NCBI GenBank assembly: GCA_965215015.1
Contig: OZ244042.1
Coordinates: 864,001 to 928,000, forward strand
Direction of reading: 5' to 3'
Source of the DNA: Candidatus Poribacteria bacterium
GTDB taxonomy: Bacteria > Poribacteria > WGA-4E > PCPOR2b
Length of the DNA: 64,000 bases
The notes beneath the pieces were generated by a model that was given only the letters and a program-made list of their open reading frames with translations, did not search any database and was not told the DNA's origin. Position numbers and translations under genes: made by a program. Shown piece by piece: positions 1-64,000 of this stretch. The number at the start of each line of letters is the position of its first letter. Positions within the stretch are counted from its first letter, which is position 1.

Positions 1-199
1 GAAACGCTTCCCGCTTCTCCTCCACGATATCGCACGCGGCGACCATTTCTGTCTCCTCAACGACCGCATAGCCCCCGGCGTGGCAGTAAGGTAACACCAA
101 ACCACCACGCTGGGGGCCTTGTTTCCTTCTCGCTATCTGTTCATCTTCAATAGTGTTCGCCATGCGGCCGCAGCCGATGATACCGATCTTTAGTTTCAT
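1..199 (-). CDS. Gfo/Idh/MocA family oxidoreductase, N-terminal part (runs off the window)
   Basis: Manual translation MKLKIGIIGCGRMA...HAGGY...EMVAACD; Rossmann GxGxxA motif; GGAG RBS upstream. Confidence 0.8.
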   Translation of the reverse strand, partial: MKLKIGIIGCGRMANTIEDEQIARRKQGPQRGGLVLPYCHAGGYAVVEETEMVAACDIVEEKREAF

Positions 200-273
200 A
201 TGGACTCCCTCCTAATAACCTTCGGTGCTAGTTGGCAAGGATATCGTTGCCCCATCGTTCAAGAGTTCATTGG

Positions 274-303
274 TGTAGGTCGGGCTAGGGAGTTCGACCT
301 ACA
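274..303. repeat. REP-like GTAG hairpin
   Basis: tgtaggtcg...cgacctaca inverted repeat in intergenic DNA. Confidence 0.5.
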
Positions 304-634
304 GGGATCATTTAAAAACGCCCCAAGAAACCGAGTTTTTGCCAAGTGGGGGCGGGATGACTCCGACCCCGATAAATCGAGATGCAAGCACCTACGGTTT
401 CAATTGCACGATTTCTTAACATAAGCCAAGAAAGTTAGAGATTTAAGGATTTACGTCAGGTCGCTAAAATCAAGATTTCACACTGCTACACGTTGGTCCA
501 TAGATATGGTGTTTTAATGCCTTCCAAGAGCAAGAAGGTGGTGTTGAGTTTCTGCCGTAACGGGGGGTAGTCAAATACGAACCACTGTTGACCTTGACTG
601 TTTGTCACCATCCGGTTCGGCGTGAAGAGAAGGA

Positions 635-1387
635 TTATTCCATTGACCTCGAAAAGGGATAATCTCGTATACGTAAATCTGTCCGCCATTCAGACATATT
701 GCCGCCTTTTTTGCTTTTGGCCTTATTAATTTGTGCCCAAGACTCGCCCATCTGTTTGACAAAAAGCGGAACATTCGCTATATAGCATTGGTCTCGGATC
801 TGGATAACCCAGTCTTCGTGCATGGGTCTCGCCCTTGGGCCTGATTCCCCACCAACAATCACCCAATCAATTCGATCCAAGCTCAAACCTGAAATCGGGC
901 CAAGTAATGGTTCAAGGGAGAGGAATTTGGTTACGGCATCCGTTTTTCTCAGACGATCAATGCGGAAAGTATAATCTTGGTTTTCAACGCTGACGCCCAT
1001 CCACACGTTATCTGGCCAATCAATCTGACCGTTCAACTCCAGCAACCGTTGAGAACGCTTCGTCAGAACTTGGAACTGATGCCAAGACGCACGCCGCATC
1101 ACCTTAAAGACTTCCAGAATAAAATCTACAGGAACCTCATCATGAAACAGGTCACTCATTGAATTGACAAAAATCAACTGAGGTTTTTTCCACGAAAGGG
1201 GTTTTTCTAGCATCCGTTCATGGACCGTGGGATCGAATCCATTTGCGTAGTTCCGTTGCCCCATCGCTTGCAGACGCAAGGACATCCTTTCCGCATAACA
1301 ATGCTTACAACCCGGGCTGATCTTTGTGCAGCCTGTTACTGGATTCCAGGTGGCTTCGGTCCATTCAATGCTTGATTTAGTGGACAT
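635..1387 (-). CDS. DUF5131 (phage Gp37/Gp68) family protein with three-Cys motif
   Basis: SSIEWTEATWNPVTGCTKISPGCKHCYA, IFVNSMSDLFH, LTKR, WVIVGGESG. Confidence 0.92.
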   Translation of the reverse strand: MSTKSSIEWTEATWNPVTGCTKISPGCKHCYAERMSLRLQAMGQRNYANGFDPTVHERMLEKPLSWKKPQLIFVNSMSDLFHDEVPVDFILEVFKVMRRASWHQFQVLTKRSQRLLELNGQIDWPDNVWMGVSVENQDYTFRIDRLRKTDAVTKFLSLEPLLGPISGLSLDRIDWVIVGGESGPRARPMHEDWVIQIRDQCYIANVPLFVKQMGESWAQINKAKSKKGGNMSEWRTDLRIRDYPFSRSME

Positions 1388-1396
1388 AATGACTCT

Positions 1397-2248
1397 TCAC
1401 TCCTTCAGGATATCTTGCGCGATGTCGACTGCCGTTGGTGCACCTCTTGGGTTTCCCGCTGCAAAGCAGAGCAGATACAGTGGGTTGTTTCGTGAGTTAT
1501 AAAGACGAAGCGGATTCTTTGCTACCTTTGTAAACACGGTCCGTAAGCGTTTGACGAAATATTGGGCGATTGATTGGAAATCGACCTTTTTCCGAGTTAC
1601 CATTTCTTTACCAAACAGGGTTGTTTCTGAAACAGTTTCGTAAACCGTATCATACCAATCGGTAGTACCAAAAAACCTGTCAAGTTTGTCTCGCACAGTG
1701 GTGTCAACATTACCATCTTTTTTGAGTAATCTATTGACTGCAATACCGAGCGGAAAGAGTATCCATAAATCAATTGCCCGTGTGTTGGCAATCGCAGCTA
1801 TTGTGCGCCACTCTACTTCCATGCCATAAGGATCGAGAAATAAAACGGCCCGATGTATCCTCCAGTCCCTGTCACATAGGTCATTCAAATACTTATTTGC
1901 ATCGGATTGAACCAATTCGATATCGTTTGACGGGAATTCAGCTTTGAGTTTTTGTAATTCAGTGAACCGGTTTTCGTTCTTTTCGATAAAAATATATTTT
2001 GGGAATCTCGGTTGGACTTGAAGCGCAATCCGCGCAGAACCCTCTACTTCTTGTTTTGCTATTTCAGGGAACATCAGATTAGCATCTTGCTCGTATACCC
2101 GCCATCCCGTACCAGCAAAAGCATCTATATACGCAAAGTGAAAATTCTTATCCTTCATAATCGTTGTATACGCCTTAAGATACTTTCGTACACGCTCCAA
2201 TTTTTCCGTTGTCCAATCGCCCCCGAAGTTTTGTTGGCCTTGTCTCAT
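1397..2248 (-). CDS. tcmP: three-Cys-motif partner protein TcmP (SAM methyltransferase-like fold)
   Basis: WTTEKL..KYL.AY, YIDAFAGTG, GSARIAL, FLDPYG, PLYLLCFA; adjacent to DUF5131. Confidence 0.85.
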   Translation of the reverse strand: MRQGQQNFGGDWTTEKLERVRKYLKAYTTIMKDKNFHFAYIDAFAGTGWRVYEQDANLMFPEIAKQEVEGSARIALQVQPRFPKYIFIEKNENRFTELQKLKAEFPSNDIELVQSDANKYLNDLCDRDWRIHRAVLFLDPYGMEVEWRTIAAIANTRAIDLWILFPLGIAVNRLLKKDGNVDTTVRDKLDRFFGTTDWYDTVYETVSETTLFGKEMVTRKKVDFQSIAQYFVKRLRTVFTKVAKNPLRLYNSRNNPLYLLCFAAGNPRGAPTAVDIAQDILKE

Positions 2249-2555
2249 TCCACTCCTCCTAGTCTTAATTATACCACATATACGTTAAGCATTCAATTTT
2301 ATATTACGACTGTAGTTTTCACTATGATTTCCACTCCCACCGTCGACCCGTTCATTCCTGAAGCATAGGCAGCAGAGCATTAAACCGATTATATAGCACA
2401 TTGAAATTTTAAGCAACGGATAAAACGAGAGAACCTCAAGCAAAATCAGTTGTTGCTTTTTCTGAAAGACTCGTATACAATAATTCGGGACACAATCAAC
2501 AGGCATTAGAACGTTCAACCCCTTTCCGCTTATTGTTGAGTTGAGGAGATAGAAC

Positions 2556-2723
2556 ATGCCAACTCCGATGGAAGAATACCTGTTCGACCTGCACGGTTAC
2601 ACAGTTATCAAGGGTGCACTCGATCCCGATCATCTCCGCGCTATGAACAATTTTCTTGATGCGCTACCACAGCGGCGGGCAATTGTCCAACCAATCATAC
2701 CTCGCAGACCACCCATAAAATAA
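2556..2723 (+). pseudogene. truncated phytanoyl-CoA dioxygenase N-terminal stub (55 aa)
   Basis: GAGGAG RBS then MPTPMEEYLFDLHGYTVIKGAL, similar to the N-terminus of 11093..11914 (EKYLFDLNGYLVVKNVL); similarity lost after ~38 aa. Confidence 0.75.
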
Positions 2724-2760
2724 AGAGGCCCATATCACAAAGAAAGTGTTAAACGCTAGG

Positions 2761-2794
2761 AGAAACCGAGTTTTTTCTTGAAAACTCGGTTTCT
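2761..2794. repeat. palindromic repeat AGAAACCGAGTTTT-N6-AAAACTCGGTTTCT
   Basis: Perfect 14-bp inverted repeat; one arm also occurs near 327-340. Confidence 0.65.
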
Positions 2795-2842
2795 GTTGCA
2801 CAATTTCTTAACATGAGACGAGAAATAAGAAAGGAGACCGGT

Positions 2843-4384
2843 ATGGACAAACGAGAAATCACCAACGAAGAGAATTATCATTTCGACGTGACGGGTTATC
2901 TTATCGTCCCCGGTGTTTTGACCGCGGATCAGCTGAAAGCCTGCAACAAAGCACTCGATCAGTTAGAAACCGCTGACGGGGCGATCCCATCAAGCGTGTC
3001 TTCCTGCTCTGCTTTACACTTCCTGCGCGATCATCCTGTGTTGATGCAGTATTTGGAGGAGATCTGCGGTGAAAATTTCCGGATAGACCGGTCACCTCAC
3101 CTGATCGAGGTCAAGGGTGATTGCTCTGAAGATGGCAAGGTATCTCTGGCAGGAGGTAGCGAATGGCAGGACTGGTCCCGCGCTTATCGTCAGCACAATG
3201 GCTCCCGTTTCTGTCAGGGCCTGCGGGCGATATGGGCATTGGGGGATGTAAACGAAGGCGATGGCGGATTGGTGGTGGTTTCAGCAAGCCATAACAGCTC
3301 GGTCGATGCTCCCCAAGAACTGGTGAAGGGAGATGACGATATGGGTTTGGTTATGCAACCGGTTTTGCAGGCAGGCGATTTGTTGTTATGCGCTGAATCC
3401 CTGATGTGGGGGATACGTTCTTGGCGAGGGAAAGGGCCCCAACGCCTGCTTGAATGCGGCTATATCAGTGCCGAAGTCCGTCCGTCCGCAGGGTCTGAAA
3501 TTACCGGCGAAGACGATATGATGCCCGAATGGACAGCGGAACTAACGCCGGTGCAGCGCGCCGTGTTACATAACCCCAATCGAGGCTATCCACCGCCTGT
3601 GGTGCACTCGGATGGTAAGATGGTTTCGCTGGCAGCGGAGCCCGATATCTTTCACCCTTCAATCTATAAACGAGATCCGGATTCGGGGATCGACGAGAAG
3701 GAATTTTTTCACTGGGATCTGTGCGGTCACCTTGTGTTACGAGGAGTGATGGATGCAGACTGGCTGGCAGCGGCTAACGAAGCGATTGATGCCAACGCCG
3801 ACCGGATCAGCACCGGCGGTTCTGCGGCTGGAGATTCAAAGCCGTTAGCGGGGACGGGGGTAGGCAGATCGTCAATGGGCAATCCGTGGCAGCTACCCGC
3901 GCCGTATGGCGAGCCGTTCCAAAGGATGATTGCTCATCCCGCCCTGATTCAACGCTTGAATTGGATCATGGGCAGCGGGTTCGAGTGTATGATGTGCAAC
4001 GCGTTCTTGTCGGGGAAAGGGTCATCTGGACATGCTCTGCACGCCAACGGTTTTCCATCAAGGGTGACCAACCACTACCGCCAGCAAAATGGTCGTGTCT
4101 ATAGTGAGTATCTCAATGTCGCTTGGCAATTGCGCGATGTCACCTTGGCGGATGGCGGCTTTGTTTGTGTGCCGGGCAGTCATAAGACGAGCTATCCCAT
4201 GCCCGACGGAATCCGGACGTGCGATAACGAGATGGGTATGGTGCGGCATGTGGAGATGAAGGCAGGCGATGTGCTCCTTTTCCTGGCATCGGCCCAAACT
4301 CACGGGGCGTACCCTTGGACAGGAGAACAGAACCGCCGAATGATCTTCTTCCAGTACCGGTCCCGGAATTTGTATGCACCTTAA
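2843..4384 (+). CDS. tandem two-domain phytanoyl-CoA dioxygenase (PhyH) family protein
   Basis: Two repeats of (Y/F)H(F/W)D..G.L...GV, GG...V..SH and AGD.LL; AAGGAG RBS before ATG 2843. Confidence 0.85.
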   Translation: MDKREITNEENYHFDVTGYLIVPGVLTADQLKACNKALDQLETADGAIPSSVSSCSALHFLRDHPVLMQYLEEICGENFRIDRSPHLIEVKGDCSEDGKVSLAGGSEWQDWSRAYRQHNGSRFCQGLRAIWALGDVNEGDGGLVVVSASHNSSVDAPQELVKGDDDMGLVMQPVLQAGDLLLCAESLMWGIRSWRGKGPQRLLECGYISAEVRPSAGSEITGEDDMMPEWTAELTPVQRAVLHNPNRGYPPPVVHSDGKMVSLAAEPDIFHPSIYKRDPDSGIDEKEFFHWDLCGHLVLRGVMDADWLAAANEAIDANADRISTGGSAAGDSKPLAGTGVGRSSMGNPWQLPAPYGEPFQRMIAHPALIQRLNWIMGSGFECMMCNAFLSGKGSSGHALHANGFPSRVTNHYRQQNGRVYSEYLNVAWQLRDVTLADGGFVCVPGSHKTSYPMPDGIRTCDNEMGMVRHVEMKAGDVLLFLASAQTHGAYPWTGEQNRRMIFFQYRSRNLYAP

Positions 4385-4562
4385 GGGAGAGATTGGCGAT
4401 TATTATAGTCAGAATAACGGTCAAAAAGCGCAGTTTCTGGCAGGGACAATATATCCAATTCGGCATAGGAGCCCCAAATCTGCATTCGCAACTTGGGTTT
4501 GCTTATGTTGAGAGCGTTTTGGCGTTCGGCTCTTGTTGTCTTTTGCTATCAAGTTTCACCCA

Positions 4563-5171
4563 TTATACCGACCTATGCGCTACAACAATAAATCCAGCCA
4601 AGCCGCCGAGGAGAATCTGAAAGCCTGTTTGGTAAAGCAAGATAGCAAAAGGTTGACAGAGAAAGACCAATCCAAGCACGATTGCACCGATTGAGATGCG
4701 TTCGATTAACAGTTTTCGTGGGGATATAATCGCGAGCACAATTATGCCCGTCAAAATAAGGTGAAGTCCGCTGCTTTGCAGAAGCTCGCTAAAGGATTGG
4801 TAAAGGGCAACAAACCCGATTGTCAGGATCACCGTCGATGCAATTTCTGTGAATCGACTCAGGCGTGTTGTCATGCCAAAAGCGATTGCGCTGGCAGAAA
4901 GTAGGTAGAAAGCAGAATCGCGTAAAACTGGGGAGAGGGGCAAATAAAGAAATAAAAAACCGGCGATAAGTCCTAATCCAGCAATCATTCCGATGATTCG
5001 CTTGTCCGAAAAGAAGAGGGCGGATAAGATAGCGGAAATGATTAGCAGCGGTAAAGCAACTCCCCGGAGCAAAACTGAGGACGGTTGATAGAGAAACACC
5101 AAACCGACAATAAGGGCCCCACCAGCAATCAGCTGATTACGACGTTGCTTTGTCATTGATTGAATCCTCAA
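4563..5171 (-). CDS. multi-pass membrane protein of unknown function
   Basis: About 8 short hydrophobic segments with internal repetition. Confidence 0.65.
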   Translation of the reverse strand: MRIQSMTKQRRNQLIAGGALIVGLVFLYQPSSVLLRGVALPLLIISAILSALFFSDKRIIGMIAGLGLIAGFLFLYLPLSPVLRDSAFYLLSASAIAFGMTTRLSRFTEIASTVILTIGFVALYQSFSELLQSSGLHLILTGIIVLAIISPRKLLIERISIGAIVLGLVFLCQPFAILLYQTGFQILLGGLAGFIVVAHRSV

Positions 5172-5188
5172 AGCTTATCCAAAGGACT

Positions 5189-5683
5189 CTAGGAACCTTT
5201 GGACTCTCGCCGTCCGAAGATGTCCCAAAATTTTTTACGGGAAGCAGCTTCAGCCGCCTCTCGTAGCTGGATTTGCTCTGCTAGCTCACTCTCTAAGGTA
5301 TCAACCCTTTGTTGTAATTCTTTGGTGTGGTACCGCAATTGCTCATTTTGTTCTTGTAACTCTTGATGTTTGCTTGTTAAATCCGCATTCTCCTCTTGAA
5401 CAAGCGTGAGGTGCAACACCTGACTAGCGAGATTTTTAATAATGTCTGAGGTTGGGATATTAAACGCCAGTTTGGTGATGAGCAACGGCAGCCCTTCACG
5501 CTCTAAAAGCAGCGTTTGAGGTTGGGAGAATGAGAGGTTGACACCTGCTTCTTCTCCCGAAACATCGGGATCACGCAGATAAGGGGCGAGATCTTCATCA
5601 CGGCGTTCAAGGCTTTGTCGAATAATAGCCTCTTCGACGCCAATCATACTCGCAATTTCGGATACGGTGAGCGGAACTGCCAT
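5189..5683 (-). CDS. HTH-like N-terminus, coiled coil and C-terminal amphipathic helix (RacA/DUF3967-like architecture)
   Basis: LTVSEIASMIGV; heptad E/Q/L region; KKFWDIFG tail. Confidence 0.55.
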   Translation of the reverse strand: MAVPLTVSEIASMIGVEEAIIRQSLERRDEDLAPYLRDPDVSGEEAGVNLSFSQPQTLLLEREGLPLLITKLAFNIPTSDIIKNLASQVLHLTLVQEENADLTSKHQELQEQNEQLRYHTKELQQRVDTLESELAEQIQLREAAEAASRKKFWDIFGRRESKGS

Positions 5684-5707
5684 GTTATATGTTCTCTGAC
5701 TTGGCTG

Positions 5708-6346
5708 CTACGTTGCTTTTTTGGGGCGATTTTTGTCCTGTTGCAACAAACGCAACAACTGCCAACTATAGTTCGAGACCGAAACCATCGCGAACGCTAA
5801 ACCGATGCATAAAACATAAAAGGGAATAGATGGAGGGATTAATTTACTATCCACTAAGACATTATCCGCTAAGCCGTAGAGAACTAGAGCGGTTGCAAGG
5901 AAAAAGGTGGTGCATTTGCCCCACCCATCAGATCGGGCAATGGTCTGCGTTCGATGGAACAGAAAAATGTTGGCAATCACAATTAAAACATCTCGAATAA
6001 TCACAATGACAAAAGCCCAGAGCGGGAAACTTGAGTTAGATAAAATGAGGGCAATAATCACTGCACTGATTATCGTCTTATCAGCAATTGGGTCTAAAAT
6101 CTTACCCAGATTGGTGCGCTGATTCAGACGTCGTGCGAAGTAACCATCAAGCATGTCGGTCAGAATTGCCAGTCCGCCTATCACCAACACCGCCAAGTGG
6201 GATCGACGAATGATGGCGTGAAAGATAAATGGGGTCAACCCAAGCCGTATGATGGACAATAGGTTGCTGACATAGAAAAAATTCCGCACCGCAATTAGCG
6301 AGCTAGATGTTTGAGGAGAGTGATTTGAAGCGAGTTGACGTTGCAT
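5708..6346 (-). CDS. CDP-alcohol phosphatidyltransferase (PgsA-like)
   Basis: NLLSIIR and the signature TDMLDGYFARRLNQRTNLGKILDPIADK. Confidence 0.9.
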   Translation of the reverse strand: MQRQLASNHSPQTSSSLIAVRNFFYVSNLLSIIRLGLTPFIFHAIIRRSHLAVLVIGGLAILTDMLDGYFARRLNQRTNLGKILDPIADKTIISAVIIALILSNSSFPLWAFVIVIIRDVLIVIANIFLFHRTQTIARSDGWGKCTTFFLATALVLYGLADNVLVDSKLIPPSIPFYVLCIGLAFAMVSVSNYSWQLLRLLQQDKNRPKKAT

Positions 6347-6389
6347 TGTTGTCCTCGATTCCGAGAGCAGCGATAAAAAAAATCGCCGT

Positions 6390-7097
6390 TTAATTCAGAG
6401 AGGCGTTTTCCCACGGTGATACGTTAGTGTCGTGCTTTTCAAAATTTCTTCGAGCAATCAGGCTTATTTTCAATCTTCGATTTTCTCGTTCAAGAAGTTC
6501 AGTTTCTCTGTTCAAAAGCCGATGTATAGATAATGTCTCTATTAACTGTTGTTTGTATGTCAGGGGAATCTGGAGTCGTGTAGCGATTTGGTAAGATAGA
6601 TGATCGGGTGCCGTCGGAATTTCCTCCACAACCTTCCACTGGGGAACCAACTCTGCTAACAACGATTCGTAAGTTCGGTATAACTGAATGGCTCGGACAA
6701 CAGGCATCTCAGAGTCTTCGGGCGGCTCTGTATCATCCACCTCCAATACCTTGACCTGACCAACTAAATAGGGCAGATTCCGCCGAATTTTCACAATTTC
6801 AAAACGGTGCTGCCCCAGCGTTATCAGATTCATCCGACCATCTTCAAGCTGGTCCACCTCTATGATTTTGACAGCAGTTCCAATGAGATAGGGTTCAGCA
6901 TGTTCGCCCACTTCCCTGCCCTTTTTGATGAGGACAATGCCGAAAAGCCGATCATTATCTAAGCAATATTGGATCATCAAGCGATACCTCTGTTCAAAAA
7001 TATGGAGTGGCAAGACACCCCCCGGAAACAGGACAGCCTCCAGTGGGAAGATGGGCATTTCATTCTCAGCGAGTTCTTGGATTAAGTCGGTTTGCAT
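6390..7097 (-). CDS. LON peptidase substrate-binding domain protein
   Basis: PIFPL..VLFPG..LPLHIFE.RY..M, DGRMNL...G..RF; no AAA or protease domain. Confidence 0.88.
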   Translation of the reverse strand: MQTDLIQELAENEMPIFPLEAVLFPGGVLPLHIFEQRYRLMIQYCLDNDRLFGIVLIKKGREVGEHAEPYLIGTAVKIIEVDQLEDGRMNLITLGQHRFEIVKIRRNLPYLVGQVKVLEVDDTEPPEDSEMPVVRAIQLYRTYESLLAELVPQWKVVEEIPTAPDHLSYQIATRLQIPLTYKQQLIETLSIHRLLNRETELLERENRRLKISLIARRNFEKHDTNVSPWENASLN

Positions 7098-7433
7098 GTG
7101 ATAACCCCCGATTTGATTGATAGACACAGCGGCTGCATGTTTTTGTTAATTTCAAGTGTAGCACACGATGCGATGAGTGTCAATAGAGAAATAGTTCATA
7201 CCAAAAGAAAGCGTAAAACGCTAAGAGCATGAAACGTGACGCCTCGATAGGATTGGGAGAACACCCGGAATATCGCGCGATGTTCCGGGCTGATTGAGCC
7301 AGATTATAGCGCGATAATGTCTGGTATCTTCGTAAGTCTCCGATGAATCAAACCCAACGATACCGGGACGTGAAACGTGAAAACAATTTGTTCATTGATA
7401 TAGTATGCAAGGGAAAAAGGAGAGACGGGACAG

Positions 7434-7975
7434 ATGAAATTTGAATCACAAGGCTTGCTGCTACAGATTGAGAGAGACGCCATAGCATGTCATCTTGAGG
7501 ACAGGATACCGTCTTCAAGCTTCAGAAGCAGAACCATTGCAAAAATCGGGGACATTCCTAACCTTACTTGCATAAGAGGGGACAGTTGCGCGGTTGTGTC
7601 GATCATATTGTATCCGATAAGCCGTTATATGAAACTGTTACAGAGGCTGCCATTGCTGAGGCGACCCACGATCCGCGCTTCCGCAGGGTGAAGCCCTCAG
7701 AAATACCAAAATTCAAAATTGAAAACTCTGTCCTGACACCTCTCCAACCCCTTGAATGTGTCGAAGACTTGGAAATTGGCATTCACGGCTTGTATATCAA
7801 ACACGGTGTGCACAGCGGCCTGTTGCTGCCACAAGTTACAACAGTACACAACTGGAATCGCACTCAATTCCTCCAGGGGGCTTGCGAAAAAGCACAGCTA
7901 TCGGAGGATGCATGGCAAGATCCAGAGACCGAGATATATTTGTTTAGCTCACAGATATCTGGTGAAACACTCTAG
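7434..7975 (+). pseudogene. AMMECR1-domain protein (AmmeMemoRadiSam protein A), frameshifted
   Basis: Conserved GTFLTL and HKRGQLRGC lie in different frames near 7550-7570; downstream DPRF, SVL, GLLLPQV, KA.L..DAW intact. Confidence 0.75.
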
Positions 7976-8062
7976 CCTTTCAAAGGTTAGGAGCCTCCTC
8001 ACATCTACTTTCCCCTTTCCAGATGTCTTTAATTATTATAAAATTGCACACCGAAATCTGGA

Positions 8063-9397
8063 CTACCTACTCTCATCACTCTGGTTAATGCTTTTTCGGC
8101 GCGTATAGAACTTCGGGGTTTCCTGAAACTTATTGCGATAATAGGTAACGGTTCGGCGAGCAATTTTTGTATCGTATTCCTGTTCAAGGAGGGCCGCGAG
8201 TTCGGCATCGCTGTACGGCTTCTCACGCTTACCCGATGCCAATTCTTGGTGTTCTCGCACGGCGATTAAGCGACGAACAACCTCCCCTTTACTCTGACAA
8301 AAGAATTTGAGCGGCAGGATACCTGTGGACGTGTCAATGCGTTTGTCTTGCAGAATACGGCTGACAGTGGATTCGTGCTCGCCAGATTCTCTGGAGAGCT
8401 CGGCTTGGCTTAAGGGCTTCAGGTGCAGTTCATCCCCACTGACGAAATAACGGTATTGGTACTCGTAGATGAACATAACGATGCGAAAGGTAAGGCTTTT
8501 GCGTTGATTGATGAGGCGAAGTTGGTCGAGCAGCTGCGCTGCTTCTTTGTCAGTTTCCTGATCGCTAGGGAGCTGGATCTGGTAGCGAGAATTATACTCG
8601 ATTTCCGATGAAACGTGAATTTCGGCGCGCGGCGGATTGTTGAGTTGTCGTACGGTCGCCACGGTCTGGGGAGATTGGCTCGAGGGCACAGGCGTATTGA
8701 TGACTGTGACCTGTGCCGCACTCGCAATTTGGACTCGATCTACAAGGTCGCGAATCTCATGAACCACGCTTTGTGGAATCCCCAGCTCATCAGCGATATC
8801 TTCTGACTCGGCACTCGTATCCATGAAATATTCGACAAACTCCGACTGCGTGATGTCGTATGTCTCCGTCAGCTTGGCAAGCTCCTCATAAGATTCTGTC
8901 GATTCAAGTGGCACTTGTGCTGTTGGTGGCTCGTGAAATTCCGGATCATCAAGGCGCAGATGAAACCCAGGATTATCTTCGTACCCTGCCCAAGACCTTT
9001 TGAGATAACGACAGTATTCGAGCGCGTGAAGGAGCCGCCCGCGCGGCACTCGGTACTTAACCGCCAGTTCCACGATGTGCCGCCGTGCGTCCTCTCGAAA
9101 AAAATCGCGCTGCCAATCGCCGCGTTCCTCAATCTCAAACTCTTGCATAAATTCCACGAACTGACGGTCTTGGAACTCCTCATACAGATGACGCGGAATC
9201 CGTCCCTGAAAGCTGGTTTTTCGGACGTATCCTTCCTCAACCAAACGCTGAAAGGCTTGCTGCGATTCGACCTGCCGCACATATTCCTGAAACTCCTGCT
9301 CATTTTGTGTTAACAGATCGAGATACGTGTCAGGGGGACGCACAGATCTTACAGTGGGTACAACTGAGATTTGCGGCTTTGGTCCGATAATACGCAT
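8063..9397 (-). CDS. rpoN: divergent RNA polymerase sigma-54 factor
   Basis: LKPL...HESTVSR HTH, LKFF, PYSD..L, RpoN-box variant IARRTVTYYR. Confidence 0.8.
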   Translation of the reverse strand: MRIIGPKPQISVVPTVRSVRPPDTYLDLLTQNEQEFQEYVRQVESQQAFQRLVEEGYVRKTSFQGRIPRHLYEEFQDRQFVEFMQEFEIEERGDWQRDFFREDARRHIVELAVKYRVPRGRLLHALEYCRYLKRSWAGYEDNPGFHLRLDDPEFHEPPTAQVPLESTESYEELAKLTETYDITQSEFVEYFMDTSAESEDIADELGIPQSVVHEIRDLVDRVQIASAAQVTVINTPVPSSQSPQTVATVRQLNNPPRAEIHVSSEIEYNSRYQIQLPSDQETDKEAAQLLDQLRLINQRKSLTFRIVMFIYEYQYRYFVSGDELHLKPLSQAELSRESGEHESTVSRILQDKRIDTSTGILPLKFFCQSKGEVVRRLIAVREHQELASGKREKPYSDAELAALLEQEYDTKIARRTVTYYRNKFQETPKFYTRRKSINQSDESR

Positions 9398-9854
9398 ACG
9401 CACTTCCTCACTAAATGCCCCTCTATGTATGAACATCTATAGAGTAGCAAACCGTTAAGTAAACGTCAATCTAAAAAATCAGGCGATAGAAATACGTAAG
9501 TGAGCAAGTGTATTTCCAATCTGAAAACGTCTAATTGCTGGCGACGCAAATTATAGAACGGGCAACCCTGATAGGAAGGAGAGATCGCCATTATTGATGA
9601 GAAGCACACGTCTCAGATTTTCTTCGAGCAATCCACCCAATACAAATGCGGGGGCTTGTTCCAGCCCGTAAGCCAGAAACGAGGCGATTGTTGCGCCGGC
9701 ACTCTGCGTATTTATATCTTTCTATGGACACACCTTTTTTGATTGATGGAAGATTCGGTGTTTGCTATAATTTATATCATCTAAACGGGTCCGAGCAGGG
9801 AATTCATATTTCAGCGCGGGCATTTCACGTCCTCACGCGAGAGGAGGAAAGATC

Positions 9855-10697
9855 ATGATTGTAGTCACAGGAGCTGCGGGACGACTTGGTAGACGCGTCG
9901 TCCAACGCCTCATCGGAAAGGGGCATGATGTATTAGGAACAGACTGTGTGCCGTACAATGAGGCACCATCACCGTTTGTTCAGGCGGATCTCTGTAACGC
10001 CGAGAAGGCGACGGAACTGTTGACGAATGCAGAGGCGGTTATTCACATGGGTGCGATTCCGGGACCCAGGAGTGATACCCCACATGAGATTTCCGAGAAC
10101 AACGTCCAGAGTACATTCAATGTCCTCTGGGCAGCGGCGGAGAAAAAACTCCGTCGGGTGGTGTTCTCCTCCAGTGCTTTTGCTATGGGCTGGGCACACG
10201 ATCCGCGCGCTTTTGTGCCGCTGTATCTCCCCCTCGATGAGGAACACCCGATGATGCCATTTGAACCGTATGGATTGTCGAAGCAAATCGGTGAGTGCAT
10301 CGGCGAGATGGTTGCCCGAAGTTCGACGACCTCTGTAGCAAGTCTCCGCTTCACGAATGTTGTTCCGCCAGAGCGGCAGATCGAGTTCCCCTTGCCCGCA
10401 CCCACACCCGACAATCCGACCACGCTGGTAATGTGGGCGTATGCTGATCCCCGCGACGTAGCGGATGCCCATGTGCTGGCACTTGAGGCGGACCTGAAGG
10501 GCCACGAACCATTTGTGCTCGCCCAACCGACCACTCGATTCCGTGAACCGACGACCGAGTTGATTAAGCAAAATTTCGGAGATCGCGTCGAGATTCGTGA
10601 AGAGCTAAAGGGCAACGCAAGTGTCATCAGTACAGAAAAGGCGCGACGGATGCTTGGTTTCAAACCGAGGCCAGGTTGGAATCAGCACTGTTACTAG
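9855..10697 (+). CDS. NAD-dependent epimerase/dehydratase
   Basis: VTGAAGRLG, FSSS, YGLSK, SLRF. Confidence 0.9.
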   Translation: MIVVTGAAGRLGRRVVQRLIGKGHDVLGTDCVPYNEAPSPFVQADLCNAEKATELLTNAEAVIHMGAIPGPRSDTPHEISENNVQSTFNVLWAAAEKKLRRVVFSSSAFAMGWAHDPRAFVPLYLPLDEEHPMMPFEPYGLSKQIGECIGEMVARSSTTSVASLRFTNVVPPERQIEFPLPAPTPDNPTTLVMWAYADPRDVADAHVLALEADLKGHEPFVLAQPTTRFREPTTELIKQNFGDRVEIREELKGNASVISTEKARRMLGFKPRPGWNQHCY

Positions 10698-10895
10698 ACT
10701 TTCTGAGAAGCCCTTTACGATGAGGGGCATCTGCCACTTAATAGCTAGCATGAAGCGTACCTCCCTGACAGATCGGGTCAGACTGGGAAACGAGCACTAC
10801 CCATTTTCCACGCTTTAGGTGTGGAGACGGTTGTTGCGAGGCTTCCCGCGAGTTATGTGATAGCACATTTTTTAGTACCTTAATGTTTATAGAGA

Positions 10896-11078
10896 TAGGA
10901 CTTACGCATTTCAGTAGGGAAACCATCGGTGTTCCCTACGAACGCCTTATGGAGTCTCTGTTGTAGTTGTCCGATCCATCGGGTGTTAGGAAGGGTAGCC
11001 AGCGGCGATAAATCGCCGAACTACAAGCCAAAGACTTTCGGAACGAAGGCTTCAAAGCGTTCAACTGCCTAAGTCCTA
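10896..11078. mobile_element. MITE-like element with TAGGACTTACGCA terminal inverted repeats and internal REP-like hairpins
   Basis: taggacttacgca ... tgcctaagtccta; internal gtagggaa...ttccctac and cggcgataaatcgccg hairpins. Confidence 0.7.
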
Positions 11079-11092
11079 AGAGAGATAGCGCG

Positions 11093-11914
11093 ATGAATGA
11101 GCACGAGAAATATCTTTTTGATCTCAACGGTTATCTAGTTGTCAAGAATGTCTTAACCCCCGATGAAGTGGCGTTGTGCAATGAGGCGATTGAGCACCAT
11201 GCGGGTGCTATCCGTGAGCGAGGCGGTGAACTTTCGTTGTCAGGGGGTTCCAAAACCTTGGAAGGCATCACTGGACGCGGCGACCTCGGCGGAATGTTGA
11301 GCTGGGAAAAACCTTGGTGCGAACCGTTCCGGAATATGCTTGCCCACCCAAAAATCGTGCCGTATCTGCACGGTATCTTGGGAAAAGGGTTCCGCATGGA
11401 TCACAATCCCGGTCTGATCACCATGCGCAAGGGAGCGGAAGGGCATGTGTTCCACGGTTCCTCCGGTCCCGGCTTCGACCCACATCAGTATTACATTTTC
11501 AAAGACGGAAGGATGCATTGTGGATTAACCGTCGTGGCGTGGCAACTTGCTGATGTCAATCCGGGCGACGGCGGGCTTTGCCTGATTCCGGGGAGCCATA
11601 AGTGTAACTTTGCTTGCCCTCCTGAAATGAAACGCTATGAGATGTATCAGGCGCATATTCGGCAGATTACGGGCAAAGCCGGCGACGTTGTTATTTTCAC
11701 GGAAGCCACCACACATGGAACGTTGCCTTGGAAGGCAGACCATCAACGACGCTCTGTACTTTTCCGATACTCACCGGGAAATCTGGCTTATGCCAAAGGT
11801 TACTTTCCTACTTGGCCCCGGTCAATGCTTGAAGGATTGACGCCAGAACAGAGAGCGGTACTGGAACCCCCTTATCACACACGGCTACACCGTCCGGTTC
11901 TGGAGGAGGTTTAA
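11093..11914 (+). CDS. phytanoyl-CoA dioxygenase (PhyH) family protein
   Basis: YLFDLNGY, FHG, GGLCLIPGSHK, KAGDVVIF...THGT. Confidence 0.88.
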   Translation: MNEHEKYLFDLNGYLVVKNVLTPDEVALCNEAIEHHAGAIRERGGELSLSGGSKTLEGITGRGDLGGMLSWEKPWCEPFRNMLAHPKIVPYLHGILGKGFRMDHNPGLITMRKGAEGHVFHGSSGPGFDPHQYYIFKDGRMHCGLTVVAWQLADVNPGDGGLCLIPGSHKCNFACPPEMKRYEMYQAHIRQITGKAGDVVIFTEATTHGTLPWKADHQRRSVLFRYSPGNLAYAKGYFPTWPRSMLEGLTPEQRAVLEPPYHTRLHRPVLEEV

Positions 11915-11991
11915 CTATCTCCTCATTGACTACCTTTTGATGATAACACCAAAATTGTCGAACATCTCTCACGTCTCGAGAAGCAGATCGA

Positions 11992-12879
11992 CTATTCGGT
12001 GAATTCATCGTGAACCGCTTTGGAAACAGCAGCGAGACCGGCATCTACCTCCAGTCGATCTCCAGCCGTCATCTGTTTTGCCATAATCGCCAAAGTGTAT
12101 GGGCCCGTGGAGGAAAATACAATTCCGACATCACATCGGACGCTGTGATAGCTGCCTGTTTTGTGAGCAACCACCGTTCCTGCAGGAAGCGCGTACGGAA
12201 TAACCGTGCTAAGCTGCTGACGCTTGAGGATATCCAAGACCGCCTCACGGGACTGAGGTGAAAGGATATCCCCATCGTAGATTAGCTCCAACAAGCGGCA
12301 CATATCGTTGGGCGACGACACGTCGGACTTATCTTCGGAGAAACCATCAGCTTCTAAGACAAACTCCCGTTTTTTTAAACGATCCGACGCGGACTGATAG
12401 GTATGCGCGGGGTTTTCCACGTCAAGTCCAGTGATGCTGTAGAGCAGTTCCCGACACGTCATCGGAATGTGCGTATGGGTCAACCCCAACTGCCGCATCG
12501 TGTTGTTAATATTGTCCCCACCAACTCGGTTGTAAAGTATATCGGTGGCACTGTTATCGCTGATGATAATCATAAGCACCCCCAAGTCGTGAACTGTCGG
12601 CTGAAGTCCAGATGCAAGCTCCTTGAGGACGCCAGATCCAGGCACCCGTAAAGCGTCGGTTAGGTCAATACGTTGGTTCACGTCAATAATGCCCGCATCA
12701 ACCTGTCGGTATAACTCTACCAACAGCGGCACCTTCAGCGTACTCGCTGTGAAGAATACTGTGTCGGCGTTATGGGACACGCACTTGTCTGCCTCTAGAT
12801 GTTTTGCGGCAACCCCGACAATCCCACCTGTTTGAGCCGTAAAATCTTGGATTGTAGACATCACGCCTGATTCAGCCAT
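11992..12879 (-). CDS. class A beta-lactamase-like serine hydrolase
   Basis: SxxK (ASTLK), SDN and HKTG motifs; no signal peptide. Confidence 0.88.
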   Translation of the reverse strand: MAESGVMSTIQDFTAQTGGIVGVAAKHLEADKCVSHNADTVFFTASTLKVPLLVELYRQVDAGIIDVNQRIDLTDALRVPGSGVLKELASGLQPTVHDLGVLMIIISDNSATDILYNRVGGDNINNTMRQLGLTHTHIPMTCRELLYSITGLDVENPAHTYQSASDRLKKREFVLEADGFSEDKSDVSSPNDMCRLLELIYDGDILSPQSREAVLDILKRQQLSTVIPYALPAGTVVAHKTGSYHSVRCDVGIVFSSTGPYTLAIMAKQMTAGDRLEVDAGLAAVSKAVHDEFTE

Positions 12880-12931
12880 TTTAGTCCTCCATTCATTTAC
12901 TTTCTAGGGAAAGGTGAGCGTTGGTCTTTAC

Positions 12932-13666
12932 CTAAAACCGTTCCAGTAGCAATTTGGTAATTGGATTAGGACGACTGTAGTATTTCCGCGTGGCTTCGTC
13001 CTTTCTTTCCGAAAGCCGGCGGGGAAAAATGGTATAATTGCTCAAGTAACGATCTGTTGTACGACCACAGTAGAGGTGAATGGTCCGACGTTCTGCGGGC
13101 GTCTGCCGGACGTTGCCGGCGTGGAACATTATCGCGTTAAACAGGACAGCAGTACCAGCAGCACCGGTGATATGATGTGCTTGCGTGAGGTCATAAGTGT
13201 CGAGGGGCTGCTCTCTAGTATGTCCCGAACCGGGCAAGACGCTAAAGGTATGCATCGTATCGTCTACATCGCTCAGGTAGAAGACAACGGATATATATGG
13301 GGTGGAGTGGGGGATTTCACTCGATCCACTACCGACATCGCGGTGCCAACGGCAGTTGGTGGGACCATCAAGATTAGGGCGACGAATGCGCACCGAATGT
13401 TCTTCCGCACATAAATCCGGTCCCATAATCGCTTCTAGCAAGGGCAACAACCGCGGTGGACGCATGGTGAAGTCAATTTCCGGGTGCGTCATTAGCAGAT
13501 GGACATTGAGTTGGTAGTGCCCGTCTTCCCGTTCAAACCACATCGCTGGATTCTCGACGAGATCGCGATCTATGATTTCGTTGATGGTACGAACCTCGTC
13601 GGTAGATAAGGCATCAGGGACGACAACGTAATCGTTTTCCTGATAAAATTCTAATGAATCTTTCAT
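12932..13666 (-). CDS. phytanoyl-CoA dioxygenase (PhyH) family protein
   Basis: WHRD (HxD), VLPGS, AGTAVLF, FHAG, RRT. Confidence 0.85.
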   Translation of the reverse strand: MKDSLEFYQENDYVVVPDALSTDEVRTINEIIDRDLVENPAMWFEREDGHYQLNVHLLMTHPEIDFTMRPPRLLPLLEAIMGPDLCAEEHSVRIRRPNLDGPTNCRWHRDVGSGSSEIPHSTPYISVVFYLSDVDDTMHTFSVLPGSGHTREQPLDTYDLTQAHHITGAAGTAVLFNAIMFHAGNVRQTPAERRTIHLYCGRTTDRYLSNYTIFPRRLSERKDEATRKYYSRPNPITKLLLERF

Positions 13667-13723
13667 AGGATTGCTCCTTAATTGACGCACAGCTGCAATC
13701 ATCAATCACAACAAGGAAACGAA

Positions 13724-14563
13724 ATGAACCAAGAACATATTAAACGCTGGCAGACGGAATTTGAAACAGCAGATACAGAGACAGTTCGACAAATGCTCGC
13801 GGAGACCCCGGAACTCGTAAATGTGAAAGTGAATCACACATCACCAACTGGGAAGATCAGGCAGTGGGGACCGCTCTTCAGCGCAAGCATCAACATCAAA
13901 AGTCTCAATAAAGTCAAGGCACTTGTAGAGGCAGGTGCGGACGTAAACAACAGCGACCTTGGAACGCATTGGCCAAGCAATGATTACGAGATTAACCGGT
14001 ATCTCCTTGGTCAAGGCACGGATATCAACCAACCGTGCTATCTTGGGTTTCATGCTGTCGGCGTCACCAATTTCGACTCCTTTCTGCTCATGGTGGAAAA
14101 TGGACTGGATCCGAATTTCGCCTGGCCCTATAACGGCGAAACTTTGCTCCATGTGCAGGCACGCCACGATGATAATACCCATCTCGCTCAAGCCTATATT
14201 CTGATTAAAGCGGGTGCAGATGTCAACCCACAGGCACTGAGTGGACTTGATGACGAACCCATCATGGATAACGAGCATTTCGTAAAATACGGCAAGGAAA
14301 CACCGTTACATTTTGCCGCCCGGTTGGGCAATTTACGGATGGTTCGGCTGCTGCTTGAGCACGGTGCTGATCCGTCGGTCAAAACAATCAGCCAAATGAG
14401 TGATCCGAAGCAGTTTACCGAATGGAGGAGTGAAGTTACATCGCTGATCTGGCCTCTACGAGAATTCAAACGGGTGCTGTTTCAACCCTATGAAGGAGAG
14501 ACACCTCTGGATATGGCGTTGCGCGAGGGAAATGGGGAAATTGTCAATATACTCAAGCAATAA
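13724..14563 (+). CDS. ankyrin repeat protein
   Basis: GETLLH, ETPLHFAARLG...LLEHGAD, GETPLDMA. Confidence 0.85.
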   Translation: MNQEHIKRWQTEFETADTETVRQMLAETPELVNVKVNHTSPTGKIRQWGPLFSASINIKSLNKVKALVEAGADVNNSDLGTHWPSNDYEINRYLLGQGTDINQPCYLGFHAVGVTNFDSFLLMVENGLDPNFAWPYNGETLLHVQARHDDNTHLAQAYILIKAGADVNPQALSGLDDEPIMDNEHFVKYGKETPLHFAARLGNLRMVRLLLEHGADPSVKTISQMSDPKQFTEWRSEVTSLIWPLREFKRVLFQPYEGETPLDMALREGNGEIVNILKQ

Positions 14564-14609
14564 TGGCAAATGAGTCCATCGAACCTATCCAACTTCTGAA
14601 CAAGAAAGA

Positions 14610-16835
14610 CTAGTATTCTGAGCCGTATTGGCGGAGGATTTCAATGATTCTGGTTCTGCCGGTGTTTACCTTTTCTACATCTACTTTTATTTCCAACAAC
14701 TTTACGATAAACTTAGTAATCTCCCAGTCCACCATCAAGACATCAAGCGGGGTTTCGCCCTTGTAGTTTGCTGGGTTGACATCTGCGCCCTTCTGAATCA
14801 GCAGTTCGGCGATTTCGGCGCGGCCAAGAAACGCTGCACTGTGCAACGGCGTACTACCATCTCGACTCTTCACATTGACATCCGCACCATTCTCGATTAA
14901 AAATTTAGCGATTTTTACCTCGTCCAGAAGGGCCGCCCACGACAAGGCGGTTACTCCGAATTCATTATCCCAAGTATTGACATCTGTCCCCTTAGCCAAT
15001 AACTCCTTGACGGCTCGGAAATCGCCATTTCTGATTGCACCGCATAGCGCATCCTCCTCACTTTCTATGTTTGTCGTGGCACCGTGTTGACGGAACAGTT
15101 TGACAACCTTGGCTCTGCCAACCTCTACCTTTTCTCTATCCACCCTTATCTTTAAAAATCCAGCAATGAAACGAGTGGTCTCCCAATCCGCTGTCGTCGC
15201 ATCCCACGGTGTACCGCCATCCCAATTCTTGGTATTGATATTCGCATCGTTTTCAAGCAGCAGCTTCGCCGTTTCATATTGGCCGAGAAACGCTGCACTA
15301 TGCAACGGTGTCCCACCATCCCGATTCCTCGCATTGACATCTGCACCCGCCTCAAGCAGCAGCGCGACAATCTCAGTATGACCGAATAACGCAGCCGATG
15401 ATAAGGCTGTCGAACCGAATGTACTATCCTTGGCATTGATATCTACGCCTTGAGCCAAGTGTTGTTTGACTGCTTTGATGTTTCCGGTTGCGGAAGCACT
15501 CCAAATATCGTTTCTGGGGGGGGTTGCCCGTCCCTTGTCCCAATCATCTCCCCGCGTAACGAATGGCTCACTTGGAACCGCTCTCCACTCCGGCATTCCG
15601 TCTGCAATCTCCCTTATTATATCCGCGCGCCGTTCACGGATGAATCTTCGTGTCTCTTGCAGTGCTAGTGTACGGAGGTAAGTTTTTCGCTCGTCCTTAT
15701 CGCCAAAGAAGCGTTGGGCATCGCCCAAGTGCGGTTCGACCATCGCGTCGATCCGGTCAACTTCGGCTAACAATTCCGTTTCATTCCAATGATTTTCAAG
15801 AATACCCATCATTGTTTTGGCGTAACGTTCTCGACTGGATTTTTGTTGATAAAGCTTATGGGTGAGTAAGCCTTGGGTCTTCACTGAGATAGGTGCACCG
15901 GCTTTGTTACGACGTCGGAGCTGACTAAAGAGCGAATCAGCCCCCCAAGGTAAGAAGTGAAATTTGTCGGTACCCGGGTTGAGGTAGATGAAAAAGTTGT
16001 TGTTGTTGCCGGAGTACCCATCCCAAAAATCGAGCAACCCCTCCACCGCCCAAAATGTGTAGAACGTATTAAGGTCAACTAATTCACCGATTGCACCCTC
16101 GATGTTTTTGCTATCACCTTCGAGAACCTCAATGAGCCGCTGGATCTTCTCCCGTCCCGGCGCGTCATTACCGGTTTTGTGCTCGAAACTGCCCGCCCAA
16201 CCTTCGTAAAAATCAACGTAGGGACCTTCGTAAAGGGTGCCGTCGTCAGTGCCGAAGGCGCGTCTGAGAAATAATTTGCGAACCGTTTCCACATGTGAAT
16301 AGACACCGAGGTTCACCCCATTGACCGTCACCCTCGCATACGCACATCGGGGTGCAGGCGAACCGGCAGCATTAAATACGGCATAGCCTATGAATTGGCT
16401 CACTAAACTGACGTCCTGATGGTTGTTGTTGAGCGTTAGGTTGGTCAAGCCCTCAATGCCGGCACCCTTGTCGGTGTGGTTCAACTTGATTTTTAGCGAA
16501 GGGCGAGTGGTACTTTGCGAACCGAGGAACCCTTTTTTCCGCAGTCCAACGTGGGGAAATACCACGCCATCAATCGTTACGCTTGCATCAACGTAGGTGT
16601 AAGGTGCCTCAGGTGGTGCGCCTTTGCGGCTTTCGTGCAGTGCTAAGAAAAAATCCCGTGACTGATAACGAATTGTATCCCAATCCTCTTCTGCGACAGT
16701 GATTTGCACATCCAGCACCCGATCGGTCGGGAAGATGTCGTCTAAGATTAATTCTTTGGCTACCACACTTACGGCAACCCAAAAACAGAGTACTATCACT
16801 AATCCAATATTCAATGTCGTTTGACCTAATTTCAT
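14610..16835 (-). CDS. secreted CotH kinase-family protein fused to C-terminal ankyrin repeats
   Basis: Signal peptide; GLRKKG, RPSLK, DGTLYEG, WDGY..NNNNF, FLPWGAD; two ankyrin blocks (GGTPLHSAAFLG, GSTPLHSAAFLG). Confidence 0.88.
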   Translation of the reverse strand: MKLGQTTLNIGLVIVLCFWVAVSVVAKELILDDIFPTDRVLDVQITVAEEDWDTIRYQSRDFFLALHESRKGAPPEAPYTYVDASVTIDGVVFPHVGLRKKGFLGSQSTTRPSLKIKLNHTDKGAGIEGLTNLTLNNNHQDVSLVSQFIGYAVFNAAGSPAPRCAYARVTVNGVNLGVYSHVETVRKLFLRRAFGTDDGTLYEGPYVDFYEGWAGSFEHKTGNDAPGREKIQRLIEVLEGDSKNIEGAIGELVDLNTFYTFWAVEGLLDFWDGYSGNNNNFFIYLNPGTDKFHFLPWGADSLFSQLRRRNKAGAPISVKTQGLLTHKLYQQKSSRERYAKTMMGILENHWNETELLAEVDRIDAMVEPHLGDAQRFFGDKDERKTYLRTLALQETRRFIRERRADIIREIADGMPEWRAVPSEPFVTRGDDWDKGRATPPRNDIWSASATGNIKAVKQHLAQGVDINAKDSTFGSTALSSAALFGHTEIVALLLEAGADVNARNRDGGTPLHSAAFLGQYETAKLLLENDANINTKNWDGGTPWDATTADWETTRFIAGFLKIRVDREKVEVGRAKVVKLFRQHGATTNIESEEDALCGAIRNGDFRAVKELLAKGTDVNTWDNEFGVTALSWAALLDEVKIAKFLIENGADVNVKSRDGSTPLHSAAFLGRAEIAELLIQKGADVNPANYKGETPLDVLMVDWEITKFIVKLLEIKVDVEKVNTGRTRIIEILRQYGSEY

Positions 16836-17341
16836 TCCTTTTTGATCCTTTCTGAACGCCCACTATGTTGACGCAATCCATCCAAAGCGCGAAACCATCG
16901 GAATCGCATAGCCTTTTCTTGCTTACAGGCGGTATATAGTAGCATAGTTCAATTTGCAGATCAATAGGAAACCTGTAGCTACGATTAGATTTCGATTCTG
17001 GTATGCCAAAGTCATAGGCATACGCCATCGGAAGTAGGACATGATTTTCGTGATCGAAGTGCGTAAGTCCTACATACTATTTACATGAGGGGTGCTCATA
17101 ATTATTGTCTGAATCGCGGATTCAGCAAATGGCACCGATGATTGTCTGAATCAGGAAACTCAGGATTAAAGGATTCACAAGATATCCAGTAACGCAGCAC
17201 AGGCTTACAATCCAATCTATCGGGGAGAAAGAGAAAAGTGGAATCGCGTGAATCAGTGAGCGTAGTCACTTGAAAAATCGGTACGCTCCTTCCGCTGCTC
17301 CTTTCAGTTTTTTATTCAGAGCGACACACATAAAAACCTAT

Positions 17342-17699
17342 TAGGACTTACGCAGTTGAACGTTCAAACCCAACACCAAAAAAGGTCGCGCAATGTTTAT
17401 GGTTGGTTGAGCCAGGATTATGGCGCAATAGTCATGGTATCCTCGGTGACTCATCAAATACCAAGTGTATCACTCGACAGTGTTTGGTGAATTGAGCCGG
17501 GGGTTGTTGCACGACAGTGTTGGTATCTATACACGACTCACAACGCCCGATGAATCGGGTAACTACGATTCATCCTATAGTAGTAGGTACGCTCCGTTGT
17601 ACCGTCATTGGCACAACGGTTACAGCATACGGCGTATACCTACTCCCTTAGAGACGCGCAATGAATTGCGCTATTATAAACTCAAGCGCATAACTCCTA
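17342..17699. mobile_element. larger degenerate MITE-like element of the same family
   Basis: taggacttacgcagttg left end, gcgcataactccta right end, internal cccgatgaatcggg hairpin; a lone right end tgcgtaagtccta at 17060-17072. Confidence 0.5.
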
Positions 17700-17874
17700 A
17701 CCTACTTATGAGCACCCCTCATTTACATGCGATCGTCTTGACAATTTCCTTAAGTTTTATTATAATTATATTGTTATGTTTCTTGCTTTAGAGCCTTCCG
17801 AAAGGCTCTGAAAGTTCAACGTTCCTTTATCAATTTACGAGATCAGATTTATCAAAGCCGCTCGTTATTTTCGT

Positions 17875-17920
17875 TAAGTGTACTAGGAGGTACTGAATAA
17901 GTGTACTAGGAGGTACTGAA
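17875..17920 (+). repeat. perfect 23-bp tandem duplication containing the RBS
   Basis: TAAGTGTACTAGGAGGTACTGAA x2 immediately before ATG 17922. Confidence 0.95.
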
Positions 17921-17921
17921 A

Positions 17922-18437
17922 ATGTCATGGATAAGAGGTAAGCGAATAATTTCTCGATTGCTCATCGTGAAATTGATATTAGCACTAGGACTTTTTACGC
18001 TTTATCCTCTGGAAGTGGATGGACAGCGTGTTAGGGTTCGTGGTTATTATCGTAAAGATGGGACTTATGTGAGACCTCACTATCGGACGGCTCCCGATGG
18101 CAATCCTTATAACAACTACCCGTATCCGGGAAACTATAATCCTAACACAGGAAAAATAACGACTGGCGACCCTCTCAAGTATTTGGAGGAATATGATTCA
18201 GGTCAATCTGATCAAACTTACAATTCCCAGACTCAAATAAAAATTCCTAATGGTATAGTAGAGAATGATGGTTACTTTACAGTTGGTTCGACAATGAATG
18301 AAGTTGTTGCCGTACAGGGAACCCCTGATTCGTTCTCAGAATATAGCTTCAAGTACGGTTACTCTTCCGTCTATTTCACTAATGGACGCGTCACTAAGTG
18401 GGATAACACCAGCTTCAAACCATTGAAAGTGAGATAG
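17922..18437 (+). CDS. exported protein with a VRGYYRKDGTYVRPHYRT domain and SmpA/OmlA-like C-terminus
   Basis: Hydrophobic N-terminus, AGGAGG RBS, GSTMNEVVAVQGTP motif; AT-rich. Confidence 0.7.
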   Translation: MSWIRGKRIISRLLIVKLILALGLFTLYPLEVDGQRVRVRGYYRKDGTYVRPHYRTAPDGNPYNNYPYPGNYNPNTGKITTGDPLKYLEEYDSGQSDQTYNSQTQIKIPNGIVENDGYFTVGSTMNEVVAVQGTPDSFSEYSFKYGYSSVYFTNGRVTKWDNTSFKPLKVR

Positions 18438-18699
18438 ATAAGCCGTAGATGGCCTTTATAACAACACCAAGTTGACTAGGCCGGCATTTTTTTAGTCTGA
18501 AGCACAGACAGGTTGGTGTATCATTCCCCACCTGGCGTTTCTTTTTTGTCAGGGAAATATGCTTACTCTCACCTCTTAGGAAAGTTTCTCATACCAGTAA
18601 CATCTCAATTCCCATCAGCTCGCACTCCTTGGAAAACCGAGGGCAACTGAAATCGGCCCAGAGAGGACACATTGATAAGCTCCAACACATAATTTTCCG

Positions 18700-21285
18700 T
18701 TAAACGGTTCTATCCGTCCGTCTGTCTCTCATCAAATCGATTCGGCGTAATGCAATGTCAGCTAAGAGTAGAAACGCAGCGATGATGAGTAGTGGTCGCC
18801 AGAGATGGATGCGGCGTACAACCGGCTGTTCGGGTGCGCGAAACGCATCTTGTGACGAGGGAGCAAACTTCCCGCCGGAGGCAGACGCAAGCTGCTTCAG
18901 GAGGGTTTCGTTGGCGCGATGAACAAGATATTCTTCAGGATAGGAAACAACGGTGCCGGTGATCTGTGTATTGACCGATTTGCCGTGCTGTTTCTGCATA
19001 ATGTTGACAAAATAGGCACCCATCTCGTCAACAGCAAAATCGATCTCATACCTGCCCGGTGCCATCTGTGTGATGTCGAGTTGTCTCTTTTTTAGATTCG
19101 GTGGAATCAGGGAGATATCGCTTTCGAGGTTGTTCAGAAAATCCCCAGCCTCGTTCAGGGCATCAATGGTGAGATGTGCAGTTCCCTTCTCCTGTTCAAT
19201 TTGCGCTTGAAAGTTGCTGACCGTTGATTTGCGCATCGTGTCGCGCACCAGCTGCGTCCAAAACTTGCCAAACCCTGCCCATTCCAACCAATCCGCCGCC
19301 CACCGCGCCTTGGCATCCGAAGTAAAGGCGACAGATTTACCCAAGCCGTACTGCCAGCTTGCAAGCAACGGGTCGCCACGATCCGAGACAAGGAAGATTT
19401 CAGCGGTAGGCTTGGGTTGGGTCGAAATATAGCCAAGCAGAAATGGTGCCAGTTCGAGATCAATTCCCTGCAAGACCTGTGTAAGTTTGATAATCTGCGG
19501 GATAAACGGCTCATCAATGATAGCAGATTTGGAGGCAGTGACAGTTTCTTTAGCAAAGATTTGTGGGATGTTATAAGGGTCCTGCGTGAAGTATGCACGA
19601 CCCCCACCCCAATTGGCGATGTTAGATAGCAGACTCATGTCAGCACCGCTGCCAATGCCAACGGCAGAGACGGTTATCCGCTCGACACGCATCGAATTCA
19701 CGATGCCGTACCAATCACCTGGATTTGATTGGCCGTCGCTCAGAACAATGACATGTTTGAGCTTCGCAGTGGTCTCGGTCAAGGCGAGATATGCCTGCTG
19801 GAGTGCAGGATAAAGATTCGTACCACCAGTTGCCCTGAGCGATCCAACCTGATCGGAGATGTAGAGTTTGTCAGAAGCGGTGCGTATTTCCGTAATCCAG
19901 TGTGGTGAACCGTCAAAGGCGATGACGCCAATTTTATCGCGTCTGCCGAGTAGCTCGACCGTTGCACGTGCTGCTTCTTTCGCCAGTTCAATTTTTATTC
20001 CTTCCATACTTCCCGATTTGTCAATTACCAGCACTATCGCAATGCTCGGCGTTTCCTTCTTTTTCTCTGTATCGGTACGGACCGGCAAAATCTCCTCAAT
20101 CGGAGTTTTATAGTAGCCCCCGAGTCCAAAGCTGTTTTCACTCCCCAGCATCATGAATCCGCCTCCGAGGTCCTGGACATAGGTGCGAATCAGTTCCATC
20201 TGCTTCTGATTCAGGCGATTGGCAGGGACATCGCTAAAGATAACCAAATCGTAGTTCTGTAGGTCGGATAATTCGCTGGGGACGCCCAAGCCGTTTCGAA
20301 CATTCACCTGAATCTCCGCGTCCTCAAGGACACGCGCTAGATAGCGGGCTTGTGATTCATTCTCGTCGATCAGGAGCACCTTTGGCTTGCCAGAAGCGAC
20401 AACAATGCCGAGGGCGTGGTTATTGTCGTAACGGGTGTCTTGGGTTGCTGCACAAATCGCATCGTAGGTCAGCATGCCGCTCTCAGTCGCAATTTGCGAG
20501 AAACGAATCCGATTTTCACCTACCTCTAGCCGGACCTTCTGCTTTGCCACCTCAAACTTGTTTTTGTGCAGTCGTACCTCCGCAAAATCCTCGCGATTGC
20601 TGTGGACAAATACCTCCAAATGAAACGGTTCTCCCTGCTTGACCTGCATCGGTGCATCAATGCGCTCAATCATGACTTCGGGGGCCTCGCTAGGGAAGAT
20701 TGGCACGGTGTCGATCTGTACCCCAAAGGCTTTCCCCCGCAATCCGGCGCGCAGCGCATCACCGCGTGTCTCAATGCCATCGCTGATAAGAACAATGCGT
20801 TTGTTAGCATCTGCGGGAAAAATACCCCATGCCATCTCAATTGCTTGAGTGATGTTTGTGGCAGCCCCTGCTTTTTTGTCTTCATCGAGCCAATCTCCTT
20901 TGATTTCAGCGAGATCTAACGCTTCATTGGATCTCGACTGAAGATCCCAAATCACCTGTGTCTCCTCTGTGAAAGCCATCAGACCGACTTGCTGGGCACT
21001 TCGGCTATCCATCGCTTCGTCAATATAACTCCGTGCACCCCTTAATCCCTCCTCTGAGATACTATCTGAAATATCCACAAGAAAAATCACCGCCAATTTT
21101 CCATGAGACGCTAGATACTGAACGCCGGCAAGGCTGCAGATAAGCAGAACAACAATGAGTACCCGAAGAATCAAGCTGACGATGCGTTGCGGCAGTGATA
21201 GATCGACAAGGCTTCGGCGATGACTATAATAAAGGAAAGGTATCAGCAAAAGCAGTAAAAATGTGAAGGGACGGGCAATTTCCAT
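18700..21285 (-). CDS. membrane protein with two VWA domains and a glutamine-amidotransferase-like domain
   Basis: MIDAS motifs DISDS and DKSGS; VLISDG, VLSDG; GGGFMMLG..SFGLGGY; WQYGLG. Confidence 0.88.
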   Translation of the reverse strand: MEIARPFTFLLLLLIPFLYYSHRRSLVDLSLPQRIVSLILRVLIVVLLICSLAGVQYLASHGKLAVIFLVDISDSISEEGLRGARSYIDEAMDSRSAQQVGLMAFTEETQVIWDLQSRSNEALDLAEIKGDWLDEDKKAGAATNITQAIEMAWGIFPADANKRIVLISDGIETRGDALRAGLRGKAFGVQIDTVPIFPSEAPEVMIERIDAPMQVKQGEPFHLEVFVHSNREDFAEVRLHKNKFEVAKQKVRLEVGENRIRFSQIATESGMLTYDAICAATQDTRYDNNHALGIVVASGKPKVLLIDENESQARYLARVLEDAEIQVNVRNGLGVPSELSDLQNYDLVIFSDVPANRLNQKQMELIRTYVQDLGGGFMMLGSENSFGLGGYYKTPIEEILPVRTDTEKKKETPSIAIVLVIDKSGSMEGIKIELAKEAARATVELLGRRDKIGVIAFDGSPHWITEIRTASDKLYISDQVGSLRATGGTNLYPALQQAYLALTETTAKLKHVIVLSDGQSNPGDWYGIVNSMRVERITVSAVGIGSGADMSLLSNIANWGGGRAYFTQDPYNIPQIFAKETVTASKSAIIDEPFIPQIIKLTQVLQGIDLELAPFLLGYISTQPKPTAEIFLVSDRGDPLLASWQYGLGKSVAFTSDAKARWAADWLEWAGFGKFWTQLVRDTMRKSTVSNFQAQIEQEKGTAHLTIDALNEAGDFLNNLESDISLIPPNLKKRQLDITQMAPGRYEIDFAVDEMGAYFVNIMQKQHGKSVNTQITGTVVSYPEEYLVHRANETLLKQLASASGGKFAPSSQDAFRAPEQPVVRRIHLWRPLLIIAAFLLLADIALRRIDLMRDRRTDRTV

Positions 21286-21286
21286 A

Positions 21287-23161
21287 TTAGTCAATTCGCC
21301 TCCGCTGATATAGAAACCATTCGACAGCACTTAACAAAACAGCGAGCAAAACTAGATAAATCCATGGCGGATAATGCAGGAGCGCAGAACCGCCTAATAC
21401 AACCTCTTCCTCCCCCAACAGATCTACCACTCCTTCAACCGTGTCGATTTGCGATTCCGCCGCATCGGTCAAATTGACTGCCCAGACCTCCTCGCGCTCC
21501 CCGATTTCTAGTCCATAAAACCCTGCCACCGAGGTCTTATCAAAGAGTAGTTCATCCTCGTCAACAGGAATCTCCCACGACTCGCCTGTCGGTCCCACGA
21601 TTGTTACGTTTTCAGTTGCGGCGGCTTCATCGATCCGCTTTTTTAGAACCTCTCCTGTCTGGAGGTGATACTCTTCAATCTCCGATTTTCCCTGAAACCA
21701 CTGAATCGTATTCGCAACGATCAGCGGAAAAGCGATGTGCAAGGGCAGGTCAGATTTTAGGGTGTCAATAGCAATAAAAACAATCCTTCGATTTGGATTT
21801 TCTTCGACAATCAGCAGTGGATCTTCAAATGAACGGACAAGCACATCCGTCGTCGCCGGGCCTTTAACCTGATACGCTTCGGTTATCTGGACATTATCTA
21901 GATGGACGTGGCGTAGAATGGGGTGGTCCCGTTCCCACTCTGTAATGATCGGGGTTTCTAGCGATTCGCCGATTTGCCAAATCGCTCCCGCTTTGGGAGG
22001 ATAGATGAACATATAGTTGCCATCGCCGAGCGTCGGCGGATTATAGCGGTCAAAAATAGTAACGTCATACCCCGCCATACTGGGGTCGTACTGGTCTGGG
22101 GCAACGACGGTCAGATCCAATTTTTCATCAACAGTGAGCGCATTTTTGAGAAATGGGTTGTTGGGGGTGACAAGTAAGACAGGGATTTGCTCACGCTTTG
22201 GCAGCGCAGCGTATGCGATGTTGTCGGTAGCCAGTGCATCCTCCACATCTAAGGCGGCTTTTAGCCTGCCGCCCTCCATTGTAAAATTGGTAAAGAGTTC
22301 GGATTTGCTTTCGCCGGGCGCGAGGGTGTAAGGACGGACATCAAGCAGCGCGTCGTTGAGATAAAGTTCGACGTTGAAGGACCTCTCCTCAACTGAAGCA
22401 TTGATAACCGTCAACAAGGTCTGGTAATCAAACGCATTGACCAAACTTTTTCGCACCCGAAACTGTGTGATTCCGACGTTCCCTTCCACGCCGAGATTAA
22501 CTGGTAACAGATGCACCTTCGTATCCGAAGATTGGAGCTGAGAATTCCCCCACTGTGCGAGGAGCGTATCAGGCACCCGATGAAAATCACTGAAAATGAC
22601 AATTTCCGGGTTGGGCTTGGTCTGCCCCACAGCATAGGCCACCACCAACGCTGGCTGGAGGTCTGTTTTCACATCTGTAGGGACAATCGATTCAATCGCG
22701 TGGCGTAGTGATTTCTGATGATTGGTGAACGGGCTATGAATTGTGGGTTGGGTGTGGCAGCTGACCACCATCATCTCGTCGATAAAGCGGAGATTATCCA
22801 CCATGTGCAGTGCACCCCGCTTGGCTGATTCCAAACGTGAGAGCGTGCCATCAACCGCATTCATGCTCGCTGAATGATCAATAATCAGAATAATCTGCCG
22901 TGCCGATTTAGCCATGAAGGCAAACTGTGGTCGGGCAAGTGCAAGGACTAAAAGCGTAAGGAATAGCAGCTGCAGCAGCAGGGATAACAGATGCTTCAAT
23001 CTTTGAAACAGGGAGGTCGTCTGCTTCTCTCTGAAGATCTGTTCCCAAAACATTAGAGTGGACACCGGCTCGCGGCGACGTCGTAATCTGAGGATATAGA
23101 GCATCACAATTGGTGCCGCGAGGCCAAATAGCAAGAATGCGCTTGGCGATAGGAAGTTCAT
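21287..23161 (-). CDS. BatA N-terminal and VWA domain protein
   Basis: MNF..P...LYIL..RR...VSTLMFW...LALARP; DHSASM; C-terminal TM with EW. Confidence 0.88.
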   Translation of the reverse strand: MNFLSPSAFLLFGLAAPIVMLYILRLRRRREPVSTLMFWEQIFREKQTTSLFQRLKHLLSLLLQLLFLTLLVLALARPQFAFMAKSARQIILIIDHSASMNAVDGTLSRLESAKRGALHMVDNLRFIDEMMVVSCHTQPTIHSPFTNHQKSLRHAIESIVPTDVKTDLQPALVVAYAVGQTKPNPEIVIFSDFHRVPDTLLAQWGNSQLQSSDTKVHLLPVNLGVEGNVGITQFRVRKSLVNAFDYQTLLTVINASVEERSFNVELYLNDALLDVRPYTLAPGESKSELFTNFTMEGGRLKAALDVEDALATDNIAYAALPKREQIPVLLVTPNNPFLKNALTVDEKLDLTVVAPDQYDPSMAGYDVTIFDRYNPPTLGDGNYMFIYPPKAGAIWQIGESLETPIITEWERDHPILRHVHLDNVQITEAYQVKGPATTDVLVRSFEDPLLIVEENPNRRIVFIAIDTLKSDLPLHIAFPLIVANTIQWFQGKSEIEEYHLQTGEVLKKRIDEAAATENVTIVGPTGESWEIPVDEDELLFDKTSVAGFYGLEIGEREEVWAVNLTDAAESQIDTVEGVVDLLGEEEVVLGGSALLHYPPWIYLVLLAVLLSAVEWFLYQRRRID

Positions 23162-23170
23162 GGCGTTCTG

Positions 23171-24058
23171 TCACGATACAAATCCACCCATCCTAAAGAT
23201 GTGCAGGATCAGTTCATCAAAAGGCAATTGAGTACTTGTCTGAATGAAACTGATTTCGCGCTGAACGCAGTATCGCCTGAGATCATCGCAATACTGCTGG
23301 AACAACGCCTTATAGCGTTTGAGATGGCTTTCATTGATTGTCACCGGGCGGAGGTGCTCCGTCTCGACATCAACGAGATGGTAATCGCCCCGTAAATTTG
23401 GATCGGCTTCTCCTTCATCAATGATGTGCACTACAAACAGGTCATGTTTCTGAAACTGCAATACGTTGAGCCCGTCCGCAAATCCGCGCGGATCAAAGAG
23501 ATCGGAAATCAACACAATTAATCCGCGTCGTTTCGTTGTATGCACAAAGTTACGGAAGGCGTTTTCTAGATAGGTCTCGCCGGCCCCATCAATCCGATCC
23601 AGAAAATCAAGCACCGTGAAGATTTTTCCCTTCCCACGCTCAGTCGGCAACCGATTCAAATCTCGATCTGTGAAAGTGGTGATGCTGACACGGTCTAAGT
23701 TGGACAGACTGATATAAGCAAGTGCCGCAGCCACGCGCTTGGCGTAGAGTAATTTCTGCGGATCACCGCAAGCCATCGATTGACTTGCATCAACGAGAAA
23801 GTAGATGTGCAGGTCTTCCCGCTCCTCATAAAGTTTCAGCAGGAGTTCGTCTAAGCGGGCGAAAGCATTCCAGTCAATATAGCGGAAATCGTCCCCGGCG
23901 GTGTAGTTACGGTAATCGGCGAACTCTACGCTGACGCCGCGCCGAGTGCTGCGGCGCTCTGCCTTGATTCGTCCCGAAAAGATTTTCTTGGAAACGATGT
24001 AAAGGTATTCCAGCTTTTTTAGGAATTCGCTGTCGAAGACGGATTGGGTGCTGTTCAT
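23171..24058 (-). CDS. DUF58 domain protein
   Basis: G.SVEFADYR.Y..GDD.RYIDW, D.S.SM, LISD. Confidence 0.92.
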   Translation of the reverse strand: MNSTQSVFDSEFLKKLEYLYIVSKKIFSGRIKAERRSTRRGVSVEFADYRNYTAGDDFRYIDWNAFARLDELLLKLYEEREDLHIYFLVDASQSMACGDPQKLLYAKRVAAALAYISLSNLDRVSITTFTDRDLNRLPTERGKGKIFTVLDFLDRIDGAGETYLENAFRNFVHTTKRRGLIVLISDLFDPRGFADGLNVLQFQKHDLFVVHIIDEGEADPNLRGDYHLVDVETEHLRPVTINESHLKRYKALFQQYCDDLRRYCVQREISFIQTSTQLPFDELILHIFRMGGFVS

Positions 24059-24134
24059 AGTAGGTTGATATGGTTATGGCGTGCATATCGACGTACGTAG
24101 AAGTCGGCGAGCTGCACACCGGTACCGATTCTCG

Positions 24135-24583
24135 TTAATTTGAATGGTGCCCGGTTCGACGCCTAGCGATAAAACCGAAGGCAAACGCACGACAGAAAAG
24201 TAGCAGCCAAAGCAGAAAGCCTGATTTCTTTTGCAATAAGCCGATCAACTCTATTTCGGCCATTTTCAGCGGTACGTAGTGGTCGCCACCGGCAACAACT
24301 GTGAGCCGTTTGTCAGTGCGATCGCCATATCCATTTCTATGAACACTAAGCACATAGCGGCCAGGAGCCAACCTGATTACTTCGTATTCACCGTTGCTAT
24401 CGATCTCCACTTCAGCTTCAACACCGTCAGTGCTAACGATCGGCCCCCTTCGATTGGGAGTTGCGTCGTTGGGGTGTCAATAACATGTCCCTGTACGCTC
24501 CCCGTTGTTGTCTCCTGAGCAAACGCATTCACGGGAATGACCCATAGACTGCATAAGGTTAGAATAAGACTGAACCGTTTCAT
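24135..24583 (-). pseudogene. frameshifted secreted protein with carboxypeptidase-regulatory-like domain
   Basis: Signal peptide and GSVQGHVID..PIEG in one frame; DSNGEY....APGRY.L.V...GY in another. Confidence 0.7.
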
Positions 24584-24612
24584 ATTTTTCTCTTCCAATT
24601 GATGATGTATCC

Positions 24613-24782
24613 CTACTGAACAACTTCTAGCGGATGCCAAACAATCTGATCCGGGGTGATTCGTTCCATCTTACTTTTAAATGCCGTTTGACTATCGGTT
24701 TCAGGATTAAACATGAGCATCCCTCTATTTCGGTCATGTACCGTTTGACGAGTGCACTCGCATCTAACCAGAAGTAATTCAC
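24613..24782 (-). pseudogene. internally deleted PIN-domain (VapC-like) toxin
   Basis: GAGGAG RBS, GTG 24782 gives MNYFWLDASALVKRYMTE; jumps out of frame to a PIN-like C-terminus EGMLMFNPE. Confidence 0.7.
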
Positions 24783-24787
24783 GGTGA

Positions 24788-25100
24788 TTACTCCTCACAT
24801 ATCTTAATAACGCCTCGACTAAATGAGTTTTCCTCTGGCTTTACGTCTTCAGCTGCAAGCTTTCCTGAAGCTTCTTTGCACCGATGGGTTCGCCCGTAAT
24901 CCCCATCTTCTCGAAAGCTTTGTCAATGAGAAGCGTCAATTTCTCATTCTTTGACCGCACACGCTCTAGCCGAGCGGCCGCTCGTTCCTCTGGTGTCAGC
25001 ACCTTTGTTGGACGAAATTCTTCTAACCTTTGTCTCCCTCCGTCAACTCCCGTTCAATCCGTTCAGTTTTTATTACTAATTCCTATGATTGCTGTCATGA
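24788..25100 (-). pseudogene. degraded putative antitoxin upstream of the PIN remnant
   Basis: Broken frame ...DKAFEKMGITGEPIGAKKLQE / VKPEENSFSRGVIKICEE*, ending just before the PIN start. Confidence 0.45.
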
Positions 25101-25201
25101 TTGTTATTCGCTTATTTCTTAAGATTCGTAAACACTTAGCTAATGTCAAGAAATGAGCAAAGTCATTCTTTACACGATTTTTTAATCTGAGCTCCTCGTT
25201 T

Positions 25202-26200
25202 TTACTCAAAGTTCACCAGCAGCTGCGAATCATAGTCACTGCTCTGTTCTTGAAGAATAATATCAGGGGTTGATGAAGATTGAACATCGTCGGAAAGTAT
25301 AACTGAAAAAATTTTATCCAACGCTTCTTGTATATCACCTTCAAAAGGTTGACAAGGAATTGATAACGCCGTTAAGACTTGCTCAAACCGCTTGTAACCG
25401 TTTTCATCTCGTAGCTCGACCCAATGGATGTCTGAATCGTCGAGTTGCTCTTTATTCAGATTGGAGAGCTTATCCGCAATAAACACTTTGCTATAACGAG
25501 CATATGCCGCATCCGCACCTTCCGGATTCCCCTTCCCCATCAACTTCACTTCGCAACGGTGTTTCAATTCAGCGTTATCGACCAGATAGAAGTCCGCTTC
25601 ACGCTCCACTTCACTTGTTGCAACAGAGGGAACAGATTGATTAAAATACTTTAGTGGAACACGAAATAGGGCACAAAGTGTTACCATTAATGGTTTCTCA
25701 ACCTGCTTTCCTACCGTACTCCATAATCCACCGCGTAGCGCGGCGCGTTTGACAGCAAGTGTATTAATAACGATTAAACTTTCGTTAATATTGAGATCTA
25801 CACTGACCGTCCGAAACTTTATCGTCAAAGCGATATCAACATCACTTTGTTCTGTCAAATCTTGAATCGCATTAAGCAATACATCGTAATGATCTATAGA
25901 CGCTTCAAGTACAATCTCTTTCCGTGAGGAGTTATACATATTCGAGATCGTTTTCATGTTCAATCCTGAATGTACAGCAATATCCGATGGGCGAAGTTCC
26001 GGATTAAGGAACTCCTCTTTGTACCAATCAATTGTCACAGATCTATTTTTCAACTTTGCATCAACAATGCGACTAAAAAATTCGATGACATATTGCAAAA
26101 ATTCAGCATCAATAAGCGCAACAACCTCAGCACGATAATCCTCACCCGCCAACAGTTTACGTATAATATTTTTTATAACAATACCGGTAACAGTCATCAT
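25202..26200 (-). CDS. type II restriction endonuclease, CfrBI-like
   Basis: RGGLWSTVGKQVEKPL, READF...CEVKLMGKGNPE (D...ExK core); overlaps the MTase stop. Confidence 0.78.
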   Translation of the reverse strand: MMTVTGIVIKNIIRKLLAGEDYRAEVVALIDAEFLQYVIEFFSRIVDAKLKNRSVTIDWYKEEFLNPELRPSDIAVHSGLNMKTISNMYNSSRKEIVLEASIDHYDVLLNAIQDLTEQSDVDIALTIKFRTVSVDLNINESLIVINTLAVKRAALRGGLWSTVGKQVEKPLMVTLCALFRVPLKYFNQSVPSVATSEVEREADFYLVDNAELKHRCEVKLMGKGNPEGADAAYARYSKVFIADKLSNLNKEQLDDSDIHWVELRDENGYKRFEQVLTALSIPCQPFEGDIQEALDKIFSVILSDDVQSSSTPDIILQEQSSDYDSQLLVNFE

Positions 26201-27591
26201 TCTTTTTTTATATTGAGTATTTCTCTAAATTCGGTCAAGTTAAGGCATCTAGGACTGATACTGTTAAACAGTGAGCCATTAACAGTCTGCATCGCCCTCT
26301 GGACATATTTCTCCTCCTGTTCAGCGAGGAGAAAAAAACGTTCTAACATTAAGGCTGCGACACCTACCGTTCCGATGCCCCCGAATGGGTCAAACACTAT
26401 ATCTCCTTTAAAAGAATAAAACTGAATAATCCGTGTTGCCAAATCGGTTGGGAAGATAGCTGGGTGGACTTTGTCGCTTGCCGGATGGAGGTGCCACACG
26501 TTCGTTTTTTCATAGTTTCCTTTGATCAAGCTTGCCTCAACCACCTCTTCGTCGTATTGACGCATATTCCAATCAATTAGCTTATCCGTTTTCTTGCGGT
26601 AGACCATCACATATTCTGAGACAGAGTTTGCCTTGTATCCGAGCGGTTTACGATGCTGGAAAAACCCACCGTTCCGGTTTTTGGCACATCGCTCTGGCTT
26701 GACCCAGATAATATCGTCAATGAACTCCCAACCTATCTGCGTCAACATCGGATGGATATCGAAAGGGATAGCATACCGTTTGCTGGCATGTGCGCGGCTC
26801 ATACGCGGAATGATAACCGGGGAGGTATTGAGGACAAAAAAGCGTCCTTCCTTTGTAATACGATGTACTTCTCTAAAAATATCAGCAAGGAATTGTAGAT
26901 ACGCCGCGTAGCTTTCGTAGAGTGTATAGTCGCGGGCATTGTAGTATGGCGGCGAAGTGAAGGTCAGGTGGATGGATTCATCAGCCACGGTGCCCAATAC
27001 GTCTCTCACATCGGCATGAACGATGACGTTTTTGAGAGCGTCTAAACTTGGGGACTGTGCGAGTCGCTTCTCCTGTTTGGATTCAGTTTTCGAGGTCAGT
27101 TCCCGGCTCACGACATCCTGAATCAGCTCATTCGGATGGTTTGCCAAGGCCGTGAACGCAGATTGAACCTCAGGGAGCATCTTAAAATTGATGAGTCCAC
27201 GGATCGCTTGCAAGATAACTTTTGGGTCAGCATCTTTTAGAAATCGGATAAGAATCGGGATTGATTTGGGTGTCCGCATCCGCCCAATCGTCGAGACCGC
27301 TTCACGACGGGCGGCAGTATTGGCTTCACCATCCGCAAATTTGGAGATAGCATCAAGCAACGCTGCATCCTTTAATTTACCGAGATTCTTAACAACAAGC
27401 AGGCGAATATTCGGGTGCGTATGTTTTAGCAGGTTTAAGAGGGGTTCCCGATCAAAATCTGATGGCAACCTCCCAAGGTTTTCGAGAACAAACCGGAGAG
27501 TCTGGTCGCTATTTGTTGGTGCAAGGATTTTTATAAAAAATTGGGAATCCCTCGCTAATTTCCGATCTTCGATAAACGCCTTGGTTAGCAT
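26197..27591 (-). CDS. N4/N6 DNA methyltransferase (beta-type order) with N-terminal HEAT repeats
   Basis: TSPPYY, HPAIFP, DPFGGIGT; N-terminal ~165 aa of HEAT-like repeats. Confidence 0.9.
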   Translation of the reverse strand: MLTKAFIEDRKLARDSQFFIKILAPTNSDQTLRFVLENLGRLPSDFDREPLLNLLKHTHPNIRLLVVKNLGKLKDAALLDAISKFADGEANTAARREAVSTIGRMRTPKSIPILIRFLKDADPKVILQAIRGLINFKMLPEVQSAFTALANHPNELIQDVVSRELTSKTESKQEKRLAQSPSLDALKNVIVHADVRDVLGTVADESIHLTFTSPPYYNARDYTLYESYAAYLQFLADIFREVHRITKEGRFFVLNTSPVIIPRMSRAHASKRYAIPFDIHPMLTQIGWEFIDDIIWVKPERCAKNRNGGFFQHRKPLGYKANSVSEYVMVYRKKTDKLIDWNMRQYDEEVVEASLIKGNYEKTNVWHLHPASDKVHPAIFPTDLATRIIQFYSFKGDIVFDPFGGIGTVGVAALMLERFFLLAEQEEKYVQRAMQTVNGSLFNSISPRCLNLTEFREILNIKKE

Positions 27592-27675
27592 TGGATTATC
27601 TCCAACCAATAATAGTTTGTTTAGATAGGTCTTCAGTACCTTAACCTTGTTTTTATTTTCATTGATAATATGTTT

Positions 27676-28722
27676 CTAATCAACAACCTCCAGCAGATGC
27701 CCAATAATCTGATCCGGGGCAACCCCCTCTGCTTCGCCTTCAAAACTGAGGATGAGTCGATGGCGCAGGCTCGGCAGCGCGGCCGCTTGAATATCCGCCC
27801 GTGCGACGTTGTAACGCCCATCCAAAATGGCTTTGACCTTACCTGCAAGGATCAACGCTTGGGCACCGCGGGGGCTTGAACCGTAGCGGACATACTTTTT
27901 CGTGAGCTCCGGTGCGTCCTCCGATTCGGGATGCGTGCTTAACACAATGCGGAGGGCATACCTACGCACATCCTCTGCGATGAGAATATCACGCACAATC
28001 TGCTCTAAGCCGTTGATCTGCTCGCCATCGCAAACCTTCTCGACGAGAGGCATCTCCCGCTTCGTCGTACGCTCCATAACGAGGTCAAGTTCATCAAGGC
28101 TCGGATACTCGACCTTCAGCTTGAAGAAGAACCTGTCTAGTTGGGCTTCGGGGAGTGGATAGGTTCCCTCCATCTCTAGCGGATTTTGCGTTGCCATGAC
28201 GAAAAACGGTCGCTTTAATTCGTGAGGTGTGCCTGCGACCGTCACGGATTTTTCCTGCATCGCTTCGAGCAGTGCCGACTGTGTTTTGGGTGTCGCGCGG
28301 TTGATCTCGTCGGCGAGAATCAGATTGGCAAACACAGGTCCCCGCTGAAATTCAAAGAACTTGCGTCCACCTTCATCTTCGGCGACAACGTTGGTGCCGA
28401 TGATGTCCGCGGGCATCAGATCTGGTGTAAATTGTATTCGGGAGAACCCCAGATCGAGCACCTCGTGGAGCGTCCGAATCAGCAGCGTTTTCCCTAAACC
28501 GGGAACGCCTTCTAAGAGGGCGTGTCCACCCGTCATCAAACAAATTAGCACACCTTCAATAATTTCCTGCTGTCCAACGATCTGTTTTGAGACCTCGCGC
28601 CGGATGCGATTGAAAGTGTCACGAAATTCCTCGTATTTCTCCTCAAGCTGCTCTGAATCCGTATGAAATTGGGGTTGATCCAGTGACATTTGATTCGTAA
28701 AGCGCATCACGTTACGCTTCAC
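27676..28722 (-). CDS. moxR: MoxR family AAA+ ATPase
   Basis: LEGVPGLGKT, RIQFTPDLMPADI, DEINRA, ATQNP.E.EGTYPLPEAQLDRF. Confidence 0.95.
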   Translation of the reverse strand: MKRNVMRFTNQMSLDQPQFHTDSEQLEEKYEEFRDTFNRIRREVSKQIVGQQEIIEGVLICLMTGGHALLEGVPGLGKTLLIRTLHEVLDLGFSRIQFTPDLMPADIIGTNVVAEDEGGRKFFEFQRGPVFANLILADEINRATPKTQSALLEAMQEKSVTVAGTPHELKRPFFVMATQNPLEMEGTYPLPEAQLDRFFFKLKVEYPSLDELDLVMERTTKREMPLVEKVCDGEQINGLEQIVRDILIAEDVRRYALRIVLSTHPESEDAPELTKKYVRYGSSPRGAQALILAGKVKAILDGRYNVARADIQAAALPSLRHRLILSFEGEAEGVAPDQIIGHLLEVVD

Positions 28723-28727
28723 GCCTC

Positions 28728-30191
28728 CTACTCTTCATTCGGTTTGATAGACTCAAAATATCGCTTCACATAGAATCTGTAACCCAACGGGATCTGTTCT
28801 TGAGAAAGCGCGTCCTCAGAGAGCTTGTGGTATTTGGTATAGACCTCTTTATAACTGTCTTCCGTGCTTTGTCCATCGGTGGAGGTTGTGGGGTTTCCAA
28901 CAATAGGCACCTCCGTCGTCTCAACCGTAGATTCTCCGGCACCCTGCACGCCTGTAATCCGTTCCAATTGACGGCGGGAGTCAAGGTTGGTCAAAACACC
29001 GAATGGATTGGGATCTGCCCTGGTACCTGCGCCATCGCCTGGACTACCAGTACCCTCGTACGCCTTGCAAATCCCTGCCTTAGAAGCCTGGCATTGAGCA
29101 AACAGGTTTTCCAGTAGCCGGTTGCGTTGCTTCGCAAGTGCACAAGCTAATAAATTCTGTCCCCCCTTTTGGAGACACTCTTGAGCTTCCTCAATATCAT
29201 TTTGTGTCAACGCCGTTGCGGCTTTGGTCAATTCGTTCCCGAACGGTTCAACCTTCGTTCTCCTCACGCTCGATCCACCACGTTGGAGCGCGTCAGCGAT
29301 GTTTTGGCGTTGCTCGGAATTGAACTGATCGAGTTTGTTGGACAAATTAAACAGACGTTCTGCTGCCCTTTCATATTTCCTCTCCTTCAAAGCATAGCCG
29401 AAGTCACTCAAATTGGGATTGGCGATAAACTGTTCCCCAAGCCGCTTCATGAGTGCATCTACCTTCGCAACTCCCGCCTTATCCATCTTTGCTGATAACA
29501 TCTCAGTCATTTCGGTCAGCTTGGCGAGGGCTTCTTTCGGCGTAATCCCTGCCCGCTTGAGTTCAAGTGCCTTCTCTTCGATCTCTTGTAATGTATATTT
29601 TAGACCAACTTCCTCGGCTGCCTTTTCGGCTCCCTCAATCTGTTTTAGCAGGTAATCTGTTTCGGCGAATATCTGCGGGGAGAAGTCAACTGTCGCGGGT
29701 GCTTCAGGCGGGTCGAAAAATTCAATAAAAGAGAACGCCAGCCCCACGACCAAAATCAACACAAGGAACTTGATTTCACCTGGAATGGAATAGCGTACAA
29801 CCTCCTTTGCCGTCACCGATTGTAGGCGGTCAGAGGTGTCTTTGAGTTGTAACGCTGTCAGCATCTCATGGGTCTGACGCTGAATAAACTCCAACCCACT
29901 CACAACCCGATCTTTCAAGGCTGCCTTGACATCAATTGTTCGGGCGGCTTCATGGAGGTTAATCGGGCGCAACAAACTCACGATTAACGCGATGGATGAG
30001 AGACCGAGCCCGGTCCAAAGTAGGACGAGGGGTGAAATATCAAATGTCGCGACGAAACTATCGGCGGCAAACAACGGCACGCATATTAGCATCCCGTAAC
30101 ATAGAAATCTTGCTAGTGTTTGGAATGCCCGCTGCACGTTCAAACGACGGCGTACACTGCGAATCTTTTCGAGAATCAGTTGTTCAGACAT
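28728..30191 (-). CDS. membrane-anchored coiled-coil protein typical of MoxR/VWA operons
   Basis: 3 TM segments, long helical region, C-terminal IP..YR.YVKRYF. Confidence 0.7.
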   Translation of the reverse strand: MSEQLILEKIRSVRRRLNVQRAFQTLARFLCYGMLICVPLFAADSFVATFDISPLVLLWTGLGLSSIALIVSLLRPINLHEAARTIDVKAALKDRVVSGLEFIQRQTHEMLTALQLKDTSDRLQSVTAKEVVRYSIPGEIKFLVLILVVGLAFSFIEFFDPPEAPATVDFSPQIFAETDYLLKQIEGAEKAAEEVGLKYTLQEIEEKALELKRAGITPKEALAKLTEMTEMLSAKMDKAGVAKVDALMKRLGEQFIANPNLSDFGYALKERKYERAAERLFNLSNKLDQFNSEQRQNIADALQRGGSSVRRTKVEPFGNELTKAATALTQNDIEEAQECLQKGGQNLLACALAKQRNRLLENLFAQCQASKAGICKAYEGTGSPGDGAGTRADPNPFGVLTNLDSRRQLERITGVQGAGESTVETTEVPIVGNPTTSTDGQSTEDSYKEVYTKYHKLSEDALSQEQIPLGYRFYVKRYFESIKPNEE

Positions 30192-30271
30192 CTGTTCGGC
30201 TCCTTTCTAATTTTAGACATCAATCAAAGATTGGGCTGCATTCATATCGGAGCGTATATTCCGTTCAACAA

Positions 30272-30949
30272 CTACTCCGCTTTCTTCGCTATAAGTCGAA
30301 TGACCGCCGCCGTTCCTTTGTGCATCCCTTCATCAAGCTCCACGACGGTGTCTTCATAGTAGAGTATCCGTAACGACTTGAAGTGTTCCAAGAGTTCGCT
30401 GGGTTTTATAAGATAGTCTGGATTTCTCGGACCAAAGCCGCTGGTTTCCCTGTATCTGAGGTGGTCTATCGAGAACTGCTCGAGGATAAACATGCCACCC
30501 GGTTTGAGCCCTTCAATAACCTGCGGGAAGATTGACGGATCGTAATAGTAAAAATTGGTGATTAGGTCAAACTGCGCTTCACCCATGTCATAATCCGTCA
30601 AATCGGCGACAACAGCGTTGACCCTTGTGTTTCGTTCTTTCGCTAGCTTGTTGCATTTTTTGATGGCAACTTCGGAAATGTCTACGCCTGTGACATCAAA
30701 GCCATTTTGGGCAAGATAGACCGCATTGCGCCCCTCTCCCATCGCCAAGACGAGCGCAGCCCCCTCCCTGAGTCCACCAATTTTCTGCTTGAGGAAGGCG
30801 GCAGGTTCTTTGCCGTAGATATACATATCGCGGTCATAACGTTCATCCCAGCGCGCTTTCGTTGCCTCGGATTCGCTCTCATCTTGCGGTGAGGCGATTG
30901 GACTTAACAGAAACAGCCCAAGGGTTGTGAGAATGATTGGATATTTCAT
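30272..30949 (-). CDS. class I SAM-dependent methyltransferase (TehB-like) with signal peptide
   Basis: WDERY, LAMGEGRNAVYLA..G..VTGVDIS, LKPGG. Confidence 0.85.
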   Translation of the reverse strand: MKYPIILTTLGLFLLSPIASPQDESESEATKARWDERYDRDMYIYGKEPAAFLKQKIGGLREGAALVLAMGEGRNAVYLAQNGFDVTGVDISEVAIKKCNKLAKERNTRVNAVVADLTDYDMGEAQFDLITNFYYYDPSIFPQVIEGLKPGGMFILEQFSIDHLRYRETSGFGPRNPDYLIKPSELLEHFKSLRILYYEDTVVELDEGMHKGTAAVIRLIAKKAE

Positions 30950-31009
30950 AATTTTCTCCTTACTTACGAGGTTTGTTCAGTAATTTTCAAATACGCTTGC
31001 ATGACACTC

Positions 31010-34000
31010 TTATTCTCCCGGGAACACCAAATCCGCAAAGGGTTCCCCATCTGCGTCGGTCAGTCTCAGGTAAAATCCCCAAAAGCCCATTTCATCGCAG
31101 AGTTTAACGAGGATGCTGTTTTCACCTGCTTTGAGTGTCACCGGAATGGCATTCTGATCGATTGCTGCAGAACGGGATTCACTATATGCGAATACCTCCT
31201 CACCATTCAACCAAACTTTCGCTTGATCGTTGCTGCCGAGGCGGATTTGGGCTTCCCGTTCGTCGGGTGCGGTAACGACTGTCCACGCATACGCCGTGAC
31301 CCAATTTGCCTTCCCACCACAGATTTTGTCGAGATCGACAAAGCCATCAACGGTATCATCAACCCGCTTTTTCCAACCGACCTGCCCATCGACCCCGTCG
31401 TATTTTGCAGCCGTATCGATCTGCGTTGTATCTTCCGGGATATACACTTCATTGTAACCGATTCCATCCGTATTGTTAAATGGACCGATAATTGACCACG
31501 CACTCTCGGGGATAAAGCCGGTTTTGTTCGCATAATCTTTGGCTTTGTCGGACTGGTCATGTTCACTGTAGTATTTAGCGAGCGCGACATTGGCAAGTAG
31601 CTGGATGGTCAGATTGTCTGGCAGAGCGTTCATCAGTTTCTCTACCATCTCAACATAATGTCCTTCGTCCTTGGCTTTCTCGCCGGCTTGGGCGACTGCC
31701 CGCCACAGTTGCTGCGCTGGATCTTCTGGGGTCGTGCCGTGCTGGTACATGTTGTTCGCCCTCCGTTTGAACTGTTCCAATGCCTCTTCATACCGCTCGT
31801 TGGCGAGATATGCATGGCCCAAGGTCGAAGCGTAATGCGAAGATCTACCGATTTGCGAAGCACGTTCCGCGAGTTCCAACGCCTTCCCCGGCATGATTTC
31901 TTTATTGAGAAGCTGATTGGCGAGGTGCTGATAGTCCCAAGCCTGTTGTCTTTGGTTCGCCTCTTTTTGACGAATCTCCAACCACTTGGTGTATTCGGTA
32001 TTCGCTTTTTCGGTATCGCCTGCTGCTTTGTAGGCATCGCCCAACAGTTCGTGCAGGACAGCACTCGTCTTCATTTTGGACTTCAATTCCTCGAGGATGG
32101 CGATGCCGTTGTCCTTCTGCTCTTGGTCAACATAAAGCCTCCAGATGCCTCGAATCGCAGAATCGTGTTCGTTCTCTTCAAGGGAGGCGTCTAGAGCCTG
32201 ACGATACGAAGCTTCAGCTGCTGATAATTGATTGCCTTTCGCATAGGTACCCGCCAACAGAAGATATAGTTCATACGAGGTCGGTTCAAGCTCAAGTGCT
32301 TTTTCGTATGCAGCGGTCGCCTGTGCTAATTGTTCCGGCCCCACAACGGCAAAGATGGGACGGGTATAACCGACCAGCTTGGTGTTACCAATCAACCTGC
32401 CGGGAGCTGGGGGCTTCCCCAACGATACATCGGAGACGTGCCCTTCTGTTTCTTTATCAAATGTCCAGCAGCCGACCAAGCCGGGTTCATCGCCCTTCAA
32501 TTTGGTGTGCATATCCGCACGAATCTCGGCTGCTGTCCGGGCGATGTTCCAGATCCGAACCTCATCAATTTGCCCCTCAAAGGTGGCGTAGTTTATCTCT
32601 TTCTCATGTGAGCCCCCAATTCGGAGTGGATATCGACTTTCATAAAAACCACCCCTCCCGAAATCTCGATTCTCGACTTCAGTGCCATCAATAAACAGTT
32701 TCATGACATTTGTGTTCCCATCAATGATACCTGCCACATGGTGCCATGTGTTGAACTCGATAGCACCGGGTGCTGAAGATAGATTCTTCCCGTCTTGGCT
32801 CTTTGGTGATGAAGTGAATACAATTGTACCATTTTCTTGAAGCCAGAGGGCGTAACTTTGATTGCTGCGATCCAGTGTTTGCCCGTCACCTCTGTAAATA
32901 ATGGGGGTCAGTCCGTTCGGAAAGTCGGTCGGCTTAATCCACGCTGTTACCGTCACCTGTTGGCTGATGTTGTTCAAAGCGTCGCTGTCGGCGACTTCTA
33001 CAAAACTCGAATTCCCGTCAAGTTGCAATGCCGTGTCCTTAAACTCCGCTTCCGTTTGACGCTGCTTTTGGTGGAGGTCCCCGATTGTTTTGTGCCATCG
33101 GTAGTTGGCGGGTTGGAGTTCGCTAATTTTCTCGTATTGCGCGATTGCCTCGTCAACTCGGCCACTCCATTCGTAGGTTTGGGCGAGGGCAAAATGGGCA
33201 TCTGGATCATCGGGGTTTTCTACCACCAGTTGCAACTTTTCGGTAATCCGCTTTTCGTAGAGGTTGCCCGCTTTGTACGCTCGGCGCATCGCCGCCTCTG
33301 CCCTGCTTCGCTCGCCATCACTTCGGACAACACTTGCCATCTGTTGATACGCATTGACAGCGTTTTCGTACTGTTCTGCGCCGAGATAACTTTTTCCAAG
33401 GATGCTATATAAATGCTCCTGTCCCCAACCAAAGCCTCCGAATCGCCCACTCGCAGCGATTGCTTTCTCAACGAGCTTGATCGCTGGAGCGTACATTTCG
33501 CCATCAAGGCAGATAGATGCAACCGCAGCAAGGAACCACGTGTCATGTCTGCGATTGCTGGCTGAAAGCGCGACTTCACCTTGATTCAGCAGCTCCTCTG
33601 CTAAATCAGGCTGATTGCTCTTATTAAGGGCAGCAGCAGCGTAGTAAAAACTGCGAACATTGCCGGGCTGCGCTTCACAGAGGGCTTGATAGGCTTTAGC
33701 GGCCTGTTCGTGGTCGTCAGCATTCCGATAAATCTCAGCTACCATTTCAAGGAGGACAGAATTGGCTGCCTCTTTTTTAAATCTGCCCTCAAAGTGGGTT
33801 TTCAATTGATCAAGTTTCCCCTGATTTTTGTAGGCGTTAATCAAGGTTTCGCGTGCTTTATCCCCACCAAACGTGACTTTGACCCCGGACGGACCGTGAT
33901 GGATTGACATGCCTGTTGAACCGGAGCGAGACAGTGTTTCGTAGACCTCTATTGCCAAATCGTTCTCACCGAGTTGCACATATACCTGCACCAATTCGTT

Positions 34001-37000
34001 GAAGATGTTATTCCGCTCCCAGCTTCGGATGGCCATGTCAAGTGCTTTTTTGTAGGCGTCGACCGCTTTTTCCAATTCACCCTCATTCCGATAGTTCTGG
34101 GCGCGCTCCCGTTGCATCTCAAGCGTGAGTGTCCCTTCCTCTTCTGCTTGCTTTAGCATCTCCTCTAGCTTTCCCTGACGACGGTAGAGGCCCATCAATT
34201 GTCGTTCGACGTCCCGCCGTTCCCACTCCTGTCCGGTGTATCGAATGGCTTCTAAGAATGTCTTTTCGGCAGCGTCTAAGTCATCTTTACGAAGATAAAG
34301 TTGTGCCAGTTCTCGATAGGTCCGCCCATCGCCGGGAGCGAGTTCAATCGCCTTTTTATAGGCTTCAATGGCGTCATCAACCCGGTCTCCGGCGGCGTAG
34401 ATTTTAGCGAGCCGGACGTGGTGGACACCACTATCCGCTTCCCTATCAATGTATTTGTGGGCGAGTTCAAGGGCTTCTGGAATTTTGTCAGCGGACCGGT
34501 AAGCGTTAACGAGTCCGTCCTGATACTTTGTGTTTTCTGGGTCCGCTTCGAGCAACGCCTTCCAGGTATCGATCGCTTTATCGTGCTTATTTTGGCGCGA
34601 ATAGATGGTTGCAAGTTGGGCGCGAGATTCAAAATCTTCCGGCATCGCTATCGCAATTTGCTCGTAAATCTCCACCGCCTTCCTGAGCTGGTTGCGCTGC
34701 ATGTACTGTTGTGCTAACGATCGCTGCATCCCAACGTTCATCTTTTGCGTTTTTTGGGTCAGTTGGGTGGTCGCCGCCAATCCGTCGCGCCTCTGTTTAA
34801 TCTCCATCAACTGCTGCTGCGCCTGGGTGCGGGTCCGCTGTTGTACTGAAAGGTCATTGATGATTTCGGTATACAACGCTTCGGCATCGTCCCACATCTC
34901 GTGCTGCATGTATGTGGTCGCGAGTTGCTCTTTTTCCCAGAAGCCACCGCCACGCAGGATGCGGGTCATACCCATCTTACGGAATATGTTCTGCGCCCTC
35001 TCTTTCTCTCCTTTTTGGGCGTAGGCTGTGCCGAGCCTCTGGTAACTCTGCGAAAGTTGTCTCCAATTCTGTGGGTCAAATTTCTCAATTGTGGCTTCAA
35101 GCAGGCGCAATTCACGGTCTCGGTCATTTGCGTCCCGGTATGCAGCCGCCAGACTGTTCAGCCAGTTTGCATCCACTGACACGAGATCAAGAAGTTGATT
35201 AACAAACGTGCTCGACTCTTCGAGGTCATTTGCCGCAATTTTCATCGATGCAACGAGATAGAGTAACGACGGATCCTCCGGTTTCTCGGCGAGTTTGGCT
35301 TCATATTCTGTCATCAGGCTCTCTATTTTACCGGCTGCTTTGCAGAGCTCGGTCAGTTTTGACACAATCTCCACTTGTGCGTGAGGTATATCCTTAGCTG
35401 CCAGTTTTTCGCGCAAAAACTGGATCGCCTTCTCGGGTTCACCGGCGGCGGCGTAGGCAGATGCTAGATCATTATACCTGTAATGCCGATTTGGCTGGGC
35501 TTCAATGATCTTTTCGTAGATTTCAATTGCCGCTTTGGGATTATTATTTTCCATACATTGCCGTGCCACCCTTTGCGCGAACTGGTTGCCAAAGTTATGC
35601 CCGATAGATGGTGAAATCAGCCCCTTCGCGAGTGAAACTAACTCATCAACCTTACCGACTTGAAAGAAGGTTTCCGTTACCTGCCAATAGTCATGGCCGA
35701 GTGCATTTGGGTTGTCCTTGAGGAGCATCATATATTGGGTTACGGCATCTGTTGAGTGCCCACTACGTTGCAACATCCGGGCGTACCGCCGACGGGCCAT
35801 ACTATCCTTGGGGCGCAGGGCAAGTGCTGCATTAAAGGCAGCTGACGCCTTTTTGACCTGATTTGTACTCTCGTAGAACGTCGCCAACTGGACTTGTGCC
35901 TGGAATGAACCCGGGTTCTTTTTGGCTGCTTGAATCAACTGGGGTTCTCGCTCTCGCACAGCTTTGGACCGACTTATTAGATGGGTCGCTTGCTGGAGGT
36001 TCCACGAATACAATGTCTGCCCGTGCCGGTCACGTCGGTTGGCGAAACGCATTGCACGTTCAGCGATGTGTGCCGCGTCCTGCCCCCGACCAAGATCCTC
36101 TAAGTGCCGACTCAACTCCATTAGGAAGTTCGGGTCGCGTTGCCCCATCGCTAAGACCATTGCTTTCTTGGCAACAGCGATGGCGTATTGCGTGAGACCA
36201 CTCTGTTGGAGTTTTTGCGAAAACTGATAAAGTTCACGGGCCCCACCCGGCGAATTCAGCACCTTCGTTATCAACTCGCGCACCTTGACCGTGTTGCCCG
36301 TATGCGAGGCAAGCTGTAGCGTGAGGTTATAATACTGACGGCGATTTCGCGGGTCTCTTCTAGCAAGTTCATCAAGTAATCCCAACGCCGTCCCGTGTTT
36401 TCCGGTCTGGATAGAGGCAAAAACGGTGTTGAGCTTGAGCGTGAGATCGTCTGGGAATTCCCTTTGTAATGCCGAGAGGACTTCCTGCGCCTTATCGCGT
36501 TTCCCTTCCCACCAATAGCAGTAACTCAGCATTAAACCGGGATAGATACGGTCTCTACCTTCAGTGGCAGCCAACTCCGCCTGGAGTTTGGTGTACAAGG
36601 CCTCCTGTTCATCTCTCATCCACAGTTGGCTGAAAACCCCTTGGAGATACTGCAAACGGTTTTGATTATAGTAAACCGTCGGCGATGGATAGCTGGATTG
36701 GATCGGCGTGTATCCGCTGTAGGAGCGCGACGAGTATGTAAGCGTCGCAACACGTTGGGCGTTTGTGCCGGATGGTTTGGTCCGGTCAAAGAACGTCCAG
36801 AATAGCGCAACTCCTTTGTTGATCTCCCCTTCACGGAGGTAAGCGGCGGCGAGATTCTGGTAGATACTGCTATACTGCCACCACTGTTGCTGCGCGATCG
36901 ACGGTGTACCCGTCATCGAAGTTTGGGGGGCCGCCGAGATTGCTGGAGTCGGAAGTTGGGCGACAATTTTTTCCGCCGCATCAGGCCTCTCCATCTGCGC

Positions 37001-40000
37001 GTATACACTGACCAGCATCGAACCGGTGTTGAGATTGGTCACTTTTGCAGCTTCAAATTCGTCCAACAATTTTACGGCATCCGCCTCTTTCCCCTGCTGA
37101 TAAAGCTTTGAGGCATATTGTACGACATACCAGAGCCGTGCTTCGGGGGCAACTCCGGTCATTTCGTCGAGATATTTTTTTGTCCTTTCATAATCAAACT
37201 TCTGCTCCATTGACTGGATGAATCGCAAGCCTTGATACACGGGGTCGTTCGGTGACGCGGTAATTAGTCGATCGGTAGTTTCCCATACCTTGTCAGTGTC
37301 TTCGGTGAGGGTATAAAGTTTTACCAACGTTTCGAGCGTTTGGATGTCCTTCGGATTCGCGTCAGCCTCCGCCTCGAATTGCTGGATGAATTCACTCAAT
37401 TTCCCCTGCTGTTGGGCAATGGTTGTCAACTGCACGAGTGCACCGGCTTGCGCCTCCTCAAAACTGTTCGGCGCCCACGGTTGACCGCTTCCACGCCTAA
37501 AGGGTTGTCCCTGAATCTGCCAGACAAGGTCCCGCGCGAGGTCGAATTTACGCGTGTTGACTCCGGGTGGTCCGTAGGTTGGGCGAGATGACCCCGCCGT
37601 GACGTTCTTCGTCGTATTTTCAGGCGGTTCGGGCAGCTCCAAAATCCGTTGGAAGTGCGGTCGAGCGCGGTCTAATTCGTTCATCTCAACCAACGCCGCA
37701 CCAATCTGATAGATTGCTTTCGGATCCTTCACCTTTTCGCCCGCACGGTCAAGGCCGGAAAGTGCCTCGTCCAGCAGACCGTGCCGAATCAGCAACGTTG
37801 CAAGTTTGATTTCTGCTTCAAGCGTCTGATTTTTTGCGTGCAGCAACTTCGTCCATATCTGAATCGCCTCCTGCTCCCGCTCAACATCAAACAACAACTC
37901 GCCGAGTCGCTGCTGATGGATGGGGTCGGGTTGCACTTTGACAAGCCTCTGTTGATAGGTCAACGCGTCCTGAATATCACCGAGGTCAAGGCTAACTCTG
38001 ACTAGTTGTGCCAACAGATCTGGATTTTCGCGCGCCCGGTCTAACGCTCGCGCCAGTTGGAATCGTGCGCCGGGGAGGTCGCCTTCCATCTGATAGACCG
38101 CCGCCAACGCCAAAACAGGTCCCATGTTGGAGGTGTTAGCTTTCGACATCTGCTTCAGCTTTTCTTCAAACTCGCCAGGGCGTCCCAAGTCGTAATATGC
38201 TTCGGAGAGTGATTTAACAAAGGTAAGTTTGTCGTTCACGCTATCGCTCAATTCCCAGCATCTCCAGTACTGGTCAATTGCCTGTCGGGGGTTCCCTGAA
38301 AGTTTGTAAATCTCTGCAATTTCCGCACGAATATCGGTGGATTCCGGCCGCAGACGGATGGCACCCTTGAGACTGTCGATGGCGGTTTCATAATTCCCAG
38401 CCTGTTTGTCGATTTCTGCTAGCATCTGATGCCCTTCAGGATTGCGTGGACTGTGTGCGACCGCTTGCTTCGCCGCCGCCGTTGCCGCATCGAAATCTGT
38501 CACCTTCAGATGGGACCGTGCAATGTGCCCATAATACTCCCTTGCATTTGCGCTATCAACCTCAATTAGGTGTGTGTAGATGGCGTTGGCTTTATCTCGC
38601 CGCCCTTGTCGAGCATAGATGCCAGCGAGCCAACGGTTGACGGGCACATCATTGGGCTTGAGTGCTTTCGCTTTCAAAAGGACTTCGAGCGAGTAGGTGA
38701 TATTGCCCAACTTCAGGTACATCTTGGCAAGTTGTTTTTGCAAGGCGAAGACATCATCAGAAGTGTGTTTCCCTCCGGCAAGTTCAACCTCTAACGCTTC
38801 AAGCTTCTCCACGAGTGTTCCTTGACGCCGATAAATCTCAAGCTCTTGGTCCCCCATTTGTTCGGCGAAAAATTCGTTGGGGGCGAGTTGCCCTGCTGCG
38901 GCGTATTCGGTCAGTGCCGCGTCATAGTCCTTGTTCTCCATCAATCGCCGGGCCAATGTCTCGCGGTAGCGATATTCATCGGGTGTCCACTCGACCGCCT
39001 TTTGACTTGCCGCAATGGCTTCGGTGCGAAAATCCTTCGCGTCAAGTAATTGCGCGAGACGGTCATAATTCTCAGCAGTCGCAAGGTCTCCGGCGACCAG
39101 CCGGTTCCACGTCTCGACAGTTTTTTCACGATTACCCTGATGGAAATAGAATTCGCCGAAATACTCAATGTAATCGAGATTGTCAGGGGCGAGCGAAATT
39201 GCCTTTTCATATGCTGCGATGGCATCATCTATCCATTCATTGCCCGTATAAATTTTAGCGAGGATGAGGTGCGTTCCTGCGTTATCTGGATAGCGGTCAA
39301 TCATTCGTTGATAGGTCGCCTTTGCCCTGTCTTCGTCCTCTAGCTGGAGATATAATTCGCCGAGCTCACGATAGATGCCAAAATCGTCCGGTTGACTCTC
39401 ACTGAGGATCTCATATTCTGCCGCCGCTTCTTCAAATCTCTCGGCGTTACGGAAAACAGCGATGAGATTCAAGCGGAGTCCGGCGTCCGTTGGGGCAAGT
39501 TCCAGCCCCTTTCGGTACTCGGCGATGCCTTCGTCCACCTGCTGATTTTCGGTATACGCTGAAGCGAGCAAGCCGATTAATTCCACATCATTTGGTGTTT
39601 CAGCGAGTTTCGCCTCGTAGTAGGCAATTAACCCGGGCCAATCACTTTCGGCGGCGTAGATACCGACAATTCGCCCCTGAAGGTCCTTTCGCAGCCAATT
39701 GCCCTGCCCCGTCAACGCGAGGGCTTTGTCATAGTTTTGGATGGCGGCATCGTATTCCCCCATCTCCTCCCGAATTTTCCCGATTTCCCGCAGACTCAAG
39801 CAGATTCGATATGGGTCATCCCACTTCAATTTGACGATAACCTCGTGTTGTTCGATGGCTTGGGAGTAAAGTTCCTGCTCACGAAACAGATTTGCCAACT
39901 CGATGCGGGAGAAGACGTTCTCTGGATCAAGTTCAGCGATTTTACTCCATGCGGCAATCGCCTCGTCTATCCGATCTCGACGAAAATACGCGCGTCCGAG

Positions 40001-40501
40001 TGCCTTATAGGTTGCCATCAACTCATCGGGAGGGGCAGCCCGCGACTCTATTGCGAGATCCACCGCCTTTGTGAGCGCAGCAATCGCCGCCTCATGCTGG
40101 CGTAACGTCGCATACATCTGTCCAAGCGCAAAGTGTGGATAGTAATCGTCCGATGCCAAATCAACAGCACGCCGATACGCCATAATTGCTTCCGTATTCT
40201 TACCGAGCCGCTTGTAAATGTGTCCCAGAATCAGCTGCAGATTTGGATTGTCCGGTTTCGTCCTCACCTCCGTTTGATAATCAACGACCATCTGTTCTAA
40301 GCCTCGCCCTTCAAGGTAAAGCTGATACAACCGGTCAAACGTGCTGCCCTCTTTCGGCTTGCGTTCCAGCATCTGCTTATAACGCCCCACGATTTTTTCA
40401 TCAACCACCTCGTCCTGAGCATGCACAATTGGTAAGAGAACAGATACAAAACAGCAGAGAAATGGCACAAAGACTATCGGGTGTTTTTGACGTTCAAACA
40501 T
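31010..40501 (-). CDS. giant secreted TPR protein with LamG (ConA-like) domain and C-terminal beta-sandwich
   Basis: Signal peptide after GGAGGA RBS; dozens of TPR units; ALQLDG...WHHVA...IDEVRIWN; C-terminal W.IIGPF...GSND..KVWLNG. Confidence 0.9.
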   Translation of the reverse strand: MFERQKHPIVFVPFLCCFVSVLLPIVHAQDEVVDEKIVGRYKQMLERKPKEGSTFDRLYQLYLEGRGLEQMVVDYQTEVRTKPDNPNLQLILGHIYKRLGKNTEAIMAYRRAVDLASDDYYPHFALGQMYATLRQHEAAIAALTKAVDLAIESRAAPPDELMATYKALGRAYFRRDRIDEAIAAWSKIAELDPENVFSRIELANLFREQELYSQAIEQHEVIVKLKWDDPYRICLSLREIGKIREEMGEYDAAIQNYDKALALTGQGNWLRKDLQGRIVGIYAAESDWPGLIAYYEAKLAETPNDVELIGLLASAYTENQQVDEGIAEYRKGLELAPTDAGLRLNLIAVFRNAERFEEAAAEYEILSESQPDDFGIYRELGELYLQLEDEDRAKATYQRMIDRYPDNAGTHLILAKIYTGNEWIDDAIAAYEKAISLAPDNLDYIEYFGEFYFHQGNREKTVETWNRLVAGDLATAENYDRLAQLLDAKDFRTEAIAASQKAVEWTPDEYRYRETLARRLMENKDYDAALTEYAAAGQLAPNEFFAEQMGDQELEIYRRQGTLVEKLEALEVELAGGKHTSDDVFALQKQLAKMYLKLGNITYSLEVLLKAKALKPNDVPVNRWLAGIYARQGRRDKANAIYTHLIEVDSANAREYYGHIARSHLKVTDFDAATAAAKQAVAHSPRNPEGHQMLAEIDKQAGNYETAIDSLKGAIRLRPESTDIRAEIAEIYKLSGNPRQAIDQYWRCWELSDSVNDKLTFVKSLSEAYYDLGRPGEFEEKLKQMSKANTSNMGPVLALAAVYQMEGDLPGARFQLARALDRARENPDLLAQLVRVSLDLGDIQDALTYQQRLVKVQPDPIHQQRLGELLFDVEREQEAIQIWTKLLHAKNQTLEAEIKLATLLIRHGLLDEALSGLDRAGEKVKDPKAIYQIGAALVEMNELDRARPHFQRILELPEPPENTTKNVTAGSSRPTYGPPGVNTRKFDLARDLVWQIQGQPFRRGSGQPWAPNSFEEAQAGALVQLTTIAQQQGKLSEFIQQFEAEADANPKDIQTLETLVKLYTLTEDTDKVWETTDRLITASPNDPVYQGLRFIQSMEQKFDYERTKKYLDEMTGVAPEARLWYVVQYASKLYQQGKEADAVKLLDEFEAAKVTNLNTGSMLVSVYAQMERPDAAEKIVAQLPTPAISAAPQTSMTGTPSIAQQQWWQYSSIYQNLAAAYLREGEINKGVALFWTFFDRTKPSGTNAQRVATLTYSSRSYSGYTPIQSSYPSPTVYYNQNRLQYLQGVFSQLWMRDEQEALYTKLQAELAATEGRDRIYPGLMLSYCYWWEGKRDKAQEVLSALQREFPDDLTLKLNTVFASIQTGKHGTALGLLDELARRDPRNRRQYYNLTLQLASHTGNTVKVRELITKVLNSPGGARELYQFSQKLQQSGLTQYAIAVAKKAMVLAMGQRDPNFLMELSRHLEDLGRGQDAAHIAERAMRFANRRDRHGQTLYSWNLQQATHLISRSKAVREREPQLIQAAKKNPGSFQAQVQLATFYESTNQVKKASAAFNAALALRPKDSMARRRYARMLQRSGHSTDAVTQYMMLLKDNPNALGHDYWQVTETFFQVGKVDELVSLAKGLISPSIGHNFGNQFAQRVARQCMENNNPKAAIEIYEKIIEAQPNRHYRYNDLASAYAAAGEPEKAIQFLREKLAAKDIPHAQVEIVSKLTELCKAAGKIESLMTEYEAKLAEKPEDPSLLYLVASMKIAANDLEESSTFVNQLLDLVSVDANWLNSLAAAYRDANDRDRELRLLEATIEKFDPQNWRQLSQSYQRLGTAYAQKGEKERAQNIFRKMGMTRILRGGGFWEKEQLATTYMQHEMWDDAEALYTEIINDLSVQQRTRTQAQQQLMEIKQRRDGLAATTQLTQKTQKMNVGMQRSLAQQYMQRNQLRKAVEIYEQIAIAMPEDFESRAQLATIYSRQNKHDKAIDTWKALLEADPENTKYQDGLVNAYRSADKIPEALELAHKYIDREADSGVHHVRLAKIYAAGDRVDDAIEAYKKAIELAPGDGRTYRELAQLYLRKDDLDAAEKTFLEAIRYTGQEWERRDVERQLMGLYRRQGKLEEMLKQAEEEGTLTLEMQRERAQNYRNEGELEKAVDAYKKALDMAIRSWERNNIFNELVQVYVQLGENDLAIEVYETLSRSGSTGMSIHHGPSGVKVTFGGDKARETLINAYKNQGKLDQLKTHFEGRFKKEAANSVLLEMVAEIYRNADDHEQAAKAYQALCEAQPGNVRSFYYAAAALNKSNQPDLAEELLNQGEVALSASNRRHDTWFLAAVASICLDGEMYAPAIKLVEKAIAASGRFGGFGWGQEHLYSILGKSYLGAEQYENAVNAYQQMASVVRSDGERSRAEAAMRRAYKAGNLYEKRITEKLQLVVENPDDPDAHFALAQTYEWSGRVDEAIAQYEKISELQPANYRWHKTIGDLHQKQRQTEAEFKDTALQLDGNSSFVEVADSDALNNISQQVTVTAWIKPTDFPNGLTPIIYRGDGQTLDRSNQSYALWLQENGTIVFTSSPKSQDGKNLSSAPGAIEFNTWHHVAGIIDGNTNVMKLFIDGTEVENRDFGRGGFYESRYPLRIGGSHEKEINYATFEGQIDEVRIWNIARTAAEIRADMHTKLKGDEPGLVGCWTFDKETEGHVSDVSLGKPPAPGRLIGNTKLVGYTRPIFAVVGPEQLAQATAAYEKALELEPTSYELYLLLAGTYAKGNQLSAAEASYRQALDASLEENEHDSAIRGIWRLYVDQEQKDNGIAILEELKSKMKTSAVLHELLGDAYKAAGDTEKANTEYTKWLEIRQKEANQRQQAWDYQHLANQLLNKEIMPGKALELAERASQIGRSSHYASTLGHAYLANERYEEALEQFKRRANNMYQHGTTPEDPAQQLWRAVAQAGEKAKDEGHYVEMVEKLMNALPDNLTIQLLANVALAKYYSEHDQSDKAKDYANKTGFIPESAWSIIGPFNNTDGIGYNEVYIPEDTTQIDTAAKYDGVDGQVGWKKRVDDTVDGFVDLDKICGGKANWVTAYAWTVVTAPDEREAQIRLGSNDQAKVWLNGEEVFAYSESRSAAIDQNAIPVTLKAGENSILVKLCDEMGFWGFYLRLTDADGEPFADLVFPGE

Positions 40502-40678
40502 GAGGGTTCCTCCTCCGGAGAATGATTTGAATTGGATCGTCCGTTGGTTCTTACAGTTTATCTTCGCCATCACCACAATTCACTATTATGCTGAAAAACA
40601 GAGTGATACGATACAAAACAGATTTTGTCTCAAGTGAGTTTAGCATAATACCCGCCGCGTGACAATAGAGTTTGAAAC

Positions 40679-40741
40679 CTATTTGCCCTGAAGGTGGCTC
40701 GTGACTAACCAAAGGCAAGCCACGAGAATTGACATACGCAT
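40679..40741 (-). pseudogene. 20-codon stub of a seventh TolB-like gene (signal peptide only)
   Basis: MRMSILVACLWLVTSHLQGK*, preceded by the same intergenic sequence as at 41788 and 50189. Confidence 0.85.
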
Positions 40742-40773
40742 AGCGATTTACCGGTTGCCCTCTTTCTTAAAGG

Positions 40774-41787
40774 TTAAGGAATGGGAGAGACTGGATAGAC
40801 TCCAATCCCTCGGTGATGGGGCGAATTAGACTTAGTCTCCCCCCAACGCTTTGGAACCAGGCCCCGCGGCGCAACCGGCAGCCGAGGATTCCATTCGCGA
40901 GCTGCGAAATCCTTGGCGGGGCTATTGGTCAACTGTATCAATTGACGGTCAGCCAACCGAAAACGATAAATATTTGTAATCCCAATTTTCCCGCCTATCA
41001 GGATAGATTTTCCGTCCGCCCCCCATCCGGAGCCTTGTGCAGCCAATAGGGCACCAGGGGGCAACGTCACTGGCTCAAACTCAATCACTTTACGTTTTGA
41101 CCGATGAAGTGTCGCGATGACCATAGAATACTGATGAGCAACCCCATGGGCAAGCGGCGCCGTGATGACCGTATAGAGAATCTTTTTCCCATCCGGAGAC
41201 CACCCGCCCATACGTATGAACGCCCGGTTGACCGGTTGCGACACCAACCATCGATTCCTGCCATCGGCATTAGCCACATAAATTCCGCCCTCAATCCCGT
41301 TCTCATTCTCGAAGGTCGCTTCAAAAGCAATCCATTTCCCGTCGGGAGACCACTTCGGGGAACTGATAAAGTCTGCTTCTGTTACCAACCGGAGGTTATT
41401 GCCATCGAGGTCTATCGTATAAAGACGACCAATATCTTCGCCGCGCATAAACGCAATCCGTTTCCCGCCGGGGTGCCAATGTGGATGCCCATCATAGGCG
41501 GGATGACGGGTCAGGTTGCGTAGATTACTCCCATCGGCGTCCATCACATAAATGTCGGGGTTGGTTTCGCCATGTCGATAGCTATGGAACGCAATCTGTT
41601 GTCCGTTGGGGGACCAGGTAGGCCAGATATCCATTCCCTCGTTGAATGTGAGCCGTGTTTGGTGCCTCCCATCCGAATTCATCGTATAGATTTCACTATT
41701 CCCATCCCGCTTGGAATAAAACACAATTTTTGCATGAAGGTGGCTCGTGGTCAGCCAAAGACTGACCACGAGAATTGACATACGCAT
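40774..41787 (-). CDS. TolB-like PD40 beta-propeller, secreted (subtype C, copy 3)
   Basis: Signal peptide; WSPNG/WSPDG repeats; IYVMDADG. Confidence 0.9.
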   Translation of the reverse strand: MRMSILVVSLWLTTSHLHAKIVFYSKRDGNSEIYTMNSDGRHQTRLTFNEGMDIWPTWSPNGQQIAFHSYRHGETNPDIYVMDADGSNLRNLTRHPAYDGHPHWHPGGKRIAFMRGEDIGRLYTIDLDGNNLRLVTEADFISSPKWSPDGKWIAFEATFENENGIEGGIYVANADGRNRWLVSQPVNRAFIRMGGWSPDGKKILYTVITAPLAHGVAHQYSMVIATLHRSKRKVIEFEPVTLPPGALLAAQGSGWGADGKSILIGGKIGITNIYRFRLADRQLIQLTNSPAKDFAAREWNPRLPVAPRGLVPKRWGETKSNSPHHRGIGVYPVSPIP

Positions 41788-41819
41788 AGCGATTTACCGG
41801 TTGCCCTCTTTCTTAAAGG

Positions 41820-42818
41820 TTAAGGAATGGGAGAGACTGGATAGACTCCAATCCCTCGGTGATGGGGCGAATTAGACTTAGTCTCCCCCCAACGCTTTGG
41901 AACCAGGCCCCGCGGCGCAACCGGCAGCCGAGGATTCCATTCGTGTGCTCCGAAATCGGTGGCGGGGCTATCTGTCAATTGTATCAATTGACGGTCAGCC
42001 AACCGAAAACGGTAAATATTTGTAATCCCAATGTTCCCGCCTATCAGGATAGATTTTCCGTCTGCACCCCAACCGAATCCTTGTGCAGCCAATAGGACAC
42101 CAGGGGGCAACGTCACTGGCTCAAACTCAATCACTTTACGTTTTGACCGATGGAGTGTCGCGATGACCATAGAATACTGATGAGCAACCCCATGGGCAAG
42201 CGGCGCCGTGATGACCGTATAGAGAATCTTTTTCCCATCCGGAGACCAGCCACCCAGACGCATTGTTGAACGGGGGACCGGTCTTGATACCAGCCCTCGA
42301 TTAGTGCCATTGACATTAACCACATAAATCTCCCCACCCTCCTGGTCAATGCTCGCTTCAAAAGCAATCCATTTCCCGTCAGGTGACCATTCCAGATCGC
42401 CGATAAAGTCCGCCTCTATTACCAACCGGAGGTTATTGCCATCGAGGTCTATTGTATAAATACGACCGATATCTTCACCACGCAAAAACGCAATCCGTTC
42501 CCCGCCGGGGTGCCATTGAGGGCGCACATCAAAAGCAGGATGACGGGTTAGGTTACGTGGGTTACTTCCATCGGCGTGCATCACATATACCTCAGCGTTC
42601 CCATCACGATAACTATGGAACGCAATTTGTTGACCGTTGGGAGACCAGGTAGGCCACCTATCAGCGGCTTCATTGAATGTGAGCCGTATTGGGTTACTGC
42701 CATCGGAGTCCATCCTGTAGATTTCGAGATTTTCATCCCGTTTGGAATAAAACACGATTTTACCCTGAAGGGGACTCGTGACTAACCAAAGGCAAGCCAC
42801 GAAGACAGATATCCGCAA
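41820..42818 (-). CDS. TolB-like PD40 beta-propeller, secreted (subtype C, copy 2)
   Basis: Same motifs; GTG start with AGGAGG RBS. Confidence 0.9.
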   Translation of the reverse strand: MRISVFVACLWLVTSPLQGKIVFYSKRDENLEIYRMDSDGSNPIRLTFNEAADRWPTWSPNGQQIAFHSYRDGNAEVYVMHADGSNPRNLTRHPAFDVRPQWHPGGERIAFLRGEDIGRIYTIDLDGNNLRLVIEADFIGDLEWSPDGKWIAFEASIDQEGGEIYVVNVNGTNRGLVSRPVPRSTMRLGGWSPDGKKILYTVITAPLAHGVAHQYSMVIATLHRSKRKVIEFEPVTLPPGVLLAAQGFGWGADGKSILIGGNIGITNIYRFRLADRQLIQLTDSPATDFGAHEWNPRLPVAPRGLVPKRWGETKSNSPHHRGIGVYPVSPIP

Positions 42819-42830
42819 GGTGCACCTCCT

Positions 42831-43364
42831 TTACTCTGTTTCAAACCATATAGACTTTATACTGCGCTTGCCAGCATTGCCTGTAATATTGCTTCCAGTC
42901 TTGACCATATCAATTCGTGTATACGCCTCAATTTCAAATGTGCCTCCCATAATGGGAAGGTCTACACTTGTCCACCCGTACCTACTCAATTCTTGATTAC
43001 CCCGCCTTCTCGATAGGAAGTTAATGTCATCAAGAATTTTATCCGTTTCATTCCAGGTGTTGGTATTATTTTTGACGAAGTGTTTCCACTCCCATTCGCC
43101 GGTGACCGCGACGCTAGTAGTATTTCTAGCAAAGACTCTGTGCCAGCAGTAAGTGGAAACATCGTTCCACTCCAATCTACCAACTTCCACAATCCACTCG
43201 ACACCTTCGTTACTGGTATCGTTTCCATGGACATGGCTATAAATCTCGTGAGGTTGAGTGTCCCCACCGGCAAAAACACCAACAGCAAGAACCAACGCCC
43301 CAGCTGCCGCCAAAACTAATATCCCCAGATACATAGGCTTCGAGTGTTGCTTTGTCCATTTCAT
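42831..43364 (-). CDS. small secreted beta-rich protein (variant D)
   Basis: AGGAGG RBS, signal peptide, WND..TY..H motif shared with variant A. Confidence 0.8.
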   Translation of the reverse strand: MKWTKQHSKPMYLGILVLAAAGALVLAVGVFAGGDTQPHEIYSHVHGNDTSNEGVEWIVEVGRLEWNDVSTYCWHRVFARNTTSVAVTGEWEWKHFVKNNTNTWNETDKILDDINFLSRRRGNQELSRYGWTSVDLPIMGGTFEIEAYTRIDMVKTGSNITGNAGKRSIKSIWFETE

Positions 43365-43460
43365 AATGAACCTCCTTGTGTTAAAACGAGTAAATATGTG
43401 GTTCTCTTTCTCACCAAGCGTTGACGGTGTTGATGACTTGGCTTCACGCTATTTAATTAG

Positions 43461-43477
43461 AGCAAAACCTATGCCAA
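43461..43477 (-). promoter_or_regulatory. sigma-54 -24/-12 promoter
   Basis: TTGGCATAGGTTTTGCT (GG-N10-GC). Confidence 0.8.
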
Positions 43478-43722
43478 CATTGTGAATGCAGTCAACTCTT
43501 CAGACTCGAACTTGCATAGTTGAACACTCAAAATCTCATAGTTCAGTGATTACTACACAACACAACTCACGACGGGGCAACTACAGTCAGACAGCCGGTT
43601 TGTCATAGGGCAATAAATTGCCCAACTACAAACAGAAGGGCGTAACTCCCCATTTATTTTTTTAATTTTCAGTGGAATCTAACCCCATGCCCCTCATTTC
43701 TGACTTTTCCCGTCCTATCACT

Positions 43723-43862
43723 TCGCAGCTTTCTGCGTTTAAATTTGCCTCAAAATCGGCTAAAAGGCAACACATAATCGACGGAAGCCTTGTGGCCACT
43801 GCGTTCCAGCAGGTTCGCAGCTTTCTGCGACGCTAATCCCCCGATATCGCAGCTTTCTGCGA
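43723..43862. promoter_or_regulatory. three TCGCAG-CTTT-CTGCG(A/T) palindromes, candidate enhancer (UAS)
   Basis: Sites at 43723, 43815, 43847. Confidence 0.65.
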
Positions 43863-43864
43863 AC

Positions 43865-44075
43865 TTGCGTGGATCGACTTCTCTTGATACCGTATTTATC
43901 CATTTTATATCTCAACGTGGGCTCTGGAATACCGAGATGGTCTGCCGCAGCCTTCTGGTCTGCAGTGCTTTCAAGCGCGTCAATGATTAAAACCCGATCG
44001 TACTCATCAACCAACTCGGTGAGTGCACTGAACCCGGTATCGGATTTTCTAACGGCGTCAATCTGGATATCAGTC
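43865..44075 (-). pseudogene. orphan 3' fragment (Fis-type HTH) of the sigma-54 activator
   Basis: EYDRVLIIDALESTADQKAAADHLGIPEPTLRYKMDKYGIKRSRST, nearly identical to the end of 53926..55320; stop codon mutated. Confidence 0.9.
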
Positions 44076-44203
44076 CAGATAACAAGCGTCTGCTGATATG
44101 CTTATGGGGATGAAATAGGGGGAGCAGATGTTGTAGGGCCCAACGATTGTTGAACCCTACAGGGCGGAGTTATCTAGCCTTATAGGCGGGACACATCGCG
44201 TCC

Positions 44204-45185
44204 TTAAGGGCGCAATACGTCAGATTTAATATCGCCCCAGAACAGGGGAAGGAACCACCGGGGCGTAATAAACAAACGGGGATCCCACTCATGGGCGGCA
44301 GTATCCGATCTCGGATTGTCAGTCAACTGTATTAAGACATGGTCTGCCAGACGGAAACGGTAGATATTCGACTGATTAGCCTTCCTACCGGTAAAGAGGA
44401 TGGACCTCCCATCAGCAGAGAAAGATACGGAATGCAAAGGCATCCGTGGCACCGGCACTCGATCCCACTTCTTCACCTTCCTCCGACCAATCGGATCCAG
44501 CGTGGCAATGACCGGAAAGGACTTGGCAACGCTTAAGTCAACTGCCTCCGCATACACAATCTGTTTCCCATTGGGAGACCACCCACCCAAGAACATATGT
44601 GCGCCTTGTCGCGATTGGGACACCTGGAAACGACCCCGGCCATCGGCGTTGACGACAAAAATCTCCCGGCGGCCAGTCCCTCCAAACCCTTCAAAGGCAA
44701 TCCGTTTCCCATCCGGCGACCACTTCGGTCTTGAGGCAAACCACAGGTCTGTGATTTGCTTGACGTTGCGCCCATCGGCATCCATCACGAAAATGTTAAG
44801 ATCCTTATTTTTACCACCGTTGCGACCGCTATTAAACGCAATCTGTGAACCGTCAGGCGACCAGGAGGGATAACCATCAATGCCGGGGTGGTGGGTCAGT
44901 CGCCGTGGATTGCCTCCATCGGCATCCATCACATAAATCTCTGAGTTCCTCTCTTTACCCCTATGCGGGTTCTTATCATCAGCTCGGTAACTATAGAACG
45001 CAATCTGTCGGCCGTTGGGAGACCAGGAGGGGGCAATATCACGCGCCTCGTTGAACGTCAACCGCGTCAGGTCGCTACCGTCAGAGTCCATCTTGTAGAT
45101 TTCCAGGTTTCCAGCTCGACTAGAATAAAACACAATTTTGCCCCAAAGGGGGCTCGTGGCAAGCCACGAGAATTGACATACGCAT
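44204..45185 (-). pseudogene. TolB-like propeller (subtype B, copy 3) with frameshifted signal peptide
   Basis: 11-nt deletion between GGCAAGCCA direct repeats relative to copies at 50150 and 52800; remainder of frame intact. Confidence 0.75.
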
Positions 45186-45198
45186 AACGACACCTCCA

Positions 45199-45708
45199 CT
45201 ATTCTTCTGGGATATCAACGTGGCTCACATGTCTAGCAGTTGTCCAACTCGCTGTTTTAAACCCGTTACCATTCTCAAACTTAATTTGAGTGGTGCTCAC
45301 AAGTGGATGAAAGCCGGAGGGTATCCCCCCAGGGGTATGGGTGTTCAAATATCCCTGAACGAAATATGTATCACCCGCGCGTATTTTCGGTCGTCGATCC
45401 GAGTCGTTCTGCTCCTCGACTAAAATCTGGTCTGTGAGAACGATGTTCCCGTGTGTGAATTTACGTGTCCACTTATAGGTAAGTTTCACCCACGTGTTGG
45501 AGTTGTTTTCTATATCCATGTAATGGTGGCTATAGGTGTCCGTGTCATTCCACCAATGAGCACCGGCACCAATTTCATAGTCTACACTCTTCCAGGTGCC
45601 ATCGACTATATCTGTCACAAGATGATTTGCATAACCTGTCACCACGCCAATCAATAGAGCTGCTAGAGCGGTGAGAACCGTTGCCTTGAAACGACGTGAA
45701 CTTAACAT
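45199..45708 (-). CDS. small secreted beta-rich protein (variant A2)
   Basis: GGAG RBS, signal peptide; near-identical to 52851..53357. Confidence 0.82.
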   Translation of the reverse strand: MLSSRRFKATVLTALAALLIGVVTGYANHLVTDIVDGTWKSVDYEIGAGAHWWNDTDTYSHHYMDIENNSNTWVKLTYKWTRKFTHGNIVLTDQILVEEQNDSDRRPKIRAGDTYFVQGYLNTHTPGGIPSGFHPLVSTTQIKFENGNGFKTASWTTARHVSHVDIPEE

Positions 45709-45859
45709 GATGAAATCTCCTCTGATTGGTGATGAATGCTTTGGCATTCCGTTGGGTGAGAACCATCAACTTTGAGTTGATTCACATATCCAATGGATAT
45801 GTAGTTCTCTTTTTCACCAAGTGTTGACAGTGTTGATGACTTGGCTTCACGCTATTTAA

Positions 45860-45876
45860 AGCAAGACCTATGCCAA
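45860..45876 (-). promoter_or_regulatory. sigma-54 -24/-12 promoter
   Basis: TTGGCATAGGTCTTGCT. Confidence 0.8.
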
Positions 45877-46118
45877 CATTGTGAATGCGGTCAACGCTTC
45901 AGACTCGAACCTACCTCGTTGAACACTCAAAGCCTTGTAGTTGGGGAATTCAACACGGCACCACTCACGACGGGGCAACTACAGTCAGACAGCCGGTTTG
46001 TCATAGGGCAACAAATTGCCCGACTACAAACGGAAGGGCATAACTCCTCATTTATTCTTAATTTTCAGTGGAATCTAACCCTATCCCTCTCATTTCTGAC
46101 TTTTCCCGTCCGGTAACT

Positions 46119-46258
46119 TCGCAGCTTTCTGCGTTTAAATTTGTCTCAAAATCGGCTAAAAGGCAACACATAATCGATGGAAGCCTTGTGGACACTGCGT
46201 TCCAGCAGGTTCGCAGCTTTCTGCGACGCCAATCCCCCGATATCGCAGATTTCTGCGA
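46119..46258. promoter_or_regulatory. three candidate UAS palindromes
   Basis: Sites at 46119, 46211, 46243. Confidence 0.65.
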
Positions 46259-46260
46259 AC

Positions 46261-46475
46261 TTATGTGGATCGACTTCTCTTGATACCGTATTTATCCATT
46301 TTATATCTCAACGTGGGCTCAGGAACACCGAGCGGGTCTGCCGCAGTCTTCTAGTCTCCAGTGTTTTCAAGCGCGTCAAGGATTAAAATCCGCTCGTATT
46401 CCTTAACCCATCCGGTGAGTGTGCTGGGCCCGGTATCGGATTTTCTAACGGCGTCAATCTGGATATCAGTCCAGA
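46261..46475 (-). pseudogene. orphan 3' fragment of the sigma-54 activator
   Basis: EYERILILDALENTGD*KTAADPLGVPEPTLRYKMDKYGIKRSRST*, with internal stop. Confidence 0.9.
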
Positions 46476-46606
46476 TAACAATAGCCAGTTGATATGCTTG
46501 TGGGGATGAAAGTCGAAGGGGTGAACATAAAACGGCATTTAAAGGCGACAATCCAAAAGCGTTGAGGTTTTTATCTCAGCAAGAAAGGGGGCGTCAATGT
46601 AAGGAT

Positions 46607-46649
46607 AAAAAAGCGGTATCATACCCGTGAAAAATGGTGTGACACCGCT
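46607..46649 (-). terminator. intrinsic terminator after the lipoprotein cluster
   Basis: agcggtgtcacacc-loop-ggtatgataccgct followed by a T run on the minus strand. Confidence 0.75.
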
Positions 46650-46677
46650 AAGTCCTGTTGGCATTGTAACTTCTATA

Positions 46678-47193
46678 TTAGTTCGATAAGAATTCATGTA
46701 TGTCTATACCCACTTCCTTAACATCAACGATTTTTATCCCTTCTGGGATTTCCCCGTTATTGAGTTGATCCATAATCGTATCGCCATCATTCTCACCAGA
46801 GGTCACAACGTGATGAGCAGACCGATATATTGTACCGTCCGGTTTTTCATGCTCGTCCCAGTAGACATAGGCGACCCCCGGATATTTAGGAAAGAATATC
46901 CCATTTCTACAATGGGCACCAATAAAATTGTGATCACCACTCTTCCATAGTTTAATCTCTGCCCGATTCAGTAATACCATATTTTCAAAAATAGTCTTAG
47001 GTATTTGCAATTTTTCTTCCTCAGGCAGCAGCCAAGCTACTGGAAATGGATAATCATCGGGTACTTCTGGGTAGTTGCGGGATTCTTCCTTCATACGCAA
47101 CTCAATTTCGTCCTGCCCCAACCTCGCGCAGCCCCACATCAGGGGCAAAACGGCGGTTACCATGCAGACGATAAACACGCCTTGGAGATATTT
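46678..47193 (-). CDS. putative lipoprotein, YPEVP.DYP family paralog 3
   Basis: Lipobox-like MWGC; YPEVPDDYP, KLW..GDH.F.G, YP.VAYV.W. Confidence 0.8.
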   Translation of the reverse strand, partial: KYLQGVFIVCMVTAVLPLMWGCARLGQDEIELRMKEESRNYPEVPDDYPFPVAWLLPEEEKLQIPKTIFENMVLLNRAEIKLWKSGDHNFIGAHCRNGIFFPKYPGVAYVYWDEHEKPDGTIYRSAHHVVTSGENDGDTIMDQLNNGEIPEGIKIVDVKEVGIDIHEFLSN

Positions 47194-47210
47194 CATATTT
47201 TTCACCCTCC

Positions 47211-47720
47211 TCATTTTGATAAGAATTCGTATGGATCTATCCCCGCCGATTTATAGTCAACGATTTTTATCCCTTCTGGGGTTTCCCCATTATTGAGTTG
47301 ATCCATGATGGCACTGCTATCATTCCTACTCGTGGTCAGAACGTTACCAGCATACCGGTATATTGTGCCATCGGGTGCTTCCCGCTCGTCCCATTCGACA
47401 TAAGCGACATCGGGGTAGAGCGGGAAGAATAGTCCGTTTGAAATAACGCCGCCAGTAAAATCGTGGTCGCCTTCACTCCATAGCTTCACCATAGCCATAC
47501 TTAACAACTCCATTTGTCCAACGTCCTCCGGTGCAATCTTTACTCGCTCATCTTCGGATCGCTGCCAATAGACCTTATATGGATAGTCCTCGGGCACTTC
47601 GGGATACTCAAAGCCGGTGATCGACCGCCCTGCTTTTGACCCCAATATAGCGCATCCCCATATCATGGACAAAGCGAAAGGTACCATGTAGACGATAAGA
47701 ACCCACCGATGAGATTTCAT
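47211..47720 (-). CDS. putative lipoprotein, YPEVP.DYP family paralog 2
   Basis: Lipobox-like IWGC; same motifs. Confidence 0.8.
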   Translation of the reverse strand: MKSHRWVLIVYMVPFALSMIWGCAILGSKAGRSITGFEYPEVPEDYPYKVYWQRSEDERVKIAPEDVGQMELLSMAMVKLWSEGDHDFTGGVISNGLFFPLYPDVAYVEWDEREAPDGTIYRYAGNVLTTSRNDSSAIMDQLNNGETPEGIKIVDYKSAGIDPYEFLSK

Positions 47721-47731
47721 GTGTCCCCCTT

Positions 47732-48238
47732 TCACCTTGATAACAATTGGTATGGATCTATCCCCGCCGATTGATAATCGACAATCCGAATTCCTGATGG
47801 AGTTTCTCCATTATTGAGTTGATCCATAATCTTACTACTGTCATTTCCACCGCCTGTCAGAACATTGCTAGCATACCAATATATTGTGCCATCTGGCTCT
47901 TCGCTCTGTTCCCATTCGACATAGGCAACATCCGGGTAGAGCGGGTAGAATGCTCCATTTGTAATAACACCGCCGGTAAAATCGTGGTCGCCTTCACTCC
48001 ATAGCTTCACCATAGCCATACTTAATAGTTCCTGTGCTTCAAGACGATCCGGTGGTATCCCCGCCCGTTCTGCTTCAGAGCGTAACCAAATTGGTGTAAA
48101 TGGATAGTCAGCCGGCACTGGTGGATACTCGTTGGTTTCCTCCTCCGCATCTGCAAGGGGTTCGGGGGTAGACATAAAAGCATCTGTTGACAAAGCATCG
48201 AAGTCATCCGATCTGATGTTTATTCGGGCCATGGACAA
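47732..48238 (-). CDS. YPEVP.DYP family paralog 1, lacking a signal peptide (probably 5'-truncated)
   Basis: YPPVPADYP...KLWSEGDHDFTGG; overlaps the upstream ORF out of frame. Confidence 0.65.
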   Translation of the reverse strand: MSMARINIRSDDFDALSTDAFMSTPEPLADAEEETNEYPPVPADYPFTPIWLRSEAERAGIPPDRLEAQELLSMAMVKLWSEGDHDFTGGVITNGAFYPLYPDVAYVEWEQSEEPDGTIYWYASNVLTGGGNDSSKIMDQLNNGETPSGIRIVDYQSAGIDPYQLLSR

Positions 48239-48440
48239 CCTGTACAGTCATGCTATAAAAGCCATAGCATAGACTATCTGGTGCCTTAACATTTGCCTTA
48301 GCGTATCCCTTGCCTGTGGCTACCCATACTCTGACATCTACGGTCACATGGTGATGAGCATAGCTACTATACACAAAAATTAAGGTAGCACAGAGTAGCA
48401 GGCAAACCGCAATAATTGTTAGGATTACTTGATTTCGCAC
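48204..48440 (-). CDS. small secreted protein (variant E), possibly C-terminally truncated
   Basis: GAGGGT RBS, GTG start, signal peptide ending SYA, beta-strand-like mature part. Confidence 0.6.
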   Translation of the reverse strand: MRNQVILTIIAVCLLLCATLIFVYSSYAHHHVTVDVRVWVATGKGYAKANVKAPDSLCYGFYSMTVQVVHGPNKHQIG

Positions 48441-48470
48441 TTTTCACACCCTCTATTGAGAAATTAAAGG

Positions 48471-48582
48471 TAGGGCTTACGCAGTTGCCCTTTTCAAGCT
48501 TCGTAATTCAGCAATTCAGCGTCTATGTGAAGCGGGTTAAATTACGAATTGTGCTACTACGAACAGAAGGGCATAACCCCTA
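48471..48582. mobile_element. MITE-like element of the same TIR family
   Basis: tagggcttacgcagttg ... gggcataaccccta; internal ttcgtaatt...aattacgaa hairpin. Confidence 0.55.
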
Positions 48583-48799
48583 ATCCCAAGTTCATGCCAA
48601 ATCAAACAATAATGTCCCCAAATCAGTATTAATTTCTTAAAGGGAAGAGGCCAAAAAGCCCGTGCAGGGATTAGAACAGTTATATAGGGCAATAAATTGC
48701 CCGACTACAAACAGAAGGGCGTAACTCCTCATTTATTCTTAATTTTCAGTGGAATCTAACCCCATGCCTCTCATTTCTGACTTTTCCCGTCCTGTCACT

Positions 48800-48939
48800 T
48801 CGCAGCTTTTTGCGTTTAAATTTGCCTCAAAATCGGCTTAACAGCAACACATAATCGCTGAAAGCCTTGTGGACACTGCGTTCCAGCAGGTTCGCAGCTT
48901 TCTGCGACGCCAATCCCCCGATATCGCAGCTTTCTGCGA
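48800..48939. promoter_or_regulatory. three candidate UAS palindromes
   Basis: Sites at 48800 (one mismatch), 48892, 48924. Confidence 0.6.
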
Positions 48940-48940
48940 A

Positions 48941-49075
48941 CTTACGTGGATTGGCTGCTTTTGATACCATCGCGTCAAGGATTAAAATCCGCTCGTATTC
49001 CTTAACCAATCCGGTGAGTGTACTGGGCCCGGTATCGGATTTTCTAGCGGCGTCAATCTGGATATCAGTCTAGAT
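48941..49075 (-). pseudogene. orphan activator 3' fragment with internal deletion of the HTH
   Basis: LTGLVKEYERILILDA joined directly to the terminal codons. Confidence 0.85.
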
Positions 49076-49198
49076 AACAAGCGTCTGCTGATATGCTTGT
49101 GGGGATGAAATAGGGGAACAGATGTTGTAGGGTCCAACAATTGTTGAACCCTACAGGGCGGAGTTATCCCAGCCTTATAGGCGGGACACATCGCGTTC

Positions 49199-50188
49199 TT
49201 AAGGGCGCAATACGTCAGATTTAATATCGCCCCAGAACAGGGGAAGGAACCACCGGGGCGTAATAAACAAACGGGGATCCCACTCATGGGCGGCAGTATC
49301 CGATCTCGGATTGTCAGTCAACTGTATTAAGGTATGGTCTGCCAGACGGAAACGGTAGATATTCGACTGATTAGCCTTCCTACCAGTAAAGAGGATGGAC
49401 CTCCCATCAGCAGAGAAAGATACGGAATGCAAAGGCATCCGTGGCACCGGCACTCGATCCCACTTCTTCACCTTCCTGCGACCAATCGGATCCAGCGTGG
49501 CAATGACCGGAAAGGACTTGGCAACGCTTAAGTCAACTGCCTCCGCATACACAATCTGTTTCCCAGTGGGAGACCACCCACCCAAGAACATATGCGCGCC
49601 TTGTCGCGATTGGGACACCTGGAAACGACCCCTGCCATCGGCGTTGACGACAAAAATCTCCCGGCCAGTCCCTGCAAACCCTTCAAAGGCAATCCGTTTC
49701 CCATCCGACGACCACTTCGGTCTTGAGGCAAACCCCAGGTCTGTGATTTGCTTGATGTTGCTCCCATCGGCATCCATCACGAAAATGTTGATATCCTTAT
49801 TTTTACCACCGTTGCGACCGCTATCAAACGCAATCTGTGAACCGTCAGGCGACCAGGAAGGATAACCATCAGTGATGGGGTGGTGGGTTAGTCGCCGTGG
49901 ATTGCCTCCATCGGCATCCATCACATAAATCTCTGAGTTCCTCTCTTTACCCCTATGCAGGTTCTTATCATCAGCCCGGTAACTATGGAACGCAATCTGT
50001 CGGCCGTTGGGAGACCAGGAGGGGGCAATATCATGCGCCTCATTGAACGTCAACCGCGTCAGATCGCTACCGTCAGAGTCCATCTTGTAGATTTCCAGGT
50101 TTCCAGCCCGACTGGAATGAAACACAATTTTGCCCCAAAGGGGGCTCGTGGCAAGCCAGAGGCAAGCCACGAGAATTGACATACGCAT
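49199..50188 (-). CDS. TolB-like PD40 beta-propeller, secreted (subtype B, copy 2)
   Basis: Signal peptide, WSPNG/WSPDG repeats. Confidence 0.9.
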   Translation of the reverse strand: MRMSILVACLWLATSPLWGKIVFHSSRAGNLEIYKMDSDGSDLTRLTFNEAHDIAPSWSPNGRQIAFHSYRADDKNLHRGKERNSEIYVMDADGGNPRRLTHHPITDGYPSWSPDGSQIAFDSGRNGGKNKDINIFVMDADGSNIKQITDLGFASRPKWSSDGKRIAFEGFAGTGREIFVVNADGRGRFQVSQSRQGAHMFLGGWSPTGKQIVYAEAVDLSVAKSFPVIATLDPIGRRKVKKWDRVPVPRMPLHSVSFSADGRSILFTGRKANQSNIYRFRLADHTLIQLTDNPRSDTAAHEWDPRLFITPRWFLPLFWGDIKSDVLRP

Positions 50189-50256
50189 AGCGATTTACCG
50201 GTTGCCCTCTTTCTTAAAGGTTAAGGAATGGGAGAGACTGGATAGACTCCAATCCC

Positions 50257-51219
50257 TCAGTGATGGTGCGAGTTAGACTTAATCTCCCCCCAATGCTTTG
50301 GAACCAGTCCCTGCGGTGCAACTGGCAGCCGAGGATTCCATTCGTGTGCTCCGAAATCGGTGGCAAGGCTATCTGTCAACTGTATCAGTTGACGATCAGC
50401 CAACCGAAAACGGTAAATATTCCAAATGCCAATCTTCGCTGCTATGAGGATAGATTTTCCGTCTGCACCCCACCCCAAACCTCGCACAACCAATAGGGGA
50501 TTGGGAGGTAGTCTTACCGTCTCAAACTCAATCACTTTACGTTTTGACCGATGAAGTGTAGCGATGACCATAGAATACTGATGAGCAACCCCATGGGCAA
50601 GCGGCGCCGTGATGACCGTATAGAGAATCTTTTTCCCATCCGGAGACCAGCCACCCAGACGCATTGTTGAACGGGGGACCGGTCTTGATACTAGCCCTCG
50701 ATTAGTGCCATTGACATTAACCACATAAATCTCCCCACCCTCCTGGTCAATGCTCGCTTCAAAAGCAATCCATTTCCCGTCAGGTGACCATTCCAGGTCG
50801 CCGATAAAGTCTGCCTCTATTACCAACCGGAGGTTATTGCCATCGAGGTCTATTGTATAAATACGACCGATATCTTCACCACGCAAAAACGCAATCTGTT
50901 TCCCGTCGGGGTGCCATTGAGGGCGTACATCAAAAGCAGGATGACGGGTTAGGTTACGTGGGTTACTTCCATCGGCGTCCATCAGATATACCTCAGCGTT
51001 CCCATCACGATAACTATGGAACGCAATTTGTTGACCGTTGGGAGCCCAGGTAGGCCACCTATCAGCGGCTTCATTGAATGTGAGCCGTATTGGGTTACTG
51101 CCATCGGAGTCCATCCTGTAGATTTCGAGATTTTCATCCCGTTTGGAATAAAACACGATTTTACCCTGAAGGGGACTCGTGGCAAGCCAGAGGCAAGCCA
51201 CGAGAATTGACATACGCAT
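50257..51219 (-). CDS. TolB-like PD40 beta-propeller, secreted (subtype C, copy 1)
   Basis: Signal peptide, PD40 repeats; stops earlier than copies 2 and 3. Confidence 0.9.
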   Translation of the reverse strand: MRMSILVACLWLATSPLQGKIVFYSKRDENLEIYRMDSDGSNPIRLTFNEAADRWPTWAPNGQQIAFHSYRDGNAEVYLMDADGSNPRNLTRHPAFDVRPQWHPDGKQIAFLRGEDIGRIYTIDLDGNNLRLVIEADFIGDLEWSPDGKWIAFEASIDQEGGEIYVVNVNGTNRGLVSRPVPRSTMRLGGWSPDGKKILYTVITAPLAHGVAHQYSMVIATLHRSKRKVIEFETVRLPPNPLLVVRGLGWGADGKSILIAAKIGIWNIYRFRLADRQLIQLTDSLATDFGAHEWNPRLPVAPQGLVPKHWGEIKSNSHHH

Positions 51220-51229
51220 AACGACACCT

Positions 51230-51417
51230 CTACTCTTCTGGGACTTCAACGTTACTCACATATCTAGCAGTTGTCCAACTCGCTGTTTTATAAACCCGTT
51301 ACCATTCTCAAACTTAATTTGGGTAGTGCTCTCAACCTTATATGTGCCGGGGCGTATCCCTCCAGGGGTATGGGTGTTCAAATACCCCTGAACGAAATAT
51401 ATATCACCCGCACGTAT
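51230..51417 (-). pseudogene. 3' remnant of a third variant-A secreted protein gene
   Basis: IRAGDIYFVQGYLNTHTPGGIRPGTYKVESTTQIKFENG; 2-nt insertion near 51290; 5' part and promoter deleted. Confidence 0.85.
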
Positions 51418-51524
51418 TACGGAAGGGCATAACTCCTCATTTATTCTTAATTTGAGTAAAATCTAACCCCATTCCTCTCATTTCTTACTTTTCCTGTCCT
51501 GTAAGTTCGCAGCTTTCTGTGAAC

Positions 51525-51735
51525 TTACGTGGATCGGCTGCTCTTGATACTGTATTTATCCATTTTATATCTCAACGTGGGCTCAGGAACCCCGAGATGG
51601 TATGCCGCAGCCTTTTGGTCTCCAGTGCTTTCAAGCGCGTCAAAGATTAAAATCCGCTCGTATTCCTTAAGCAATCCGGTGAGCCCTTTGTTTTCAGGAT
51701 CGAATTTGCCAGGGGTGCCTGGATATCAGTCCAGA
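51525..51735 (-). pseudogene. orphan activator 3' fragment followed by a single UAS-like palindrome (51507-51522)
   Basis: GKFDPENKGLTGLLKEYERILILDALESTGDQKAAAYHLGVPEPTLRYKMDKYSIKSSRST*. Confidence 0.9.
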
Positions 51736-51844
51736 TAACAATCTTCTGCTGATATGCTTGTGGGGATGAAATAGGGGAGCAGATGTTGTAGGGTTCAACG
51801 ATTGTTGAACCCTACGGGCAGAGTTATCCCAGCCTTTCGCGTCC

Positions 51845-52837
51845 TTAAGGGCCCAATACGTCAGATTTAATATCGCCCCAGAACAGGGGAAGGAACCACC
51901 GGGGCGTAATAAACAAACGGGGATCCCATTCATGGGCGGCAATATCCGATCCCGGATTATCGGTCAACTGTATTAAGGTATGGTCTGCCAGACGGAAACG
52001 GTAGATATTCGACTGATTAGCCTTCCTACCAGTAAAGAGGATGGACCTCCCATCGACAGAGAAAGATTCAGAATATATCTGCAGCATCCGTGGCACCGGC
52101 ACTCGGTCCCACTTCTTCACCTTCCTTCGTCCTGCTAGATTCAGCGTGGCAATGACAGGAAAGGACTTGGCAATGCTTGAGCCAACCGCGTCCGCATACA
52201 CAATCTGTTTCCCATTGGGAGACCACCCACCCAAGAACATATGCGCGCCTCGTCGCGATTGGGACACCTGGAAACGCCCCCTCCCATCGGCGTTGACGAC
52301 AAGAATCTCCCGGTTAGCCCCTATAAACCCTTCAAAGGCAATCCGTTTCCCATCCGGCGACCACTTCGGTCTTGAGGCAAATCCCATGTTTGTGATTTGC
52401 TTGACGTTGCTCCCATCAGCATCCATCACGAAAATGTTGATATCCTTATTTTTACCACCGTTGCGATCGCTACTAAACGCAATCTGATTTCCGTCGGGAT
52501 GCCAATCTGCATAGTTATCGAGTCCGGGGTGGTGGGTCAGTCGCCGTGGATTGCCTCCATCGGCATCCATCACATAAATCTCTGAGTTCCTCTCTTTACC
52601 CCTATGCAGGTTCTTATCATCAGCCCGGTAACTATGGAACGCAATCTGTCGGCCGTTGGGAGACCAGGAGGGGGCAATATCATGCGCCTCATTGAACGTC
52701 AACCGCGTCAGATCGCTACCGTCAGAGTCCATCTTGTAGATTTCCAGGTTTCCAACCCGATTGGAATAAAATACAATTTTGCCCCAAAGGGGGCTCGTGG
52801 CAAGCCAAAGGCAAGCCACGAGAATTGACATACGCAT
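51845..52837 (-). CDS. TolB-like PD40 beta-propeller, secreted (subtype B, copy 1)
   Basis: GGAGGT RBS, signal peptide, PD40 repeats. Confidence 0.9.
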   Translation of the reverse strand: MRMSILVACLWLATSPLWGKIVFYSNRVGNLEIYKMDSDGSDLTRLTFNEAHDIAPSWSPNGRQIAFHSYRADDKNLHRGKERNSEIYVMDADGGNPRRLTHHPGLDNYADWHPDGNQIAFSSDRNGGKNKDINIFVMDADGSNVKQITNMGFASRPKWSPDGKRIAFEGFIGANREILVVNADGRGRFQVSQSRRGAHMFLGGWSPNGKQIVYADAVGSSIAKSFPVIATLNLAGRRKVKKWDRVPVPRMLQIYSESFSVDGRSILFTGRKANQSNIYRFRLADHTLIQLTDNPGSDIAAHEWDPRLFITPRWFLPLFWGDIKSDVLGP

Positions 52838-52850
52838 AGCGACACCTCCA

Positions 52851-53357
52851 CTATTCTGGGACTTCAACGTTGCTCACATATCTAGCAGTTGTCCAACTCG
52901 CTGTTTTAAACCCGTTACCATTCTCAAACTTAATTTGAGTGGTGCTCTCAACCTCATATGTGCCGGGGCGTATCCCCCCAGGGGTATGGGTGTTTAAATA
53001 CCCCTGAACGAAATATGTATCACCCGCGCGTATTTTCGGTCGTCGATCCGAGTCGTTCTGCTCCTCGATTAAAATCTGGTCTGTGAGAACGATGTTCCCG
53101 TATGTGAATTTATGTGTCCACTTATAGGTAAGTTTCACCCACGTGTTGGAGTTGTTTTCTATATCCATGTAATGGTGGCTATAGGTGTCCGTGTCATTCC
53201 ACCAATGAGCCCCGGCACCAATTTCATAGTCTACACTCTTCCAGGTGCCCTCGACTATATCTGTCACAAGATGATTTGCATAACCTGCGACCACGCCAAT
53301 CAATAGAGCTGCTAGAGCGGTGAGAACTGTTGCCTTGAAACGACGTGAACTTAACAT
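52851..53357 (-). CDS. small secreted beta-rich protein (variant A1)
   Basis: AAGGAG RBS, signal peptide ending GYA. Confidence 0.82.
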   Translation of the reverse strand: MLSSRRFKATVLTALAALLIGVVAGYANHLVTDIVEGTWKSVDYEIGAGAHWWNDTDTYSHHYMDIENNSNTWVKLTYKWTHKFTYGNIVLTDQILIEEQNDSDRRPKIRAGDTYFVQGYLNTHTPGGIRPGTYEVESTTQIKFENGNGFKTASWTTARYVSNVEVPE

Positions 53358-53508
53358 GATGAAATCTCCTTTGATTGGTGAGGAATGCTTTGGCATTCCG
53401 TTGGGTGAGAACTATCAACTTTGAGTTGATTCACATATCCGATGGATATGTGGTTCTCTTTTTCACCAAGTGTTGACAGTGTTGATGACTTGGCTTCACG
53501 CTATTTAG

Positions 53509-53525
53509 AGCAAGACCTATGCCAA
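53509..53525 (-). promoter_or_regulatory. sigma-54 -24/-12 promoter
   Basis: TTGGCATAGGTCTTGCT. Confidence 0.82.
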
Positions 53526-53554
53526 CATTGTGAATGCGGTCAACTCTTCAGACT

Positions 53555-53713
53555 CGAACGTACGGAATTGAACACTCAAAATCTCATAGTTCAGTGATTC
53601 ATCACCGCACCATACAACTCACGACGTCCGATGAATCGGGCGATTACAGTCAGACAGCCGGTTTGTCATAGGGCAATAAATTGCCCGACTACAAACAGAA
53701 GGGCGTAACTTCT
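53555..53713. mobile_element. degenerate MITE-like element between UAS and promoter (also at ~43506-43650 and ~45906-46048)
   Basis: Left end gaacgtacggaattg, right end gggcgtaacttct, internal ccgatgaatcgg and gggcaataaattgccc hairpins. Confidence 0.5.
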
Positions 53714-53783
53714 CATTTATTCTTAATTTTCAGTGGAATCTAACCCCATCCCTCTCATTTCTGACTTTTCCCGTCCTGTCACT

Positions 53784-53923
53784 TCGCAGCTTTCTGCGTT
53801 TAAATTTGCCTCAAAATCGGCTAAAAGGCAACACATAATCGCTGGAAGCCTTGTGGCCACTGCGTTCCAGCAGGTTCGCAGCTTTCTGCGACGCCAATCC
53901 CCCGATATCGCAGCTTTCTGCGA
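53784..53923. promoter_or_regulatory. three candidate UAS palindromes directly after the activator stop
   Basis: TCGCAGCTTTCTGCG(A/T) at 53784, 53876, 53908. Confidence 0.68.
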
Positions 53924-53925
53924 AC

Positions 53926-55320
53926 TTACGTGGATCGACTTCTCTTGATACCGTATTTATCCATTTTATATCTCAACGTGGGCTCTGGAATACCGAGATG
54001 GTCTGCCGCAGCCTTCTGGTCTCCAGCACTTTCAAGCGCGTCAATGATTAAAATCCGCTCGTATTCCGTAACCAATCCGGTGAGCCCTTTGTTTTCAGGA
54101 TCGAATTTGCCAGCGACCTCAATCTGGAGGTCAGTGGTAGAAATCCAATCACTTCTGGCTAACACCACTGCCTGCTCGATACGATTTTCCAGTTCACGGA
54201 CGTTCCCCGGCCATGAGTATCTCATTAAGAACGTCATTGCTGCCTCCTGAAAGCCTCTGATTTGTTTGCCATCGGTTAGATGCGATTTTTGAGTGAGAAA
54301 GTGAGTGGCAAGTAGTGGTATATCGGATTTGCGCTCGCGTAACGGAGGAACGTGTAATGGAAAAACGTTGAGTCGATAGTAGAGATCCTCTCGAAATGTA
54401 CCCTCCTGGACTGCCTGCTCCAGATTTTTATTTGTCGCTGCAATCACTCGGACGTCCACTTCAATGGTCTGCTTCCCGCCGAGCCGTTCAAGCTGTCTTT
54501 CCTGCAAGACGCGCAGGAACTTTACTTGAGATTCCGCATCGAGTTCAGCAATTTCATCGAGGAAGATGGTGCCGCGGTTCGCACTCTCAAATTTTCCTTG
54601 CTTTCGCTCTGTTGCGCCGGTGAATGCTCCCCGCTCATGTCCAAAGAGTTCGCTGCCGAGAAGGGCATTCTCTGTTTGCCCGCAGGCAACCGTAACAAAG
54701 GGCTGACTGACTCTGGGACTGTGATGGTGAATGGCTTGGGCGATAAGTTCTTTTCCTGTTCCGCTTTCGCCTTGGACGAGAACGGTTGTGTCCGTCGAAG
54801 CGAGGCGGTCTATCTGCTCAAACAGGCGGCGCATGCGCTCGGAATCTCCAACGATGATTTTGTCGGGACCATAGCGATACCCTTTGATACGGTCAATTTC
54901 GGATTGTTGCAGGTCTGCAATTCGGCGTTCCAACAGCAACCTCTCATAAGCCTGATTGACCCGAAAGGGGAGTTCGCTGTAGCCTTGCGTTCTCTTTTCA
55001 ATGAAATCATAGGCACCCAACTTGTGGGCTCTCATGGCGTTTTCTATGCTCCCCTCGACGGTAACGATAATCACTTTGATGGCAGGGTTATACGCCGTAA
55101 TCTCCTTTAGAAACGTAAGCCCTTCTTCACTATCTTGGCGTTGCAATCTCAAATCGAGAATGACTATGTCCGGTTGGAACGCTTGCAGTTGATGAGAAGC
55201 AGTTGAGGTATCCGTTGCTGTCTCAATCCGATATCGTAGTGGAAGCAACTTCGCGCTATACACCTTTGTGTAGATTTCTTCGTCCTCGACGATAAGGATT
55301 TTTCCCGGTTTATCTGACAT
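53926..55320 (-). CDS. NtrC/AtoC-family sigma-54-dependent response regulator
   Basis: Receiver domain (VEDE, LDLRL), GESGTGKE, GAFTGA, FLDEI, WPGNVREL, Fis-type HTH. Confidence 0.96.
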   Translation of the reverse strand: MSDKPGKILIVEDEEIYTKVYSAKLLPLRYRIETATDTSTASHQLQAFQPDIVILDLRLQRQDSEEGLTFLKEITAYNPAIKVIIVTVEGSIENAMRAHKLGAYDFIEKRTQGYSELPFRVNQAYERLLLERRIADLQQSEIDRIKGYRYGPDKIIVGDSERMRRLFEQIDRLASTDTTVLVQGESGTGKELIAQAIHHHSPRVSQPFVTVACGQTENALLGSELFGHERGAFTGATERKQGKFESANRGTIFLDEIAELDAESQVKFLRVLQERQLERLGGKQTIEVDVRVIAATNKNLEQAVQEGTFREDLYYRLNVFPLHVPPLRERKSDIPLLATHFLTQKSHLTDGKQIRGFQEAAMTFLMRYSWPGNVRELENRIEQAVVLARSDWISTTDLQIEVAGKFDPENKGLTGLVTEYERILIIDALESAGDQKAAADHLGIPEPTLRYKMDKYGIKRSRST

Positions 55321-55367
55321 GATTTCGCCTCCAGTAGTTTTGGGTAGGTCTTGTACCTGACCAAAAC

Positions 55368-55393
55368 AGGGTAACCACAAGGGTTACCCTTAC
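55368..55393. repeat. REP-like hairpin overlapping the kinase stop codon
   Basis: agggtaacc-acaag-ggttaccct-tac. Confidence 0.55.
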
Positions 55394-56454
55394 AGTATTA
55401 ATACATCTCGTTGTTGTCGGAGTAAAAAGATTGGCAACTCTACATAGATGGTTGTTCCAAGGTCAGGTTTTGACAAAACATCAATCTGTCCGTGGTGTTC
55501 GTTGATAATTTGCTGTGCAATCCACATGCCTAACCCGGTGCCGCCTCTATCTTTTTTCGTCGAATACAGCGGCTTAAAGATGTTTTGCAACGCTTCCGCG
55601 CTAATACCGCAGCCGGTGTCTTGTATATCAATTCGGATGGTATCAAGCACCCGGGCCATTCGGAGGGTAAGTGTGCCCCCGGTCTCCTCCATCGCCTCAC
55701 ACGCATTAATAACGAGATTCTCAAATGCCATCCGCAGCTTGTCCACATCTCCATGAATGTGGGGGACCACTTCGTACTGTCTACTCAGCGTGATTTTATG
55801 TTCCCAATCCGGATTTCTTTGCAGCGTTTCGTGCAGCAAAACTTCAATCTCAAGACGAAGATCAAAAACCCGAAATTCAGGTTGTATCGTTGCCTCAAGC
55901 AATTGATTGACCGTCTGACGTGTGTGATTCACCTGTTTTTTGATCTCTCGGGTGAATTTGCTCGTGGCGTCTTTAGAATGCCTCCCCGCAGGCGTTGTCT
56001 CCGCTAGCATCATCAAATTTTCCGAACAGGCTTCAATGATTGCCAGCGGATTTTTAACGGCATGAGCGAGACTACGAAGCGTATTGGCGTTGCTCTCCGC
56101 CTGTTCACGGGCACTATGTTCCTGTTGCAACATTTCTTCACGTAATCGCTGTGCTTCACGGTGCTTGGTATAGTAACGCCGGATAACAACAACAAACAGA
56201 ACGAGACATCCCACAATCGCCAACGCGGAAGGAATGGCAATCCAACCGTTGAGATACCAGTGCGACATAACTTTCAAGTGCCTGTTTGCAGCTTGGACAA
56301 CCACTGCGACACGAGGAGTTGTGTGATTAGAGACCGGTATAAAGACGGTACTGACGATGCCAATTGGATTTCCCTGCGATTGGGCGGCTGCGTCCCGCAC
56401 TTCGCTTGAAAGTAAAAGCCCGATTAATAGGAACCGTGACAATGCAGGTTTCAT
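55390..56454 (-). CDS. sensor histidine kinase with very short extracytoplasmic region
   Basis: H-box LAHAVKNPL, N-box NLVINA, DTGCG, GTGLG; signal-like N-terminus and one TM. Confidence 0.92.
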   Translation of the reverse strand: MKPALSRFLLIGLLLSSEVRDAAAQSQGNPIGIVSTVFIPVSNHTTPRVAVVVQAANRHLKVMSHWYLNGWIAIPSALAIVGCLVLFVVVIRRYYTKHREAQRLREEMLQQEHSAREQAESNANTLRSLAHAVKNPLAIIEACSENLMMLAETTPAGRHSKDATSKFTREIKKQVNHTRQTVNQLLEATIQPEFRVFDLRLEIEVLLHETLQRNPDWEHKITLSRQYEVVPHIHGDVDKLRMAFENLVINACEAMEETGGTLTLRMARVLDTIRIDIQDTGCGISAEALQNIFKPLYSTKKDRGGTGLGMWIAQQIINEHHGQIDVLSKPDLGTTIYVELPIFLLRQQRDVLIL

Positions 56455-56893
56455 TGGAAATTCCTCTCTCGATTTAATGACTTGATGGAGAAACCATTTT
56501 CGCACAAAACGGAATGGATTGGAAGCATTTTCGTGCTTATTTCCTCGCCGACGCGGTCTCTCCTCTATGTATTACCCTCCGAGTTGGGCCCTAAACCTAT
56601 CGGGGAAACCTGCGAACGGTTCAAGCCTTTAAAAAGTTAGTAACGGTTGGCTGCAGAATTAGTACGATACATTGGCAACAATTGTGTCATGAAATAGGTC
56701 AAAATGACATATCATTGCCGGGCTACGGTTTGACCGCAAACTATGCCATAACGACATACAGCGATTCGACAGCAGATAGCTTCTGTCAATCCAGCACCTT
56801 ATGAAATGACTCTAGGCTCCACCCCCCTGAAACCCTTGTCTTAACAGGGATTGGGCGATGTCCCTGTTTTCCGATTCATAAAAGAAACAGAAT

Positions 56894-56910
56894 TTGGCAC
56901 GATACTTGCT
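56894..56910 (+). promoter_or_regulatory. sigma-54 promoter of hsp20
   Basis: TTGGCACGATACTTGCT, consensus match. Confidence 0.82.
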
Positions 56911-56982
56911 CTATATTTAGATCGTCCGAGTAACAACATTTATAAAACAAATCACAAATTAGGACAATAGGAGAAACAAAAA

Positions 56983-57429
56983 ATGAGAAGCCTAGCCACG
57001 AAACCAATACAGGAGCTTTTTAGCATTCACAATGAGATGAGTCGATTGTTTGACAACTGGTATAGACCTACACGCTATCGCGCAGAGGGTGAGAATTTGG
57101 ATTGGATGCCAGTCGTTGATATCCTAGAAGCGGATGAGCACGTTGAAATCCGTGCCGAAATTCCGGGACTTTCGGAAAAGAATGTTCAAGTTTCTGTGAC
57201 GGATGATGTACTCACACTCAAAGGCGAAAAAACACAGGAAAGCGAGAAAAAGGATCAAAAGTATTATCGCGTTGAACGGAGTTATGGTAAATTCCAACGG
57301 TCTTTCACATTGCCAACGAATTTGAATCCTGAAGACATCAAAGCCAAATTCGCGAACGGCGTGCTGACCGTATCCATTCCAAAAGCAAAAGAGGTTCAAC
57401 CCAAAGAGATTCAAATCAGTGTTGAATAG
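56983..57429 (+). CDS. Hsp20/alpha-crystallin small heat shock protein
   Basis: P.VDI.E, AEIPG, ERSYGKFQRSF.LP, A.F.NGVL.V.IPK. Confidence 0.95.
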   Translation: MRSLATKPIQELFSIHNEMSRLFDNWYRPTRYRAEGENLDWMPVVDILEADEHVEIRAEIPGLSEKNVQVSVTDDVLTLKGEKTQESEKKDQKYYRVERSYGKFQRSFTLPTNLNPEDIKAKFANGVLTVSIPKAKEVQPKEIQISVE

Positions 57430-57442
57430 CTACCTGATTTAT

Positions 57443-57479
57443 AAAAAGCGTCCTGCGTTTAAACGTAGGACGCTTTTTT
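57443..57479 (+). terminator. intrinsic terminator, probably bidirectional
   Basis: aaaaagcgtcctgcg-tttaaa-cgtaggacgcttttt. Confidence 0.85.
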
Positions 57480-57557
57480 ATGTCAAAATTGCCGTGCTTT
57501 TTTGAAACTTTCATTTAGGTGATGGTGTGTTTTGAACAAGAAAAGGAGGGTCTACAA

Positions 57558-59099
57558 ATGTTTAAGTCAAATTCAACGAAATGGACAATTTCACTCATTG
57601 TTGTAGCACTAATAATCGCTGTCAGTGTAACAATAAGCACAGATAACTCTACGTTTACCCCTCAGACCGCAATTGGTCAAACCAACGAGAATGTTAGTCA
57701 GGACTTTGAATACTTGGAACGGGCAAATCGTGCATTTATTGAAGTGGTAAATCGTGCCAAACCTGCTGTTGTGCAAATTACGACAACCCGCTTAGTCTCA
57801 ACGCGCCAGAGTCCTTCCGATTTTTTTGGGGACGATTGGTTCGAGTTTTGGTTCGGTCCTCGGGAGCGGCGTGATTCAGATCCGCGTGAAGAAAACAAGC
57901 GAGAAGTAGATGGGCTCGGATCTGGTGTCATTGTGAGCGAAGACGGTTATATCTTAACGAACAACCACGTTATTGAAGACGCAGAGGGTATTGTGGTAGC
58001 CTTCCCCAATGGACGCGAATATCAGGCGACTGTTGTTGGAAAAGATGCGGGGCGCCAAGGAACAGATCTCGCTGTTCTGAAGATTGATGGAAAGAATTTG
58101 CCTTTCTTGCCTCTTGGCAACTCGGAGGAACTTCGGATTGGAGAATGGGTGATTGCCATCGGTAGTCCATTTGGACTCGCCCAAACAGTAACACGCGGGA
58201 TGGTCAGCGCGAAAGGACGTTCAATAGATGATATTAGGATCGTCAGATATGCTGACTTTATCCAGACTGATGCCGCAATCAACCGTGGTAACAGCGGGGG
58301 TGCACTCATTAACATCTATGGCGAGTTAATTGGCATTAACACGGCAATCGCCACCGGCGGTGGGGGCAATGTCGGCGTGGGATTTGCCATCCCAATTAAC
58401 CTCGCAAAACGGATCATGACCCAATTGATTAACAAAGGGGAGGTAGAGCGCGGTTGGTTGGGAATTACATTTGACCTAAATTTTTCTTATGAAGTGGCAG
58501 AGAAGTTTGGACTTGATGAACCACGGGGGGCTCTCGTTACCTCTGTCCTCGACGATTCCCCAGCAAAGAAAGGCGGGCTCAAACATGGGGACGTCATTCT
58601 TGCTGCTGCTCAAATCCCAATTCGTAACGGTCGACATCTCAGTAACGTTATTGCCGGACTGGATGTTGGAGAAACAATTGAGGTCAAAGTTCTCCGTAAG
58701 GGCGAGGAAAAAATCTTAAAGGTCAAACTCGGGAAACGGACACCAGAGGTCCTCGCCGCTCATTCAGGCAATAGAACACAGCGTTTTCCAAGTGAGGAAG
58801 ATAAAGCCACATTTGCGGGACTTCGTGTCCGAGATTTGACCAATGCCCTCGCAGAGCGTTATGGATATGAGGGTGAACAAGGCGTAATCATCATTGAGGT
58901 TGAGCGACGCAGCCCCGCAAGAGCACCGATTGGTGTCGGGACCCTAATTCAGGAGATTGAAGGGGTCGAAATCTCGAACCTGAAGGACTACTTTGAGCAG
59001 ATTAAAGCGGTTAAGGATCAATCAAAGATTCTGCTATATGTCAGGCTACCAAACAGCGGGAGGGCTGCATACGTCACGTTGGAAAACCCGTCGAACTAA
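57558..59099 (+). CDS. degP: Do/DegQ (HtrA) serine protease with two PDZ domains
   Basis: GSGVI, TNNHV, DLAVLK, QTDAAINRGNSGG. Confidence 0.92.
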   Translation: MFKSNSTKWTISLIVVALIIAVSVTISTDNSTFTPQTAIGQTNENVSQDFEYLERANRAFIEVVNRAKPAVVQITTTRLVSTRQSPSDFFGDDWFEFWFGPRERRDSDPREENKREVDGLGSGVIVSEDGYILTNNHVIEDAEGIVVAFPNGREYQATVVGKDAGRQGTDLAVLKIDGKNLPFLPLGNSEELRIGEWVIAIGSPFGLAQTVTRGMVSAKGRSIDDIRIVRYADFIQTDAAINRGNSGGALINIYGELIGINTAIATGGGGNVGVGFAIPINLAKRIMTQLINKGEVERGWLGITFDLNFSYEVAEKFGLDEPRGALVTSVLDDSPAKKGGLKHGDVILAAAQIPIRNGRHLSNVIAGLDVGETIEVKVLRKGEEKILKVKLGKRTPEVLAAHSGNRTQRFPSEEDKATFAGLRVRDLTNALAERYGYEGEQGVIIIEVERRSPARAPIGVGTLIQEIEGVEISNLKDYFEQIKAVKDQSKILLYVRLPNSGRAAYVTLENPSN

Positions 59100-59131
59100 A
59101 AGAAACGGATGAAACCTGTCTCATAGAACGG

Positions 59132-59170
59132 AGAGGAGATGAATTTGTAAGGGTTCATCTCCTCTTTTTT
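59132..59170 (+). terminator. intrinsic terminator
   Basis: agaggagatgaa...ttcatctcctct followed by a T run. Confidence 0.8.
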
Positions 59171-59216
59171 ATTTCTCCTGTCGGAGAGGCCTGATTCTCA
59201 GTAGTGCACTATTTAT

Positions 59217-61280
59217 TTATCCTATCTCAGTGTTAGGCACCGCGTCAAAAAGATAGCATCGGCACGAATGGGTCCCCGTGAACGCGATTTCGTCAGGATA
59301 CGCGTCACTGCAATGCGGCATCGCTTCAGGGCAGCGCGGATGAAAATGACAACCTTTCGGCGGGTTAATTGGGGAGGGCACATCCCCTTCAAGCTGAATC
59401 TTTTCGAGGCCGGTCTCCGGATCGATTTTGGGCACAGCCGATAGCAACGCACGGGTGTAAGGGTGCTTGGGTTGGTCAAAGATTTCTTCGGTGGTACCTC
59501 GTTCAACAATTCGACCGAGATACATCACCGCCACTTCGTCCGCAAGATACTCCACGACAGAGAGGTTGTGGGTGATAAACAGGTAGGTCAGATTCAAGTC
59601 GTCCTGAAGCTCCTTGAGCAGGTTCAAGATCTGGGCTTGGACGGAAACATCCAGCGCACTTGTTGCCTCATCGCAAACGATAAATTCGGGGTCAACAGCC
59701 AAGCATCGGGCAATGCCGATTCGCTGGCGTTGCCCACCGGAGAACTCGTGAGGATACCGCCCCACCATGTCAGGGGACAGACCCACACGCTGCATCAGTT
59801 CGCGCACACGGTCCTCCCGCTCGGATCGATTCGCGCCAATGCCGTGGGTTATCATCCCCTCCTGAATCGTTTGCCCAACCATCGCCCGTGGATTCAGTGA
59901 TGAGTACGGGTCTTGGAAGATAATCTGAAGTTTCCGTCGATAGGGGTGAAGTTCAGACCTACTCAACTGTGCAAGGTCAACGTCATTGTAAGAGATTTCC
60001 CCTTGAATCGGAACACCAAGCCGAAGAACCGCTTTGCCGAGCGTCGTTTTCCCACACCCAGATTCTCCAACGAGGGCAAGGGTTTTCCCCTTAGGAATGG
60101 TAAGGTTGACCCCATCCACTGCATAGACATAGCCCACCGTCCGCTTGAGTATGCCCTTTACAATTGGAAAATGGACACGAAGATTGTTCACCTGAATGAA
60201 TGGTTCGCCGGCCATGTCAGGATTGGGAAGGGTAGAAGGTGCTACAGTCGTTGAGGCCGGGGCGGAAGCAACCTTCGCCGCATCGTCCAAGGGATTAAAA
60301 TCAGGGTTGTAAAGGTGACATGCGGTGTGATGTCCCGCTTCGATCTCAATCAACGGTGGTAAGATGGCATCGCAACCGTTCATGAGTTGGGGACACCGAT
60401 CCGCAAAGCGACACCCATCAGGATATTGCGTCGCTTGCGGGACACGCCCTTGGATGGTCTGTAGAGCATCGCCGCGCTTTTGACGCAAGGGGAGGGAGTC
60501 AAGCAATTTGGTCGTGTAGGGATGGCGAGGATTATGGTACAGTGTTCCCCAATTGCTGGTTTCGACAATCTTCCCTGCGTACATGACGGCAACACGGTCC
60601 GCCATTTCGGATACAACGCCAAGGTCATGGGTAATCAGCAGTACTGCCATCCCAAACTCGCGTTGGAGTTGCTTAATCAGTTCAAGAATCTGCGCCTGAA
60701 TTGTAACGTCCAAGGCGGTCGTAGGTTCATCAGCGATAAGCAAGCCGGGCTGACATGACAGCGCGATCGCTATCATGACACGCTGCCTCATACCGCCCGA
60801 CAGTTGGTGGGGATATTCCTCGAAACGCCGGGCTGGCTCAGGAATGCCGACCAGATCCAACATCTCAATAGCAGCGTCCTTCGCGGCTTTCCCGGCTATC
60901 TCTTGATGCTGCTGGATCGCTTCCAGAATTTGATTCCCAACGGTAAACACAGGATTGAGGCTGGTCATCGGTTCTTGGAAGATCATTGCAATCTCGTCAC
61001 CGCGAATCTTTCGTTTTTCTACCTCTGGCAATCGGGTAATTTCTCTGCCTTTATAATGGATCTCTCCTCCGGCAATAAAGCCCGCAGGCTGTGGCACCAG
61101 TTGACTGATTGACAACGCTGTCACGCTCTTGCCGCAGCCGGATTCCCCTACTATCGCGAAAATCTCGTTATGCTGAATCTCAAAGGACACACCATCTACA
61201 GCAAGGGCAAGCCCTTCCGCAGTACGAAAGTAGGTCTTGAGGTTATCAACGCGCAATAGGGGTTCACACGATTTTCTCAT
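59217..61280 (-). CDS. fused double-domain oligopeptide/dipeptide ABC ATPase (DppD/DppF-like)
   Basis: Two GESGCGK(S/T) motifs, SGGMRQR and SGGQRQR, two Cys-rich C-terminal subdomains. Confidence 0.93.
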   Translation of the reverse strand: MRKSCEPLLRVDNLKTYFRTAEGLALAVDGVSFEIQHNEIFAIVGESGCGKSVTALSISQLVPQPAGFIAGGEIHYKGREITRLPEVEKRKIRGDEIAMIFQEPMTSLNPVFTVGNQILEAIQQHQEIAGKAAKDAAIEMLDLVGIPEPARRFEEYPHQLSGGMRQRVMIAIALSCQPGLLIADEPTTALDVTIQAQILELIKQLQREFGMAVLLITHDLGVVSEMADRVAVMYAGKIVETSNWGTLYHNPRHPYTTKLLDSLPLRQKRGDALQTIQGRVPQATQYPDGCRFADRCPQLMNGCDAILPPLIEIEAGHHTACHLYNPDFNPLDDAAKVASAPASTTVAPSTLPNPDMAGEPFIQVNNLRVHFPIVKGILKRTVGYVYAVDGVNLTIPKGKTLALVGESGCGKTTLGKAVLRLGVPIQGEISYNDVDLAQLSRSELHPYRRKLQIIFQDPYSSLNPRAMVGQTIQEGMITHGIGANRSEREDRVRELMQRVGLSPDMVGRYPHEFSGGQRQRIGIARCLAVDPEFIVCDEATSALDVSVQAQILNLLKELQDDLNLTYLFITHNLSVVEYLADEVAVMYLGRIVERGTTEEIFDQPKHPYTRALLSAVPKIDPETGLEKIQLEGDVPSPINPPKGCHFHPRCPEAMPHCSDAYPDEIAFTGTHSCRCYLFDAVPNTEIG

Positions 61281-61292
61281 ACTGGCACACTT

Positions 61293-62342
61293 TCAATTGA
61301 TCTCAATCTCCGAAATGCTCTTGGCAGTTACGGCCTGATCGAAAAGAGTATTGAGTCGATCCACACGGCGGACGGCTTTAATTTTCTTTACCATGGACGG
61401 TGGAATGGAGTCAAATCGAAGCTGGAGGAGCTTGAGAACGGCTTCACGCTTTGCCCTTAGTTCACCGCGTTTCTCTCCTCTTTCTTCGCCCTGTTGAATG
61501 AAGTATTCTGCAATTGTTTGCGGCATATCTTGTACCTCCTCTATTTGCCTACGTCCTACAAGGGTTTGGGCAACAATATTCATCAGGGTTTCACGTTCTT
61601 CTGTAGGTCGCCTATGATAGATTAGCAAAACCAAATAGTACATTGCTCTTGACCACTGTGGCGATTCTTCCGGTAACTCCTTCAAAATCTCTACTATCTG
61701 TTTTAACACAGCTTCAAAGTCAGCTTTTGTTGCATCTTCTTGGCGAATGAGCTCTAACAGCAGGCGAAATGGGTGATCTTGATAGAGGAAGTCAGGGGTA
61801 TCTTCTCCCTTAACATTCAGGAATAAGACATCAAACGTGGGAACAAACCGCCCTAAGGCTTGTGGTAGGTCCGTGACTACCTCTATTGTTATCGGCATCT
61901 CCCACGTCTGGCTCCCTGTATAAAACACAATTGGAATAATTGGGCGAAAGCACCACTCACTTTCAGGGACTTTCGCATCCTCCCACCCACGTCGCTGGGC
62001 ATCCCAAATATTGACCATGTAGAATAGAAGTCGAAAGCCCATCACGGGACTCGGCACCGATTGGTGTTCGATAAGCAGGTAAACCCACACGTCACCCAAC
62101 TCTTCAGATTGAAATGGGATCAGATAGATGACATCGGATTCTTGTTTCCGCAGGTTATCGGGAATAAAACTCTGATTCACCTGTTGGATTTGACTGAAAT
62201 CAAGTTGGTCGGCCAAATCGCTCGCAACAATTTGTAGCAATCCCTCCACATTTTCGCCAAATTCCAGCAACCACTTGGTCCCTCTGTCAGAGAATTCTCT
62301 GATCGGCGGTAAGAAACCGATGTCTTGGGTCTGTTTTCTCAT
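61293..62342 (-). CDS. Rpn/YhgA-like recombination-promoting nuclease (putative transposase)
   Basis: SFI...L...ESD, YLLIEHQS, PIIPIVFYTG, TIAE...QGEERGEKRG. Confidence 0.9.
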   Translation of the reverse strand: MRKQTQDIGFLPPIREFSDRGTKWLLEFGENVEGLLQIVASDLADQLDFSQIQQVNQSFIPDNLRKQESDVIYLIPFQSEELGDVWVYLLIEHQSVPSPVMGFRLLFYMVNIWDAQRRGWEDAKVPESEWCFRPIIPIVFYTGSQTWEMPITIEVVTDLPQALGRFVPTFDVLFLNVKGEDTPDFLYQDHPFRLLLELIRQEDATKADFEAVLKQIVEILKELPEESPQWSRAMYYLVLLIYHRRPTEERETLMNIVAQTLVGRRQIEEVQDMPQTIAEYFIQQGEERGEKRGELRAKREAVLKLLQLRFDSIPPSMVKKIKAVRRVDRLNTLFDQAVTAKSISEIEIN

Positions 62343-62399
62343 TCGATCGGCTGCCTCGCATTGCAGAAAATATCTGAGATATTGGGCTATCAAAAAATG

Positions 62400-62819
62400 C
62401 TGACAAGACCCTATCTTTTAGGTTGGGTCTTGTCAACCAAACCTCGTTAATATACAGAAATAGGTTGAAATTCTAATTAATACGTTTCAAGGCAGGCATT
62501 GAACAACCGTTGAGTGCAAAGACACCAGACATGGAGTAATATCCTGCGCGGTTGATTCGAGTTGGCGTATGAGCGAGCTGGAATAGATCCCAATGACTTG
62601 CAACGAACTTCAGCTGAGTGATTGTATGGGGATGGATTGCCCCACCCTAGATTCTTCCCACGCAGTTACGGGGCTGGTCGCCAGAATGGGCAGGGCGTTG
62701 TCCGTTGCAGTAGCAGATGTAAGTCGGACTTTGGTTCGCTACCCGTGTGTGTCCACAATTCGACATCCTATGGGGAACGGATGACAATCTCCACTCTTTA
62801 GGATGTGGGAGTACGTCAA
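62400..62819 (+). mobile_element. non-coding IS200/IS605-family remnant bounded by hairpin ends
   Basis: Left tgacaagaccc-N13-gggtcttgtca; right aatctccactctttaggatgtgggagtacgtcaa, resembling tnpB-element right ends. Confidence 0.55.
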
Positions 62820-63472
62820 TGAGACACCCGGCAAACCGCTCCGGTTCCCGCATCGCAGTACCAGAAGCACCCATCCCAGCGCGTCATGCCGTGCGGCTCC
62901 GGGTGTGGTTCAGGAATTTCGATCTTATCAACGGTCGAACCGTCTTTGAGATTCAGACGATAGAAGGCACGGTAATTTGTCTCAACACACCAGAGATCGT
63001 CCCCCTCCCACGCAAGTCCGTGCGGACGGACTCCGGGGGCCGGGAAAGAATGCAAGACAGCGAGATCGTTTTCTGGGTCTAACTGGTAAACGGTCGCTGA
63101 AGGCGGCACTGCCATCCACAGCTTCCCATCACGCCATTCTAATCCGTGCGCCCCTGACTTTTGGGCTCCTGCTGTCGGATAGGAGGCAAGGGTTTTCCCA
63201 GTTGCTGGATCGACTTTTAGAATTGCCGGACCGTCGGCTTCTATGCGCGTCGGGACGAAAGTTGATGCGAGCCAAAGGTTCGTACCGTCCACCGTAACCC
63301 CGCTCCCGTGCTCAGAATCTGTATCAATGGCCTTCAAAGTTTCCCCTTCATAGGAGACGAGGAGGGCTTGATTTGAGACTTGATCCAGAAACCAGATCCC
63401 TTCCTCCGTAGCTTGCATACCGTTTGGCTGCGGTCCTGGAAAATCAAACATCTTTTCTATTTTAACTGCCAT
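62816..63472 (-). CDS. small beta-propeller protein (glutaminyl cyclotransferase-like fold)
   Basis: Repeats P.P.PHG(L/M).W.G..(L/F)W. Confidence 0.7.
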   Translation of the reverse strand: MAVKIEKMFDFPGPQPNGMQATEEGIWFLDQVSNQALLVSYEGETLKAIDTDSEHGSGVTVDGTNLWLASTFVPTRIEADGPAILKVDPATGKTLASYPTAGAQKSGAHGLEWRDGKLWMAVPPSATVYQLDPENDLAVLHSFPAPGVRPHGLAWEGDDLWCVETNYRAFYRLNLKDGSTVDKIEIPEPHPEPHGMTRWDGCFWYCDAGTGAVCRVSH

Positions 63473-63607
63473 AAGAAATTCTCCCTTATTTATTGTGTCT
63501 GTGATCCCATTGGTATTTTATAATAGATGGGTATCTGTGTCAATCGAATTATTCTATAGCAACCTAACTTCTCTTGGTCGCCTTGATAGATCAATTTCCT
63601 TAAATAA

Positions 63608-63807
63608 TAGGACTTACACAGTTGAGAAGCCCCCGTTCCGAGGGTTTTTAACCTATAGTTCAGCGATTCATCGTCGCGCAGGATAACTCCCAACGCCCAA
63701 TGAATCGGGAAACTACAGTAAGCCTTTAGGTTTGTAGCAGAGCGATTTATCGATCGTCGAGGCGCGCAATGAATTGAGCGACTACAAACTGAAGTGTGTA
63801 AGTTCAA
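63608..63807. mobile_element. MITE-like element with (G/A)ACTTACACA termini and REP-like interior
   Basis: taggacttacaca ... tgtgtaagttcaa; internal gcgattcatc/gatttatcg motifs and GTAG/CTAC ends. Confidence 0.6.
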
Positions 63808-63862
63808 TCCTTTGCTTTGTGATTCTAGCAGCGAGATTTCGCAGTTCCTCAATAAAATCCAT
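63782..63862 (-). pseudogene. gene stub cut by the MITE, resembling the N-terminus of HSDR_N-type restriction nuclease proteins
   Basis: AAGGAG RBS then MDFIEELRNLAARITKQR running into the MITE end. Confidence 0.4.
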
Positions 63863-64000
63863 TGCGGGGGATCTCCTTGCATCCTTTTCTTCCCTTGCTA
63901 AGAGGCACCGGGCATTACCGGGGTGGTTAAGTAGCAGCCTGCCGCTCAAGGGGTAATACTAATGCAATAAAAATAGAAAAGGGATCAATAAAGAAAGTTG

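Follow-up and report, generated by a model that had tools for sequence, protein, structure and literature searches.

The locus considered here raises the question of why the 3′-end of a regulatory gene should recur, detached from the rest of that gene, within a row of genes for exported proteins. It lies in a window of 64,000 nucleotides (the whole stretch of DNA that was analysed) from a sponge-symbiont Candidatus Poribacteria MAG comprised of one contig of 5.94 Mb (G000), and all of its genes are on the minus strand (Table 1). A profile search of the NtrC-type sigma-54 activator returned Response_reg (4.8e-19), Sigma54_activat (1.1e-71), AAA_lid_14 and HTH_8 (6e-11), and its GAFTGA motif is visible in the translation. 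The slot between the histidine kinase (HK)/activator pair and the giant TPR gene, which forms its conserved far flank, is hypervariable.

Table 1. Features of the activator locus and of the distant module (window positions unless marked G000)
Feature	Position	Strand	Cassette	Description
HK	55390..56505	-		histidine kinase; 371 aa, short form
Activator	53926..55380	-		NtrC-type; receiver, AAA+ with GAFTGA, Fis-type HTH
M0	53397..53925	-		class-I palindromes 53922-53909, 53890-53877, 53798-53785; dispersed-repeat copy ~53687-53558; -24/-12 promoter 53524-53509; ~110-nt leader
A1	52851..53396	-	U0	TM helix + beta-sandwich; annotated form 168 aa, start 53357
B1	51845..52867	-	U0	exported PD40 (TolB-like) beta-propeller
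M1	51288..51771	-		degenerate; tail c1; degenerate palindrome 51521-51508; dispersed-repeat piece; A-gene 3′ remnant
c1	51710-51528	-		orphan tail; 61 codons, 87% aa identity to activator
A remnant	51418-51288	-	U1	
C1	50257..51249	-	U1	PD40 propeller
B2	49199..50188	-	U1	PD40 propeller; then 29-nt palindromic hairpin 49155-49127
M2	48441..49116	-		tail c2; palindromes 48938-48925, 48906-48893, 48814-48801; damaged -24/-12 48601-48585
c2	49069-48962	-		orphan tail; 36 codons; ~80-nt internal deletion; most of HTH gone
E remnant	48440-48204	-	U2	78 of ~125 codons; fused via deletion to Y1
Y1	48238-47732	-	U2	N-terminal ~90 residues missing
Y2	47735-47211	-	U2	lipoprotein-type 'YPEVP' domain protein
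Y3	47214-46678	-	U2	lipoprotein-type 'YPEVP' domain protein
~95-nt element	within 46540..46677	-		terminator-like hairpin + T run; precedes orphan tails in other species
M3	45748..46511	-		tail c3; palindromes 46257-46244, 46225-46212, 46133-46120; promoter 45875-45860
c3	46500-46264	-		orphan tail; TAG in frame
A2	45747-45199	-	U3	
B3	45199-44204	-	U3	then hairpin 44161-44133
M4	43365..44115	-		tail c4; palindromes 43861-43848, 43829-43816, 43737-43724; promoter 43476-43461
c4	44074-43868	-		orphan tail; 69 codons, 75% aa identity; mutated stop codon
D	43364-42831	-	U4	A-family member, divergent
C2	42818-41820	-	U4	
C3	41787-40774	-	U4	
PD40 stub	40741-40679	-	U4	20 codons
Giant TPR + LamG protein	31010..40576	-		3188 aa
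Sixth module	G000:5668660-5669445			distant; orphan tail, same sites; ahead of E-like + Y-like genes

The recurring fragment derives from the last ~70 codons of the activator (54135-53926). Four additional copies had been claimed from the letters of the sequence, and tblastn with the activator C-terminus recovers exactly four in the window (~210-270 nt), with ends agreeing with 51525, 48941, 46261 and 43865; a fifth is located 4.75 Mb away. Copies c1-c4 and the distant copy have a common 5′ junction at about activator codon 410. The orphan tails of G000 are decaying, through a stop codon (the TAG of c3, found also in the distant copy) and a deletion (c2), and in other species the tails are cut to ~40-130 nt (four species) or absent (G003); they have the appearance of passengers, not of a handle kept by selection. 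The same observations make it highly improbable that small HTH proteins of the Fis type are made from the tails, compete with the activator at the palindromes and so serve as anti-activators. Such a function would be compatible with the absence of an internal stop from c1 and c4, and with the position of c4 inside an 84-codon ORF (44014-43760), which exists because the stop codon is changed. However, the TAG interrupts c3 and the distant copy, c2 has lost the greater part of its HTH, no ORF of at least 50 aa covers the HTH in c1, the tails of other species are short or absent, and a start codon and RBS conserved across species were not seen. In addition, 8 of the 61 residues of c1 differ from the real tail at 93% nucleotide identity, which suggests little purifying selection.

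The sequence-only reading had also placed the same palindromes after each tail copy and a sigma-54 promoter in each intact cassette. The palindromes are indeed there: CGCAGAAAGCTGCG with up to two mismatches occurs 13 times in the window (0.27 expected; 0 of 100 shuffles attain 13), and all 13 sites fall in the five modules, three behind each of the real tail, c2, c3 and c4 and a single degenerate one behind c1. Across the 5.94-Mb genome, the full 16-nt class-I palindrome is found 10 times, eight of them in the array and the other two at the distant module, against ~0.35 expected from simple base odds. The promoters are exact in three cassettes (U0, U3 and U4), where TGGCATAGGTYTTGCT without mismatch has its three sites (listed in Table 1 under M0, M3 and M4) and TGGCAT-N5-TTGCT (-24/-12) stands upstream of A1, A2 and D; when up to three mismatches are allowed, the chance expectation is 0.87 and three sites are attained by 6 of 100 shuffles. 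By contrast, the promoter of U2, ahead of E, is damaged (spacer 1 nt short, -12 GC lost), and that of U1, ahead of C1, is lost. In a typical module of ~0.7 kb, the HTH-coding tail of the activator, now a pseudogene, is combined with three cognate palindromes, one copy of the dispersed repeat, a -24/-12 promoter and a leader sequence. The genome encodes rpoN (G000:2521283-2522941; TIGR02395 score above the cut-off), and activator, promoters, inverted repeats and rpoN together are the sequence hallmarks by which these would be recognized as sigma-54-dependent operons under an NtrC-type enhancer-binding protein.

The earlier listing of cargo by cassette was confirmed, with the addition that a deletion has fused E to Y1. 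Neither Pfam nor NCBIfam has a family that matches A, D, E or Y, no structural match was found for the Y model, and A has no similarity to E/Y. A1 is predicted to form a TM helix and a plain beta sandwich, the nearest folds being ApaG and arrestin-type sandwiches (TM-score ~0.4-0.5), and its family numbers 6 proteins in 5.8 billion. PD40 propellers give 64 tblastn hits over 150 aa genome-wide. Assignment of the PD40 cargo to TolB (Tol-Pal) was rejected, because the TIGR02800 score of 170 bits falls below the cut-off of 343 and the match is limited to profile positions ~247-404, the propeller part. The cargo proteins are exported, fast-evolving and confined to the lineage, and they probably act at the cell envelope, interacting with the host or other outside partners, which is the least certain step of the interpretation.

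A more specific role had been proposed for the cargo: by analogy with cdi and rhs, the orphan 3′ fragments would tag interchangeable modules of a polymorphic system of toxins and immunity proteins, or of effectors and partners. The likeness is formal, in that orphan 3′ fragments precede alternative cargo, and exported, fast-evolving, lineage-restricted proteins with a family as small as that of A1 would suit such a system. The fragments, however, derive from a transcription factor, and the locus has no gene for a complete secreted toxin, delivery domain included, from which they could have been copied, the neighbours being the kinase, the activator and the TPR/LamG giant. Profile searches found no delivery protein, toxin domain or secretion-system gene at the locus, nor a toxin, a Rhs/CdiA/T6SS-type delivery domain or an immunity family in the cargo and its neighbours; the TM-anchored beta sandwich of the A1 model and the genome-wide abundance of PD40 hits, unlike the pattern of immunity genes, point the same way. 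With neither toxin nor delivery nor recombinase gene detected, the toxin-immunity proposal lacks support and is very unlikely to be correct; a toxin of new fold among A, D, E and Y is conceivable.

The relationships among the modules bear on how the row arose. Positions 43847-46470 match 51507-54135 at 89.5% across 2658 nt, which is a block duplication, and the ~690-nt alignment of M0 with M4 shows 89% identity, whereas their cargo proteins A1 and D are only 20% identical. The five enhancer segments of G000 are 93-96% identical to M0, and the three of G003 form a separate clade (100/99) despite a Y cassette that is orthologous in the two genomes; the modules group by genome, not by cargo. Copy number varies as well: in public run X6, 967 nt that this genome has lost stand in place of its 11 nt (48200-48212), and an X6 contig omits 41774-42824, which corresponds to one PD40 unit (1049 nt). 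Head-to-tail units, a shared junction, copy-number variants and within-genome homogenisation, the marks of a tandem array, are all found. It is barely credible that strain variants of one cassette were collapsed by the assembler into a false array. Repeats of 0.7-2.6 kb at 89-97% identity do assemble poorly, and no public contig spans the array; the cassette order rests on the single-contig assembly, and public short contigs confirm separate junctions only. Nevertheless, the genome is one 5.94-Mb contig, X1 contigs carry the c3-tail-into-Y3, E/Y1 fusion and C2-D-M4 junctions at 100%, X5, from another study, has C2-D-M4, and the region is free of reported X1 joints. Furthermore, comparable multi-cassette arrays with repeated sigma-54 promoters occupy the orthologous locus in G003, G007 and G015, each in a single contig, and in G009 (two contigs).

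Comparison of the locus in relatives, one of the checks that the sequence-only reading had put forward, and in public-run contigs shows that cassette number, order and content vary among related species and among strains; with one genome per species, the turnover seen is mostly between-species. Between the stop codon of the activator and the start of the giant TPR gene, the spacing ranges across species from 0.25 kb (G008) to 13.3 kb (G000). G009 and G010, which are sister species, have a common 3-kb flank at 95% identity, but the cassettes between this flank and the activator differ, and the first cassette in G013 and G005 is the second in G015, where it stands behind an orphan tail. These patterns support the idea that recombination within or beside the activator tail has altered which cassette adjoins the intact activator. 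The proposal of a recombination-driven array is partly supported, by the one junction common to all the decaying orphan tails, the grouping of enhancer modules by genome, the turnover between species and strains, and the changed cassette beside the activator. That position beside the regulator matters is weakly supported, because the intact cassettes are equipped with their own enhancer and promoter and the distant module has the same sites.

A stronger version of this proposal would regard tail, enhancer and promoter as a maintained homology and specificity handle, by which cassettes are excised, exchanged and stacked beside the activator through homologous recombination, in the manner of an integron without an integrase. 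Sharp module edges before unrelated cargo, the complete distant module with its orphan tail before E-like and Y-like genes, and the displaced cassette of G013/G005 in G015 are in its favor. So are the orphan tails of G009 and G015, which resemble the activator tails of other species more than those of their own (98% versus 80% and 91% versus 88%, respectively), and the junction between the terminator-like element and the tail that is common to G015, G010 and G009; a distant orphan of G007 has the same tail start position, with the terminator element not found ahead of it. On the other hand, the tails decay, an activator that recombined with c2 or c3 would lose its HTH, neither circles nor junction reads were seen (contigs only were searched), and most of the patterns are explained by differential loss from an ancestral array without transfer. 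A site-specific array of the integron or shufflon type was rejected: no recombinase occurs among the minus-strand ORFs of at least 95 aa at 40.5-56.6 kb, and the only inverted repeats of at least 25 nt are the 29-nt hairpins after the B genes. Cassette capture is therefore doubtful. It is similarly unlikely that the HTH tail, palindromes and promoter form a portable specificity-plus-expression unit with which cassettes for envelope proteins pass between lineages and are stacked, with nothing needed beyond homologous recombination and with the DNA specificity of the regulator re-tuned at the same time; if this were so, a regulator gene would be the anchor of a cassette-capture system that dispenses with an integrase.

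The predicted specificity itself appears to have changed in this genus. In all 13 activator loci examined, the recognition helix and the palindrome pair up: class I combines the helix ...LRYKMDKY with TCGCAG-N4-CTGCGA (eight loci), and class II combines ...LRRKM(D/N)KY with TCGCCA-N4-TGGCGA (five loci). On the activator-body tree, with which the rpoB tree agrees for G015+G005 and for G009-G010-G011, class requires three changes, whereas a single branch (87/91) splits the classes on the tail tree. The AU test rejected class II as a single clade (p 0.0014) and, on the tail, rejected a G015+G005 clade (p 0.007), both values being optimistic because the classes were named post hoc and the tail alignment has few columns (104-210). 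Orphan tails carry sites of the matching class: the G009 orphan, with its 98% identity to the G005 activator tail, is followed by a class-I site, although the activator of G009 itself is class II, and the distant orphan of G007 has class-II sites. The covariation of helix and palindrome, its conflict with the rpoB and activator-body trees and the matching class of the orphans together suggest that tail and enhancer move as one specificity unit; convergent change at the HTH retains some chance of being the source of the class pattern. To judge from the sequences, this co-varying pair, in two classes that conflict with both trees, appears to be new, and no description of linked HTH/enhancer exchange for enhancer-binding proteins was found in the literature searched.

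The most probable interpretation, at roughly 0.68, is that the locus is a duplication-derived, recombination-homogenised sigma-54 regulon array. The slot would hold a row of predicted sigma-54-dependent operons for exported or membrane-anchored binding-type proteins (A/D, PD40, E and Y). The module may have originated in a single segmental duplication with its upstream breakpoint inside the activator gene, and unequal crossing-over and gene conversion would have spread it and kept it uniform. Because intact cassettes have their own enhancer and promoter, and the module 4.75 Mb away has the same sites, control is expected in trans; a single activator would drive every intact module, the distant one included, so that the array would be a regulon enlarged by co-duplication of enhancer and promoter with cargo. 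The tail would be a passenger, present because the HTH-coding end and the binding sites are adjacent and recombination exchanges both together; since the HTH encoded by the tail is the one that corresponds to the neighbouring palindromes, there is a reason for tail and enhancer to travel together. This joint exchange may be the route by which the genus switched between its two specificity classes. Two of the five cassettes (U1 and U2) are degenerate, and decay of redundant duplicates fits them equally well as a maintained regulon.

Several known systems resemble parts of this arrangement. NtrC-family sigma-54 regulons (NtrBC, ZraSR, AtoSC) likewise have a kinase, an activator with receiver, AAA+ and Fis-type HTH, and inverted-repeat upstream sites ~260-400 nt before a GG-N10-GC promoter. 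Here, however, the target operons form a variable tandem row right behind the activator gene, each enhancer is accompanied by a dead copy of the HTH-coding end, and the kinase has lost the Reg_prop/Y_Y_Y periplasmic sensor of its own orthologues (~1030-1140 aa). The orphan modules of cdi and rhs share 3′ fragments homologous to an upstream full-length gene before alternative genes, whose attachments recombination can swap, but the intact gene here is a regulator rather than a toxin, toxin and delivery domains were not found, and the cassettes, having their own promoters, would not be silent. Linked specificity pairs are known from the lambdoid phage immunity region (repressor and operators) and from the agr and com pherotype segments. 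As in those cases, two interacting determinants (HTH helix and palindromes) are adjacent and their distribution conflicts with the species tree, which would be expected from joint exchange; by contrast, the partners here are a chromosomal sigma-54 activator, through its DNA-binding end, and the enhancer of that activator, and exchange leaves orphan tails behind. Concertedly evolving tandem arrays also have head-to-tail units, one junction, strain differences in copy number and closest copies within a genome, whereas here it is the regulatory module that is homogenised and the cargo is unrelated or deeply diverged. Finally, PD40 repeats are shared with the 'eukaryote-like' TolB/PD40 proteins of sponge symbionts, although the PD40 cargo is not TolB. 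Sponge microbiomes are reported to be enriched in WD40 and TolB-like propellers, and WD40 to be abundant in Poribacteria (PMC5735121, PMC3909097), in passages that make no mention of a sigma-54 cassette organisation. If the regulon interpretation is correct, the array illustrates how a regulon can be made larger or smaller, and given a new specificity, by recombination.

In the single 5.94-Mb contig of this Candidatus Poribacteria genome (G000; the window is C1:864001-928000), whose lineage is a sponge symbiont, all genes of the array lie on the minus strand behind a histidine kinase and an NtrC-type activator; rpoN is encoded elsewhere, at 2.52 Mb. A 14-16-nt palindrome occurs three times directly 3′ of the activator stop codon, and a canonical -24/-12 site stands ~260-400 nt beyond the palindromes, followed by a ~110-nt leader. 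The recurring module of ~0.7 kb runs from the final ~70 codons of the activator through the palindromes, a copy of a dispersed repeat and the promoter into the leader, most of which it includes. Alignment of the intergenic stretches (five), self-BLAST and tblastn with the activator C-terminus all agree on this unit. The repeated activator-tail array described in the sequence-only reading is real, and the coordinates and cargo list of that reading are correct. Within the window there are 13 palindrome copies (0.27 expected), and all 10 genome-wide copies of its exact 16-mer form are inside modules. A sigma-70 promoter scan remained at shuffle level (20 found, 21.3 expected). The activator would control all intact modules in trans. 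A search of 40400-56600 (E up to 0.1) found no Rfam family, and an exact scan of metagenome_contigs for the double palindrome gave no match. The window also contains a second, divergent sigma-54-like gene, in which Sigma54_DBD is the sole recognised domain (99 bits against a cut-off of 277 for the rpoN model).

Features of the array and of related loci (window coordinates unless a genome or locus is named)
Feature	Position	Strand	Remark
Histidine kinase	56505-55390	-	371 aa
NtrC-type activator	55380-53926	-	484 aa; receiver, Sigma54_activat, AAA lid, HTH_8 (domain search)
Dispersed repeat, ~90-130 nt	53558-53687	-	between palindromes and promoter in each module
Promoter + leader segment	53397-53555		two small hairpins; no Rfam match
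Promoter + leader segment elsewhere	G000:4947414-4947544; G004:5936767-5936921; G007:3328653-3328805		79-88% identical
29-nt hairpins after B genes	51787-51815; 49127-49155; 44133-44161		near-perfect palindromes
Y-domain matches in array	46678-48238
Sigma-54-like gene	8063-9436	-	457 aa
Locus L132	G000:4938619-4948715		receiver-less enhancer-binding protein, 316 aa
Locus L136	G000:5139-5146 kb		four-copy Y cluster
Chimeric ORF	L137:2624-3097 (G000:1102623-1103096)		adjoins PD40 gene
G015 slot proteins	L021:10450-11535; 12785-13912		matrixin-like peptidase + another protein

Only three of the five cassettes (U0-U4) look intact, because U1 no longer has a promoter and keeps only a remnant of its A gene, the U2 promoter carries a spacer deletion and lacks the -12 GC, and a deletion fuses E to Y1, the first of three "YPEVP" (Y) genes. 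Promoters orthologous to that of U2 are intact in the relatives G009 and G017, and G007 reads CTGC at -12. The block tail-B3-A2-M3-tail is 89.5% identical to tail-B1-A1-M0-tail over 2658 nt (self-BLAST). A sixth module, 80% identical and 4.75 Mb distant, precedes E-like and Y-like genes; its orphan tail has the same 5′ junction as the array tails and an in-frame TAG in common with orphan tail c3.

All tail copies in G000 begin at a common point, at about codon 410 of the activator, which points to a single origin and later spread by unequal crossing-over. The orphan tails are scars: c1 differs from the real tail in 8 of 61 residues at 93% nucleotide identity, c2 lacks ~80 nt, c3 contains a stop codon and c4 has lost its own. 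In G015, G010, G009 and the distant G007 locus the tail is shorter, with its junction at position 284 of the c3 query, and in the first three of these a conserved terminator-like element of ~95 nt precedes it; in G003 the orphan tail is absent. Since c1-c4 are diverging and the tail is shorter or missing in other species, the suggestion that it is a selected recombination handle is doubtful. The lack of inverted repeats led to rejection of models based on a shufflon or on inversion.

Other repeated elements accompany the modules. The dispersed repeat harbours a GGGCAATTTATTGCCC palindrome, has ~35 more copies scattered across G000 (68-91% identity), recurs in many other genus genomes listed and some family members, and may be a MITE/REP-like element. 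Elsewhere in the genome and in other species, copies of the promoter and leader segment stand before A-family genes of 72% down to ~27% protein identity, and in most of them the leader is far better conserved than the coding sequence. The 29-nt hairpins lie between the stop codon of each B-type PD40 gene and the orphan tail, and contigs from public sequencing runs frequently end there.

Enhancer segments group according to genome: the five copies in G000 are 93-96% identical to M0, and the three in G003 form their own clade (support 100/99), even though one G003 copy precedes a Y cassette orthologous to that of G000 (Y proteins 80-84% identical). Within the array, modules M0 and M4 are 89% identical, whereas their cargo proteins A1 and D are only 20% identical. 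Together, these comparisons indicate that copying or conversion of the module has gone on independently of the cargo.

The slot between the activator and a giant TPR/LamG gene was compared with 13 loci from 12 relatives (G003, G005, G007 (two loci), G008, G009, G010, G011, G013, G014, G015, G017 and G022), chosen as the genomes with a full-tail match among the matches listed; G006 was omitted for its short contig, and the remaining genus genomes gave no full-tail match among those listed. Kinase and activator are conserved (activator 81-85% amino acid identity), as is the giant TPR gene at the far side, judged from its N-terminal sequence. The slot measures 0.25 kb in G008, 1.5 kb in G022, 3.4 kb in G014, 3.6 kb in G011, 7.0 kb in G005, 7.7 kb in G010, 11.3 kb in G015 and 13.3 kb in G000, and holds differing mixes of A/D, PD40, E/Y and other small anchored proteins. 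Cassette-strand sigma-54 promoters number none to three per locus and are repeated in G003, G007, G009 and G010. G009 and G010, sisters on rpoB, are 95% identical over 3 kb of downstream flank, but the cassettes adjoining their activators differ. The first cassettes of G005 and G013 are collinear with the second cassette of G015, which lies behind an orphan tail, at 87-93% identity, with the lowest similarity (78%) in the tail and first sites. The G015 slot also encodes a matrixin-like peptidase and another protein with type-IX-secretion C-terminal sorting domains, so that slot cargo goes beyond A, PD40 and Y proteins.

Variation extends to strains. Run X6, from another study, has 967 nt at the E/Y1 fusion where G000 has 11, and one X6 contig omits 41774-42824, exactly one PD40 unit; the G000 form of the fusion is found at 100% identity in X1, the likely source run, and in X5. 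Several X5 "joints" and the X6 "goes back" joints fall in repeats, with short sides or unknown letters between. No public-run contig spans the array, so cassette order rests on the single-contig assembly. The expectation that cassette content differs among relatives was thus borne out by the slot lengths, the unlike G009 and G010 cassettes and the X6 variants.

The activators of the 13 loci carry one of two recognition helices: ...LRYKMDKY accompanies TCGCAG-N4-CTGCGA at eight loci (class I; site degenerate in G022 and G008), and ...LRRKM(D/N)KY accompanies TCGCCA-N4-TGGCGA at five (class II). Alignment to the NtrC-family DNA-binding domain 2m8g and Fis assigns the variable residue to helix two of the Fis-type HTH, a position that presumably contacts DNA. 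In the gene trees, these classes conflict with phylogeny. G015 (class II) is sister to G005 (class I) on both the rpoB and the activator-body trees; G013 (class II) stands beside G007/G017 (class I) without resolution on the activator-body tree and groups with G007 on rpoB, a tree built without G017. On the activator-body tree the distribution requires three changes, and class II as one clade does not survive the AU test (p 0.0014). In the tree built from the tails, a single branch divides the classes (87/91), and a G015+G005 clade is rejected (p 0.007). The AU groups were defined post hoc, the tail alignment is short and the related genomes are non-independent. In sliding identity, the break falls within the final ~300-400 nt of the activator gene.

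Orphan tails match the class of their adjoining sites whatever the class of the host activator. The G009 orphan is 98% identical to the class-I tail of G005 and 80% to the tail of its own activator, and is followed by a class-I site and an A gene carrying a TGA stop; the distant G007 orphan groups with class II and bears two class-II sites. By these alignments, each tail is paired with a matching enhancer. The main reading retains recombinational exchange, rather than a plain tandem duplication that would leave the tail as nothing more than a breakpoint scar, because HTH and palindrome co-vary and some orphans look foreign. Starting from the established anatomy, single junction, homogenisation, turnover and class discordance, an initial segmental duplication would have had its breakpoint within the activator gene, and the module would then have been amplified and homogenised through unequal crossing-over and gene conversion. 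Recombination in the 3′ part of the activator would swap HTH and enhancer jointly, changing which cassette stands first, and could switch specificity. The recombining cassette array of the sequence-only reading therefore stands in part: turnover, homogenisation and class discordance favour it, and the foreign-looking orphans may have come by exchange between lineages or be what differential loss has left of an ancestral array.

Among the cargo proteins, A1, A2 and D form a single family that evolves fast. A1 has only six relatives among 5.8 billion proteins and, as a query, is present in 9 of 20 genus genomes including G000. Its model (pLDDT 86.7) is a TM helix with a beta sandwich, which matches only generic sandwiches (ApaG, arrestin; TM-score ~0.4-0.5); in the ESM Atlas, A1 and Y2 yield only sub-0.85 leads. 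Modelling the A1 sandwich in complex with the B1 propeller gave a score of 0.00, which is uninformative either way on pairing. B and C are PD40 propellers, predicted to be exported, of a family very large in G000 (64 tblastn hits over 150 aa); their assignment to TolB was rejected on profile search. The Y proteins have in common a well-conserved domain of ~130 residues, modelled at pLDDT above 90, with no convincing structural match (Foldseek best E 0.08; VIA-align against the PDB best Z 2.8); it occurs in lipoprotein and TM-anchored forms (12 tblastn hits in G000), and the Y cluster at L136 includes an ECF-type sigma factor gene. Similar logic appears at L132, where the enhancer-binding protein precedes a conserved promoter/leader, one A-like gene and a tandem row of seven PD40 genes. 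The L137 ORF, an enhancer-binding-protein AAA+-like fragment joined to the C-terminal portion of a D-like protein, may be another activator-cargo deletion scar.

A toxin-immunity role found no backing: a family search detected no toxin, delivery, immunity or recombinase family in the locus or its giant TPR/LamG neighbour, and A1 is modelled as a membrane-anchored sandwich. The kinase is short in G000 (371 aa) and G003 (357 aa), and its orthologue has 1029-1142 aa in seven other species; in G011, the long orthologue scanned, it bears a Reg_prop propeller and a Y_Y_Y periplasmic sensor, an architecture known from glycan-sensing hybrid two-component systems. Such repeats are reported as enriched in sponge symbionts (PMC5735121, PMC3909097). 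From this enrichment, the export signals, the fold and the sensor on orthologous kinases, it is tempting to guess that the cargo are envelope binding proteins facing host, phage or matrix.

No paper on such an array in Poribacteria or sigma-54 enhancer-binding proteins was found in listings and abstracts. The system unites things already known: the sigma-54 regulon, the tandem array under concerted evolution and the linked specificity module. It offers a clear natural case of regulon growth, in which enhancer and promoter are copied along with new cargo, and of the DNA-binding end of a transcription factor exchanged with its binding sites as a linked unit, the orphan tails being datable scars. 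The pairing of Y or R in the helix with a CAG or CCA half-site predicts a directly testable specificity code for the Fis-type HTH. For sponge symbiosis, one fixed genomic slot, controlled in long-form species via a sensor with a Reg_prop/Y_Y_Y periplasmic domain (domains from the G011 scan), shows rapid turnover of exported PD40 and small anchored proteins between species and strains, which makes these proteins candidates for host-facing or phage-facing surface functions.
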